From Prorocentrum cordatum (lineage: Eukaryota), in contig CAUYUJ010000085.1 in the NCBI GenBank assembly GCA_963575745.1, forward strand, positions 62,001 through 118,565: a stretch of DNA of 56,565 nucleotides, written 5' to 3'. Under the pieces are notes generated by a model, which saw only the letters and a program-made list of their open reading frames with translations, was not told where the DNA came from and made no database searches. This document shows positions 1 through 56,565 of the stretch, in pieces. The position numbers and the translations under genes are program-made. How positions within the stretch are numbered: position 1 is the first letter of the stretch; the number at the start of each line of letters is the position of its first letter.

Positions 1-1089
1 GATGTGACTCTGAACGTCTCATTCTCTGTAGGGTTCTGCTTGCTGTCGTGAGGTCTGGCGTAGAACTCCAGCCTCCTCCGTGGCGATCTCTGGCCGCCTG
101 CTGCCACAGCTCCTTGATGCCGTCCGCCGTGATGATCGCCATGAGTTGGGTGGTGTCTTCATCTCCGAGTATGCAGTCTGACTGCTGAGATGGCGGCACT
201 TTCCGACGGTCATTGTCTTCCTTTGGAGCTGGGACCTGACTTGGCACATAGTTTTCAACTTTGGTTCCAGCTCCTCTTTGCTTATTTGTGTAAGAACCCA
301 TTCCAGCCAGAAACTGCTGTCCATCTGTGTTGTCCTCCACGTCTTGGAAGGGGTCGTGGTCGCCGTCCATGTTGGTCGCAGCCTGCTGTGGTTGGCCCTC
401 TGGAAGTCGGTGGACTCTGCTACCTTGACCGTCCTGGCTACCGTCTGAAGGTGGCAGCTCACGGCTTGCATACATATTGTGCTGGTGCGGTTGCTGGGCC
501 ATCGTCCATTCATTTTCCTGCGCATCCGCCCACGTGTCTGGCTCAGGTAGCTGCCATCCTAGTTCAGAAAGTCCTTGGATAAGGGCCGCCATCGGCCCTG
601 TCACAACGTTCCAACGTCCTCTAGGTCGTGCCCGCTGGAGTCGCTGTACGGCTGCATGCCAACCTCCTCGTAGTTTGTCATGGTAATCTGGCCACCGCTT
701 CCAACGCTTAATCCATTCTGCAACTTGGCGGCGGAGCCCAACAGCTTTGGGGTCCCTCCCGAAGTAATGCAACAGCATCACCACGGATGTACTCCAGCCG
801 CCTGTCGTGTACCCGAGCATGTCTGCTGCTTCAGCTCTTGCACGTCGCACCGCTGTTGGAGACTGTCCTATTGCAGGGACGTCATATGCTGACTTAGCAC
901 GGACATTGACTAAGTTGAGCGTGGCCAGCTTCCGTCTACGCTTGCCCGCCCCTTTGAAAACCCTGGCTCGGCGTATTCGTGCTCTGGCCGCTTTGCGTCT
1001 CTCCGTTGCCGTCGTGGTGCGCCTCTTGCGTCCTCTCGCCACGTCGATGCCGAGGTCGCGTACGTACGAGGCTCCTTTGACTGTTGCCC

Positions 1090-2187
1090 CTAGTTGCCGA
1101 ACCGCTTGCGAGACTGTTTTTCAATACTTGGGTGGGATGCCATCACTGCCGACTTGTCCGACATCTCCAACTTGCTCTCAATGCATCCTTTGACCAACTC
1201 GACCGCAACAGTGGTCAGCTCGTGCTTGACCTGCTTGTACGAGCCGCCTGACCTCGCCGTGGCATCGTCCACATACTGTCTGGGAAGCGCTCGGGGTACC
1301 TGATGGTAAGCTCGTCCCAAAACTTCGTATAAGAAAGTCCTTGCACCATTATTTGCATTGTTGCACCCTGATGCGATGCTGTTGCCAGGGATTATCGGTG
1401 GAGCGAATGCACCTCCTGCTCTGATCGCTCGCGGAGCGAGGTATACCAGACAATTGAGGTAGAGCTCCACGGGGGGAAAATCAAGCGTCAAAGCGCGACC
1501 AATCAAGATCGGGATGCTGATCGAATCGTAGAACTTTTTGATGTCCAAATAGATTGAGCCCCACGCTTGCGTTCCATCCCAGGCACTGCTTTCGTCCATG
1601 GCCATGCTGAAGAGAGCTGCCTGGAGGGCTGACGACTGGGCCACCGGTGCATCCCAAAAGGCTGCCTTCTTGCTGCCCCACTCTGCCATAGTTGGTTGTC
1701 GGATTCGCCCCCAAAGTCGCATTGGTAAAAGTATCAAGCCGATCGGCCTCTCGTCTCCAGCTTTCAAGTTGGATCCTTTGCGTAGAAGTTCATACCAAAT
1801 GTGTAACCATTGGTGCGGCCATGAAAGGCTTTGCTCACATCTGGTCAGCAAGACGGCCAATTCCTCTTTGGCCTGGGGTGCCAACGCCTTCAGATGCTGC
1901 GCTTTCCACATGTCCGAACCTTGGCCTGAGGAATTGGGCGTCGTCCTGAGAGCTGCTTCCAATTGGTCCAAGGTGATGGGTTCACGCTCAGGAAGGTCTG
2001 CTTCAGCCCGTGAGCGCAGCTTCTGCATCTGTGCCTTGGTCTCGTTGTACCCGTCGTGCTTGGTCCATCTTGCTTTCCATTGTCTGGCTCTCCACCGCAC
2101 TTTGCAAGTTGGCGATAACTCCACTGCTGTCGGGGTCGATGCACAGCTCAGGGAGCGAGAGGGATTCGGGCCGCTTGAGATATCCAT
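1090..2187 (-). pseudogene. LINE reverse transcriptase domain (frameshifts near ~2090 and ~1100)
   Basis: Motifs ERPIGL, YLDIKKFYDSI, GNSIASGC, RQYVDD. Confidence 0.92.
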
Positions 2188-3014
2188 GAGCCTCCTTCAT
2201 GTTGCCGTCCATGGCCTTCCTTGCCCAACGGTGGATGCTCTGCTTCGCTTTCTGCCAGGCTCGCTTGCCGTGTCGCTCAGCCCGCTGCGCCGCTTGAAGT
2301 ATTGCTTCACTCCACAACTGATGGCCTGTGTCCAGCTCTGTCCTGCGAATAATATCCAAGGCCCAAGAGTCTTCTTTCTCATCTTGGCGTACACAGTTGA
2401 GGCTGGACGGCGGCAGTGGTGGGTACTCCAATGATTCGATGTGCGTCAATTGAGATCGTAACATTCCTCGAAGTTGCTGCTGCCGAGTAGAGCTCTTTGA
2501 AACTGCCAATTGCCGCAAGAGAGGTCCCATTTCCACCCAGCGGTCATGTCTGGCTTGTTCTGGTTCCTGCGCGCGGTGTTCACGCCGAGGGGCTACTGGG
2601 ACCAAGCGGTACTTCACTGGCCGTCCTCGAACCGTTTTAACTTGGTCTTCTCTGTTGCACAGAATGGCCAGGGCATGGTCTGCTGCTTGTGCCCATCGAG
2701 TGTACTGCTCGCCCAACTGCACGCTGCTCGCTTCTGTTAACTGAAAAGCCAAACTGTCCACCGTGGTTTTGTCTGGGCTGAATGATTCAACAAAAGACAA
2801 TATAGAATACTAAACAAGCGTTTCAAAAAATAACAAACAGACTAAGGACATCCCAGAAACACAAACAAAAAAAAAGCACTCAAAAAACACACAAATAAAA
2901 ACAAATCAAAATAAACTTACAAAAAAAAAAATAATAATTCAAATGGTTTACTCTTCACCTACTTCACTCTTGCTTCTTTACTTAATCTCCACATACTCCT
3001 AAGGGTATATATAT

Positions 3015-4079
3015 TCATTCTGTTCTCCTTCGAATATCTTGCCATACATCGTCCGAGACCGTAGACAATACCTCTCTGGAGTACGTCGGTTCAAGGAGCT
3101 TGTCGATGTCTGCTCGTTCTTGTTGGAGAGCTTGTTGTTCTTCCGTCAGGTCTGTGTCGTAGATTATGTCATCCAACTCTGGTTGGTGCTCCGTAAGCTT
3201 TGCATGCTGCTCTCGGTCTCGCTGCTTCCTTTTGCTGCCTTTCTCGACGTGCACCGTAATGTATGGTACTTTGTGCTGCTCTGCCCTAACAGGAGACAAG
3301 ATCTGCAACTTGGCTGGCTTCCTGGCGATACGGATGCGCAATCCAACATGAGGTCTCCACGGGACCTTCGTTACCGCCATGACACCACCCAAGAAAGGCC
3401 TGCATATTGGTGGGCAAATGACATAATCTAACATGCGGCCTCTGCCACTCGTACACGTCGCATCGATGTTCGGGCAAACTGGGGTAACTTTGAGCTTCTT
3501 CGCCCACGTGGACTGCGTGAACTCGTCTGGGGTAACCTTCCAGTCACCCACTGCCATCCACGGTGTAGAGATACTAGCCGTCAACTGTGTCAGCTGCTTC
3601 ATCTTCGCTGCATTGGGCCCTGTCAGGCCCGGTCCGCTGTCGAGGTATACCACGAAGAGTGTGATACGTATTCCTCCCTTCAAATCCCAGTGCACCACCG
3701 CAATGTCATTCAACTCCTTCTCGAAGGCGCTGCTCCCCTCGACGGTGGGCAGGTGCACTGCAGTCTGGAGGTGCGAGCGACGTAGCCAACATACTCCCCC
3801 ATGGGTACCGTTTACTGATCGCCCCGTCTTCCTGGCTGCTGTCCAAGTGTACTGTGAATGCCAGCCGTCTGGTTGAAGCCGCTGGGCCTCGCTGGCTGCG
3901 CTCGTCCTCTGAAGGTGGTGTTCCACTAAGCCCACCATGTCGCATTTCGAACCCAATATGAAATCACGAACTGACGCATTGCACTGTGAGATATTCGCCA
4001 CGAATACATGTGAAACACGGGTCCTGCTCACCGCTGATGGGGTCCTGGAACGTGACCTTGCGCCGAGTGCTAGGAACAC
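3015..4079 (-). CDS. LINE apurinic-like (EEP) endonuclease, N-terminal part of ORF2
   Basis: Motifs VFVAN, GLVEHH, HGGV, VVYL, VGDW, LDYVI, PH. Confidence 0.88.
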   Translation of the reverse strand: MFLALGARSRSRTPSAVSRTRVSHVFVANISQCNASVRDFILGSKCDMVGLVEHHLQRTSAASEAQRLQPDGWHSQYTWTAARKTGRSVNGTHGGVCWLRRSHLQTAVHLPTVEGSSAFEKELNDIAVVHWDLKGGIRITLFVVYLDSGPGLTGPNAAKMKQLTQLTASISTPWMAVGDWKVTPDEFTQSTWAKKLKVTPVCPNIDATCTSGRGRMLDYVICPPICRPFLGGVMAVTKVPWRPHVGLRIRIARKPAKLQILSPVRAEQHKVPYITVHVEKGSKRKQRDREQHAKLTEHQPELDDIIYDTDLTEEQQALQQERADIDKLLEPTYSREVLSTVSDDVWQDIRRRTE

Positions 4080-5119
4080 GTCTTGGACTGCGTCTTTGCC
4101 GCCGCAACCGTCTTGCTCCTCTCGCGAATGCGTACTGTGGTCTCCAGGTACCTGTCCACCTCGTCAGGGTTCGTGAAGTCGCACGGCTTGGTCTGTTCTG
4201 CGGCTGGCTCCTCTTGGACTTCATCTTTGGCCTGGGTGCCCCCAACTGATGGTTGTCCTCCGTTGCCACGGCGCCTCTTGCACTCTTGAGCCTTGTCTGC
4301 GAACTTGCGGAGGTTCTCGGCGGCCTCCTTGCGGGCCTGGGCGGCCCCCTTCGCCGCTTCCAAGGTCTTCTGCGCTGCCGCGGCCGCTTCCTTGGCTGCC
4401 TCGTACTCTTTCTTTTCTGCTTCACCCAGGAATGCCAGCTCTTCACTGCTGAGCTCTGGGGCAGCTGCATCGTCATGGACTGTCGCTGCAGAAGGTGGTT
4501 GTCCTCTGTTCGCCTTCTCACGACACAAATCCACTTGTTGCTGAGCTTCTTTCTCGGCGATTTTGTTGTCAGCCAGCTTTTCCAGGATGTCTTTTTGTTC
4601 TTCTGCATTGCGTTGGAGTCGCCTGCGTAGCCTCTCTCCCGCCGTCGTGACCATACGGAGCGCCTGGGCTGCCGTTTCCAACTCCTCGAAAGGCTTGGGC
4701 GCTGGTGGCGGTGCTGGCTCGGGAACTCGTAACTGAGGGCACGCTCGCTCCAACAAATCCATCTGCTCCTTGGCGTTGCCGTCCTTGGCCGCTTTGCACT
4801 GATCTGCGAGGAGGGCGACCAGGGCCTGGGTCTGTGGATATGGCGGGGCTGTCTCCGTCGATATGCTTGACCACGTGGTTCCACACTTTGCGCACTTGGC
4901 CTTGTCAGCGACACGGTCAAAATAGATCCAACTGCTGCCGACAGGAGAGCAAGTGCTGCACACCACAAAAGGCCTCCTCTTCCCGCCCTGGTACTCTTTC
5001 TTCGAACGTGAGTGCGATCGAGCTCTGCTAGCCGCTCGACCTCCTTCGTTCCAGGGCGGGCGCGTTCCTCCCATGTATGTCTCGTAGCCGTCGTCGTTCT
5101 GCTGCGACTTCTGCCACAC
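4070..5119 (-). CDS. LINE ORF1 (Cys4 zinc finger plus coiled coil)
   Basis: CSTC...CAKC followed by E/K/A-rich helical segments, directly upstream of the endonuclease; first ATG at 5074. Confidence 0.75.
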   Translation of the reverse strand: MWQKSQQNDDGYETYMGGTRPPWNEGGRAASRARSHSRSKKEYQGGKRRPFVVCSTCSPVGSSWIYFDRVADKAKCAKCGTTWSSISTETAPPYPQTQALVALLADQCKAAKDGNAKEQMDLLERACPQLRVPEPAPPPAPKPFEELETAAQALRMVTTAGERLRRRLQRNAEEQKDILEKLADNKIAEKEAQQQVDLCREKANRGQPPSAATVHDDAAAPELSSEELAFLGEAEKKEYEAAKEAAAAAQKTLEAAKGAAQARKEAAENLRKFADKAQECKRRRGNGGQPSVGGTQAKDEVQEEPAAEQTKPCDFTNPDEVDRYLETTVRIRERSKTVAAAKTQSKTCS

Positions 5120-5269
5120 CTTGAAGGTGCGCCCCTCAAGCCGCGAGCGCGCCTCGCCACCTGCCGCAGGGCAAGCAGGGCGGACGCGCGGCGCGCGCGC
5201 GCAACAGTGGGCCCGTTGGACCTGCCCCCCTGCAAACCTCTCGGGCCCAGATGCTTGAGAGCAGATGTA

Positions 5270-5500
5270 TAAGGAGGTGGAGTGGGACGAGGAGGAGGGG
5301 GAGGAGGAGGAGGAGGAGGAGATGGAGAAGGAGGAGGAGCAGGAGCAGGAGGAGGATGGGGGAGGAGGAGAGGGGGGAGAAGGAGGAGGGAGGAATGAGT
5401 TTGAGGAGGAGGAGCAGGAGAGAGCGGAGGATGGGGGGAGGATGAGGATAAGGAAGAGGAAACAAGGGGGGAGGGGGCGGGAGGAGGGGGATAAGGAGGA
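5270..5500. repeat. (GGA)n low-complexity tract
   Basis: Visible purine-rich trinucleotide repeat. Confidence 0.9.
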
Positions 5501-5510
5501 GCATGCGCAG

Positions 5511-5760
5511 CCAAACCATGATATTCACATGTTTTTTTTATTTTTTTTGGTCAGGGAAGCCACGAAACCTTGCTATTCACAGTTTTTGTTTAAGTTTCTC
5601 TGGTTTTCAGAAGCTCCACAAGCTTGGCCAGAGGGGGGCGCGGGGGGGTTGTGGAGCTTCTGAAACCAAAAGAACAAAAAAACATGTGAATAGCATGGTT
5701 TCGTGGCTTCCCTGACCCCCCCCAAAAAAAAAAAAAAAACATGTGACTAGCATGGTTTGG
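5511..5760. mobile_element. Foldback/MITE-like element
   Basis: Long imperfect inverted arms: ggtcagggaagccacgaaacc / ggtttcgtggcttccctgacc and cagaagctccacaa / ttgtggagcttctg. Confidence 0.75.
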
Positions 5761-5929
5761 TGGCCACGCCCCGTTCCGCAAGCCTTCCTGGCGAAGGAAT
5801 AGGAGGGGAAGGAGAACAAGGAGGAGGAGGAGGAGGGACAAAGAAAGAGGAGTCAGAGTGAGAGAGAGAGAGGGAGAGAGACAGAAAACACAGCAATGGG
5901 ACCAGGGGGGCGCTGGGGGGGGGCTGACC

Positions 5930-6045
<116 letters not shown>

Positions 6046-6046
6046 A

Positions 6047-6488
6047 GACTTAGCCCTCAGCCCCCCTGGGATCGCCAGACACTGTTTTTTATCGTGTCTG
6101 GAGCAAGGCACGTCATTCACAGCGGCAAATGATTAGCGCTCAGGCGCAACCCGGAGAGACTCCCATCAGCAAAAACGCGCACGGGAACTTAGACCTTCTG
6201 AGAGCGACCAGCCGACGAGGGGACAGGACGAGCAGGAGCGAAAAGGGGACGCGAGGCGAAAAAGGGAGAGGAGGGAGGGAGGACTTGAGCAGACACGTCG
6301 ACGGCAGGCGTCGATGCGGCGAGCCCTCGGGGCAAAGACACGTCACTTCAGCTTGTCAAAAGCGAGCAGGGACTTAGCCCTCAGCCCCCCTGGGATCGCC
6401 AGACACTGTTTCTATCGTGTCTGGAGCAGGGCACATTATTCACAGCGGCAAATGATTAGCGCTCAGGCGCAACTCGGAGAGACTCCCA
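6047..6488 (-). repeat. Split direct repeats (B-A-B) at element 3' end
   Basis: Near-identical ~118 bp copies at 6047-6165 and 6371-6488 around a ~205 bp spacer. Confidence 0.85.
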
Positions 6489-6589
6489 GACCCGAACAGG
6501 AAGACGAATGGCCAGGATGGCCGAAACAAAAACTCAAACCTTAAACCTGTTCCAGAGCGTCGGAACCCTAAGAGATTCAGCAGCTTCTA

Positions 6590-7270
6590 TCATCGACGAG
6601 ACACAGCTTTTGAGAGCGCTGGTGGATCGGAGGCGGCAATGGCGGTCCAGTGCTTTCCTCCTGGAGCCCTGCCAGCGAGCTCCTGATGCCGCAGGCAAGA
6701 TCTGCTACAAATTTTGCCGTTGGCGAGACACCAGCGCTGCAGCCTCGAGAGACAACCTCCATTCCAGGAAACGATACGAGTGCACTTTTTCCACGGCGTC
6801 CCGAAGTGGCACTGATGAAAACGAGCGCTGGAGAAGTCAGAGCCACGCGTCAGGCGGCTCAGACGAGGAGCCATCCACATCAACGATCTGTCTGGGTTTT
6901 CCAAGAGGGCTGGCACGCGAAAGCGTCTGCACACGTCGATGAGCCTGCAGGTGTCGAATAACGTGGCGTTACCCAGAGTCAGACGAGCACGCTGTGAGTC
7001 AGTGAGCACGTCCAGGCCCATGGTGGCCTCTACGCTCCGCAGCGGTTGCCGAGGAAAACGCCGAGCACGAAGCCGGAGCTAATCCACCCCTTGATGAGAC
7101 GCTCGACACACCGCACCAGTAAATCCCCATGAACACAATACTGAATGTCAATGGTAACGACGCCGTAGCCAGCAGCTCGAAACTTCTTTGAAATCCCTGC
7201 CGAGCCTGCGAACAGCTCCAAAAAGACGCAGCGGCGCCGCCGCGTGGCCCCCTGCACGGCAACCTGGAGC
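6590..7270 (-). pseudogene. C5 cytosine DNA methyltransferase-like domain, frameshifted
   Basis: Motif I VFLELFAGSAGIS, damaged motif IV (GNRC), motif VI LLENP, motif VIII-like QCHFGTPWKKCTR. Confidence 0.8.
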
Positions 7271-7310
7271 TCATGCCGCAGCTGGCGCAAGATGCCAGCG
7301 GTAGTGCGGC

Positions 7311-8525
7311 TCAGCGGCGGCGAGCAGCCGGCCTTGCGCTGCCTGCGCTGGCTGGCCGCTTCCGCACCGCTCGGGCGGAGCTCAGGAAGGCGAAACTCGG
7401 CGGACCAGCAGCAGCCGCCGTGGCCAAGCGCGCGATGTGCAGCTTTAGCGGGTCGGGCACCTGGTCGATGATCCCCGCGCGGACGAAGCCGTTGCCCGCG
7501 AGCTCCTGGAAGCTCAGTTCCACGAGGGCCCCGAACAAGTAGGTGCTGTCCGGGACGAGGCCGATCTCGCGCAGCAGCTTGGACTCCTTGGCGTACCTGG
7601 CCATCGACGAGGCTGCCTTCCAGCGTTCTCGACGACGGACCTGCTCCATTGTCCTCCGATTGGACAGGAGGTCGTCCGACGCCCCGCCGCGCCTGAGGGA
7701 GTAGAGGTGAGGCCTGAGGCTGCCCAAGCCCAGCAGCGACACGGCCTGGACGAACACCTTGCGGAGATCCGCAGGGCTGAAAGCCCACAGTAGCTGCCCG
7801 GGCGGCGTCGCCTTCGAGAGCGCCTCGAGCAGCGGGTTGAGCCACGCGCCCAGGTCCACGAGCACCGACTCCTCGAAGAGGCCCGTCTTGCCCGGCTGGG
7901 CCTCCGCCACGTCGTGGAGCAGGAGCCCCCACGCCTGGTAGGCGGGCCCCGCAATGGCGGAAGGAGCCACCAGATGCTGGGCCTTCGGCTCGACGCACTC
8001 GCACGGGCGGAGGTAGCACACTAAGGACACCATGATCCACAGCGCCATCCGCGACTGGCCGAGGGCCAGCATGACACCCGCGATCGCGAAAGTAGCCGAT
8101 CGCGGCAGCGGGCAGCGTGTGAAGCTGGGCACCCGACGCTTCCAAGCCACCGCCGCGCGCCAGCTCTGCAAAAGCCCCGACTTGCCAGCACGCCGCACCT
8201 CCGGCAAGAAGTGCGTCAGCGCCGCAAGCAGCTGGCTCCCCTCGGCCGCCGCCACGCCAGAGTGGAACTGGCTGTTGAGGAAGAGCAGCACGGCCAAGTC
8301 GAGCTCGCGGCGGGTGGCCCAGGAGATCTGGTGGAGGATGCGGTGATCCGTGAACTTGCGGCACGCCGAGCGGTAGAGCTCCTCGGTCGACTCCTTGATC
8401 GCCAGCTGCTCCAGCGAGGTGAGCCCGGTGACGGGCTTCCTGCCCTGCAGCAGGCACCGCGCCAGTGTGGCGCGAGTCTGCGACTGCCGACTGCGGCCCA
8501 AGGCCCCGGGAGCTCGCCGCGCCAT
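7311..8525 (-). CDS. Tyrosine recombinase
   Basis: YLRPCE, KTG, LYSLRRGGAS, RW...SMARY catalytic pattern; ATG at 8525. Confidence 0.9.
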   Translation of the reverse strand: MARRAPGALGRSRQSQTRATLARCLLQGRKPVTGLTSLEQLAIKESTEELYRSACRKFTDHRILHQISWATRRELDLAVLLFLNSQFHSGVAAAEGSQLLAALTHFLPEVRRAGKSGLLQSWRAAVAWKRRVPSFTRCPLPRSATFAIAGVMLALGQSRMALWIMVSLVCYLRPCECVEPKAQHLVAPSAIAGPAYQAWGLLLHDVAEAQPGKTGLFEESVLVDLGAWLNPLLEALSKATPPGQLLWAFSPADLRKVFVQAVSLLGLGSLRPHLYSLRRGGASDDLLSNRRTMEQVRRRERWKAASSMARYAKESKLLREIGLVPDSTYLFGALVELSFQELAGNGFVRAGIIDQVPDPLKLHIARLATAAAAGPPSFAFLSSARAVRKRPASAGSARPAARRR

Positions 8526-8599
8526 CAGCTGTCGGACTGTCGGGGCCGCCTGTCTCGGCAGCTGGAGAAGGCTCAGCCCAGGCGCGCAGAGGGCGCGCG

Positions 8600-10852
8600 C
8601 CCGAGAACCACCCTCTGTGCCCACGTGAGAACGGGTCCGAGGGGTCGAGCTCTGAGGCGACCCACCGAACGTAGACCCGAGATCCCGCGGCCAGGCTGAG
8701 AGCTGCCAGCTTGTGAAGAGGCCCTCTAAGATGACGAGACCGCGCTCCCCCCCTGGTGGCCGCGAGGGCCAGGGGCAGGTTATCGACCAGAGCGACAATA
8801 CGTTTACCGTAAGCCTGCGAACTCCGAAGAAAATGGCGAACTGCTAACACCAGTGCCTCCCCCTCGAGCTCCAAGATGTCGGGGCCCTCCGAGATCTGCA
8901 CCGCGGCCACGCCAGCCCAAGACGAAGCCTCCAGAACATCTCCAGGGATCTCGTCGAAGACGGCCTCCGAAACGTTCAGGAAGGGGCCTCCAAGAGATGT
9001 GGAAGATGAAAAGCTGGGCAGAGGAGGTGACGAGGGGCAGAGGTGACGCAGCGCTCTTTCACGGGCTCGTGAACCACCCTCGACTCGACAGCGCCAACGC
9101 TCGGACTGACGCCCAAGCTCCGCGACACGGTCGGTCGGGAGCCGCCGCCGCACAAGCCCGAGCCCGAACTCGGATGCATCGGACGCGACCACCAGCCCAT
9201 GCCAGCGAGCGAGCACGTCGGCCTGTAGAAGATGAAGCAGGCATCTCACGCGCCACAGCTCCTCACGCACCGAGCGCCACAGCGCTAGAGCCTGGCTGCC
9301 GGCCTTGGCGGCGAACGCGTACGACGCCCGCAGCAGGCGCAGTGCTTCACGCTCGAGCAGCGCCGACCACGTGACATGGCCAAGCAACACCTTCATGAGC
9401 AGCCCGCTGCACTTGCCAACGCGGAGGAGCTTCTCGATCGACAGCCGCAGACGCCACAAGCACTTGGGCCGGACTGCCAGGAAACGACCCTCCGAGAGGC
9501 TGAGCCCAAGGAACTCCGCGTCGTGGCTGGCCGGCTCCCGGTCGTGGACGACGAGTCCCAGCTTCTCGAGCTGGCAGCGCACGCTGTCGCAGTGGCGGCC
9601 CGTGCTGCTGGCCTCCGCACCCATCACGAAGGAGTTGCCCACGTAGCCGGCGGCCACGGGGGGCTCTCCATGCCGCGCCTGCCGCCCGGGCTGACCGTCC
9701 TCGATGAGGCTGCTCGCCGGGAAGCCGCCGAGGCTGATGCCGCGCCTATGGGCGCCCTGGCACAGGTGGAGGGCCCACGAGAAGCCCATGGGCAGCACGC
9801 GCAGACGCGGCGTGATCGGCTGCCCCGCACCAGCCGGCAAGTCGGAGACCCCGCCGTTCAGCGGCATCCCCGCGCCCAGGCTCGGCAAGGAGAAGCGCCC
9901 GACCATGTCAGGCGGAACCAGCATGTGAGAGAAAGCCGCCTCCAAGCCCCCCGAGGCGACGAAGACCTTCTCATCCGCCTCCAGCGCGCCAGGAAGCCGA
10001 AGGAGTACGCAAGCGCGTCGAAGGGGCAGACACGAAATCACAGTTGATGACCCGCGTGTCGAAGATGATCCGAAGGCGTTCATCTTTGCGCTTGACGAAA
10101 AACAATCCGAGGTCGCCGCCGTGCCCACGCTTCCAAGTCAGCATCCCACGGCGCCAAGCCTCTCTCAGAAATGTAGCATATTCACGAACGTTGTGCTGCA
10201 GCACCGGGTCGACGCATGCGCCCCGAGGGCAAGCCTCCGCGCGGGGGCTCCGAGCAGCCTGAGACGGTCGTAGCACGCGCTCCTTCCAATCCCTAAGCCA
10301 CGAGGCGTCCACTTCACCAAGCAAGTCGGTCAACGGGATGGGCTTGCTGGAAGTGGAAGGCCAGGCGATCTTCTCGCCGTCGTAGGGAGCGACGGGCCCG
10401 CCACCACTGGTGGAGCCGGGCGCGCCTGACAGGAGCGCACTGAGGGCTCCCCGTCCTGAAAGGAGGTCTGCAGGAGGTTGCCCGACACGTCGATAGCAGC
10501 GGCGAACGTGATCCAGGGCCAGTCGCTGACCTGCATTGAGGCTGACGCCGGAGCTGGAAACAAAACTGCCGCACAAGTCATTCAACGCGTCCGCGCCCTC
10601 GGCAGCCCAACGATCAACATGGGCAGCGCGAAGGCAGCGGCGGGCAACGCAGCGGCTGACAGGGACCATGTCAAAAATGTCGGTCTCAAGCTCCAAGGCG
10701 GGCAGCGGGGAGAGGTCACGCTGGCGGGCCTCCTCCATGACCTGAGAGGAGCGGAGAGCACCGTGGGCTGGTGGCGTGGCGGGGGCGCCCAAGATCCCCG
10801 CCGCGGGGCGATCGCGCATCGCCACCCTGCCCTCGCTGTCCCTTCTTGCCAA
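8600..10852 (-). pseudogene. DIRS-type RT-RNase H (frameshift ~10000)
   Basis: LFFVKRKDERLRIIFD, LPMGFSWA, YVGN (degenerate YVDN), ASDAS, LELE, VDN, RWVASELDPSD. Confidence 0.9.
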
Positions 10853-11693
10853 GCTTCATGGCGGAGGGCATCGGGAGGGCTCGTTCCTCGCGCCTTGGCA
10901 AGTGCGGCCTCACGGGCCAGATGTGCGGCCGCGACGGACTGCAGCAGCAGGCAAACACAGAGGTTCTGCTCCACGATCCCGACGTCCGACGGAGCTCAGC
11001 ACGTAGGCTGGAAACGCTCCCCCTCCTCCTCCGCCGCCTCCTCCTCCTCCTCCGCCTCCTCCTCCTCCGCCTCCTCCTCCTCCTCCTCCTCCCAGAGGTG
11101 GGGCGGCGCGCGTCTGACGCGATACGTTCTTCAGAACGTGGGCGCACACGCTGAGCTGGCACGCAACGTGTTGCCACTGACGCATGGAGCATTCCACGGG
11201 CGTAGCCAGACGGCTGAGGGCCTGCGATCATGTGAACGCCCTAGCGGTGACCCCCCCTGCATGTGCTGGTGAACCAGGGCGGCGCTGGTGAACCCGCCGC
11301 CGCAGGGCGGAGGCCGACGCATACCTTCCCCCCTCCCCCCTGCGCGCCGCGAGGGAGATCACGACGGAGGGCTCTCGGCGACACGCTATGCCTTGCGAGT
11401 GGGTAGCGTGTCGCTGCGCTCCGCGTGCGGGAGGTGGGAAAGGCTCGCGACGTTGACGCCTGGGGACTGGGACATGGATAGCGTGCCGCGCCGCAACGTT
11501 GTGGGCCAGAACCGCCGGAGCGACACGCCAAGCCAACGTTGCTGACCGTAGCGCCTTCGATAATGTGAATGTCACCGCCGAGCTTGAAAGTCGATGTCCC
11601 GCTGCTGCTAGTACTGCCCATGCGTCCTGTCTGTGCCACCACGCGGCCGAGGGCGCGGCCAATCTTTGCTCCGGCACTCTCGGCTGCAAGCAA

Positions 11694-11852
11694 GGAGTGG
11701 CCCTGGGTAGGATTGACCTTTGGTGCGCGGCTTGCGGAGGGCAGCAAGGGGACCAAACACACCCGCGCAAGACGCTACTGTCGCACTGCACTCGGCGATC
11801 GGGAGACCCCAGTGCGCCCGCACCAAAGGTCACTCCGGCGAAGGGTCACTCC
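11694..11852. mobile_element. ~160 bp MITE, family A copy 1
   Basis: TIRs ggagtggccct...tgacctttggtgcg / cgcaccaaaggtca...agggtcactcc; homologous to 38000-38160. Confidence 0.75.
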
Positions 11853-12364
11853 TACATGTAGTCGACACTCTGGGAAGTAGAGCAGATTCTCGGAAGCCCT
11901 CTCGTGCCGTCAGGGCCCCATCCCTCTTGGAGGCCCCCTCCCTGGTGAACCCCCCGGGAGAGGCGAGCACATCGAAGATGGGGCGCCGAGACGTGGGGCC
12001 TCGCGGGCGGGGAGGCCCCGAACAGCGCAAGCTCAGCCTGGAAACCCTCTCCTCCTCCTCCTTCTACAATTACTCAGTATGAATACTACTCTCCCTCTTC
12101 CCCCGATGGCGGCCTGAAAGTATTCGACCCCCCCCCCCCGCGTACTGTTTTTTAAACACAGGATTCCCGGGAGTTGGGTTTTCGCCTGCGTTTTTTTCAA
12201 AATGCTGCTCTCGCTGAGGCGCCGGCTTCATTTCTGCTCCCGCATCGTTCCGAATCGTGCTCCCGCTGCAGCGTGGGCCTCATTTTCGGATCGGTGTTTG
12301 GCCTCCGTCGTTCAGGATGGCGTTCTCGCCCCAGCGCGGGCCTCTTTCTCGCGCGCCCATCCGC

Positions 12365-12790
12365 CCGCCACCACCGCGCCCCACCACCACCAGCACCAGC
12401 ATCAGCACCACCACCACCACAACCACCACCAGCACCACCACCAGCACCACCACCAGCACTAGCACCACCACCACCACCACCACCACCACCACCACCACCA
12501 CCACCCACGCACACACGCACGCACGCACGCACGCGCACCACCACCCACTACGCACGCGCGCGCGGAGCCACAGGTCCGCTACGACACGCGTCCGCGGATA
12601 GAGAAAATCAGCGCCATGGTAAGGGATGGGAGGGAGGGGTAGGACGTCAGATATGACGCGAGCGCACCTAGCTTGCCCTTTCCCCCTCCCCCTCCCCCTC
12701 CTCCTCCTCCTCCTCCTCCTCCTCCGCCTCCTCCTCCTCCTCCTCCTCCTCCTCCTCCTCCTCCTCCTCCTCCTCCTCCTCCTCCTACGG
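12365..12790. repeat. (CAC)n and (CCT)n microsatellites
   Basis: Direct reading. Confidence 0.9.
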
Positions 12791-13069
12791 CAACGGTGGT
12801 GGCGAGAACTGCCCATCGCTTCTGAGCCCGTTCGGCGTCCGAGCGCCGACCTGGCCACAGCATCAAGCCCACCTGGCCGCGGCCCTCGGCGGGCGGCCCT
12901 GCGAGGCGGGCTCGGACACCGCGCGGGCCCAGCAGGGGCCCTCGCCGAGATCCGAACCTGAGGGGGCCCAGGGACACACGAGCACATAGGCACACATCCC
13001 TGGATCCCCCAGATTCCCCCCCCTTGGTTCTGGACTTCCGCTTCCCATGTATAAGTTTACACACAACTA

Positions 13070-13225
13070 TAAGTGTGTTTATATACATATATATATATAT
13101 ATGTATGTGTATATGTGTATATATACACATCTATATATGTATATATATGTATATATATATATATATGTATGTGTTTTTCCCACATGTTCCTGGGGATCGC
13201 CGTGTGTATATATATAGGTGTGTGT
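13070..13225. repeat. TA/TG-rich microsatellite
   Basis: Direct reading. Confidence 0.9.
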
Positions 13226-13743
13226 AATCCCACACGGTCCTGGGGATCGCCGTTTACTTTTGCCTGTGTCTCTTGTTCACTCCTGACTCCTGACTCGCCA
13301 AAAATCACGGCCGCAGCCCTATAGATCCCATCTTATTCTGCGCCATGTGGAGCCGGATCGATCTGTGAGGGCCCCCCGGGCCCGGAATCAGGCGACATCG
13401 CCCGTCGTCACAAAAATGCCGCGCCCAGGTCTCGAGGTCATGTCGGCGGCGAGCGAGGGAGGGAAATGAGAAGGAGAAAGCCTTCTCAGAAGGCGGCGGG
13501 ACTTTTCAGAAGCCCTCGCGCCTTCTGAGAAGTTTCTCGTCTCTTCGGGGAAGGCTTCGAAAACTTCTCAGCAGGCCCAGGGACTTCTGAGAAGGCCAGC
13601 CCCTTCTCACGTCCCGCCCTCGCTCGCCGCCGACTGCGGGGCGCCAAGGGGGATTCACGATGCAGTACATCGATGCGGACATGTGTTTTCCGGGCATTCG
13701 CGAGCAAGCACTTTGCGAGTAATGGAACGCGCTCGGTGAGTTA

Positions 13744-13957
13744 TTTGGACGCCCAAGACGGGTACGGAAGGAATTTGTACAATGCCCAACAGAACATGTT
13801 GTCCAAAATCGACAGCGGCCGCTGTTGGGCGGGCGGCATTTTGTCTTCAATGGACAACGTCCGCGGCGGCGCGGACGGCGAGTCCTGTTCAAAATGAACA
13901 GGAACTGCTGTTGGGCATCGTACCCCTTCTTTCCGTACCCATGTCGATCGTCCCGAA
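13744..13957. mobile_element. ~215 bp MITE, family B copy 1
   Basis: TIRs gggtacggaa..gtacaatgcccaaca / tgttgggcatcgtac..ttccgtaccc; second copy at 55745-55958. Confidence 0.75.
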
Positions 13958-14032
13958 GTCTTGGGGTGCCCAGCGGGCCGGCGGCGGGGGGGCGGCGCCA
14001 TCGGCCGCGCCCGGAAGAAGAAAAAAGGGCAC

Positions 14033-14192
14033 AAACTGAAACTCTTGGCGCTCCGCGCGGATTTCTGGGATCTGCACTGGACCTCCCGCCCCTGGCGCGC
14101 GGAGCGCGCCAAGGGGGCGGCGCCGGAGGCGCCGCCAGGGGGCGCGCAGCGCAGATCCAAGAAATCCGCGCGGAGCGTCAAAAGTGTAGGTT
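14033..14192. mobile_element. Short foldback element, family C
   Basis: gctccgcgcggatttctgggatctgc / gcagatccaagaaatccgcgcggagc; related arms at ~39420-39450 and 48863-48945. Confidence 0.65.
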
Positions 14193-14759
14193 TATACCGA
14201 TTTGTCTTCCTCGAGAGGGGGGGCGGCGCCATCGAACGAGGCTGGCCAGCGACAGTCGCCAAGGACGGGCCGAAGGGGCGAGGAGGCAAGGGCACCCTGG
14301 GGAAGGTTGCCCCTCCTTACTGCGCGGGTTGACTGTATGAGTGCCCAGCGGGCCGGCGGCGGGGGGGCGGCGCCGTCGGCCGCGCCGTCGCCAGCGGCGG
14401 CCACGCCCGGCGCGGCAGCGCCCGCGGCCTCGCCAGCGCCGGCCTCGCTGGCTGCGACCTCGGCGGCGGCGGCGCAGTTGATGTGGACCTTGAAGGACGG
14501 GGTCCAGGCGCCCTGCTGGGGGGGAAGCGCGGCGAGGGCGTCGACGACTCCAGAGTCGAAGCGTGAGGGACCCTGCATGAGGAACGGGGCCCCTTCCCTC
14601 TACAGGCTCAACGTCGATGCTCCCTGGCAAGCTTGAGGGGCACCTGAGCATAGCTGTGCGAAACACTGGAGGAACACTCTGGGCCTCCCCCCAGCGAAGA
14701 GGGCTCCTCCTTCCGCGGCGGCGACTGCACGAGAACAGCGAGGGGTGAGGATCGGGAAC

Positions 14760-15609
14760 GAGGAGGGGGAGGCGGAAGGAGGGCTACGACGGCCACGACG
14801 GCCACCACGGCCACGACGACGGCGAGGACGGGCGAGGACAACGACGACCACGACAATGGCAACAACGAGAGGAGAACGGCGACGACGACAACGACGGTGA
14901 CCACGACGAAGACGACGACGACGACGGCGACGACGGCAACGTCGATGGCGACGGCAGCGGCGGCGGATGCGACGGCGGACGACGCCGGCGGCGACGACGA
15001 CGACGACGACGCAGGCGAAGTCGACGGCGACGGCGGCTGCGACGGAGGAGGAGGACGTCGACGACGACAATGACGACGACGAAGACGACGACGACGACGA
15101 CAACGACGACGACGACGGCGACGACGGCGACTGTGACGGCGACGGCGATGACGACGAGCGACCAGTGACGAGTCATGGGTCCCTGGTGGCCCCCGAGGAC
15201 CTCCTGAAGCCCCCCTGGGGACTTCCACTGGCCCGAAAGGAGCCAGCAAAAGGACGACGGCGACGGCGACAACAACGAGGACAGCGACGGCGACGACAAC
15301 AAAGCCGACGACGGCGACGGTGATACGGGGACAGCGACGAAGACGAAACCGACAACGACGACGACGGTGGCAGCGACGATAAGAACAACGTTCACCATAA
15401 ATCTGATCCAACTGCCTGGCAAGTCCCGCCACCATGCCAGCCAAGCGTTATGGGCGGCGACTGTTCGAGGGGGAGAGGGAGGTCGACACGTATGAGACCC
15501 GTGTCTCCAGGCTTATCAGAGCCGTGAACAAGATGATGAGTAAGAGGATGGTGGGGAGATAAACGTTGACTGCCGTCGCTGATAATGATGGTGATGATGC
15601 TGATGCTGT

Positions 15610-15644
<35 letters not shown>

Positions 15645-16016
15645 GTGGTGATGATGCTGCTGATGCTGGTGAGGGTGAGGATTGTGATGATTATAATGAT
15701 GATGGTGGTGATGATGACGCTGACGATGACGATGATGGCGATGAAGATGATGGTGATGATGACGATGATGCTGATGATGATGATAATGGTGGTGGTGACG
15801 ATGGGTATGCTGACGGTGACGATGCCGAGAGAAAGCCGATGGTGGTGATGATGGTGATGATGGTTATGGTGGCGATGATGGTGATGATGGCGATGATGGT
15901 GGTGATGGTGATGGTGCTGATGGTGATGGTGATGATGGTGGTGGTGATAATGATGGTGATGATGATGGTGATGATGATGACGACGATGATGATGGTGGCG
16001 GTTATGATGATGAGGC

Positions 16017-16050
<34 letters not shown>

Positions 16051-16054
16051 CATT

Positions 16055-16120
<66 letters not shown>

Positions 16121-16200
16121 GTCACCACCACCACCATCATCATCATACTCATCATCATTGCCAGCATCATCATCAGCAACATCATCATCAGCATCATCAT
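14760..16200. repeat. (GAC)n, (GAT)n and (CAT)n microsatellite block
   Basis: Direct reading. Confidence 0.95.
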
Positions 16201-16700
16201 GGTGTGGGAAGTCTTGGGGCTGTCTGGGCCTCATGTGAGGCAGTCTTGAGGGTCCCTTGGGGGCGTCTTGGAGCCCTCTTGGCCGTGTGATGGGTGTCTG
16301 AGGGCCGTCGTGTGCCCGTCTTCGCGCCGTCTTGGGCCGTCCAAAGGCCTTCTTCTAAGGCCGTCTCAGGTCCAACGGGAGGCCCTCTTGAGCCGTCTTG
16401 GAGCCGTGTTGGATGTATATTGGGCTATCTTAGAGTCCTCGTGGGCCGCCTTGAGCTGACGGCAGCCCGACAAGGAGAGAATGCGACAAAAACCATAGGG
16501 GGATCAATGACTTTGGCTTCTCAGGACCCCGTTGGAGGTCCTCTTGTGGCCGGTTTGGGCCCTCTTGAAGGCATCTTGGACCGTCTTGAAGCAATTTTTC
16601 GACCGCCTTGGGGCCATCTTGGGCCGCCTGTGAGGCATCGTGGGCCATCTTGGTGTCCTTGGTTGCCTGCCCGGGCCGTCTTGGAAACTCGGAATGCATA
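16200..16700 (-). repeat. CCAAGA-rich degenerate repeat body (reverse orientation)
   Basis: Repeated tcttgg/ggccgtcttg, the complement of bodies at 22200-22830, 24750-26350 and 35465-36010. Confidence 0.7.
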
Positions 16701-17139
16701 CCCTTCGCGTTACCCAACCCTCCTGTCTTGGGTTTCATTTTGAACAGGGCACCGTGGTCTCCACCTCTCCCGCCTCCCCTCTCCTCCCTGCCTCCCTCCT
16801 CCTGCCGCCTGCGTCCGACTTTATCCCCGACCCTCCCGCACCTCTCCTCTCTCGTCTCCTCCTCTTCGTCCGCCTTCCTCCTCCTCCTCCTCCTCCTCCT
16901 CCTCCTCCTCCGCCTCCTCCTCCTCCTCCTCCTCCTCCTCCTGACCTCTCTTCCTCCTCCTCCTCCTCCTCCTCCCCCTCCTCCTGCTCCTCCTCCCCCT
17001 CCTCCTGCTCCTGCTTCTCCTCCTCCTTCTCCTCCCCCTCCTCCTCCTCCTGTTCCTCCTCCGGCTCCTCCCCGTCATGCTCCTTCTCCTCCTCCTCCTC
17101 CTCCTTCTCCTCCTCCTCCTAATCCTCCTCCTTGCTTCC

Positions 17140-17390
17140 CCTGGGCCTGCGAAGGGCGCAACCGTCGCCACCTCCGTGGGCTCCTGGGAGGTCCAGCGGA
17201 GTGGAAGAGTACGCAGACCCAGCTGGGACCTCGCAATTCCACGGGGGCTGCGAAGTGCGCAACTGTCGCCATTTACGCGGGCTGCTGAGAGGCCCAGTGT
17301 AGTGGAGGAGTACGCAGACCCAGCCAGGACCTCGCAGCTCCCTGAGGGGTTTCCCTGAGGGGCTGCGAAGGGCGCAACTGTCGCCACATG
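17140..17390. repeat. ~105 bp imperfect tandem repeat (about 2.3 units)
   Basis: ctgcgaagggcgcaac(c/t)gtcgcca x3; gagtacgcagacccagc x2. Confidence 0.8.
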
Positions 17391-17955
17391 TGTTTCCACT
17401 TTTAAGTGCTGTTCATACGGCGCCCTTTTGACTGCACTTGTTTGTTTGCTTGTGTTTTTTCCAGGTCGTGGCCGCAAAGTTCAGGCCCACACCTGGGAAA
17501 CAGTCCATGGCTCAACTCCAGGCTCAGAAACACGCCTACGGGAACAGCGAAGGAGAGTCGCACACTCATGGCAAGCAGCCGTACGACTAGCGCTTGCCAA
17601 TCACACACGGCGTCACCATGCACAGTCACAGGAAACACACTGCCCAAGCACTCGCCGTCATCTTACAACTGGCGAGCAAGCAAGTGTGCGCGGCAGACCG
17701 TGGGACTGGCGCCTGCTGATGCTGGCCGCAGCGGCTGGGTGCCTGGCGAGCGGCAGACACACCCCACAAAAAGACAGTGCAAGCGCAGGGGGGCAGGGCT
17801 GAGAGGCTGACAGCCGAATGCGCCGTTGAAAACTGAATTCGTCGATATCGTCCTCCTCCGCCACAACACGCACCCATCCCACAAGCTCCTTCTTCCTCTC
17901 AGGAGACTGCTCCTCCTGCCTGGTGGCGTACCCCGAAGAGCGAGAGGCGCACGAG

Positions 17956-18887
17956 TCATGCATGAATGACACTCAGATCTGGGTTTGGATGAATCTGTCT
18001 CTCGCGCTGGTCTTGCTTATGCTTGTTATACAGCTGGAAGAACGCGTCGATGACATTGATGGCCAAGATCAACGCAAACACCAGAGCAAATGCCCCATCC
18101 GAAGGCCTTGCTGCTGCAATGACTACCATGATCGAAAGAACGAACATATACATCCATTTCAGATACTCGCGGAACTTCCACCAAGTGACCCACGGGTGCA
18201 GGGGGTAGACGTCGTCATCCTTCACGTCTCGAAACGACGCTTCCAGACGAGACGGAAGTCTGGGAGTATCTTTGTCCCGTCTTGTCCAGAGCCATGCGGA
18301 GCTCTCATTGTTGTACTCCAAGAGTTTAGCATGAGCCACCCCGATAGCAGGGAAGTTAGTCAATGCCAGTGCCAAGACCTTGCCTGTGGCTATTTGGACA
18401 TTCTCTGGATGCGCAGCTATCTGATTCCCTGGACTCCAAACGATACAACGCAATCTCTGCAAATACGCTGCACGACTAAGTCCATACGAGTGCACTCCAA
18501 ATGTCGCGGGTATAACTGATACGATCAATCCGATGCGCTGACAGGATGAACCCCACTCGCCTCCGAGACCAACACCATCCATATACCTCGCAACCTCGTC
18601 TATGCACTCACTAGCTCCCCTCAATTCGCTGATATCTTCTTCGATGGTTTCCGATATATCAGCCCTCATGCTCCTCCCGACCGGCTGAGGTACAAGAATC
18701 AATACACCCTGCAAAAATATCGGCAGTGTTCTGAGTACCATGTCATTCAGCTTTTGGACATACGTGGCCAACGAACGGTCTCTAACACCTTCCTTTGTCA
18801 ACCTGGACATCGATATAAACATTCCTAGGTCGTAGTGGACACCCGATACGATGAAAAAGAAAGCCGAACTCATTACATAAAATGCAT
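17956..18887 (-). CDS. C-terminal part of CUB-domain multipass membrane protein (separated from its N-terminal part by insertion)
   Basis: Non-repetitive ORF with hydrophobic helices, composition matching 36600-37700; joins in frame to ...RLMSY across AAT/ATAA junctions. Confidence 0.75.
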
Positions 18888-19113
18888 AATCCGCCGGCCC
18901 CATTGTGGGGCCATCAGGCTGCGAGGATTAGGCTGCAGCGCCCTGCGCCAATTTCAGTTGCCATTCTCCAATGGTACACTCCTGCTTCCTGTTTCCGACT
19001 GTAAGTTGTTCAAGTCCGCGTGAGGGGGGGGAGCCGAAAACCACCCCGTTGCCACCCCCAAATCGCGTTGCCTGAATTCCTGGGGGGCCGTGGGACACAT
19101 AAAAATACATGAG

Positions 19114-19644
19114 ATTCGCGCTCCCGAGGCAATAATCCCTGGTAGACTCTGACACCTCGCGGCCGGCCCCGTCCAGGTCCAGGGGAGGGGGTAGGGGGAG
19201 GGGTAAACCCCTTCCCGAAAGGGAAGAAGGGCGGTGGAAGAGGAAACGCTCTAGACTACCAACGCCCAGAGGGCTGGTGTGATTACGCTGTGCTCGCGCC
19301 CCCGAGGTCACGATCCTTTGCAAGTTACTCCACATTCTCTCCCCCGAAACCACGACCCCTTGCAACATACACCGTCTCCGCGTCCCCGAGGCCACGATCT
19401 CCCACAAATAACCCTACATTCGCGCCTCTGGGGGCCACGAGAATTACGCGACATTCGCTCTCCCGACGCCACGATCCTTCGTAAATTACTCCACGCTCGC
19501 GTCCCCGAGGCCACGATCCCTCGCAAATTGCGCTGCGTTCGCGTCCCCTTGTAAAACAAGCCATATTCGCACCCCCGAGGCCACGATCTTCCGCAATTTA
19601 CATAATTAACTGTCGCGCCTCTGGGGCCACGATCCATAGTAAAT
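19114..19644. repeat. ~42 bp degenerate tandem array, left part
   Basis: Units tcgcg(t/c)ccccgaggccacgatcc...aaatt; interrupted by a short reverse-orientation element end at ~19150-19281. Confidence 0.85.
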
Positions 19645-19814
19645 CCCACCAGCCCTCTGGGCGTTGGTGGTCTAGAGCGTTTCCTCTTCCACCTCCCTTC
19701 TTCCTTTTTTCGGGAAAGGGTTTAACACTGTTCCCTACTAATCAAAGTGAGGGGGCCGAACGGCCATTCACTGTCCTTGGGTGCGTGGCTGAAGTGGGTT
19801 TCCGCGGTGCGGAT

Positions 19815-19875
19815 TCTTGTTGTTGTTGGTTGTTGTTGTTGTTTGTTGTTGTTGTTGTTGTTGGTGGTGTTGTCG

Positions 19876-19912
<37 letters not shown>

Positions 19913-20760
19913 GGTTGTGGTTGTTGTTGTTGTCGTGTTCCTGTTGTTGTTGTTGTTGTTGTGTTGCCGTCGTCCCACCCGCAACCCGCCCTGCGACCCA
20001 CCCCGGGACCCACCCCGCGACCCACCCCGCGACCCATCCGCGACCCGCCCGCGACCCACCCCGCGACCCACCCCGCGACCCACCCCGCGACCCATCCCGC
20101 GACCCACCCGCGACCCACCCGCGACCCACCCGCGATCCACCCCGCGACCCACCCCGCGACCCACCCCGCGACCCACCCCCCGCGACCCACCCGCGACCCA
20201 CCCGCGACCCACCCCGCGACCCGCCCGCGGCCCACCCCGCGACCCACCCGCGACCCACCCGCGACCCACCCGCGACCCACCCGCAACCCACCCGCGACCC
20301 ACCCCGCGACCCACCCGCGACCCACCTTCGACCCAAACCACGTTCAAGGTACAAACCACCATTTTCGGCGCCTGCGGCGGGTTTTTTTCTTGCACTCCTT
20401 CCAGGTGGAGAGCCCGCGACCCACCCCACGACCAACCCGCGACCCAAACCACGTTCACGGTACAAAACACATTTTTCGGCGCCTGCGGTGGGCATCTTTT
20501 GCATTCGTTTAGGGTGGAGAGCCCGCGGCCCACCCGCGACCACGTTCAGGGCACAAACCAAATTATTCGGCGCATGCGGCGGGCATCTTTTGCATTCGTT
20601 CCCGGTGGAGAATCCGCGGCCCACCCGCGATCCAAACCGCGTTCAGTGTACAAACCCATTCTTTTGGCGCCTGCGGCGGGTTGCTTTTGCATTCTTCCAG
20701 GTGGAGGTGGAGAGCCCGCGACCCACCCGCGACCCAAACCACGTTCACTGAACAAACCAA
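19815..20760. repeat. (GTT)n, 11-12 bp CGCGACCCACCC minisatellite and ~100 bp x4 repeat
   Basis: Direct reading; aaaccacgttca...ttcggcgcctgcggcggg...ggtggagagcccgcg repeated four times. Confidence 0.9.
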
Positions 20761-21599
20761 TGCCGCACAAGCGCGGCGGCGGATTGTTGCATGCCGTCTG
20801 AGCCCGCTACGACCTCTTCAAGCCCCGCGCATCCTTACCAGCCCGTCCAGCAACTTTGCCCTGGCGAGTTGCCTTGATAAGAGAAGTCGGGGAGCACAAA
20901 GTGGACAAAAGGATTATGTTGCCGTTATATTGGGAAAGGAGGGGGCGGCAAGAGGAAAAAAACAGGGGACGAGGAGGACGCGGAAGAAGAGAGGATGCAA
21001 GGATAATGTGGAAAAATATGAGGAAAAGGAGCAGGAGGACGAGGAGGGGGAGGAAGGGGAGGAGGGGGAGGAGGAGGAGGACGAGGAGGGGGAGGAGGGG
21101 GAGGAGGGGGACGAGGATGATGATGGACGAGAATGGGAGGACGACGGTCGACGCCGATGAGGGGGAGGACGACCATGGGAGGACGATGATGGAAGGACGA
21201 GGGGGGGAGAGGGAGGACGAGGAAGAAAAGGAGGAGGACGACGAGGTCGAGGAGGAGGATGACGATGACGATGAGGACGAGGACGAGGACGAGGAGGAGG
21301 AGGAAAGCGCCATCGACAAGGAAGGTAATTAGGGGCCACGAGGTCCGCCGGCTCGACGACGCCCGCGTCGCCCGCGCCCGCCCCCTCACTCTTATCCGCA
21401 ATTGCGGGGTGCTACGTAAACACCCCCTCCCCCAAGCGACTGGTAGCCAACCAGGAACCATGAGGACACCCTCCCACCATCCCTCCAAACAAAAACCATA
21501 CAACACACACACACTCTGCCTCCAAATTCGGAGCATGGGCAGCCAACCCGAGGCGGCCTCCCCCCTCCATCCCTGACAACAACCTGTACAGATTACACT

Positions 21600-21901
21600 T
21601 GGCGGCGACGGCGGCTGCGGCGGTTGCGGCGGCGGCGGCGGCTGCGGCGGCTGCGGCGGCGGCGGCGGCGGCGGTGGCGACGCCGGCGGCGGGGGCGGCG
21701 GCGGCGGCGGCGGCGGCGGCGGCTGCGGCGGCGGCGCGGCGGCGGCGCGGCGGCGGTGGCGGCGGCGGCGGCGGTGGCGGTGGCGGCAGCGGCTGCGGCG
21801 GCAGCGGCTGTGGCTGCGGCGGCGGCGATTTGGCAGCGGGGGCGGCGGCAGCGGAGGCGGCGGCGGCGGCGGGCGGCGCGGCGGCGGCGGCGGCGGCGGC
21901 G

Positions 21902-21971
<70 letters not shown>

Positions 21972-21974
21972 GCA

Positions 21975-22008
<34 letters not shown>

Positions 22009-22010
22009 AT
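21600..22010. repeat. (GGC)n microsatellite
   Basis: Direct reading. Confidence 0.95.
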
Positions 22011-24212
22011 TGGCCCCCAGTAGCTGCCCATCCAAAGACGACTGCTGAATATGCTGAGGCTCGGGCTAGACTCGGGTGCTACGTATGTGTTGGGAGGGCG
22101 GGTGGGAGTGTGCGAGACGGCTTGCGGGCGGGGAGGGAGCCTTGACCCCTCCCCCACCCCCACCCCTGGACCTGGACGAGGCCGGTCGCGAGGTGTCCGA
22201 AGGTACTTGTTCGCCCAAAACGGCCCCAAGAGGGCCTCAGAGAGCCCACGATGGCGTCCAAGATCGCTCAAGATAGCGCGAGATGCCTCGAGATGGCCCC
22301 CAAGATGCTCCAAGACGCCCCAAGACTGCTCCAAGACGGCTCTAAGTTGCCAAAAGAGCTCCCCAATGATGCCCCCAAGATGCCAAAGCCTTCCAAATTG
22401 AGATAATCAGTGTGTTTGGGTTTCTCGCCTTTTCGCTTCCGATGGCCATTCGAAGCAGATAGCTCCAAGATGGCCCAAGAAAGCTCGAAGAGGGGCCCAA
22501 GGGAACCCAAGAGGGCTCCCGAGGGGAGAGGCTGATGAAGGGAGCCACATTATTTGAGCGTTGTCGCTTCCGATGGCCATCCGAGGCCTCAAGATGGTTC
22601 CCAGATGGCCCAAGAGGGCTCCAAGAGCGCTCCTAAGGCTCCCAAGAGCGCTTCATGAGGGCCCGAGGGGGCGCCCAGGAGCCCCAGGAGGCCCCAACAG
22701 GCGTCCAAGAGGCGTCCAAGAGGCTCCCAAGAGACCCCCAAGAAACCCCAAGAAACCCTGCGAGGCAACGGAAACGTTCCAAGAGGCGCCCGGGACCACC
22801 AAGAGGCCCCCAAGACGCTCCAGCAGGCCTCCACTGGGGGACCCTTCCTCTGTGTGCTGCCCACATCCCTGATCGAGGCAAATCCTCTGAGCATCGTTTC
22901 TGGATGGGCTGGTAGGGTTACTTTTGTGTTGCCAGCCGCAGGCGAGCGCGCCGACGGCGTGTCAAGGTCCGGGCGGGCCGCGCGAGGTCCTAAATTACCT
23001 AGCAGGAGCAGGCCTACCGCCGCAACTCAGGCCGAGACCAGGAAGGGGCCGAGGGGGTGGGGGGCAGTGGGCTGCAGGTTGCCACTGGCCTCAAACGTGC
23101 ACCGTGCTGGAAACGCGCTGCTGACTGCCAGGGGCTGCTGACTGCCAGGGGCTGCAGGCTGCCGTATGTGAGTTGAACTGCAAGGACTGGACAACCTCTG
23201 CAACTGAGAGGCTGCCAGGGTGGCCCGAACCGTAAGGCCTGACCCACCAAGTAAACGAACTGAGTGCGCGTGAATTGACCAACCGAAGTTGGAGCGCAGC
23301 CAAAATGGCGCGCAGTAGCACCAAGATGTGACCAGGGTGACGGCAGACAGGTGTACGGACTGCCCAAGATGCCCACAGTGGTCCAGCAGCAGGGCTGGTG
23401 GGGTTACTTTTTTTGATTAGCGGCCCGCAAGGAAAAGTCCACAGGGCGGGGTCACCGAGGCTGGGGCACAGCGCAAGATAATTAGCGCGAGAACGCGCGG
23501 ACCATGCAAAACCACTGGGCCGATGCCAGCGGGGGAGAAGCTGCCACAGGTGGACAACCGAAGATTATTTGCAAAATCACTGGGCAGATGCCAGCGGGGG
23601 AGAAGCTGCCACCGGTGGACAACAAAAGAACACAAGCCAGACCCGCAGGTGGGGAAACCTGGCCGGTGACCGGAAGAAAGAGCGCGAAACGGCAGGCGGC
23701 CACAAAGGGCGCGGCAGACAGGGGGGGGGGGAGGAAAGGAGAACAGGAGGCCTATAGCGCTGCGAACTCAATCACGTTGCACCCAGTGCGCAGACGCCAT
23801 CGAGCATGGCGATCACTCCCGACATCAACAATGGGGGGAAGCCACTTGGCACACAGCTAGACTTCCACTGGTGAAGCACGAGGAAGGGCCTTCCAATAGC
23901 CTCTGCACCACGGCCCGCACTCACACGGGCAGATGCCTGGGTGGGGTTATTTCAGCCGACCGCAGGCGCAGGAACCCACAAGGTGCCGCGGGAACCAATG
24001 CGCAGTGACGTGCCCCTCGAACCCAAGAGGTGGCACGAATCAGTGGCCAGAGCCATCCACTGCGTCAGGGACCGATGGGGCGATGCCTACGGCAAAACGG
24101 CCGGGTCCCCCGCGGGCCGGCAACGCGGCCAAGACCTTGGGGGGATAAACTCAGTCGACCACACGGGCTACAGCCCACGATGGCTGGTGGGGTTACGCGA
24201 AGCGTCTAGAAT

Positions 24213-24745
24213 TGAGCCACAGTTGCGCCCCCGAGGCAACGATCCTTCTTAAAATCATGCAGCAGTCGCGTCCCCGAGGCCAGCAACCCTCGCAAAGTAT
24301 GCGGCTCTTGCGCCGCCAGGGCAACAATTTCGCAAATTACTCGCTATTCGCGTCCCCGAGGCCTTTCACCCTTACAAATTGCGCAATTCTTGCGCCCCCG
24401 AGGCAAGACATCTTCTTCAATTACTCAAGTCGTGCGTCCCCGAGGGGACAAACCCTTGTAAATTATACCAGGTTCGCGTCCCCGAAGCCAGAATCCTGAG
24501 CAAATTCCCAACATTCGCGCCCACGAGGCCACAAACCCTCGCAAAGTGCTAGATAGTCGCGTCCCCGAAGCCAGAACCCCGTCGTATGTTACTCAATGTT
24601 CGCGCCCCCGAGGCCACAAACCCTAGCAAAGTGCTCAATGCTTGCGTCCCCGAGGCAACAAACTCTCACGAACTATGCAAGCAAGATGCGCGTCCACGTG
24701 GCCATAAACCTTCGCAAATTCGGAAATGTTCGCATTGCCGAGGCC
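24213..24745. repeat. ~42 bp degenerate tandem array, right part
   Basis: About 12 units of cgcgtccccgaggc...aaccct.gcaaa. Confidence 0.85.
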
Positions 24746-26369
24746 AAGAATGTTCCAAGGCGCCCGAAGATGATTCCAAGACAGCCCAAAAGGGCCCGAA
24801 GCGGCCCCAAGACCGCCACAAGAGGCCTCCTGGGAGAGCCCCAGGAGGCCAACATCGTCGATATTACATACTGTGTTTGAAGGAGTGTGGGGTTCTCGCA
24901 TGTTCGGCTTCCCGACGCTCGAAGATGGCTTAAGAAGCTTCCAAGACAGCCGAAGACGCTTCCAAGAGGGCCCCAAGACGGCCCAAGATGGCTCCAAGAT
25001 GGCCCAAGAAGCGTTCAGAGAAGCCCCGAGAAGCCCCCAGGAGGCCCCAAGAGGCCCCAAGAAGCGCCCAAGACGCGCCAAAGTGGCCTCAAGAGCTCCC
25101 TCTCAACCTCTTCCTCCGCCTCCTCCTGATCTTCCCCGCCATCCTCCCCCAAATGTTCCCTGAAGGGTTTCCACAACGGCTGGGGGAACACATGGTCCGA
25201 TAGCTTGGGCTCTTGCCACAATGCTCGGCCACATGGGCGATTCTAGAAGGCAAGGGGCGGCGGTGATTCGCAGTAGGCATCTTCGATCTGCCGCCCACTG
25301 TTGATTCATCACAGGGATGCCTGGCGTGCTGGATCCTTTCGGTTTTGGTTTTGGTACTATTTCCACAAGCACTCTCCCCTGGGGTTCCGGCCCAGCCCGC
25401 TGGCCACCCGGAAGGACCTAAAAGGGATCGCAAGACCGGGTTGCAAAGGGCTTTCTTCTCCATGCGGTTCCGAGATGGCCCACGATGGGCTCCAAGACGG
25501 CTACGATGGCCCTCGAGTTTGTCAAGATGGTCCAAGATGACCTCCAAGACGCCCCGACAAGGCTCACGTTGCCTCCAAGTCCGCCCAAGAAGCTTCGAAA
25601 ACGGTCCAAGCGGGCCCAAAGAGGCCCCCCAAGAGGCCCCCAAGACGGCCCAAGAGGCCTCCAAGAGGGCCTCCAGGAAGGCCCGAAGAGGCCAAGTTCA
25701 TTGATTGCCCTTAGGTCTCAGGTGCTTAAAGGATGTTGGCATTTGCTCTTGTTAGGCGTGCCGACGGCCCGAGACGGCCCAAGAGCTCCAAAAGATCGCC
25801 CCAAGATCGCCCAAGAGGCCTCCAAGACGGCCCCAGAACGGCCTCAGAGGCCCAAGACCGCCCCAGGAGGGCTCCAAGACGGACCGAGAGGCCTGGCCTC
25901 CAAGACGGCCCTGAAGCGCCCCAAGCGGGCCCCCAGTCTGCCCGGAGAGGCCCCCAAGTCCGACGGCGCCAGACGGGCCAGGAGCCAACCAGACCGGCCC
26001 AAGATGGCTCTAAGATGGCCCAAGACGGCCCAAGAGGTGCCCAAGAGGCCTCCAAGTCGGCACAAGAGGCCTCCGAGAGGTCCTCCAGGAGGCCCCGAAG
26101 AGGCCAACATCACTGATGCCCCCCAGGTTGTTGAAGGATTGTGGCAATTGCTCTCGCTATGCCTTCCGACGGCCCAAGAGGGCCCAAGAGGCCACCAACA
26201 TCGCCCCAGAGCGCCCAAGAGGCCCCCAAGATGGCCCCAGAACGGCCCATGTTGCCCCCAAGACGGCCCCAAGAGGGCCCAAAGACGGCCCAAGTGGCCT
26301 CCAACACGCCCAAGAAAGTCCCCAAGACGGCCCTGGAGCATTCCAAAAGGGCTCCTAGTCGACACAGAC

Positions 26370-26469
26370 TGCTATGGCCCCGCTAGACCCACTGCCCTGA
26401 GATCTGCTCTCCTCCCCTCTATATCTCTATTGTTCTCTCTCTCTCTCGTTCTCTCTTTCTTTTTTTCTT

Positions 26470-26505
<36 letters not shown>

Positions 26506-26960
26506 CTCTCTCGAAATGGCAACGCGTTGGTATCACTGATGCTGGTGGCAAGCGCGAGGGTGCTCGCGCGATTGTGATGAAAGGGAGCTGTTACGGTTGC
26601 GGGCCAGCTTGCAATCCTGCGCCTCGCAGGCGCACGCCAGGAGTCCAGCGACAGTGCGTCGCTGCAAAGGCTTGCGCCAAGTGCCAAGACGTGTTCGGTA
26701 GCAACGTCTTGGGAAAACTTGAAAATACATGATGAGACCCTGGGGCCTGAGGGCTCTACGAGGGCTCTTGGGGATACCACTCAGCATGGCTAGGCTGCAA
26801 ACGAAGTTTGGAACACGATGCCCCGTGAAACGCGGATATGTGTAAACGGGGGCGCCCAGTGAGCCCAGACATGCACGCAGGTGAAAGCTCACACTCGGCC
26901 TCCAGAGGCCATCTGCCGCAAGAAGGCTCTAGTCAGGCAGGCTCCGGGCTGCGAGTTACA
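26370..26960 (-). repeat. 3' LTR
   Basis: Colinear homology with 34914-35458 (ccactgccctgagat, gctgttacggttgcgggccagct, gtgaaacgcggatat, aggctctagtcaggcaggctc). Confidence 0.88.
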
Positions 26961-27995
26961 TGCCCAAACATAGGAATCGATGTTGCGACATCGAGGCGCG
27001 CCGCTGACCCCTGCATTCACTGAAAGCACAAAGCGGGGGCGCGGTCTTACCGAACCCCGCAAGGCCACGTGTCCGGCAGGGCACAACTGCTCGCAGGGAT
27101 TGTCGCGGGCGAAGTAGACGAAGACCTCCAGCATCGCATCTCCGTCATCATCGGACACGGGTTTGCCATGGTCGAGCTTGTCCATGCCTGCGGTCTGGCA
27201 TTTCCTGGCACTGCGTTGGAAAGGATCACCCACCAATCTCCAGCGCTGCCCTGCTCTGAAAAAACTTGGTCCAACCGTCGGCTAGCACAGCGTAGTTGCT
27301 GTGGACCCACCGCATATGGAGGGCCGTCAGCTCCAATTGCTGTCGGATGTCAAGACACTCGATCTTCGTTGTTTCATCGCGCAGCCCAAGGCCAGCCGAC
27401 TCACACTTCTCGATCGCGCAATAGCCCGATGTCCCGCTTCAGGCTGAGATGGCATCGTTTTCGCGCTGCTCGGAAGTCCACTGGGCCGCACACTAGCTTG
27501 CGTATGCAAAACCGCGGGTTGCTGATCTCGTCCAAAGTCCCAGTCATCATCTGGACCTCCGAAATCGCACTGCTTCTGGCCACGCGAAGCAACTTGCAGG
27601 ATCTGTATGAAATAGGCGCCGCAGTCTCCGCCGAACCGCTGAGTAAGGACAACGGGGCCAGAACGGTTGTCCGCCTTGGGACTCGCCGGTCGCTCTCACA
27701 GCCCAGGCCGCGTCACCCCAGCCAACCGCGGCGATCTGGTCGACGGCCGGAATGAGCGCGACCACGTCGGCAGTGTTGCGCATGGTGCAGATCAGCGCGT
27801 TAATCGTCTGGATGGTTGAGACCGCGGCCGTCGGAGTCCTGGCATGGAGCAAAGATACTTATGCACTGAACCACGGGGCCGACTGCTGCGCGCGCCATCC
27901 GAGTGCACCAAGTCGGCCTCGCAGGCCCGATCGCTCCTTACCCGAACCCCCCCCCGTAGGTCTTCGGCCACGTCGTACCTTGTTGGGTTCCACGT

Positions 27996-28640
27996 TCAGG
28001 CTGTAGTTGTCCTGAGCGGGGCTGCAACTGAAATCGTCAGACTGTCGGATACTGATGCCGCGCTGGACGAAGGCGCGGCTCTCCCAGGGCGTCCACTCTT
28101 CTGGATATCCTTACGCTTCTCGAGGGAGGCCAGGCTCGTCTGGTCAGCAGCGATCATCATATCATCGACGCGTAGGATTACCATGCCAACCAGCTTGTCA
28201 ACGTCGCAGAAAACCCAGAAGCAGGGCTCGCACTGAGCAGCCTCCAGCTCGAGCTTCTTGAGCGCGTCTTGGAAGTGGAGCCACCACTTGCGAAGAGCGT
28301 GTAAGAATCCGCACACTGGCTTGAACAACTGCAAGGCCCGGTAGTCGTCCACGCCGAATGCCTGGCGGACATATCCCGGAGGGGCCGCGTAGAGATTACT
28401 CTTCTCCTTGTCGGCCTCCCCCTGGAGGAAGGCCGTCACTGCGTCTGCTTTCTCCAGCTTCCACTTGCGTCAGGCTGCCATGGCCAATAGAAAATGACGC
28501 GCCCGTCGCGAAGCGACGGGGGGCTCCGTCTGGAGGCGGAGCAAGCCGGGGTCGATGAAGCCGAGCATGACCAGTCTAGCCGCGCCTCGGAGAACGCCGC
28601 CTTGCCCCAAGCCGAGCCTCGTTCCAAGTCGAGCCTTGGC
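27996..28640 (-). pseudogene. Copia reverse transcriptase fragments
   Basis: ARLVMLGFIDP, TAFLQG, L.KPVCG, EPCFW, ILRVDDMM. Confidence 0.88.
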
Positions 28641-29859
28641 CCAGCAAGCCGGGGTCGACGAAGTCGAGCCGTGTTCCAGGTCGGCACGAAGCGGCAGCGA
28701 AGGAGGAGCGCTCCTGCTGAGCCTCGAGTAGCAGCTTCTTCTCCTCTGCGGTCGCCTTCTGGATGGAGACCCCCACTCGGCCCTCGCGGGCCTCAGATGC
28801 CACGAAGTTGCTGGGGTCGCACATGTACGCCATGAGCGCGTGCTCGCATTTGAAGGGGATGTCCAGAACGATGAGCTCATTATCCTCCTTGGCCTCATCG
28901 CACTACTGGGCGCTGTAAGCGCGCGCGTAGTCCCCGTAGAAATCTCCCTCCTGCAAGAAGTACAAGAAAGCCACCAGGGTGGTAGCGTCGACCAGTTGCG
29001 TCCTGACAGGTGGCCCTGGCGACCCCGGGGCTTGCCGATGACGCTTGTTGTTGGCATCAGGCGCCGTCGCCTCTTTCAGGTCCTCCTCGTCCGTGTCCAC
29101 GGTAATACGGCGCCGGGAAGCGTGACCCCCCTGGTCGTCTATTGGAGGGGCCTCCACGATGATCTCTTCTTCAGGCACTCCAGCTTTTTCGCCGGGCTGA
29201 CGAAGGCCCGGTGGAACCTCTGGCGTTGCTGGATGGATAACAAGGTCTGGATCCGCGCTCGCGGCGAGCCAAGGGCTTCCCTTACGTCGCACCCTCCTAG
29301 GCAGTTTCGGCCCGAATATAAGAAGTCCTTCGAGTCCAGTAGTGGCCGAAGGCAAGCTGCCACCTCCGCCACCTCCTGGCCCAAGGCGCTGAGGTTCTCC
29401 CGGGGGGGGGGCCGTAGATCGTTGTCCTCGTCGATTGCCCAAGGCCCGCTCGGATTGCCCGCGAGGGCGCGGGCGCTGACCGACTCGCCGTCGCCCGTTG
29501 CAAGGTCCTCGCCTGTCGGCGGGGGCCCGTTGGACAGGTCAATCATCTCGTTGGCGTCGAGATGCTTCTGGACCTCTCCAAAGGCCCATGTCCCAGGATG
29601 CTCGCGGCGCGAGCGCAGGGGATCCATCGCCTCCTCCGACGGGGTGGCCGGTCGAAGCTGCTCTGGAGCCACCAGGTAGGAGGCGACCAGCCAACGCGAT
29701 GTTGACCAAGGCCCCTGGCAGGCCAGGTCGATATCCAGAGCTCGCAGGCTCGCGACTCAGAACTGGCCCAGGGCCGCACCAGTGACATCGCCCCAATATG
29801 GAGCGAGACTGCCCTTTCTTCCGCCGGGCTCCTGGTGGGAGCCGCCTGCGCACGAAGAC

Positions 29860-30740
29860 CAGGTCACCAGTCTCGTACTTTCTGAAGGACCTGGACCTGG
29901 GCGCCTCGGCTCGCTCGTCGCGGTCCGAAAAATTCCGCCTGGATGTGTGCCAGTCTCGACAGTCGTCGTACTTGAGCGTCTCTGCTGAAGGTGCCGTCCA
30001 ACAGTTCGGTGCTGACGAGAGGCAGGTTGCGCGGCTCGTCGGACAAGTTGACGGCGGTGCCCGTCGGCGTCCGACCCGCGCACCGTTGAAGCGGGCTGAA
30101 ACCGTCGATCCGGATCAGGTCGTTCCTCGCCGCGATCTCGCCAGTCGGCACCTTGGCAGAGACCGTCTCAGCCAAGGCGTCGAGTGCCTCCTTGAAAGCC
30201 TCGGTCGCGCGCTCGATCTTGCCGATCCGCCAGCGGGCGTCGGCGGCTAAGGAGAGGCAGTAGTTGCCCAGACCCTCGGCCCACTCCCGGGTCGCGGCGC
30301 ATGGCCTTTGGGCGCCCCATCCAGGGGAAGCCACTTTTTAGCGAAGATATGTCGGGGGTCTCCTGCGCGCACTTGTCGAGTCTGTCCTGGAGCCCCCCTC
30401 TCGTCGATCAGCCTCGCGTAGAGGATGCCGGAGCCAGCGCCAAGGACCGACAGCGCCATCGCGCTCGCGTTCGTACCGCGTCGGGTCCACGAGATGGCCT
30501 CGACGAGCACTTCGTGACCGTTCTGGGGCTGCTCGACCGATGACGCAGGGGGCCGCGTCGTTGGTCGGTGAGCATCGTAGATGCCGCACTTAAAGTTCAG
30601 GGCCAACAGCAGCACCTTTGGTCTAGCGCCTCGATCTCGACGGTATCGAAGTAGGTGAGCCCGAGGTAGGTGTCCATGGTTGGCATGGATCAACCTGACG
30701 TCGCTCCCGAGCTTATGGATCGTCTCGTTGGCGAGGTCGT
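29860..30740 (-). pseudogene. Integrase fragments (HHCC zinc-binding region and core)
   Basis: VRLIHANHGH...LLRY..DRGA..V...A.NFKC; WRIGKIER. Confidence 0.75.
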
Positions 30741-30840
30741 GGATGCCTCTGCCGTCCTTCCGTCGTCGATCGGCAGGCGGCTGCCGCGTGGCAGCCAGGC
30801 AGTGGCAGCGCACAACCTCATCCTCGAAGTAGTTGGGGTT

Positions 30841-31420
30841 CTAGCTCTTCGTCAGAGCTCTGAGGGTCTTGCAGCGCAGCGTCTTAGGGTAGTTTCCCGG
30901 CGCATCCTTGCGCGGGCTGCTCTCGATCTCCTTGTGATAATGGTCTCCGCGGCACTGCGCGGGCTGGAGAGTAATCCAGATCCCCTTGTCCTTCGTCTGG
31001 AACTTCCAGCGCTTCCTCATGAGCCCCCCAGCATTTGGAGCTCCGAGTCCACGCGAGAAGCCGTCAACAATGACCTTGGATGGGAGTGCGCTGTGAAGAC
31101 CCTTCCAGCAGGTCCTCTGCCGCGAACGGTCGTCGTGGGAGTGCTCTGCGAGGGCCAAGCCGCGCGCGTTTAGAGCCCGATGTTCGCGTGCCATTACTTA
31201 AGATCACGTGGCGCTTAGCCCTCTTCTTGCGAAGGTAGCTATCCTGCTGCTCGTTGCGCTGGTTGACGTGCTGCGTAATCGACCAAGGCCCGTCCGCAGG
31301 GTGGAGCGCTGACGCAGATCTCTGGGCGCTTCTCGCCAAGTAGGAACTTCGCCTTGCGATCGCTCGCAACGGTAGCCTTTCTTGTTGCACACCTGGCCAA
31401 GGTTCGAGCCCAGGTGGGCG
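30841..31420 (-). pseudogene. Degenerate C5-MTase-like domain inside Copia pol
   Basis: VDG..RGL.AP..GGLMRKRWKFQT, CRGDHYHKEIE, GNYPKTL resemble the C-terminal half of the MTase-like domain at 6590-7021; catalytic motifs eroded. Confidence 0.55.
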
Positions 31421-33289
31421 CGGGCCTCCACCGCCGCCAAGCGGCCGGAAGACGCGAGGGAGCACATGGCCCCGAACAGAGCCGATCTTGTCGAGCGGGC
31501 AGCTGCCCAGATAGCCCGACGCCGATGACCCGTCAAAGGGCGGCTGCCGTCGCCGAGCCAGCGCGTCCCCCTGCACCGCGCGTCGCCCAGGCCTCCTGAG
31601 TCGCGCGCGCTCGGCGGCGCCACCCGCGGGGCCTCACCTTCGCGATTGGCTCGCGCATTGCGACGCCCCCTCTGCAAGCAACGAGGACGCTGGCACTCCT
31701 GAGCGCAATGGGCCGCGATGGCCGGCTCCGCGACTGCGGAAGCCGCCTCCATCTCTTTGATCTCCACCCCCTTCTTGATCTTGATCGCCGGGGCCGCCGC
31801 CCCGCGCTGCTCGATTACGGGCGCGATGATGCGGTCGATCACCTCCTCCTTGTTCCCTGCATGGACCAGCCCCCAGCTCCTGCGCAGGGGCCTGAGGTGG
31901 TTGGGCATCGTGACGATGCTGCGCTGCTCGCGAATCTGCTCCGAGCTGAGCGCCGCCGACGCAGTCAGCTCCGCAACTTGGTCAAGAAATCTGACTTTGC
32001 GCTCTCGATGGCGTCGCGCAACTTCCTGTTCTGCTGGATCGGCGCGGCCGAGGCGGCCGACTCCTTTGCCTCCCGGCGCGACGGACTGCGAGTCTCGAGC
32101 TTCGCCTGATGTCCAAGCTCCGCCGGTCAGGTCGGGCACCGAGTGGGCAGCAGCTGCACCAGCAGGTCGACGCTGCCCAGCTTCCACTTCTCGAGATACA
32201 CTGTCTTCAAGAAGGTCTCTAGCATGAGTCGCGCCGGCGGCGCGTCGCCCTCGATAGCAGCTTCTCGCAGACCCACATCTCCCAGAAAGGTAGGTGCTCC
32301 AGTAAGAACATCTCCGACAGCCGCGTCATGTCCCTGCCCTGCTCTGGGCCCGCAGGTGGCAGCCCCCCCCGCGCCCGCGGCTCCATCTCCTCGTTGTCTC
32401 TCCACTTGCTGGCCCTCTGCTTTGAAGCATATCGTCTCGCGGTTGAGGCTCGCGCAGATATGGGAGATATGAAGACTGCTGAGAACTGAGCTCCTCGCTC
32501 GACTCGTTTGCGCCGAAACTGGCGATGGAACATGATGGCGCCGCGGCCCGGTGCTTGATCAGCGCGGGGACCTCGGGAACGACCTCAGGAGGTTGACCAG
32601 GCCATGGCCTTTAGCGGGCCGGAGTTGGTGACAATGATGCCTGGGGAGCAGGTGAAAATCATGTCGCCGCAGGCGCGGGTAATGATGACATGCCCGCGGG
32701 CGCGGGCAACGACGATGTCCCCGCAGCTGTAGGCGCTGACGATGCCCCTGTGGCTGCGGGCAACGATGTCCGGGGGCCTGGCGGGGCCCCAATTGCGGGG
32801 GTCTCATCTGGGAGCTCTTGGGGGGCATCGGCAGGAGCACCTGGGCGTTCGCTGTCAATCGGCTGCTTGTTCTCGCATTTTCCCTCCTGCACCGGAGCAG
32901 TCTCGGGCGTCGGGGGCGCGCGCCCCCAGCTGAGGATGGCCACGAAGCGGCAAGTCGGCATGCGATGCAAGTGGCTGCGCAGGGTGGCCGCTCGGAAGGG
33001 CGAGCAGCCGCGCTCGGCGCCCGAGCTTCTCGAAGTAAGCAGCGCGCGCCGTGCAGTCGATCGCGGCTCCCGGGCGGCTCGAGACACCACCCCAACTCAG
33101 CAGCGGAGCGTCGGCGCCCAGGATGTCGGTCTCGAGCTCGCCCTCCGCGCCGGCTATCTCCAGCGGAAAGGTGGCCTTGCCGTTGCAGGTCTCGGAGTTG
33201 ACGTCGCCGAAGATTTAAGGTTGACTTCTGGCCGACGATAATATTGACGTTCCTGCCTGTCTGCTCATAGACGGTGCCTGGCAGCTTCT

Positions 33290-33350
33290 CGGCGGCCTAT
33301 ATGCCCGCGATGCTGGAGGCAGCGCCGATGTCCAGAATGCCGGAGCCCTC
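33290..33350 (-). pseudogene. Aspartic protease active-site remnant
   Basis: Manual translation GSGILDIGAASSIAG (LD(T/S)GA-like). Confidence 0.65.
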
Positions 33351-34099
33351 GGAGCCAGACTGCTTCACGCCCGTGCGCATCCACTCTTCGCCCTGCTCCA
33401 AGGTCGCCCAGACGGGCGAGGTCACCAGACGATCAGAACGCGGATCCCGGTCGAGGTATCGTAGATCGCCTCGTCGCGCCCGGTCAGATGGGCCCCCATC
33501 TCCGCGCCTCGCTGAGCGCTGAAGAAGTCGAAGCTCGAGAAAGCCTTCTTCGGTCGATCTCGACCCCCTCGGCTGCCGGCGGATGAAACTCGGTCTCGGT
33601 GGTCTTTCGTATTACCTCCACATTTCAAGCGCAGGCCCTTCTATGCGGGACGCGAGCGGTCACTACTCTTGGAACTCGGTCGATCACGTCGCTGTCCGTC
33701 GACGCGCCCTCGCCCCGTGGAAAACCAAGAGCCTCGGGATGCCATTCGAGGTCCATGGGGCTTCTCGTCGCGCGGGCTGCGCATCCACTGGGAAGGAATT
33801 CCTCGCCGTCTTCACTCGACGAAGCAGGTCCCGAGCCTGCTCGAAGCTGCGCTGCTGAGCTGCGAAGGCGGTCTCGGCCTCCTCTATCGCTGGAGCAACG
33901 TAGAGGGGCTCCTCGGGATCTTTGGATCTTCCTCCGGCTGGGTATCGTAGGACGCGTTCGAATCGTCGTAGTAGCCATAGCCATGCTGAACTTCATCTTC
34001 GTCATCTTCCTGATCCCCGCCGGCCCGGACCCTGCCACGATCCGGGCGGCAGTGATCTTTGCCCTGGTTATTGTCGCGATTCGTCGAGTCGCCATCTGG

Positions 34100-34850
34100 C
34101 CAGGATACTCGAAACTGCTCCGATGCTCTCGCAGTCGAGGTTACCCTCCACAACACTGATCACTGCTGCACGCTCGGTCGGGGACAGTCTGGATCTTTGC
34201 AGCAGTAACCACCCACGGAGCTGGTCGATGGGGAACCGCCCGGTTAAAATCGGTTCCGAAATCGGCATGCTCCAGAATTTCCTGGAGCCCCGTCCTGATG
34301 AAGCTCCAGAGCTTGAGGTTCAGCTCTCTCGCTTTGTCGGCAGGAGTCCTCGGGGCCCTCGAGCAAGATCTCATGGAGGAATCAATGCATCTCTGTGTAG
34401 ACGTCGTTCCAATCCGTCGCCCGTTTGGCGAGACGCTGATGTCTCTGCTTCTCGAAATATTCGGTGGCAAATCCGTTGACCAAGTCGTGATAGGTTTCGT
34501 AATCGCGGCGGACAAAGGACGGCATAACAAGAGTCGCGTCGTAGATCGAATACCAATCTGGCCAAATACTTCCCAGCGTCCTGGATGGGCTGCGCTCCGA
34601 GCATTGCGCGGACGTGTCTGGGCAACTCAATGGCGCCATCGTCCTTCTAGATGCGGTCCCAATCAACGTGCATGGCGGCCTGTCTAGCTCGTCGCCCGAG
34701 TCGTCTCCAGAGTCTGTGGCCGAACACATTTCGTTTGTCACGCCTGGTCCCGCGGATAGAGGCCTTGGCGTCTCGCTCGTAATCGTTCACCTTGGTGAAG
34801 TCTCCGTTCCACTCCAATACAATGTCATCTCCAATGCTGCGTTTCGCCAT
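34100..34850 (-). pseudogene. gag remnant
   Basis: MAKRSIGDDIVLEWNGDF...; DQLRGWLLLQRSRLSPTERAAV; directly downstream of the PBS. Confidence 0.7.
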
Positions 34851-34901
34851 TGTGTCGTAGCACGCTGTGCTCCGTGAATATGTTGCCCATGGAGCTTCAC
34901 A

Positions 34902-34913
34902 GCTCCGCAACCA
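34902..34913 (-). promoter_or_regulatory. Primer-binding-site-like sequence TGGTTGCGGAGC
   Basis: Starts with TGG immediately inside the 5' LTR; resembles initiator-Met-type PBS. Confidence 0.6.
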
Positions 34914-35458
34914 TGCAATGGCGCTGCTAGAACCACTGCCCTGAGATGAATCCCTGGATATTGGTCTCTCTCTTCTCTCTCTCTCTCTCGCCTCTCGAGG
35001 TTTCGATAACACTGATGTTGGTGTCGGGGATGTACGGGCAATGGGAAGCACGAGGCTGCTCGCGCGATGGTGATGAAAAGGGGCTGTTACGGTTGCGGGC
35101 CAGCTCGCAATCCTGCGCGTCACAGGCGCGCACCATGAATCCAGCGACACTCTGTCGCTGCAAAGGCTTGAACCAAGGCGGTTTCAAAAGAAACGTCCTG
35201 GGGACACTTGAAACATTTATAGAATGAGCCATCTGGGGCCCGAGGGCTCTACGAGGGTTCTCGGGGAGACCATCAAGCATGCCTAAACTACACACGGAAT
35301 TCGAAACACGATGCGCCGTGAAACGCGGATATATGTAAACCGGGGTCCCTTGTGAGCGCAGACATGTATGCAGGTGTAAGCTCACACTCGGCATCTAGAG
35401 GCCATCTGTTGTGTAGTAAGGAGGCTCTAGTCAGGCAGGCTCTGGGCTGTACGTTGCA
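34914..35458 (-). repeat. 5' LTR
   Basis: Homologous to 26370-26960; TG..CA ends. Confidence 0.88.
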
Positions 35459-36595
35459 CAGCGAGGCCCCCGAAACAATTCCCGACGGAACCAGACGGGC
35501 CAGGAGCCCACCAAGACGGCCCCAAATGGCTCTAAGATGGCCCAAGACGGCTCCCAAGAGGCCTCCAAAACGGCCCACGAGGCTCTCCAGGAAGGCCCGA
35601 AGATGCCAAATGCATCGATTTCCCTCCGGTTTTCGGGAGATATGTTTGCTTCGGTCGGCCTTCCGACGGCCCGAGACGGCCCAAGAGCCCCGAAAGATCG
35701 CCCAAGAGGCCTCCAGGACGGCCCCAGAACAGCCCAAGAAGCCTCCAAGACGGCCCCAAGAGGGCCGCAGAAGGCCCAAAAGGCCTCCAAGACGCCCAAG
35801 ATGGCCTCAAAGACGTCCCTCGAGTCAAGTCGGCCCAGAAAAGCCCCAAAGACGGCTTCCGACGGCGTCGGACGTGCCAGGAATGCCCTGAGACCCCGAG
35901 AAGCCCCCAAAGGCCCTCAAAATGCACAACGAGGCCCCCCAAGATGCCTCCAAGAGGCTCTCAGGAAACTCCCAGGAGGAGGCGCCAAGAGTGCCCCCAG
36001 AGGCTCCCAAGATGCTTCCTCCTCCTCCTCCTGCTCCTCCTCCTCCTCCTCCTCCTCCTCCTCCTCCTCCTCCTTCTATTCTTCCTCCTCCTCCTCCTCC
36101 TCCTCCTCCTCCTTCTATCCTCCTCCTTCTGCTCCTCCTCCTCCTCCTTCTCCTCCTCCTCCTGATCTTCCCCGCCGTCCTCCCCGACGTGTTCCCCGAA
36201 GGGTTCCCACAACTGTTGGGGGAACAAATGGCCTGGTGTGTTGGCAGAGCACTGGCCACAACGCTCAGACGCATGGGCGATTCCAAGCCGCTTGCTCCCC
36301 CAAGCGTTCCCCGAAGGCTTTCCCTACCGACTCGGGGAACAATTGGCCCGATAGCTTGGCCAAGCTCTAGCCCAGCTGTCGGCCACATCAGCGCTTCCAC
36401 AAGGGCAGGGCGCGGCGGCGATTCGCCGTGCGCGTCGTCGATAACGCCAACGTCTCAATACGCGCTGATGGTTCCAATCCGCCCCCGCATGATGTTCGCA
36501 GATGCGCCGAGACAGCGCCGAGACGCACCGACGCGACCCTGATCTACCCCATTAGGATAGAGAGGGGGCCGGCGGCAGGGGGCGAAGCCCTTACG

Positions 36596-37983
36596 AATAA
36601 GACATGAGCCGTGCAATCAGCCATGAGGCTGCATATCCAAGCTCAATTCCGTGGGGGTGGACCACTTCGACCTCGCAATATTTAGAATCGTGTGACATCA
36701 TGCCGGGGAATCCAGAGACTATGCCCTGCCCAACAAGTTGCAGAGTGTAGAAGTTCAACTTGAGGATGATCAATACAACCAGGGCGTAAAACTTCTGCTT
36801 CAGAAAACCCATATTGCCAGCAGTCTCATCTGCTGGCGCCTCTTCCAACCGCTTCTGCCGATCGTACAAAGGAGATGCAACGTCGGTCGTGCACCATACG
36901 AACTGGACATATGTTGCAGAAAGGCAAACGACAGAATAGGCAGACCACGCGGCAGGATTGCATGCCACGGGCCAATCCAAGCATGCACGAACCCACTTAA
37001 GAATCGGACGGAACAGCTCGAACGCTGGGGATACGATGCTCATGACCGCGAAATCGCCCTTCATGCCCTGCATGACCGCATACACTGGCGGAGAATCACT
37101 TGAGTCGCGCTGGGAGGGAAGCAGATCAAATCCACTCTCGATCAGCATTGCGTCCACCAAGAACTGGACGTAGACTCCAACACTTATCACGGTGGCAATT
37201 ACAAGAAGAGCCACTGTCCGATAAGTCCACTTGACGAATGGGTGCCTCAAGAACTGCCACAGCTTCCCCTCGTACTTCACGGCAGGAACTTGACCTCCTG
37301 AGACTCTTGTTTCATTCGTAGCTCGCTCTGCGACGGACTCCATCAGTGTGAGGAGCATGAAGAATAGCGACATCATCAACAAACCGAACAGATAAGTGAT
37401 TAGGAAGGTGACCGCCGCAAACAAGATAATAATGAAAGTCAGCATTGTGAATGATACAATTCCCCACCACAAGATGCAATATCCAACGATGTTGAATGGA
37501 TGTTCACTGTCTCCCGCGGCCTTGCCACCGTGCAACAACATATACGGGAAATGTGCGATGCGAACTGCGAGGCTGCTCAACATCTCGGTTTTACATACTT
37601 TGTGGGCCAAAATGCATAGTACCGTAGATACCAGAGGGGCCACAGCAAGGAATGGGACAAGCCACACAACCATCACCGTCATGAAGGCGTAAATGAACAT
37701 CTCGAATCCTCGGGCTTCGATGGGCGGCTCAGCGGCCCGCACGGCATCGGCCTCCGACGTGCGGCAAATCTTCCACCCTGTAGATTCGACGCCGTCGTCA
37801 GAGCTCCACAGGATCGCCCCGGTTGCCACGACGTCCTGCGGGCCCCGCGAGAAGTGGCCCGAATAGCGCTTCCCGTTCACGGTGAGGACGTCGTAGTTCC
37901 TCTCGCTGCGGAAGCGGATGGCGCTGACGCTCTCCTGCGCCCACGGGTTCACGGAGATCTCGCAGCTCTGCTGGCCACCGTAC
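36596..37983 (-). CDS. CUB-domain multipass membrane protein, exon 2 (cut by insertion)
   Basis: YGGQQSCEI..F.SERNYDVLTVNG.RYSG..WSSD..GWKIC followed by many hydrophobic helices. Confidence 0.85.
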
Positions 37984-38354
37984 CTCGGCTACACGCAGGA
38001 GAGCGACCCTGGGCAAGAGTGACCTGTGGTGCGCGGCCCAGTGTGGGGGGCCCTTCGGGGACACCGCCGGGCGCGCAGGCCGCTGCTGTCGCATCGTGCT
38101 TGGCGATCGGGGTGCCCCACTGGGCCCGCACCAGAGGTCACTCCAGCGAAGGGTCACTCTGACACGTCGTTCATTTCTCATCGTGCTCGTTTCTGCTTGT
38201 GCTCGTGTCTCTGCTTGTTCCTGGCCCCCTGGTGGCCAGGAAGAGGCCCAGGACAGAGGCATCAGACATGAGAGGATCCTGGCCTCCTAAGATACCCCCG
38301 AGAGGCCTCCCGAAGAAGCAGACGTGAGCAACGTGTGCGCGTGCAGCCGCGCAC
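37984..38354 (-). other. Spliceosomal intron (GT...AG|G), 371 bp
   Basis: Splicing CG|GTGCGC...CCGAG|GTAC gives continuous CUB motif CVQSPNYPGRYGGQQSC in frame. Confidence 0.85.
38000..38160. mobile_element. MITE family A copy 2 (intronic)
   Basis: agagcgaccct..gagtgacctgtggtgcg / cgcaccagaggtcactc..agggtcactct. Confidence 0.75.
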
Positions 38355-38509
38355 CGTCCCGGGTAGTTCGGGCTCTGCACGCAGGCCCCGACCTGCTCGC
38401 ACGGCCCCCGCACCGCCGCGACCCACGAGGCGGCGGCCGCCGGGCCGCGGAGGAGGGCGGCCGCCGCCCAGGCCCAGGGGCGGCACGGCCACGGCGCGGC
38501 CCGCCGCAT
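38355..38509 (-). CDS. CUB-domain membrane protein, exon 1 (signal peptide plus CUB start)
   Basis: MRRAAPWPCRPWAWAAAALLRGPAAAASW...GPCEQVGACVQSPNYPG. Confidence 0.82.
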
Positions 38510-38924
38510 CACGGCGGGGGGGCGGCGGGCCAAAGGGCTGGAGCCGGGCGCCCTTTCGGTCTGCACTTCTGGGGTGCTCTTCTGGTTCGTCGCGCTGCCC
38601 TGTTCGTGTGCAGCATCTGCTGTGCTCGTCTCGCTGCCCCCTGCCCTTGCCGCCGCGGCCCTCTTGTTTCAAGTGTTCTTGGGCGCTTGTCCTACAGCAG
38701 CGCCGCTCTGTGCCCATTTTTCGGGTGGCTGTCATTGCCCTCGCTGCTGCGCGCATCTGATTTCACTTCTGGCCGCTTCTGCGCACTGCGGCTCTTTCAA
38801 CATGTTCGCCTGTATTGGGCAGTCTTGGGTATAGCCACTACGTGTTTAGAAAGGGTTGGGTACGTTCCTGGGTAATTTCACGGAGGTTCGTCGCTTGGGA
38901 GGCCTTGGGGCGCGTGGCAGCAGC

Positions 38925-39200
38925 GCCAGGGTGTCTGGAACGTACGCGATCCTCGAGCGGGAGCTTGGGATGACGGGTCTAGGAGGTGGCAGCCCTGCGG
39001 GAACTGCGCAATCCTCGACCGGGTGCGCATGGAATGAGGGATCAGGCATTAGCCGTCATGCGGAAGTACGCGTGGAATGGGGGTTCAGGCATGAGCTGCC
39101 ATGCGGGAAGTTTACCATCCTCGAGCGGGCAAACGTGGAGAGGGGGGGTAGGGACTCCATGCGGGAAGTGCACCCATCCTCGAGCGGGCACGAGGGAAGT
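38925..39200. repeat. ~60 bp degenerate tandem repeat
   Basis: atcctcgagcggg-like x4, atgcgg(g)aagt x3. Confidence 0.65.
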
Positions 39201-39470
39201 GGCCTCGGTGAGTTGGGGGGGTATGCGCGCACGAGGTCCGCTGGTAGAGGAGGGGCGGCCCCTCGCTAGAGTCCAAGAACCCTAGCAGGTAGACGCTGAC
39301 ATTCTTCCAAGCCTCGACGTGCACAAGGCACGGTGGCGGGCGTCTCGGAGGTTCGCGCTCTCCCAGGCGCGCGGAGCGGGCCAGGGGTGGCGCCCGAGGC
39401 GCCGCCAGTGGGGCCCAAGGCCGATCCAAGAGATCCGCGCGGACCTCCGGGAAAGTATGCATGTGTTTTA

Positions 39471-39620
39471 GGTCGGGCATGTCCTCCTACAGGCGGACTG
39501 TGGACGAAAAATCAAAAACTCGAACATATCCAGCACAGATTCAAAATAGTCACACAATCGTCCCCCGACTATGCTTTGACTATTCTTGAATATTCCTCCT
39601 GTAGAGGGACATGCCCGACT
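39471..39620. mobile_element. 150 bp MITE with TA flanks (Tc1/mariner-type), family D
   Basis: TA|ggtcgggcatgtcctcctacagg ... cctgtagagggacatgcccgact|TA; partial copy at 53323-53435. Confidence 0.8.
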
Positions 39621-39771
39621 TACGTGTTCCTCTGACGTCGTCTCTGCTCGTCGTCTCTGCTCTTGGGGCAGGGGTCCTCCCTTGCTTGTCGACGTCGCTT
39701 GCCATTGTCTCGGCCGCACGTGGCGCGCACGTCTCTCTGAGAGCCGGCGCTGCGCTGCGAAATACTTGGCA

Positions 39772-40200
39772 CCTCCTCCTCCTCCTCCTCCTCCTCCTCC
39801 TCCTCCTCCTCCTCCTCCTCCCCCTCCTCCCCCTCCTCCTCCTCCTCCTCCTCCTCCTCCTCCTCCTCCTCTCCTCCTCCTCCTCCTCCTCCTCCTCCTA
39901 CTCCTCCTCCCCCTCCTCCTCCTCCTCCTCCTCCTCCTCCTCCTCCTCCTCCTCCTCCTCCCTCCTTCTCCCCCTCCTCCGACTACTCCGCCCCCTCTCG
40001 ACCTCCTCCCCCCTCCTCCTCCCCCCCCCCTCCTCCTCCTCCTCCTCATTCTCCCCTCCTCCTCCTCCTCCTCCTCTCCTCCTCCTCGTCCTCCTCTTCC
40101 TCCCCTCTTCCTCCTCCTCCTCCTCCTCCTCCTCCTCCTCCCCTCCTCCTCCTCCTCCTCCTCCTCCTCCTCCTCCTCCTCCTCCTCCCCCTCCCCCTCC
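39772..40200. repeat. (CCT)n microsatellite
   Basis: Direct reading. Confidence 0.95.
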
Positions 40201-41371
40201 GCAGCAGCAGCAGCGTCCTTCTTCGAGCGGGATCGAGCTGCGAGGGCCCGGGGCCCACACACCGGGCGGAAGCGCCCTTGTTCTGGCAAGAAGTGCAACG
40301 CCGAGAGCTCAGGGCCTGCGGAAGGAGCCGATCTCTATATACGCACGGACGCGTCTTCTGGCCCCGCACTGAAGCTCGCACAGGAAAGCGGGTCGGGGCG
40401 TCTACGGGATACTGGTGCATACATTTTGTCGATGCTTCCCTTACCCCGACGTCGTCCCAAACCCTCACAGGAAGTCGTGGGATTGAAGAACAACCCGCGA
40501 TCCCCAGACCCCCGACTTCATGATTTCTCCATGACGTCAACCTCCAGAGGTCTTGACCCATTGCCAGGCACCGTTGTTGCATCCTGAGTCGTCTTTTCAC
40601 GGTTCCGAGGCCCAGTAAGGGCCCCCAGATGCCGAAAATGGCGAAGAAACACCCGTCGTGTTTTGTTTCATGACTCGAGGGGGTCTGGGTCACAGGGCAG
40701 GATGTTCTTCCAGACAAGCGCGACGGCGGCGCGCGACGCGGAAGAGGAGGAGGCAGAAGAGCAGGAAGAGGAGGAGACGGAGTAGGGGGAGGAGGAGGAG
40801 GAGGAGGAGGAGGAGGAGGAGGAGGAGGAGGAGGAGGAGGAGGAGGAGGACGTGGAGGAGGACGTGGAGGAGGACGAGGAGGAGCGCAACGGCGGCGCGC
40901 AACGCGCCGACGAAGACGACACCGAAAATGGCGGCGGCGCCGGCGGCGCCGGCGGCCGGCGGGCAGCCGAGGCCCGCCGTGGCCGCTTGGGCGGCGCCGC
41001 GCGGCCACAGCTGGGGGCGCCGTGCTCCCGGCCCCAGTTGGGAACCCGGGCCCCCGTCATCCCTCCCGAACCTTCTCCTCCTCCTCCTCCTCCTCCTCCT
41101 CCTCCTCCTCCTCCTCCTCTCGTCCAGGCTGCCATTTGGGCTCCCACGCGCGCGGGGGCGCGCGGGGGGGGCGTCCATCTGGCCCCAGACGCCGGCGGCC
41201 CGCGGCGATTGCGGGCGCTGGTGCACCTCGACGACGGCTGGCCGCTCGCCTCGACGGCGCTCGCCGTCGCCAGCCTGGCACAGGCGGCAGCGGCGGCGCC
41301 GCGCGGAGGCTCGCCAGGTCCTTCGCGTCGCGGAGGCCCGCAGGACGCTGGCTGGCCACCACGGCGAGGCC

Positions 41372-42376
41372 ATGGCGCAGGACGAGGCGGCCCATGGAGC
41401 CCCTTGGCGCACAGCTCAGGGGCGTGGCGGCGGTGGCCCTGTGTGGGCATGCGCGGCCACGCGGGCGTGCGGGTTCGCCAACAACTTCGCGACCCGCGAG
41501 ACCTGCTGGGCCTGCGGCCTCGACCGCCAGGGCCGGCCTACGGGAGCCAAGGGGGCCCGCCAGCCCACCAGGCCGCGCTCGGCGTCCAGGCCTCGCTCGC
41601 TGGGCGCTGGCGGCGGTCGCCATCTTCGCGGCGCTCCTCCTGGGGCTGGCGGCGGGGGCACCGCGGAGTCCAACGCGGTGGCCAAGTGCCGTAAGGCCCT
41701 CAAGGCGCTGCGCAGCATCTATGACGAAGAGCACTCCCTCGTCGTGGCTGCCAAGGCCGAGCTCAGCCAGGCCGAAGCACAAGAGCGGGCTCACATGGCG
41801 CCTGCCGACGTGCTCCGCTCGGCGCTGGACAGGCAGGCAGCGCGTGAAGAGGGGCGTGCAAAGCTCCAGACGGAGGTCGACGCCCTGGCAGCCCAACTCA
41901 AATCGGCCACCGACAGGCTGGACCGCGTCAAGCTGCAGCTTGTGGAGTCCAACGAGGAGGTGGCGCAGGCCCAGCTGGCCAATGCGGCACATACCGCACC
42001 ACTGGGCGGCGATGCGGCATCTTCGGTGGCGGCGCTTCAGCAACTTCTCCAGACAGCCCACAACTCCATCCAGCAGGGCCAGGACCGCAACATCGTGGGC
42101 GGTGCCATCCTGGAGCAGCTGGTGGGACACGTGCGCACGCCGGGGGACGCAATGCCGAGGCCGTCTCCGCCAGGCCAGACGGCGATGGAGGTTGAGGCCT
42201 TTCGCACCGCGGGCGGGCAGCCCGCTGGCGTCGGCGCCCACACAGCAGCAGTCACAGCAGCCGCAGCGCCTGCAGCACCAGGCGCAGCACGTGCACCAGC
42301 AGCACCACCAGTCGCAGCAGCACCGACGCCAGCAGGAGCAGCAGCGGCAGCGCGGGAGTTTGCGGGCACCACGTAG
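41372..42376 (+). CDS. LINE ORF1 (RanBP2-like zinc finger plus coiled coil)
   Basis: WAC....ACGFANNFATRETCWACG followed by a heptad-rich helix. Confidence 0.85.
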   Translation: MAQDEAAHGAPWRTAQGRGGGGPVWACAATRACGFANNFATRETCWACGLDRQGRPTGAKGARQPTRPRSASRPRSLGAGGGRHLRGAPPGAGGGGTAESNAVAKCRKALKALRSIYDEEHSLVVAAKAELSQAEAQERAHMAPADVLRSALDRQAAREEGRAKLQTEVDALAAQLKSATDRLDRVKLQLVESNEEVAQAQLANAAHTAPLGGDAASSVAALQQLLQTAHNSIQQGQDRNIVGGAILEQLVGHVRTPGDAMPRPSPPGQTAMEVEAFRTAGGQPAGVGAHTAAVTAAAAPAAPGAARAPAAPPVAAAPTPAGAAAAAREFAGTT

Positions 42377-42407
42377 ACGAGCCACGCGCCGCAGGGCGCG
42401 CACCAGC

Positions 42408-45400
42408 ATGGGGGTTGTCACATTCAATGGGTATTGCTGGCGATCGTGCCAGCAGTTTTGGCAGAATGGAGCGACAGATGCGCTGGTGGTAACGGCTCAG
42501 GAACTTCGACTTGATGGCGAAGCGTTGGATCAGGCGCGAACATGGGCGACGAGAAATGGATGGCAGCCATTCAGTCCGTGCAGGCGCCTGGCTTCCAAGC
42601 TGCCGAGCGCGGGCGTGGGGATCTTTGTCAGGGCGCATGTATCCACTACTCTTCTTAGTGGTGCTGGGGGCGTTACGGATGGGTTCGAGATCGTACGTTC
42701 GTGGGCGGTGGCAGTACACGTACATGCTGGGATCAAGGGAGGCTTCATCGTCGGGTCGGCGTACATGGAGTCGGTCCCAGACCCCGACTTTCTCACCGCT
42801 AACTATCAGAAGCTCATGCGCATCGCGGAGAGCATGCGCTACTTCTCCGCCCCTTTCATTTTCGCAGGTGACTGGAACACGGAGCCTGCCAACATGGAGG
42901 TGCTGGGCTTCTTGCAGATCATGCCTGCCATTGCGGTGGCCACTCAAACGTCGGGCACTTGTCGTTCGGCAAAGACGGGCACTTACAGCACCATCGACTA
43001 CTGGCTGGCCTCACCTGACTTTGCGAAGGCTTGTGGCGTCCCCTACGTGCTCGACTCTTGGGTCCCGAGGCCCCACTATCCTGTGCGCATGGATCTCGAC
43101 GCGAAGCCCAGGGCGCACATGCAGATGCACCTGAAGGCGCCCAAGCCTTTCCCCAAGCAGGCGCCGCGGTGCTCACGGGCCAGTCCCTTGTATGGACCGC
43201 CCAAATTGCAACCCTACCTGGACGTGGTCAGGCAAGATGCGGATCTGGGACAACCTGAAGATGGTGATCAGGCACAGCGGCGGCTCGACGGCCTCCACGC
43301 CAACTTCATCTCGTTCGTGGAGCAGGACCTCTGCCACATCAACCAGGTGGACGTGCAGGATCGCGAGAAGTATTGTGGTAGAGCGGAAGCTCCTGCATAT
43401 GTCTGGCGTCCAGCGGGAGGGCCCATCCTCAAAGGGGCTCCAGCAGCTGGCCCCGAAGCCCGCTGCATGCGCAACGTGACCTTCGCGCTGCAAGACCTGG
43501 CCGCTCAACTTGAAAGGGCAGAGCCAACAGGTCATCTTTCGCCAGCTACCACATCGGCTTCGACTTACTCAGGCGTCGTCGGCATCGCGGGCTCCAGCTC
43601 TCAGTTGAAGTTTGATGCTGGCATGGCTGCGCAGCGGACGGCGCCACGTGATCGTGACAAGGATGCAGTTTCTCGCGTGACATCTACTTATTCAGGTGAC
43701 GCCAACGACTCGGGCTCCAGCTCTCATTTGAAGATTGCAGTCGGCATGGCTGAGAAGCGGGCATCACCACGGCATCGAGCAAGGACAGCAGCTTCCCTTG
43801 GGAATTCTACTCATTCAGGCGACGTCGGCGGCTCGGGCTCCAGCGCTAATTTAAAGTTTGTCGCTGGCATGGCTGAGCAGCAGGCGGAGCCACATGGACA
43901 CGACGAAGGGCCAGATCGAGGAGGGCTTCGCGACGAGAGAGGGCACGACGATCAAGACCAAGGCGATCGGGAGGGACCTACCCCACCGAGGCGTCGGGGT
44001 CCAGGTCTTATTGGGCCCAACTGGGCGCGCATCACGAGGGCTCTTCGGCCAGGTCATCGTCAGGACATCCACGCGACGGAGGGCGTGGTGCTGTTCGAGT
44101 GGGCTTGGCCTGTTCTACGTTATGCGTGCAGACTGGAGGCCTCACAGTACATCCTGTTTGTCAAAGCTCTCGCCCTGACCTTCGAAGGCCATGCCAAGGT
44201 TCTCGAGCAGCAGGCAGCCAACAAGAGGGCCAAGAGCTTTCACAAGTGGGCCCAGGACGCGCTGATCACAGGCGCCTCCCCAGTCTCCGGCATGACCAAG
44301 CTGAAGGGGCGGGCGCACAATGAGGTAGACAGGTTCGGTATTCGCTCAGCGCTTCCTCAAGCAGTAGCAGACAGCCAGATGGACATGTGGAATGACATAT
44401 GGCAAGGTACAAAGGTCTCCAAAGCTGCGGATAAGGACATCATCTACAAGGACGTGGGCAGCATCACCTGTGCCGTCAGCCTCGGCGACAACGAGTTCGA
44501 CGTCGAGCACATTGCAGACAGCCAGGACGACCTGGTGAAGCTCATCCGCACCCTACCATGCGAGGCCATGCAGGTACCCACGATCGATGACGTACGGCGT
44601 GCTTCGAGATCCTTTGCGTGGAAGACGGGACTTGGTGCTGACGCAATGCCTCCACGAGCGTACTCTCTTTTGGTCGACGACGCCGTGGCCATGCTCGTGT
44701 ACCTTCTATGGGCTGCGGAGGCCTGGGGGCGATGGCCCACCACCATCATGGCCATTCACGTGATGTTGTTGGCGAAGCCCCAAGGCGGCTTCAGGCCGAT
44801 AGCCTTGCTGCCGTCCATCTACAGGGTGTACACCAAGATCAGGATCGCCCACGTGCGCAGGTGGGCGGCCAACCACACGCGTCCTTACCTCGCGCTGGGC
44901 TCAGGACGATCTACGATAGATGTGGGTGCGCGCACAATGGTCTACGCTGAGGCAGCCGACGCAAGAGACCAGGACGCCATCATCACAGCCCCGATGGACA
45001 TCAGCAAGTGCTTCGACAGGCTCAAGTGGATCAAGATCATCGAGGCCGCCAAACACGTTGGGTTTCCGCTCAGCGTCCTGCGCAGTGTCCTGGCCATGTA
45101 TGCCGCTCCGAGGCGCATTCGATGGGGGACGAACTTCTCATATGCCGTCAGGGCCACGCAAGGGGCCCTACCTGGCTGCTCGGTGGCAATGCATTTGTTG
45201 CAACTGATCATGATCCTGCCCTTCGATATTTATCAGGCGTCGATCACGCAGATACCGCGCACCCTGGACATCTATGCAGATGATATCACGCTTCAGATCA
45301 TGATGAAGGCGAATGAGATTGTCCAGGCAGCTCAGGCGGCTATCGGCAGGTTGGCGGTGGTCCTCCAAGCACTTGAGCTTCCCATCGCCAAAGACAAGGC

Positions 45401-48088
45401 TAAGATCCTGGGGTCAGCGGAGGACATCGCAGCGCAAGTGGTTCGAGGAGTTTCTCAGTATGGCTTTCAGGTGGTCAACAAGCTGAGCGTCCTTGGCCTG
45501 GAATGTCGTGCATGGGGCTCGTCTGACCTACATGGAGATCCACAAGCGCGTCCGGAAAATCAAGGAGCGGATCCCGAGGTTCAGGAAGCTCAAAGGCATG
45601 GCGAAGCTGGCCAAGCGGATCGCTCGGCCATGCTTGGCGCCTGGCATGACCTACGGCCCCCATGCGGTGGGGGCCCCGCCAGCCACGGTAGCCATGATGA
45701 CGAACGTGGTCCGCACAGGCTGGAGCAAGACACCCACGGCTTCATCCACATGGCTTGCATCGCTCTTGGAAGAAGGTCCCAACCAGATGCCTGATGCGAT
45801 GGCGGCCGTGGAGCCCATCTTCACTTGGGCGCAGTTGGTGCTCGACCAGAAGATCCCCATGGACACGATCGAGCGCGCGTGGAAGATTCAGTCGGCAGCT
45901 TTGGCATCGGCATCGGCCCCATGGAGCTCCATCGCGGGACCTGCAGGCGCCGTCACCCTCAACCTTAGGCGTCTGGGCTGGAGGGCGCATTCAGCCACGC
46001 ATTGGGAGACGGGAAACGGCATCACGCTGAAGCTGGACGAGGTTGCACCCAAGTGGGTGCGCACGATGGCGAGACGCAGCTACAGATCGGTGAAGTGGGA
46101 GGAGTGGGCATCCAAAGTGGAACATGCAGCTGAACACCCACCTGCCCCACGCGACCCGCGAGGTTACTGGATCGAGCCGATCGCAGCCATGATGCACGCA
46201 CCTCCTGAGGCGTCTACTTGGAACTTGCAGCCCAAGGCCAGAGGCGCCCTCAGGTCCACCATCATTGGAGCGCAATGGTCACAACAGCGCCTCTACACCA
46301 TAGGCTACGCGGACTCTCAGATGTGCCAGTATTGCGGAGACGTTGTTGGCGATTTACACCACAGATTTTGGAAGTGCCCCCGTTGTGCAGATACGAGGAC
46401 AGCTGCTGTGGATGATTTGATAGTGGACATGGTTAAGGAGGCTTCCCCTAATGACCCCTTCTACACCAGGGCGCTGCTTCCTCGAGCAGTACTCCCAGAT
46501 ATTCCGCCACCCCTGGACACGCAGAGGTGGTGGTACTGCATGGGAGGCCAGACCATGGACATCACAGGAGAAGTGTTCACTGATGGATCGGCCAGGTCAC
46601 CATTATATTGGCCTGAGGCGAGCCGTGCAGGATGGGGCATTGCCATCTTAGCAGGCAGGCGCCTTCGTGGCATGGCCTTCGGCCCCTTGCCAGGGCCCCA
46701 GCAGACAGCGCAGCGGGGCGAGATCTATGCCGTGCTCCAGGTGCTCAAGCACGGTCACCTCCCGCTGCACATCAAGACCGACTGCCTGGGCCTCGTAGAG
46801 TCGCTGGCGTTCGCATTGCACGCACGTGAGGAGGGACAATGCAGACCTGTGGCGGCAGCTCTGGCATGCGATCGAGGATTTGGGCGGGCTCAGCGAAGAC
46901 CTGCAGATCACGTGGGTCGAGGGCCATCAGACGTCCCTGGAGGCAGGCGACAGCATCGACAAGGTTGGGAATGACTTCGCGGACGCGGCCGCCAAGAAGG
47001 GCACGGCGCTCCACGGCTTCCCCGAGGACGCCTACGAGGAACACAAGCGGCTGCTCAAGGCGGTCAGGCAGGTCGCTGCCTGGATAGGCAGCTGCCAGGT
47101 GGACATCGGCGTCGGCGACCAGCTCGACAGGGTCGCCACCGTGGGCAGGAAGGCTCGCCGCGGCGGGCGCGTTCAGCCAGCTCGGGCGCAGTCGGCTGGA
47201 CCAGACGGCCTCTGCGGCCGCGAGCAGAGTAAAAGACACCAGGTAGTAGCGGCAGGCCGCGGCTGGCGCTGCATGCACTGCCCTCGATTTGCCAGATCGC
47301 GTAGGGGCCTCGAGAGGCTCAGGAGGGAGGTTTGCCCAGCCAGAGGAGGAGGACGTCTGGAGGGCGGGGCGTCATCGTCTCACAGGGATGTTAGACCTCG
47401 GGTCACCTCCCCCCCGCCTCCTCCTCCTCCTCCTCTCGTGGAGCCTCCTTCCCCCTCGGTCCTCCCCTCGCTCGAGCGTGAGCGCCGTTCTGGATCGGTC
47501 GGGGGCGCTCCCCAAGGGCTTGCTGGGACTCCAGAGGCCCACCCCTCTCCTCCTCCCTCGCTTCGACCTCCCTCGCCTCACCTCGCCTCGCCTCCCCCTT
47601 CCTCGCCGCCGCCGCCGACCCCCGTCGCACCTCGTCCGAGGGTCAGGTTCGCGGAGGTCCTGGAGGGACCTGAGCGGCCCCAGGAGGCCATAAGGGGCGC
47701 GGTGGGTGCGGCGACCTCGCGGGGCGTGAAGCGAGCGTGGAAGGGCACGCCGCCGTCCAGAGCGGACGCGGTGGTGCCCAGAGCCCCGTTGCCACGCTCG
47801 GGGGAGGTCCCTCCCGCGAGCGCTCGGGGCCATGTCCTGTATCTGTCTGGGGACCTGGTGGGGTGCAGCAAGTGTGGGGCGTTCTCGGCCAGAACGGCGC
47901 GCACGCAATTGTTTTGGGATTGTGACCCAGAGGCTGCCCTTAAAGATAATCCCCAGCGAAAGTGGAGACGGGACAACTTTATGAAGGGCACCCACCCAAA
48001 GGGGGGGAAGGCCCCACCCATTCCGACCCCCCGCAGGCTCGAGGTCACGGACTCGGCGGTCCAGTGGCTCGGCCTGCTTTCCATATAG
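42408..48088 (+). pseudogene. LINE ORF2 (endonuclease-RT-RNase H), frameshifts at ~45510 and ~46810
   Basis: VTFNG, AQE, AGDWN, IDYW; FRPIALL, DISKCFD, QGALPGC, IYADD; CQYC..HRFWKC; FTDGS, RGEIYA, KTDC, NADLW, WVEGH, GNDFAD. Confidence 0.93.
43560..43900 (+). repeat. 123 bp (41 aa) in-frame tandem triplication
   Basis: ST(Y/H)SG.....GSS..LK...GMA x3. Confidence 0.9.
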
Positions 48089-50929
48089 TTGTTTCTGCTA
48101 ACTCGTTTAGCTTTGATCCGTCCTCGGTCGTTTCGGTCCCTGGCCCCCGATCCTGGGCGTTTTCCGTCGGGACCTCTCGTCGCGGCCGTGATGCTTCGGC
48201 TGGGCCAATGCGCCCTGGGGCCCGAAATCGCTCTGTGCTCGATTGCGCGTTTCTCACCTTTTCCTGCCCCCTGTTCCGTCCCGAATCCGACTCGGCGCGT
48301 CGCTCCATGGGCTCGCGACTCCTCCTTCTCGTCCTCCTCCTCCTCCTTCTCGTCCTCCTCCTCCTCCTCCTCCTTCTCCTTCTTGTCCTCCTCCGCCCTC
48401 CTCCTCCTCCGCCCTCCTCCTCCTCCTCCTCCTCCTCCTCCTCCTCCTCCTCCTCCTCCTCCAGGCCCCCGACGTGATGAGTGTTTCATAACGTCGACCC
48501 CCGGGCACCTCGGCCCGTTCCCTTGGGGCCGGTGTTCCATCCCGAGTCGCTCTCTTGGACGGCCCCGGGGCCCGGCGTGAGGGCCCCTTCGGAGGCCGAG
48601 GAAGGGCGAGAAGCCGCCCGTCGTGACTGGTTCATGACTCCGTGGGGTCTCCTCCAGGAGAACAGGGGGCAGCGAAATCCAGGGAGACTTCATGGCTCTG
48701 GCCATGATACCTGCCCCGCCCCAGTCATCACCCACCCCCCTCTTGGCCGCCCCCGGAGGGAGCGGACACGCGACCACCGCTGCGGACAAAGCTTTGGCCT
48801 AGCAAAGACCAGGTGGGCGATGCCATGGCCTCTAAAGACTAGCTACACAGGCATAAACTGTTGAGGGTCCGCTCGGATCTCTTGGATCGGCGCTGGACAC
48901 CCCCCCTCCATGGCGTGCCGACACAAGAAATGCGCGCGGACCTCCAAAACTTTATCCTTACTCCCGCACCAGCGGATGCCTTCGGGCATCTTACAGTGGG
49001 GGCCCGACCATCGGAAACATTCCACAAGAAACCCAACCCTGAGACCCCAGGACGTCCAGCGACTTGGTGTGGGAACGGCACGCTTTCCATGGCAAAACCA
49101 TCGAGACCTAAAAAGCCCAGGGCACCCTGGAGGCAAGCAGGGTAATCCTTGGCATGGGGCTCTAAGGAATTCTATGGATTCCCTGCGGAATTCCCATGGA
49201 CTCCTGGGAATCCCCTGGGGGTCCCATGGGAGTTCCCATGGCAAGCTGCACTTCTCTCCTAGGGCAACTCCGGGCGCTCCGGTGCCGCTCTGGACGGCGT
49301 GTGACCGCCGCGCGTCGCCGCAGTAGCCGCCGCCGGGCCCGGGCGGCGGTCTGGCCAGCTCGGCGCCGCCCGCCGCCGCGTTGCAAGCGCACTGGATCGC
49401 TCTGGTTCGCACTGGTCTGCACTGCGTCGATCGCGTTGCATCGCTCTGCACTGCCTTCGCGTTGCTCTGCATGAAGCGTTGCCTCGCGCTGCGTTGCGTG
49501 CGTTGCGTTGCTGCGTGTCCTTGTGCTGTCTTGCTCCGCCCTGCTATGCATGGCTGTGCACTGCTCCCTAGTGCTTTGCATTGCGTTGCATTGATTTGCA
49601 GTGCTGTGCCCAACACAGATTACACCACATGTATTGCACCATCTAGATTGCACCACAGTGATTGCCCCACCTAGATTGCACCGCATACGTTGCAAGGCAT
49701 CACTGTTTGGGGTCCTCACTGGCTAACATGTGTACTATGTGTTGCTCGTCGAGATTAGTCAGACATTGGCAAGATGAAGACGATTCAGGACCGACATGAC
49801 TCCGGGATCTCTGAGAGCTGGCGGGCCTTCTGATGTTGCAGAGCGTTCCAGAACGTTCTGAAAGCGTTCCAGGCCACTCTGAAGCACTTTACCTGCATCC
49901 AACGGGGGGCGTCCAAGCGAGGGGTTCGCAAATCATGGCCCGAAGCACGTGCGCTGCCCAGGGGGGGGGAGGGGCACGGGACGCATTGCGAGAAGAGGAG
50001 GAGGGCATGAAATCCGGGGAGACACCTGCCCCCGGCCGCGATACCCCCCCCAAATCATCACCGCCCTCTTGGCTTGGATGCCAATTCTTGGAACCTTCCT
50101 GGAGACATTCGCTCCACTCGTGCGTCGAAGATGCGTCGAACGTCCGTCGATTTGAGTCGACCCTGAGTCGAACCTGAGCCGAACCTGAGCCGAACCTGAG
50201 CCGAACCTGAGTCGAACTTGCGTCGAACTTGAATCGAACTAGTGCCGACCAGCTCCGTTAGGTGGGCCCCAGGAAGGTCCCCAGAACGAGCACCTAACTC
50301 GGCCGCCCCCGACGGGCGCTCTGAAGCGATCCACCTCCCCCCGAGGCCTGCCCCACAGACCCCTCAGGTTGCTCGGGAGCACCGGCCGAGGAGCCCCCCA
50401 GTTCATCCCCCCCCCTCCCCCGAAGGGCGCTCGGAAACGATCCCTGCCCTCCCCCACAGGCACCTCTGGGTGCTCGGGATCACGGCTCCCCACGCCAAGG
50501 ACCCCCCCCTCAGGTCGGTCATCCCCCCCCCCTCTTCCCAGACCCCGACGCCACGAGTTGTTTCTCACGACGACCCCCAGGAGTGTCGAACCATTCCCCG
50601 GGACCGGCTTTTCATCTTGAGTCGTCTTCTCACGGCCCCGAGGCCCGGCGAGGGCCCACAGAGGCCGAACATAGCGAGAGGATCCTCCCTCCGCGCCTCC
50701 TCTCCATGGCTCGAGGGGCCCGGGTCCGAGGCCCGCACCACAGATCGGGGGCGCGCAAACATGGATCAGCGATCCATGGCCTTGGCGCGCAGTCGCCAAC
50801 TCCATGGATCGGGGGAGGTGCCCTCCCCCAAATGCGGCCAGCGCCGCCTCGCTCGGCGGCGGAAATCCGCGACTCCCATGGGAACGGGCCCCGTCGCTAA
50901 CTCATGCCCTCTTCATTCATGTTTGCGAT

Positions 50930-51100
50930 CGCCTGAACAGGCCCATCAAAGGATGTTCTAAAAGAACCATTTTGTGGCCTGCCCAACATGTTCTTAGAAC
51001 ATGTCTGGCTGGGGCTGTCTTGGTTCAGCAGGTCGGACTTATACGTTCTGAGAACACCGCTTCTCTTCTTAAGAACACATTATGGGGCTCTAAAAACATG
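50930..51100. repeat. ~170 bp repeat with GTTCTnAGAAC palindromes, inverted relative to 54140-54317
   Basis: tcgcctg...ggatgttct..agaacc.ttttgtggc... matches the reverse complement of 54230-54317. Confidence 0.75.
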
Positions 51101-52179
51101 TCTTTGGAGTCCCGAAACGGTGCGGTGACAGACCGTGCGGTGACCTCGAAATCCCACGAGACCTCACCGCACGGTCCGTCACCGCACGGTCTTGGGAACC
51201 CGGAGGCCCCTGTCGCCCGAGACGTCCTCGGAGAACGGCCCGAGTCCCAAAGCCGTGCGGTGACCCCGAATCCCCACCGAGTCACCGCACGGCGTGGTCA
51301 CCACCCCGTCTGGGGACCCCCGACAATCTCGTGGTCGGCGTGTGGGAATGCCGGGACGGTCGGCCCCTGCTCCACTCCGGGTGCTATCGGGAGCACGGCT
51401 CCCCCCGGCCGAGCGGCCCCGGCCCTGAGCATCGCTGCACCGATCCCCCTCCCCCGCGGCGCGGCCTGGGCCCCTCGCTGGCCGATCCCCCACCCCCCCG
51501 GGTAGGGGGGGTCTGGGTCGTGCTCTTCGGGCTCCGACGAGGGGTGCACCCCCCACTGGGGTGGTACTTTGGCGGGGGCCTCGAAGGGGATGGAGATGGG
51601 GATGGGGATCGGTTATACGCCCAGACATGCGACGTCCTGAGTTTCCCACGACGGCGTCCCCTGGAAGTCCCGACCCCGTCCCCGGGACCGGTCTTTCATC
51701 CTGAGTCGTTTTTGGACGGTCTCAGGGGACCGGCGAGGGCCCCCGAGGGTCGAAACTAGTGAAAAACCTCCCGTCCTGATTCTCTTTTACGACGCGAGCA
51801 CGTCTGGGAACGATACCGAGACCCAGCCGGGGAAGGGCGGCGCGCGCCCCGCGCGCCTCCCGCTCGGCCTCCTGCGGTTCCAGCCGCACGCCGGGCAGCC
51901 AGCGCTGCAGGGCCGCCGCCCCGCCCTCGGGCGCCGCCGCCGCCGCCGCCAGCGGCCTCGGCGTCGCCGTCGCCGCGGTCGTCGAGGTCGTGGGAAGTTG
52001 CGAGGGGCCCTGGTGCGGGCACACAGGTCAAGAGACACGAGTCCCAGGATGCCCCAGGTCTTCCAATATCTTCTGGGTGTTCGTCCGTTCCCCCCCCCAC
52101 TTCCCACATGTTTTCCCATGACTTCCTGGGGGTCGACGATTCATTGTCTGTGTTTTTTGTCCACTCCTGAGAGTGGTCA

Positions 52180-54075
52180 TGGGCGTGGGCGTGGTCGTGG
52201 TCGTGGTCGTGGTCGTCGCCGCTGCCGCTGGCGTCGTCGTCGTCGCTGGTGCCGCCGTCGCCAGCGGTGTCGGCGTCGCTGTTACGGTGTCGACGTTGTC
52301 GTCATCGCCGTCGTCGTCGTCGGCGTCGCTCTCGTCGTCGTCGTCGCCGCCGCCGCCACCGTCGTCGTCGTCGTCGTCGGCGGCGTCGTCGTCGTCGGCG
52401 TCGTCGGCTTCGCCGCCGCTGGTGTCGTCAACGTCGTCGTCGTCGTCGTCGCTCTGGTCTGGGTGGTCGAGGTCGTCGCCGTGGGCACGGTTGTGGTCGT
52501 TGCCGCCGTCCACCTCTCAATCCTCCTGCTCCGCGTCATCGTCCTCCTCCTCCTTTTCTTTCTCCAGTGGTAACAACCATGTGCGTGTCTCTCGAAGTTC
52601 CTTCTTCCCCTCGTCCTCCTCTCACCTCCCCTCCCCATTCCCCCTCCTCTCCCTCCTCCCTCTGCTCTTCACCCTACAGCCCTACAGCTTCTTCATACCC
52701 TCCCTCCCTCCCTCCCTCCCTCCCTCCCTCCCTCCTCCTGGCCCTCCTCCTGGCCCTCCTCCTGCGCTGCTGGCTTCTCACTCCTCCGCCCTCCTCCTGC
52801 GCCTCTCCTCCTCCTCGCCCCTGCGCCGACGAGCTCCCCGGGGACAGCCGACGGGCCTGCAGGGGCCCCACTGGTGCGGAGGAGGGAGACACGGAGGGAG
52901 GGAGGGAGGGCGGGGGGAACTTGATTTCCGGGGATGGACAAAAGGACCCTTTGGAGGAGGAGGAGGAGGAGGTGGAGACGGAGGAGGAGGATCGAGGAGG
53001 ATCGAGGAGGATCGAGGAGGAGGAGGAGGAGTAGGAGGAGGAGTAGGAGCAAAACTCCATCTGGGGAAAGCAACTCCGGGGGGCCAGACCCGGGGCTGGA
53101 CCCGGCGGGCGCAGGCCTGCAAAAGAAGTGCGGCCGCGACGCCCTCTCGAGGACGGCACGAGTGCCCCGCGCAGGCAGCCGCTGCAGGGCGCGGGCTCCA
53201 CCAAAGCCTCCACGGCTTCCTCGGGCTGCACCCCTGCGGAACGCGGGGGCTCGGAGCCGAGCGACCCCCCCCCGCCGTGACAAAAACTGCAGCGCCGGGA
53301 CCTCAGGGAAAGCCGAGGCTTAGGTCGGGCATGTCCCCCTACAGGCAGATTTTGGACGAAAAAAATACCCCCAAAACATACCCCAAAATGATCAAAAATA
53401 GTCAAAACATCGCCCCCCGACTATTTTTAACTACTCAACGCCATGGGCCGCGGCGCGCGGCGGGAAGCCCTCCCGCCGGGAGGCCACGGCTGGCCGCGGC
53501 CGCAGCGGGCGCGCCAATTGAGGCGCCGCTCCGCCGAGGCGCGGCCGCCGCGCCCCACAGCGAGGCGCGGCCGCGTCCGCGCCCCGCCGAGGGCGCGCCG
53601 AGGAGCCCTGCCGCAGAGGCGGCAGGCAGCCTCGGCCGGGCCCAACGGACCTCGCAGGCCCCGCGCGGCAGGGCGCAGTTCCTCCTCCTCCTCCTCCTCC
53701 TCCTCCTCCTCCTCCTCCTCTCTCCTCCTCCTCCACCTCCACCTCCTCCTCCTCCTCCTCCTCCTCCTCCTCCTCCTCGTTCTCCTTCTCCCCCTCCTCC
53801 GACTACTCCCCCTCCTCCTCCACCTCCTCCTCCCCCTCCTCCTCCTCCTCCTCCTCCTCCTCCTCCTCCTCCTCCTCCTCCTCCTCCTCCTCCTCCCCGT
53901 CCCCCTCCTCCTCCTCCTCCTCCTCCTCCTCTCCTCCTCCTCCTCCTCCTCCTCCTACCCTCCTTCGGCTACTCCTCCTCCTCCTCCTCCTCCTCCTCCT
54001 CCTCCTCCACCTCCCCCTCCCCCTCCTCCTCCTCCTCCTCCTCCTCCTCCTCCTCCTCCTCCTCCTCCTCCTCCT
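52180..54075. repeat. (GTC)n, (CCT)n and (GGA)n low-complexity blocks
   Basis: Direct reading. Confidence 0.85.
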
Positions 54076-54904
54076 CTGGCGTGATTTGTTGCGCGATGCT
54101 GCATTGTTTTAGCTGGGACCGACCGTCCCGGCATTCCTATAGGCCTAGCAGGAAATGTTCTTAGAACCCGAACATGTTCTAGGAGCAAAAACAATCCTCT
54201 TAGAACATTCACCCGATGTGTTATAACAGGACAGCCTAAGCCAGGAATGTTCTGAGAACACTTCGCGCAAGCCACAAAAGGTTCTCAGAACATCCTCTGG
54301 TGGACCTAGCAGGCGAGCCAGGACGCTTCCGCCACTGCCTGAGTTTTGTTGGTGCAGCGTCGGATCTCAGGGCCTGTCCCGGCCCCTGTCGGCGACCTTC
54401 TGAACCCGGGTCAATCCAGACCCGGGTCAGCAGGAAACTAACAACTGCAGTGCAGGAACAAAAAAACATGCAACGCAGGTCCTCGCAAACCCGGGTCAGC
54501 CAGCAGGCGCGGCCGCCCCGCGGCCACGAGCGGCTCGCGGACCCGGGTCGGCCAGAGGGGGTCCTCGCAGGATCCTGCAGGATCCGGCGCTCTGGCTGAC
54601 CCCAGTCTGCGTCGACCCCCGCCTCGAGGCTCCCGACCCTGGCGGGCGGAGGCGGACACGACGGCGGCCGCTCGATCCATCCTGGGCCTCCGCGGGCCCT
54701 CGCCCGGCCTCGGGGCCGCCCGACCCAGAGGCGCCTCGGGACGGAGAGCCGCAGATGCTCCAAAGAGAAGCCACACGCGCTATACAACAACTGAGCGAAC
54801 GAATCCTCCTCCTCGATCCTCCTCCTCGATCCTCCTCCTCGATCCTCCTCCTCGATCCTCCTCTTCGATCCTCCTCCTCCTCCTCCTCCTCTTTTTACAT
54901 GGGG

Positions 54905-55570
54905 GCCTCCCATACCATCTTGCCGGCTCTTGCGATTCGACGCTCATCGGCGTCGAATCGACGCTCATCGACGCCAAATCGTCGACGTCATGGGAAGCGT
55001 CGATGCTGAGTCGTCGACGCTGCATCTCGGGCGGTCGACGTGATGGGAAACTATCAGGACGTCGGGGTCGGGGGGCGGGGGGCGGGGGGGCGAAGCGCCG
55101 GCGCGGCGGGCGGCAGCAGGGGCGCGCAGCCGGAGTGTGCTCGTGTGTCGTGTGTTGTGTGTTGTGTGCTATGTTGTGTGCTGTGTGTTGTGTGTGTGTG
55201 TGTGTCAATGAGAATGGAGGGGGAGAAGGAGAACGGAGGAGGAGAAGGAGAATGGTCGAGCCTGTGGAGGCCTCCGAATATGGGGAGAAGGAGAACGGAG
55301 GAGGAGAAGGAGAAGGAGAAGGAGAAGGAGGAGGAAAGGATGAAGAACAGGAGGACGGAATGAGCAGCGAGGACAGTGACCACGGGGGGGCAGGAGGGGG
55401 ACGAGAGCAGGGCGAGGGTTCGGCGGCAACTCATGGGAGCCTCCCATACCATCTTGTCGGCTCTGGCGAATCGACGCTCAACGATGCAAAATCGCTGCAA
55501 ATCGACGCGAACCGACGCAACATCGGCGCTATCTTAACGAATCCCAGACGCCAATCGACGCGAATCAACG
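54905..55570. repeat. Direct repeat pair rich in TCGACGC motifs
   Basis: gcctcccataccatcttg.cggctct.gcga.tcgacgctca at ~54905 and ~55439. Confidence 0.75.
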
Positions 55571-55744
55571 CTGAATGCGGAATTATGAGGGTCGACCAGG
55601 CCCCCATGAATTTTGCTGCAGTGGAGGCTGGTCCGCAGTGGTGCGGGAATGTCGTGCCTTCCATCGACACGAAACATCGAAGCCCAAGAAGCCCTCGAGG
55701 CAAGCAGGGTGTTTCTTGGCATGGTGCTCCACTGTACCGAACGA

Positions 55745-55958
55745 TTTGGACGCCCGAAATGGGTACGGAAAAAATGGGTACAATGCCCAACAACAAATGC
55801 TGTCCCAAACCAACAGCGGCCGCTGTTGGGCAGGCTGCCTTCTGTCTCAAATGGACACAGGCCGCGGCGGCGCGGACAGCGAGTCCTCTTCAAAATGAAC
55901 AGGGACTGCTGTTGGGCATTGTACCCATTCTTTCCGTGCCAATCTCGTTCGTGCAGAA
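55745..55958. mobile_element. MITE family B copy 2
   Basis: Homologous to 13744-13957; internal palindrome caacagcggccgctgttg. Confidence 0.75.
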
Positions 55959-56444
55959 ACGAGCAGGAGCAGGGGGGACGCGAGAACGGAGGAGGAGGGC
56001 CAGAGGCGGAGAGACCACGACCACGGAGGAGGGGGATGGGGCAGCAGCAGGGGGGGCGACGCGCACGGAGCAGCAGGGGCAGGGGGGGAGGAGGGGAAGG
56101 GGAGAAGGTCCTCCTTATCCCCCTGGTCCCTCCTCCTCCTCCTCCTCCAGCTCCAGCTCCTCCTCCTCCTCCTCCTCCTCCTCCTCCTCCTCCAGCTCCA
56201 GCTCCTCCTCCTCCTCCTCCTCCTCCTCCTCCTCCTCCTGCTCCTCCTGCTTTTCCCGCTCCTCCGGGCAGCAGGGGCGGCAGCAAAAGCAGGGGCAGGG
56301 AGAGGATGCAGAGGGGGAGGAGCGCAGGAGGAGCGGCAGGAAGAGCCAGGATGTATCGCCACTGGGCAGCGCTTCGCCGATCCCGATCCCCAGCGGCGTG
56401 GCCTAGGCCCCCCACCCCTCGGGCCGATGTGCCCCCCTAGATGG

Positions 56445-56501
56445 GATATATATATATATATACATATATACACATATATATATTCATATATATATAAATA
56501 A

Positions 56502-56532
<31 letters not shown>

Positions 56533-56565
56533 ATTTATGAATATATATTTACATATATGTATATA
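56445..56565. repeat. (TA)n microsatellite
   Basis: Direct reading. Confidence 0.95.

Follow-up and report, generated by a model that had tools for sequence, protein, structure and literature searches.

A candidate 17.7-kb intron with non-canonical ends in a membrane-protein gene of Prorocentrum cordatum

The gene described here is read as three exons on the minus strand, at 38509-38355, 37983-36597 and 18888-17956, in a 56.5-kb stretch of DNA that a 100% protein match assigns to the red-tide alga Prorocentrum cordatum; the whole stretch is called the window below. Its second and third exons are separated by a long, repeat-rich interruption. Features are listed in the order in which the gene is read.

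38355..38509, minus strand: exon 1; residues 1-52 of gene model P0003 map here at 100%
37984..38354, minus strand: intron 1, 371 nt, GT..AG then G, 3-nt boundary repeat GGT
36597..37983, minus strand: exon 2 (ORF A), end ...WLIARLMSY; boundary slides within 36595-36598
36596..36598, minus strand: direct repeat ATT, upstream copy (AAT on the plus strand)
18889..36596, minus strand: interruption (proposed intron 2), 17,708 nt, absent from transcript ORFs P0012 and P0015
36589..36594, minus strand: donor-like GTAAGG, 2 nt past the Y codon, used by truncated public models (..MSYS plus a foreign exon)
36565..36575, minus strand: inverted repeat, 5' arm, CCGCCGGCCCC, starting 21 nt inside the interruption
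26470..35449, minus strand: decayed Copia-like LTR retrotransposon, nested in the interruption
24900..26400, no strand assigned: satellite-like array, the family recurring at 35450-36300
19817..22063, no strand assigned: simple and tandem repeats, comprising (TTG)n, an 11/12-nt CCCACCCGCGA array, a 91-nt array, GAG-rich tracts and (GGC)n
18891..18901, minus strand: inverted repeat, 3' arm, GGGGCCGGCGG, adjoining the downstream ATT
18888..18890, minus strand: direct repeat ATT, downstream copy, at the junction
18869..18870, minus strand: alternative acceptor AG, in-frame GT..AG with GTAAGG, unused in both join-spanning transcript ORFs
17956..18888, minus strand: exon 3 (ORF B), YAFYV.. to ..SVIHA plus stop at 17956-17958, identical to P0012 in 310/310 residues

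Exon 1 contains the start codon (38509-38507), a signal-peptide-like N-terminus and the first part of an extracellular domain (..SPNYPG); the remainder of this N-terminal domain is encoded by exon 2, together with five hydrophobic segments. Intron 1, between them, is an ordinary dinoflagellate intron, and its splice is backed by both gene model P0003 and transcript ORF P0012, which read SPNYPGRYGGQQ. Read from stop to stop on the minus strand, ORF A spans 36591-37988 (465 codons, ending ...WLIARLMSYS and a stop) and ORF B spans 17956-18927 (323 codons, including ...ADYAFYVMSSAFFF). Chance falls far short of explaining stop-free frames of these lengths with 100% matches to transcript ORFs. The initial annotation had described both halves as stop-free, which is accurate, and its limits for the gene, 17956 and 38509, agree with a stop at 17956-17958 and a start codon at 38509.

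The gene is best explained as encoding an orphan multi-pass membrane protein of 824 aa whose N-terminal domain is secreted. P0012 matched zero Pfam families at E <=1, the CUB profile among those unmatched, and had no notable match to PDB sequences. The N-terminal domain carries a SPNYPxxY-like motif that we take to resemble a CUB domain; these Pfam and PDB searches gave no match to CUB. The same N-terminal domain is found at the C-terminus of the cathepsin-B-like protein P0004 (E 5e-8).

On the minus strand, the upstream junction of the interruption reads ...ATGTCTT[ATT]CGTAAGGG... and the downstream junction reads ...GGCCGGCGG[ATT]ATGCATTT. Removing 17,708 nt leaves an open coding sequence of 2,475 nt (824 aa) that reads ASWLIARLMSYYAFYVMSSAFFF across the join. 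Four such removals are equivalent: 18888-36595, 18889-36596, 18890-36597 and 18891-36598. Excision of 18891-36595 plus one AAT, for which a protein of ~820 aa had been predicted, amounts to the same removal. Two ORFs derived from the transcriptome, of 830 aa (P0012) and 382 aa (P0015), contain exactly the predicted join, RLMSYYAFYVMSS. The conceptual coding sequence of the window is identical to P0015 in 382/382 residues and to P0012 in 805/806 residues counted from a common anchor. Because one residue and the N-terminus of P0012 differ from the window, this transcript comes from another copy or strain. The distant homologue P0005 aligns by residues 3-59 to ORF A 408-464 and by residues 60-341 to ORF B 14-321, gapless at the junction, the ORF B part beginning at YAFYV. 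Judged by these alignments, ORF A and ORF B form one gene, and a joined mRNA form exists. The initial annotation had proposed a single membrane-protein gene split in frame and had named as refutation unrelated proteins on the two sides or further exons between them; P0005 and the transcripts bear out the former and reveal neither of the latter.

Depending on where the cut is placed within the 3-nt repeat, the boundaries of the interruption are AT..GG, TT..GA, TC..AT or CG..TT, and are non-canonical in every case. A canonical dinoflagellate intron starts with GT, GC or GA, as intron 1 does with GT, and ends with AG, usually followed by G; the interruption starts with AT, TT, TC or CG and ends with GG, GA, AT or TT. 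Because none of the four boundaries is GT/GC/GA..AG, an excision here would not use the known dinoflagellate splice consensus. As had been stated, the GTAAGG read from 36594 and a CAG at 18919-18921 are out of phase: the donor splits a codon after its second nucleotide, while the acceptor stands ahead of a complete codon.

Several repeats mark the ends. ATT constitutes an identical boundary repeat kept once in the mRNA (IRIB), without a GG or AGG core, and also falls within the 3-5 nt direct repeat of introners; a slide of at least 3 nt occurs in 6% of random pairs, and the direct repeat alone is weak evidence. A perfect 11-nt inverted repeat corresponds to the introner feature of an 8-20-nt inverted repeat within 30 nt of the ends, with the 5' arm, at intron positions 22-32 counted from 36596, slightly past the strict 30-nt limit. 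Its 11-mer has two sites in the 56.5-kb window, both at ends of the interruption (0.22 expected), and a perfect inverted repeat of at least 11 nt between two 35-nt ends was found in 21 of 20,000 random pairs. For DNA this rich in G+C, the duplex predicted to form between the ends has an ordinary energy: 6-14% of random pairs are as stable. No second copy of either 400-nt end was found in the 56.5-kb window, save for internal satellite matches.

Within the interruption, LTR-like direct repeats at 26470-26951 and 34959-35449 (about 490 bp, 78% identical, 8.49 kb apart) enclose an RVT_2 remnant at 27999-28469 on the minus strand. This remnant covers profile positions 75-179 of 244 with E 1.9e-7 and 31.3 bits, below the Pfam gathering cut-off of 31.6. 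The Copia in the insert had been described beforehand as old and decayed, and these values agree with that description. Retroelement domains were detected in one of the 48 minus-strand ORFs of at least 70 aa in the Copia-like element, and Pfam gave no gag, protease, integrase or RNase H domain in those 48; the missing domains are consistent with heavy decay. Related satellite lies on both sides (24900-26400 and 35450-36300), and the Copia-like element therefore sits inside one array. From these repeats the content of the interruption reads as old.

The interruption was also compared with a cut-and-paste DNA transposon and lacked the features looked for. The termini are mismatched, with the 3' arm flush and the 5' arm 21 nt inside, and neither a transposase in the ORFs scanned nor further copies in the 56.5-kb window were found. 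The Pfam scan that returned no transposase domain covered 23 ORFs of the interruption, among 25 proteins submitted together, plus 48 minus-strand ORFs of the interruption, with the plus strand partly scanned.

Transcriptome-derived proteins also include unspliced forms. P0013 ends in ..MSYS and a stop, P0014 starts with MGPAD within the 3' end of the interruption, and both are 100% identical to the window; together they hold both interruption ends fused to exons. Such products are what one would expect of a long intron that is spliced slowly or only in part. The gene is multi-copy, with a 10-member cluster at 90%, in which the five genome-annotated copies that extend to the junction all read ..MSYS (a sixth annotated copy is partial, and the other copies were compared as proteins). 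The corresponding public genome models either stop at ...MSYS or continue into unrelated exons (5/5), and P0003, P0008 and P0009 choose the GTAAGG donor. Annotated ..MSYS copies lie on at least four contigs, two of them carrying 3 amino-acid differences each, and no uninterrupted genome-annotated copy is among the 10 cluster members. On the favored reading, the joined mRNA would be transcribed from loci that, like this one, carry the insert.

Long introns and introns bounded by repeats are known from dinoflagellates. The mean intron of P. cordatum is given as 4.7 kb, and 2.4% of its annotated introns belong to a class in which 8-20-nt inverted repeats and 3-5-nt direct repeats lie no more than 30 nt from each end (PMC10666404). 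Standard dinoflagellate spliceosomal introns with identical repeated boundaries include one of 26,372 bp in Crypthecodinium cohnii (Mendez et al. 2015, PMC5032977). Intron 1 fits the pattern in that description fully (GT..AG then G, repeat GGT). The interruption shares with it great length, a multi-copy gene and a boundary repeat kept once in the mRNA, but the repeats described there always contain GG, in most cases as AGG, and G is the first base of those introns (PMC5032977), whereas here the repeat is ATT with neither G at +1 nor AG at the end.

The interruption also fits the P. cordatum introner pattern of inverted 8-20-nt and direct 3-5-nt repeats (PMC10666404). With the introner and introner-like elements of Symbiodiniaceae, Polarella and P. 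cordatum, as portrayed in two accounts, it has in common an inverted repeat that ends at the 3' boundary and short direct repeats, i.e. a target-site duplication (10.1101/2020.10.14.339549, PMC10666404). Those elements, however, supply or recruit GH..AG sites, for example by GHNN or AGGH duplications, and are short and present in families of hundreds to thousands (10.1101/2020.10.14.339549, PMC10666404); no such site is supplied here, and the interruption is 17.7 kb long and single-copy in the window.

A further likeness is to the introner elements of Amoebophrya A25 and A120, for which RNA-seq documents introns that are not GT-AG, carry direct repeats over their boundaries and have inverted repeats as well (Farhat et al. 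2021, PMC7789003). By that account the two share non-GT-AG boundaries, a direct repeat over the exon/intron boundaries (3-5 nt in Amoebophrya) that makes the cut site ambiguous, and an 8-20-nt inverted repeat near the ends that could form a hairpin drawing the exons together; both lack an internal transposase, here in the ORFs scanned, and both hosts are dinoflagellates in the broad sense (PMC7789003). The Amoebophrya introns, however, were validated by RNA-seq and analyzed at 40-1000 bp (PMC7789003), whereas the present interruption is 17.7 kb with nested repeats and its splicing at this locus is inferred. Moreover, P. cordatum is a core free-living dinoflagellate with only GT/GC/GA-AG introns annotated, and the 5' arm lies 21 nt from the boundary.

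By general description, the interruption can also be likened to the nonconventional introns of euglenids, which lack GT-AG borders and have complementary stretches near their ends that are thought to juxtapose the splice points. Euglenid nonconventional introns are short, and their hosts belong to a different eukaryotic supergroup.

We consider that the interruption is probably a very long intron whose ends of excision are non-canonical, similar to the non-canonical introner elements of Amoebophrya. It would be an old, repeat- and transposon-filled intron removed from the pre-mRNA, with excision falling exactly at the 3-nt direct repeat ATT and restoring ...MSY followed directly by YAF.... The 11-nt G+C-rich inverted repeat could pair in the RNA and juxtapose both ends, as proposed for the Amoebophrya elements, and the repeats may take part in excision. 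The interruption may go back to the insertion of a small TIR/TSD-type element, enlarged later by nested insertions. Of the two explanations offered by the initial annotation, removal from RNA is favored by the existence of the joined mRNA, by the ..MSYS reading of all five junction-reaching annotated copies and by the lack of an annotated uninterrupted copy; a composite that moved here recently is less favored. Intact flanking ORFs that match transcripts at 100%, beside a decayed Copia, are hard to reconcile with a long-dead gene. The portions of the dinoflagellate intron literature cited here yielded no report of introns other than GT/GC/GA..AG in core dinoflagellates, which gives such an intron a low prior probability. 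We regard as evenly balanced the stronger claim that a core free-living dinoflagellate precisely excises a 17.7-kb intron that is not GT/GC/GA..AG and has no other marks at its ends than a direct repeat of 3 nt and, close by, an inverted repeat of 11 nt.

The window copy and the other ..MSYS copies might instead be non-functional due to insertion of a 17.7-kb block, either a transposon-like element that duplicated 3 nt of its target or filler DNA captured at a break, the joined mRNAs then being transcribed from an unannotated or unassembled paralogue or allele that lies outside the window and has no interruption. Such an insertion would account for boundaries that are not splice-like and for a direct repeat with a near-terminal inverted repeat, also a signature of DNA-transposon insertion; a recent event alone could explain the intact ORFs. 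BUSCO protein recovery of 61.4% marks the assembly as incomplete (PMC10666404, Table 2), and P0012 does come from a copy other than that of the window, in a multi-copy gene. We nevertheless consider this history unlikely, although it is the main rival. The 10 cluster members hold no uninterrupted annotated protein, though the 830-aa transcript ORF is included, and the junction is common to at least five annotated copies already diverged by up to 3 residues. The old Copia-like element (78% LTR identity) nested in satellite would require all 17.7 kb to have moved at once; transposase, flush terminal inverted repeats and other copies were not found in the scanned ORFs and the window, and P0015, P0013 and P0014 match the window at 100%. 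Against the long intron, for its part, stand the strong canonical donor GTAAGG 2 nt away, the 5' inverted-repeat arm that is 21 nt inside the boundary rather than flush, and the origin of the joined mRNA P0012 from a copy or strain other than the window.

Splicing from GTAAGG (36594) to the AG at 18869-18870 would be GT..AG, in phase and in a single open frame, with the donor of public models P0003, P0008 and P0009, and would give an 819-aa isoform without YAFYVM, the exact-join transcripts being products of other copies. This is very improbable: the acceptor is AG followed by T, against AG followed by G at 79.7% of P. cordatum acceptors (PMC10666404), and YAFYVM is kept in both join-spanning transcript ORFs and conserved in homologue P0005 as YAAYVV. 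The exact join could also be a cDNA artefact, produced by template switching of reverse transcriptase over the 3-nt repeat, with the 11-bp stem assisting, on unspliced RNA of an insert-bearing pseudogene. Non-canonical 'introns' flanked by direct repeats are a classic signature of template switching, and a direct repeat and a possible stem are present. We find this explanation scarcely credible, since 3 nt is very short for template switching, the join was assembled into two distinct transcript ORFs, including a full-length one, and it restores exactly the ungapped alignment to the distant homologue P0005. A chimeric assembly of two loci, conceivable in a large repeat-rich genome and a window with many low-complexity tracts, is likewise extremely improbable, because models from at least four contigs have the ..MSYS-stop junction and the transcriptome-derived P0013 and P0014 independently hold both interruption ends fused to exons.

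Should the interruption be a non-canonical intron, removal of the Amoebophrya type, whether of introns or introners, would also work outside the parasitic Syndiniales, and at very large scale. Such introns would be systematically invisible to current dinoflagellate gene prediction; pipelines that allow only GT/GC/GA-AG cut the present gene after ...MSYS, with at least five gene copies truncated.

The two open reading frames of the proposed membrane-protein gene were recovered on the minus strand at the positions given in the initial annotation. These frames and the segments of the gene are as follows.

Open reading frames, exons and intron 1 of the gene
36591-37988, minus strand: frame 1 (ORF A, the upstream half), 465 codons, C-terminal end ...WLIARLMSYS-stop
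17956-18927, minus strand: frame 2 (ORF B, the downstream half), 323 codons, containing ...GPADYAFYVMSSAFFF...
38509-38355, minus strand: exon 1
38354-37984, minus strand: intron 1, 371 nt, GT..AG then G, boundary repeat GGT, confirmed by a public model and by the transcriptome ORF P0012
37983-36597, minus strand: exon 2
18888-17956, minus strand: exon 3

Intron 1 is a textbook dinoflagellate intron by the available text of PMC5032977 and PMC10666404; Table 2 of the latter gives donors as GT (24.7%), GC (51.4%) and GA (23.8%), with AGG acceptors at 79.7%. Exons 2 and 3 are separated by 17,708 nt (the “interruption”, or proposed intron 2), and the minus-strand junctions read ...ATGTCTT[ATT]CGTAAGGGC... 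and ...GGGGCCGGCGG[ATT]ATGCATTT.... Removal of the 17,708 nt gives an open frame of 2,475 nt (824 aa) that reads ...ASWLIARLMSYYAFYVMSSAFFF... and, because of the 3-nt repeat at the ends, can be placed in four equivalent ways.

When ORF B was run in a full HMMER scan, only two relatives came up, among them P0005, a 345-aa protein from a 1.3-kb JGI contig. Residues 3-59 of P0005 align to ORF A residues 408-464 (...ARVMSF versus ...ARLMSY) and residues 60-341 align to ORF B from its residue 14 (YAAYVV versus YAFYVM), with zero residues unplaced on both sides of the junction. Searches for longer homologous proteins using ORF A and ORF B found nothing, and the full-length form was recovered only via the 90%-identity cluster of P0003, a genome-annotated protein (531 aa, NCBI ‘unnamed protein product [Prorocentrum cordatum]’) that ORF A matches at 100%. 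This match identifies the window as DNA of that red-tide dinoflagellate, in agreement with its G+C content of 50-74% and its numerous simple repeats. Every one of the 10 cluster members was examined. Two of them, the transcriptome ORFs P0012 (830 aa) and P0015 (382 aa), each carry ...WLIARLMSYYAFYVMSS..., and the conceptual product of the window is identical to P0015 at 382/382 residues and to P0012 at 805/806 residues from a common anchor. Note that the window copy has the N-terminus MRRAAPWPCRPW, from which that of P0012 differs, and Met where P0012 has Leu; P0012 therefore derives from another copy or strain. A metagenome scan with P0015 gave 76 pattern matches, none of which was confirmed. 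Judged from the gapless P0005 alignment and the joined ORFs, ORF A and ORF B are one gene, as the initial annotation had proposed, and not unrelated proteins or halves separated by further exons.

At least seven 19-residue segments of the encoded protein are strongly hydrophobic, and no family was assigned to the protein from Pfam, PDB sequences or the ESM Atlas. Its N-terminal domain, which may loosely resemble a CUB domain (the Pfam test for CUB was negative), also forms the C-terminus of P0004, a cathepsin-B-like protein (E 5e-8; 45% identity over 76 residues). In environmental sequence, namely P0004 on a JGI contig outside the window, this extracellular domain recurs appended to the C-terminus of a cathepsin-B-like peptidase (PF00112), so it is a mobile domain without a Pfam model. 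The window contains no paralogue of the gene. Part of intron 1 (37984-38170) resembles 11679-11862 over 191 bp (75% identical, 26 kb apart, same orientation), a stretch in which nothing similar to the gene's coding sequence was detected.

The four boundary placements that yield the observed mRNA are AT..GG, TT..GA, TC..AT and CG..TT. None of the four fits GT/GC/GA..AG and none has an initial G, which rules out recursive or nested canonical splicing, as the first nucleotide past exon 2 is never G. The unusual feature is that every boundary able to yield the observed mRNA lacks all known dinoflagellate splice dinucleotides, while a direct-repeat and inverted-repeat signature is present. GTAAGG at 36594 and CAG at 18919-18921, which had been noted as possible splice sites supplied by the element ends, are both present and are out of phase. 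A slide of at least 3 nt occurs in 6% of 200,000 random position pairs of the window, so the 3-nt repeat alone is weak evidence. The inverted repeat is stronger evidence: an 11-mer reads CCGCCGGCCCC at 36575-36565 and GGGGCCGGCGG at 18901-18891, with its 5' arm 21 nt inside the boundary and its 3' arm flush with the boundary. These are its only two occurrences on both strands of the window (0.22 expected; 4/100 shuffles reach two), and perfect inverted repeats of at least 11 nt between two 35-nt ends were obtained for 21/20,000 random pairs. Depending on the length used, 6% to 14% of 3,000 random pairs were as stable as the strongest RNA duplex predicted for the two ends, and its predicted stability is not distinctive for such G+C-rich DNA. 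No further copies of either end were found within the window. Helitron, CACTA and Harbinger readings were rejected after inspection of the termini, which have no TC...CTRR, no CACTA and inverted-repeat arms that are not both flush.

The content of the interruption is listed below in minus-strand order.

Content of the interruption
5' end: unique sequence, ~150 nt
36.3-35.45 kb: satellite-like array
35449-34959 and 26951-26470, minus strand: ~490-bp direct repeats of a Copia-like element, 78% identical
28469-27999, minus strand: RVT_2 remnant in the Copia-like element (E 1.9e-7, 31.3 bits versus a cut-off of 31.6)
26.4-24.9 kb: recurrence of the satellite family of the 36.3-35.45 kb array
3' of the 26.4-24.9 kb satellite: 42- and 85-nt tandem repeats
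after these: (GGC)n, GAG-rich tracts, an 11/12-nt array, a 91-nt array and (TTG)n
19218-19284 and 19642-19708: inverted pair, 67 nt, 94% complementary, spacer 357 nt made up of 42-nt tandem repeats
3' end: unique sequence, ~260 nt

The interruption is old, composite repeat DNA. Because one satellite family lies on both sides of the Copia-like element, that element landed inside the array; no other recognizable domains were found among its 48 minus-strand ORFs, and the whole window has no Rfam matches. Such content is as expected for long P. cordatum introns in view of the 4.7-kb mean intron length in PMC10666404, and a long, transposon-filled intron is ordinary in this genome. The 67-nt inverted pair is a MITE-like or hairpin structure.

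We lean toward a very long intron, excised from RNA at non-canonical ends, chiefly because of age. The LTR-like repeats of the Copia-like element are 22% diverged and its genes are nearly unrecognizable, whereas the 775 flanking codons have zero stops, match transcripts exactly and align residue for residue to the homologue (28-47% identity) up to both edges. An old interruption between stop-free flanks means that either the gene was kept under selection while split, the interruption being removed from RNA, or the whole 17.7 kb came in as a single, recent event. A small element of the introner kind may have inserted at ATT within a once-continuous exon, and may later have been enlarged by satellites and the Copia-like element. 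We infer that the joined RNA would be made from this insert-bearing locus. The reading of the initial annotation, one gene split by an insertion, is supported overall, and its underlying observation was confirmed.

In the main rival, an uninterrupted paralogue or allele is the source of the joined mRNAs, and the copies ending in ...MSYS are interrupted pseudogenes. It draws its weight from the origin of P0012 in a copy or strain other than that of the window, and from core-dinoflagellate introns being described only as GT/GC/GA..AG in the portions at hand of PMC10666404, PMC5032977 and bioRxiv 10.1101/2020.10.14.339549. We consider it less likely, since five or more diverged copies share the junction and the 10-member cluster has no annotated empty copy, both of which support removal from RNA; nor did the window yield a transposase among the ORFs scanned, flush terminal repeats or another copy that would explain a single recent 17.7-kb move. 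A canonical isoform from GT (36594) to AG (18869), dropping YAFYVM, would be in frame but was seen in 0/2 spanning transcript ORFs and would delete conserved residues, and is given minor weight. Also minor are the possibilities that the join is a reverse-transcriptase template-switch artefact or the interruption a misassembly.

The favored long intron resembles the non-canonical introner elements of Amoebophrya: in those, according to PMC7789003, as in the interruption, a short direct repeat overlaps the boundaries and an inverted repeat lies close to the ends. It also fits the search pattern by which P. cordatum introner elements were called (2.4% of annotated introns, according to the sections available of PMC10666404). 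It is unlike the published introners of bioRxiv 10.1101/2020.10.14.339549, in which, as far as the available text goes, the duplication supplies the GH donor and the element supplies AG. A full-text search of an incomplete literature collection found no report of other intron boundaries in Prorocentrum. Its boundaries and repeat signature make the locus a good, inexpensively testable candidate for intron removal of the non-canonical Amoebophrya type in a core dinoflagellate.

Public gene models of the family are truncated. The cluster has six genome models, on contigs of 118,565 (two models), 100,288, 88,976, 59,734 and 56,629 bp, and no genome-derived full-length protein, the 830-aa transcript ORF being present. 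Five of the six extend to the junction, each with the reading ...MSYS, after which P0007 and P0010 stop and P0003, P0008 and P0009 run into unrelated exons; the sixth, P0011, is partial and ends before the junction. P0007 and P0008 each show three residue differences from the window (protein sequences compared), so the junction is common to copies that had already diverged. The annotation pipeline described in the available text of PMC10666404 accepted GT, GC and GA donors only, a rule that would account for the unused transcript support for the join. Two other members, P0013 (C-terminal end ...MSYS-stop) and P0014 (N-terminal start MGPADYAF...), belong to a transcriptome-based collection and show full identity to the window. 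Between them they carry the two ends of the interruption fused to exons, and therefore RNA retaining the interruption also exists.

The foreign C-terminal exons of P0008, P0009 and P0003 map to 53063-53200, 54499-54762 and 54783-54830 (minus strand) at 97.8%, 97.7% and 100%, all upstream, on that strand, of the ORF A that the window itself carries. For this reason there is probably at least one other copy of exon 1 and ORF A past the window's right end, and the models probably splice the GTAAGG donor of that copy to AG|G acceptors at 53063-54830. There is no second ORF B between the window's copy and the presumed one. The last exon of P0003 (IEEEDRGGGFVRSVVV; 54783-54880, minus strand) derives from a 13-nt tandem repeat, (GGAGGAGGATCGA)n, and looks like a prediction artefact rather than genuine coding sequence.

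If the joined mRNA is made here, core dinoflagellates have a second definition of intron ends besides GH..AG, and annotations admitting only GT/GC/GA-AG under-call such introns and truncate genes; the six public models of this family are shortened or run into unrelated exons. The locus would be a concrete, testable case of a transposon-like insertion tolerated in a coding exon and then grown to 17.7 kb. Should an uninterrupted copy be the source of the mRNA, the locus would be just another interrupted paralogue in a genome of 4.7 Gb.

Other elements were also recorded in the window. A run of long ORFs (373, 368, 268, 382 and 484 aa) at 2-5524 (minus strand) includes an RVT_1 reverse-transcriptase match at 1093-2196 (minus strand; E 3.8e-5, below the gathering score) and is probably a non-LTR retroelement. 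Probably another retroelement lies at 45487-46971 (plus strand), where a 495-aa ORF has an RNase H domain (27.6 bits versus a Pfam cut-off of 25.8). A dispersed repeat of 215 bp occurs at 13743-13957 and 55744-55958 in direct orientation, 84% identical.

What the first reader, a model, noticed from the sequence alone, without database searches (positions are those of the whole stretch)
18888..36598. Candidate undescribed element class: (A/G)AT junction, asymmetric subterminal IR and GCGAAGC hairpin
Ends with different sequences share one design. Outer: AAT|CCGCCGGCCCC ... GGGGCCGGCGG-n4-GGGCGAAGCCC-ttacg|AAT. Inner: AAT|CCCACCAGCC ... GGCTGGTGGG-n3-ACGCGAAGCGT-ctag|AAT. Third, imperfect: GAT|CTGCCGCCC (25288) ... 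GCGGCGG-hairpin|GAT (36442). A degenerate reverse end lies at ~16692-16722. The IR sequence covaries between left and right ends. GCGAAGC is a known ultra-stable ssDNA mini-hairpin, and asymmetric IR plus 3' hairpin recalls Helentron/Helitron2 and other HUH transposons. The inference is a non-autonomous rolling-circle-like family able to carry large cargo; no transposase is visible here.
Basis: partly seen in the sequence, partly recalled or inferred. Interest (0 to 1): 0.85.

Follow-up and report, generated by a model that had tools for sequence, protein, structure and literature searches.

The report
Nested Helitron2-like transposons in a dinoflagellate gene
The paired ends are real and mark nested, non-coding mobile elements built like the already described Helitron2 rolling-circle transposons, and the largest one interrupts an expressed dinoflagellate gene yet is missing, to the base, from its messenger RNA.

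Summary
Two nested pairs have exactly the design described: 2 hits in the window against a mean of 0.01 in 500 shuffles.

The design is not undescribed. It is the published Helitron2/HLE2 architecture:
- a 10-11 nt 5'-terminal inverted repeat that also forms a 5' hairpin;
- its complement about 20 nt from the 3' end;
- a 3' mini-hairpin directly behind that complement, then a short tail.

A scan of marine metagenomes found 97 further copies of the outer 3' end. Of these, 22 are complete 0.45-1.6 kb elements, and the three known end pairs covary.

Elements insert after AT and end in AT, and there is no 3-bp duplication.

The 17.7 kb size is not cargo. A ~0.76 kb relative (L040) shows that the 42-bp satellite is internal and the rest is nested insertions.

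No Rep/helicase was found, so family membership is inferred from the ends alone.

The host resembles Prorocentrum cordatum. RNA contigs and transcript-derived proteins join the flanks exactly, while DNA runs and 6 of 6 genome-derived protein models carry the element. No GY..AG boundary exists. The element is therefore probably removed from RNA as a non-canonical intron.

The parts
18888..18890 (+). AAT of the target. It is kept once in the uninterrupted mRNA form. Only the AT is general for the family.
   Evidence: joint 18887->36596 with 3 letters fitting either side. AT precedes 21 of 22 complete copies.
18891..36598 (+). Outer element, 17,708 bp if the 3' AAT is counted as its own end. It is a Helitron2-like non-autonomous element swollen by nested insertions.
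   Evidence: L040 is a ~0.76 kb relative with the same 5' region, satellite and 3' end.
18891..18901 (+). Outer 5' asymmetric terminal inverted repeat, CCGCCGGCCCC.
   Evidence: It is invariant in 23 aligned 5' ends apart from 2 first-base changes.
18896..18912 (+). Outer 5' hairpin GGCCCCA-TTG-TGGGGCC, which overlaps the repeat.
   Evidence: z = -2.47; 23 of 23 family 5' ends have a perfect 5-8 bp stem here.
18892..19134 (+). Outer 5' body, homologous to metagenome copy L040 at 76% over 246 nt.
19148..19284 (-). Fragment of the inner family in reverse orientation. Its 5' end AAT|CACACCAGCC lies at 19284.
   Evidence: 19204-19284 matches 19724-19642 at 91.6% (inverted), and 19148-19207 matches 22200-22142 at 90%. 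Sequence read.
19285..19644 (+). 42-bp satellite, left part. It is an internal component of the outer element.
   Evidence: The same satellite is present inside L040.
19645..24212 (+). Inner element, 4,568 bp with its terminal AAT. It is inserted in the satellite, and about half of it is simple repeats (19817-22008).
   Evidence: The satellite unit across the junction is the modal 42 nt only if one AAT is counted.
19645..19654 (+). Inner 5' repeat CCCACCAGCC. The 5' hairpin spans 19646-19670.
   Evidence: z = -3.06.
24182..24212 (+). Inner 3' end: repeat GGCTGGTGGG, gtt, mini-hairpin ACGCGAAGCGT, tail CTAGAAT.
24213..24746 (+). 42-bp satellite, right part.
24747..25290 (+). 10-11 bp CCAAGAGGCC satellite followed by a 3' region ending ...GGGGCGGCGG...TTCGAT. 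Probably a 5'-truncated copy of the third family.
25291..36442 (+). Candidate third element. It has the 5' end CTGCCGCCC...GGCGTGCT (the type seen behind 3' tails in the metagenome loci), the same satellite, and a 3' region ending ...GGGCGCGGCGG...GTCGAT. Its boundaries are not proven.
   Evidence: (L027 has GAT|CTGCCGCCCC...).
26380..35455 (-). Probable old LTR retrotransposon. Two ~570-bp direct repeats (26380-26960 and 34924-35455, 81% identical) flank single-copy DNA that holds a weak copia-type reverse transcriptase remnant at 27996-28439.
   Evidence: RVT_2, E = 6e-6, below the Pfam cut-off.; word depth 12-18 in X1, the same as the flanks.
36565..36575 (+). Outer 3' subterminal repeat, GGGGCCGGCGG.
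36580..36590 (+). Outer 3' mini-hairpin GGGC-GAA-GCCC, which contains GCGAAGC.
   Evidence: (abstract of PMC13037366): GCGNAGC mini-hairpin DNA is extraordinarily stable.
36591..36598 (+). Outer 3' tail TTACGAAT. The subfamily copies L022 and L040 have TTACGGAT.
   Evidence: 96 of 96 tails end in AT.
36599..37952 (-). Upstream part of the interrupted membrane-protein gene (P0001).
   Evidence: 451 of 452 residues identical to transcript-derived P0159, residues 69-520.
17956..18890 (-). Downstream part of the same gene (P0002 from residue 6).
   Evidence: 310 of 310 residues identical to P0159, residues 521-830.

Best explanation
The window holds nested non-autonomous members of a very abundant Helitron2/HLE2-type family of a dinoflagellate. 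The flanking gene is at least 99% identical to proteins named Prorocentrum cordatum.

Anatomy of each element:
- It starts with a GC-rich 10-11 nt repeat that also folds into a 5' hairpin.
- It carries the complement of that repeat about 20 nt before its 3' end.
- A GCGAAGC-type mini-hairpin follows directly, then a 5-9 nt tail ending in AT.

Mechanism (inferred, not shown). A RepHel-like HUH transposase encoded elsewhere nicks single-stranded DNA after AT at three places: the 5' junction, the 3' end and the target. It moves the + strand by a rolling-circle or circular-intermediate route. The element is therefore inserted 3' of a target AT without a true duplication. The 3' end of a resident copy is itself a target, which produces head-to-tail arrays.

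Size. The outer copy is 17.7 kb only because other elements landed inside a ~0.8 kb satellite-bearing element. These include the inner element, a third relative and a probable LTR retrotransposon.

Gene context. The outer copy lies antisense in a coding exon of an expressed membrane-protein gene. The mRNA lacks it exactly and keeps one AAT. The most likely reason is that it is removed from the transcript as a non-canonical intron.
For: Shown:
- Exact ends. The strict design occurs twice, against a mean of 0.01 in shuffles.
- 97 metagenome copies of the 26-nt 3' motif, whose upstream bodies belong to many subfamilies.
- 22 complete copies of 435-1553 bp. In 21 of them the 5' repeat is preceded by AT.
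- 23 of 23 5' ends have a 5-8 bp hairpin whose distal pairs differ compensatorily.
- Three covarying repeat pairs. The mini-hairpin stem is also changed on both sides between families: GGGC/GCCC against ACGC/GCGT.
- 96 of 96 tails end in AT, against 38% at random positions.
- The base before AT matches between the 5' flank and the tail in 0 of 21 copies (my reading of the rows). This is unambiguous in the 7 copies whose tail is followed by G or C.
- Tails are often followed directly by another element's 5' end.
- Internal satellite and nested structure.
- Published definition of Helitron2: 8-15 bp asymmetric repeats, 5' hairpin, 3' repeat 20-30 bp from the end upstream of a hairpin, and compensatory changes.
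- Tandem repeats inside the non-autonomous Helentron derivatives called HINEs.
- GAA-loop hairpins, a TNAT target and joined-end circles in Fusarium FoHeli.
- A Helitron2-like element with RepHel in the dinoflagellate Symbiodinium.

mRNA form:
- One contig each in X10 and X16 joins 18887 to 36596, with 0 differences over 938+1354 nt.
- Transcript-derived P0159 reads ...LMSY|YAFYV across the site.
- X1 and X2 cover all 30 bins, so I take them as DNA. Their contigs run through the left junction. An X2 contig also runs through the right junction. Neither run shows the joint.
- 6 of 6 genome-derived protein models read ...LMSYS, that is, into the element tail. 2 of 2 transcript-derived proteins read across.
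Against: - No Rep, helicase or other transposase was found. I scanned 148 of the window's 218 ORFs of at least 100 aa and 49 of the 55 ORFs of at least 150 aa from the loci of 2 kb or more. The HUH mechanism therefore rests on the ends alone.
- The target is AT followed by any base, not the T-T reported for most HLE2.
- A 2-bp AT duplication cannot be told from 'no duplication'.
- Removal from RNA is shown at one locus only, and the DNA and RNA data may come from different strains. The gene is multi-copy, so an undetected empty paralogue is possible. The tool states that contigs show presence, not absence.
- All four possible boundary pairs on the gene strand (CG..TT, TC..AT, TT..GA, AT..GG) lack the GT/GC/GA..AG that dinoflagellate introns use.
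Confidence: 0.7

Rival explanations
1. The elements are cut-and-paste MITEs of an unknown DDE transposon that makes a 2-3 bp (AT/AAT) target duplication. This is the reading usually given to dinoflagellate 'introner elements' with inverted and direct repeats.
For: - Both window copies are flanked by AAT on each side.
- The skip of 17,708 bases equals the element plus one AAT.
- P. cordatum introns are reported as enriched in elements with 8-20 nt inverted repeats and 3-5 nt direct repeats.
- No HUH gene was found.
Against: - The repeat is terminal on one side and about 20 nt internal on the other in every copy. A conserved hairpin and tail lie outside it (96 of 96 tails). A DDE enzyme acting on symmetric ends does not explain this.
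- The base before AT is not duplicated (0 of 21).
- The tail is constant within a subfamily, for example TTAGGAT in front of different flanks. The AT therefore behaves as part of the element.
- Head-to-tail junctions are frequent.
Confidence: 0.12
2. The ends belong to a new class of single-strand (HUH or other) transposon that only converges on the Helitron2 design and is moved by an enzyme unrelated to RepHel.
For: - No RepHel was found in the window or in the 97 loci.
- The target is AT rather than T-T.
- The host is a dinoflagellate. There, in my searches, only one RepHel, from Symbiodinium, is in print.
- A second type of 5' end carries an internal 20-nt complement of the 3' motif. I did not see this feature in the Helitron2 passages I read.
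Against: - Every structural feature listed for Helitron2 is met.
- Related fungal elements even share GAA-loop hairpins and a ..AT target.
- Non-autonomous copies normally far outnumber autonomous ones, so failing to find RepHel in 56 kb plus about 150 kb of short contigs is weak evidence.
Confidence: 0.12
3. The uninterrupted transcripts come from an empty allele, paralogue or strain, so this is an ordinary insertion polymorphism. The element is not removed from RNA, and the filled copies are broken genes.
For: - The boundaries lack any known splice consensus (sequence).
- The gene is multi-copy.
- The RNA and DNA runs carry different organism labels.
- A precise empty site is exactly what a recent insertion leaves.
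Against: - 6 of 6 genome-derived models carry the insertion, although they differ from one another by 0.2-1.2% in protein sequence. The insertion is therefore older than the copies.
- The RNA contigs match this copy's flanks with 0 differences in 2,292 nt.
- Both halves of the ORF are intact.
- No empty joint appears in the two DNA runs, and in X1 the flank word depth (14-17) is not higher than that of the unique interior (12-18). This is a rough measure only.
- Non-canonical introns with terminal inverted repeats and direct repeats are documented in the dinoflagellate Amoebophrya.
Confidence: 0.3

Closest known systems
Helitron2 (Bao & Jurka 2013, PMC3627910; passages read), the HLE2 group of HELIANO (PMC11417382; passages)
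   Same: [quoted passage not shown]
- The 5' repeat lies 0-2 bp from the end and forms a 5' hairpin.
- The 3' repeat lies about 20-30 bp from the end, immediately upstream of a 3' hairpin.
- Related families show compensatory changes.
- Non-autonomous copies are abundant.
- Usually no target duplication.
   Different: - The target here is AT followed by any base, not T-T or TTTT|T.
- The ends are very GC-rich.
- No RepHel has been found, so the phylogenetic criterion is untested.
- The host is a dinoflagellate.
- One copy behaves as an intron without splice consensus.
Helentron-derived HINE/DINE-1 elements (Thomas et al. 2014, PMC4067079; passages)
   Same: - Subterminal inverted repeats.
- A 3' stem-loop.
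- Central microsatellites or tandem repeats that can make up about half of the element.
- Very high copy number.
   Different: - In HINEs the repeats lie 2-4 nt from the 5' end and 38-60 nt from the 3' end.
- The ends carry runs of T and the target is TT.
- The autonomous partners carry an AP endonuclease. No partner is known here.
FoHeli1/FoHeli2 of Fusarium oxysporum (Chellapan et al. 2016, PMC5148889; passages)
   Same: - Asymmetric repeats.
- Hairpins with a GAA loop.
- Insertion after TNAT. The window's outer site is TAAT|A.
- Self-insertions.
- Joined-end (circular) products.
   Different: [quoted passage not shown]
- Their 3' repeat lies 38-51 bp from the end.
- They are autonomous 5-6 kb elements with RepHel.
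Dinoflagellate introner elements and non-canonical introns (Farhat et al. 2021, PMC7789003, passages; Dougan et al. 2023, PMC10666404, passages and supplementary note)
   Same: - Absent from the mRNA.
- 8-20 nt inverted repeats near both intron ends.
- 3-5 nt direct repeats across the boundaries.
- No conserved splice dinucleotides (Amoebophrya).
- Repeated in the genome.
- No transposase inside.
   Different: - Those elements are described as short (40-1000 bp were analysed), with near-terminal repeats on both sides, and are read as MITE-like.
- Here the repeat is asymmetric with a hairpin and tail outside it.
- Only AT is shared family-wide.
- I saw no statement linking such introns to Helitron-type ends in the papers read.
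Polarella/Symbiodinium introner-like elements (Roy et al. 2020 preprint, 10.1101/2020.10.14.339549; parts 1-2 read)
   Same: Dinoflagellate transposons that create introns, in either orientation, and restore the reading frame.
   Different: They use GH..AG splice sites recruited from the duplication or the element, and have 3-8 bp duplications. None of the four possible boundary pairs here is GH..AG.
Bacterial HUH single-strand transposons IS200/IS605 and IS91 (mentioned; the details are recalled, not from a call)
   Same: It works alike: subterminal hairpins, insertion 3' of a short specific sequence without duplication, and one-ended or tandem products.
   Different: These are prokaryotic elements with a Y1/Y2 transposase and no helicase fusion. 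There is no sequence relation and membership is not proposed.

Membership tests
Helitron2 / HLE2 | [quoted passage not shown] The 5' copy lies 0-2 bp from the end and the 3' copy about 20-30 bp from the end. | tested here: met
   The outer pair is 11 bp, lying 0 bp from the 5' end and 20-23 bp from the 3' end. The inner pair is 10 bp, lying 0 bp and 18-21 bp from the ends. There are 20 exact 11-nt pairs, including the window's outer pair, plus L020.
Helitron2 / HLE2 | A 5'-terminal hairpin that involves the 5' repeat. | tested here: met
   23 of 23 5' ends have a perfect 5-8 bp stem. The window ends fold with z = -2.5 and z = -3.1.
Helitron2 / HLE2 | A 3' hairpin immediately downstream of the 3' repeat. 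| tested here: met
   GGGC-GAA-GCCC lies 4 nt after the outer repeat. ACGC-GAA-GCGT lies 3 nt after the inner repeat. L020 has the same arrangement.
Helitron2 / HLE2 | Compensatory changes that keep the ends complementary between related families. | tested here: met
   Three different complementary pairs are known. The hairpin stems are changed on both sides.
Helitron2 / HLE2 | No target-site duplication, and insertion between T and T (or after TNAT / TTTT). | tested here: inconclusive
   There is no 3-bp duplication (0 of 21), and the empty form keeps one AAT. A 2-bp AT duplication cannot be excluded. The sites are AAT|A, AAT|T and TAT|N, so a T precedes the cut, but the next base is free.
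Helitron2 / HLE2 | An autonomous partner encoding a Rep (HUH, two tyrosines) plus Pif1-like helicase that falls in the HLE2 clade. | tested here: inconclusive
   No Helitron_like_N, PIF1 or other transposase domain was found in 148 of the window's 218 ORFs of at least 100 aa, nor in 49 ORFs of the longer loci. No host genome is held, so a genome-wide search was not possible.
Canonical Helitron (Helitron1) | 5'-TC and 3'-CTRR ends, a single 3' hairpin, and insertion between A and T. | tested here: not met
   The ends are CC... and ...(G/A)AT, there are hairpins at both ends, and the elements are inserted after AT.
Dinoflagellate introner element (as defined by Farhat 2021 and Dougan 2023) | The sequence is absent from the mature mRNA. 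| tested here: met
   This holds for the outer copy only. The joint 18887->36596 is seen in X10 and X16 and in transcript-derived P0159 and P0161. Whether the same strain's DNA is filled is inferred, not shown.
Dinoflagellate introner element (as defined by Farhat 2021 and Dougan 2023) | Inverted repeats of 8-20 nt and direct repeats of 3-5 nt within 30 bases of each intron end. | tested here: met
   The 11-nt repeats lie 0 and 20 nt from the ends, with a 3-nt AAT on both sides. Across the family only AT is shared.
Spliceosomal intron of dinoflagellates | GT/GC/GA at the 5' end and AG at the 3' end. | tested here: not met
   The four boundary pairs allowed by the 3-nt ambiguity are CG..TT, TC..AT, TT..GA and AT..GG on the gene strand (sequence, joint; rule).
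TIR DNA transposon / MITE | Symmetric terminal inverted repeats and a fixed-length target duplication. | tested here: not met
   The 3' repeat is always internal to a conserved hairpin and tail (97 copies). The third base is not duplicated.

The most novel reading that the evidence does not exclude
The inverted-repeat/direct-repeat 'introner elements' and non-canonical introns of dinoflagellates are, at least in this family, Helitron2-type single-strand transposons. On this reading, their 'direct repeat' is the AT cleavage motif, not a duplication. They are cut out of pre-mRNA exactly at the transposon boundaries, in either orientation and without GY..AG. The cut would be guided by pairing of the two asymmetric repeats, which in the antisense transcript bring the two exon ends together. 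Insertion into coding exons would then be harmless, and this would be a route of intron gain that bypasses splice-site recruitment.
Probability: 0.35. Interest if true: 0.85.

Novelty: new variant of a known kind. Interest (0 to 1): 0.6.

Why it matters
The finding gives a concrete family and a probable mechanism for part of the unclassified repeat load of a 4-5 Gb bloom-forming dinoflagellate genome. The end motifs it defines retrieve hundreds of copies from ocean metagenomes.

It also yields a directly testable case. A 17.7-kb transposon lies in a coding exon and is absent from the mRNA without any splice consensus. If that is RNA-level removal, it links two separate literatures: Helitron2 elements, and the non-canonical 'introner' introns of dinoflagellates. 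It would also bear on how introns are gained.

If the case is only an insertion polymorphism, the result is an ordinary new Helitron2-like family.

Tried and rejected
1. Protein homology across the junction. The search of 1.84 billion representatives with P0001 gave 387 hits. In the 150 listed, the best stretch lies only in the N-terminal ~65-125 residues. No relative spans the site, so this route gave nothing. Exact-cluster members did.

2. The whole genome is not held. There are no tRNA or Rfam hits in the window.

3. The loose motif scan was too permissive: 26 hits against 10.1 expected. I replaced it with the strict scan.

4. I first read the third pair as two right ends only. I revised this after the metagenome loci showed that CTGCCGCC...GGCGTGCT is a genuine type of 5' end. 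It remains unproven.

5. Other duplication models. A TA duplication predicts a skip of 17,711 bases, not the 17,708 observed, so it is rejected. A 3-bp duplication is rejected at family level.

6. A canonical or U12 intron is rejected from the boundary letters. The reverse complement of the tail reads TC|GTAAGG, which looks like a donor site. Gene models P0153 and P0156 appear to use it. The real mRNA sequence excludes it.

7. No partner was found for the degenerate end at 16.7 kb.

8. Earlier findings of this scan: three look-ups, nothing returned.

9. Transposase search in 49 ORFs of the 14 loci of 2 kb or more. Only unrelated domains and retrotransposon domains were found.

10. The RNA runs do not cover the interior of the element (table 2). 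I use this only together with the contig that joins across it.

Full report
**1. The observation**

The outer left end AAT|CCGCCGGCCCC (18888-18901) and the outer right end are in the sequence as written. The right end reads GGGGCCGGCGG-cagg-GGGCGAAGCCC-ttacg-AAT (36565-36598). So are the inner ends, AAT|CCCACCAGCC (19642-19654) and GGCTGGTGGG-gtt-ACGCGAAGCGT-ctag-AAT (24182-24212).

GCGAAGC alone is no more frequent than chance, with 14 matches against 15.2 expected. A loose form of the design is also common, with 26 hits against 10.1. The strict design occurs twice, both times on the + strand. Its mean in 500 dinucleotide shuffles is 0.01, and no shuffle gave two hits. That test was defined after seeing the data, so the real test is outside the window (section 3).

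**2. What kind of DNA this is**

No genome is held. The window is 50-74% G+C and full of triplet and minisatellite repeats. It has no tRNA or Rfam hit. Its only recognisable coding capacity is retrotransposon-like:
- a LINE with endonuclease, reverse transcriptase and RNase H at 41.0-47.0 kb;
- an RVT_1 remnant at 1.1-2.2 kb;
- a weak copia-type remnant at 28.0-28.4 kb.

I scanned 148 of the 218 ORFs of at least 100 aa.

The two ORFs that abut the outer element are P0001 (36591-37952, minus strand) and P0002 (17956-18903, minus strand). They belong to protein clusters whose named members are Prorocentrum cordatum proteins and MMETSP transcripts. The published P. cordatum genome has 59.7% G+C. 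I therefore take the host to be that dinoflagellate or a very close relative.

**3. The ends belong to a large mobile family**

A scan of metagenome contigs with the 26-nt outer 3' motif, allowing one G more or less, returned 97 loci, all from marine assemblies.

- **3' side.** Upstream of the motif the sequences fall into many unrelated subfamilies. Downstream there is always a short tail (TTAGGAT, TTAAAT, TTCAGAT and others) that ends in AT. This holds for 96 of the 96 copies with enough sequence, in 88 distinct contexts, against 38% at random positions. Beyond the tail the flanks differ. Often they are (TA)n, and often they are directly the 5' end of another element.
- **5' side.** In 22 loci the reverse complement CCGCCGGCCCC (at most 1 mismatch) lies 435-1553 bp upstream. 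It is preceded by AT in 21 of the 22 and followed by a hairpin and a conserved CAGGCTG box. The window's outer 5' end aligns with these.
- **Hairpin.** All 23 aligned 5' ends have a perfect 5-8 bp stem that starts inside the repeat. The distal pairs differ in a compensatory way.
- **Covariation.** Locus L020 carries a different complementary pair, CCGCCGCGGCT / AGCCGCGGCGG, with the same mini-hairpin. With the inner pair that makes three covarying pairs. The mini-hairpin stem also differs on both sides between families (GGGC/GCCC against ACGC/GCGT).
- **Abundance.** In two DNA-like runs the summed word depth at the 3' motif is about 31,000-39,000, against about 15-30 on the flanks. This is not a copy number, but it is a sign of very many copies.

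**4. Why the outer element is 17.7 kb**

Locus L040 is a ~0.76 kb relative of the outer element. It has the same 5' body (76% over 246 nt), the same 42-bp satellite, and the same 3' end with tail TTACGGAT. The satellite is therefore an internal part of the element, as in the Helentron derivatives described by Thomas et al..

In the window this small element has been filled with:
- a reversed fragment of the inner family (19148-19284);
- the inner element, inserted in the satellite. The satellite unit across the junction has the modal length of 42 nt only if one AAT is counted;
- a block from 24747 to 36442.

That block consists of a second satellite (CCAAGAGGCC), a 3' region ending at 25290, a 5' end of the CTGCCGCC...GGCGTGCT type at 25291, and a homologous 3' region ending at 36442. 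Between these lie two ~570-bp direct repeats, 81% identical, around single-copy DNA with the copia remnant. This is probably an old LTR retrotransposon.

Its repeats are imperfect and I have no empty site for it. 'Large cargo' is not supported.

**5. Insertion chemistry**

The empty form keeps one AAT. Across the family, however, the base before AT does not match between the 5' flank and the tail. This is 0 of 21 copies in my reading, and it is unambiguous in the 7 copies whose tail is followed by G or C. The tail is also constant within a subfamily in front of different flanks.

The simplest reading is that the element ends in AT and is placed 3' of a target AT. A 2-bp AT duplication cannot be excluded. 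A TA duplication is excluded by the length of the skip.

**6. Comparison with the literature**

Bao & Jurka defined Helitron2 by four features:
- a 5' hairpin that involves the 5' repeat;
- compensatory changes between related elements;
- usually no duplication.

All four are met here.

Further parallels:
- Helentron-derived HINE/DINE-1 elements add internal tandem repeats.
- Fusarium FoHeli1/2 have GAA-loop hairpins, insert after TNAT and give joined-end products.
- A Symbiodinium RepHel with a Helitron2-like element is in print.
- GCGNAGC mini-hairpin DNA is reported as extraordinarily stable (abstract). This fits a single-stranded DNA intermediate.

What I could not test is the defining enzyme. 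There is no Rep/helicase in the window or in 49 ORFs of the longer loci. My literature searches did not turn up a description of this family in Prorocentrum. They cover only the held library.

**7. The gene and its mRNA**

P0001 and P0002 are two halves of one membrane-protein ORF on the minus strand. The transcript-derived protein P0159 (830 aa) matches P0001 over residues 69-520 (451 of 452 identical). It matches P0002 from residue 521 to 830 (310 of 310), reading ...LMSY|YAFYV.

*RNA.* Reads were laid on 17950-37949. One contig in X10 and one in X16 (a polyA metatranscriptome) join 18887 to 36596. They skip 17,708 bases, 3 letters fit either side, and there are no differences over 938+1354 nt.

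*DNA.* Runs X1 and X2 cover all 30 bins. Their contigs run from the flank into the element at the left junction. An X2 contig does the same at the right junction. No empty joint is seen in either run.

*Protein models.* Six of six genome-derived protein models that reach this point read ...LMSYS, that is, into the element tail. Two of two transcript-derived proteins read across. The genomic copies differ from each other by 0.2-1.2% in protein. The RNA contigs, in contrast, are identical to this copy.

*Boundaries.* None of the four possible boundary pairs on the gene strand is GT/GC/GA..AG, the rule in dinoflagellates.

I conclude, at about 65-70%, that the element is removed from the transcript as a non-canonical intron. 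The alternative is an empty allele, paralogue or strain, at about 30%.

This matches the pattern-based definition of 'introner elements' used for Amoebophrya and for P. cordatum. That definition is 8-20 nt inverted repeats and 3-5 nt direct repeats at intron ends. In Amoebophrya the splice dinucleotides are not conserved. In the antisense transcript the two repeats would pair, leaving 20 nt unpaired at the 5' boundary and none at the 3' boundary. That is an inference, not a result.

**8. Verdict**

The interpretation as a non-autonomous rolling-circle-like family is supported. The claim of an undescribed class is not supported, because the design is Helitron2. What is new:
- the host group;
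- the AT target;
- the scale of the family;
- the probable non-canonical removal from mRNA, which needs a DNA/RNA comparison in one strain.

Noticed in passing
window 41022-46974 (+): A long, apparently intact non-LTR retrotransposon. It has a 1590-aa ORF with Exo_endo_phos and RVT_1 domains, followed by an ORF with RNase H.
   Followed up: no
window 1090-2187 (-): A second reverse-transcriptase (RVT_1) remnant. It scores below the Pfam cut-off.
   Followed up: no
loci L013, L019, L023, L027, L034, L035, L047, L050, L057 and others (rows with distance -118 to -142); L057:455-585: Behind many 3' tails lies a second type of 5' end ((T/C)CGCCGC.CCCC-TTCA-GGGG-AGCAGGGCGTGCT). About 75-100 nt further in, it carries a ~20-nt reverse complement of the 3' motif (..CGCCCCCTG|CCGCCGGCCCC). 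The element-element junction is thus bracketed by a long inverted repeat. This is unexplained.
   Followed up: partly
window 23393-23407: A 15-nt copy of the inner 3' repeat plus spacer (GGCTGGTGGGGTTAC). It is followed by a run of T instead of the hairpin. It may be a broken or bypassed 3' end.
   Followed up: no
window 36591-36600, minus strand: The reverse complement of the outer tail reads ATTC|GTAAGG, which is like a consensus 5' splice site. Public gene models P0153 and P0156 seem to splice there (YS-I...). The real mRNA does not.
   Followed up: partly
window 28494-28530: A long perfect hairpin, cccgtcGCGAAGCgacggg, lies inside the copia-like region. It has no repeat or tail of the family design.
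   Followed up: no
P0001 residues 1-125 (window 37578-37952, minus strand): The N-terminal ~65-aa domain of the interrupted gene has 387 relatives at E <= 1e-3. It is often repeated several times in proteins of up to 5801 aa, and it has no Pfam match.
   Followed up: no
window 56445-56530: A (TA)n microsatellite, the kind of site in which many metagenome copies of the family sit. It is empty here.
   Followed up: no
window 19817-22008: About half of the inner element is simple repeats: (TTG)50, a 12-mer repeated 30 times, (AGG)n and (GGC)135. Summed word depth there reaches about 100,000 in X1.
   Followed up: no
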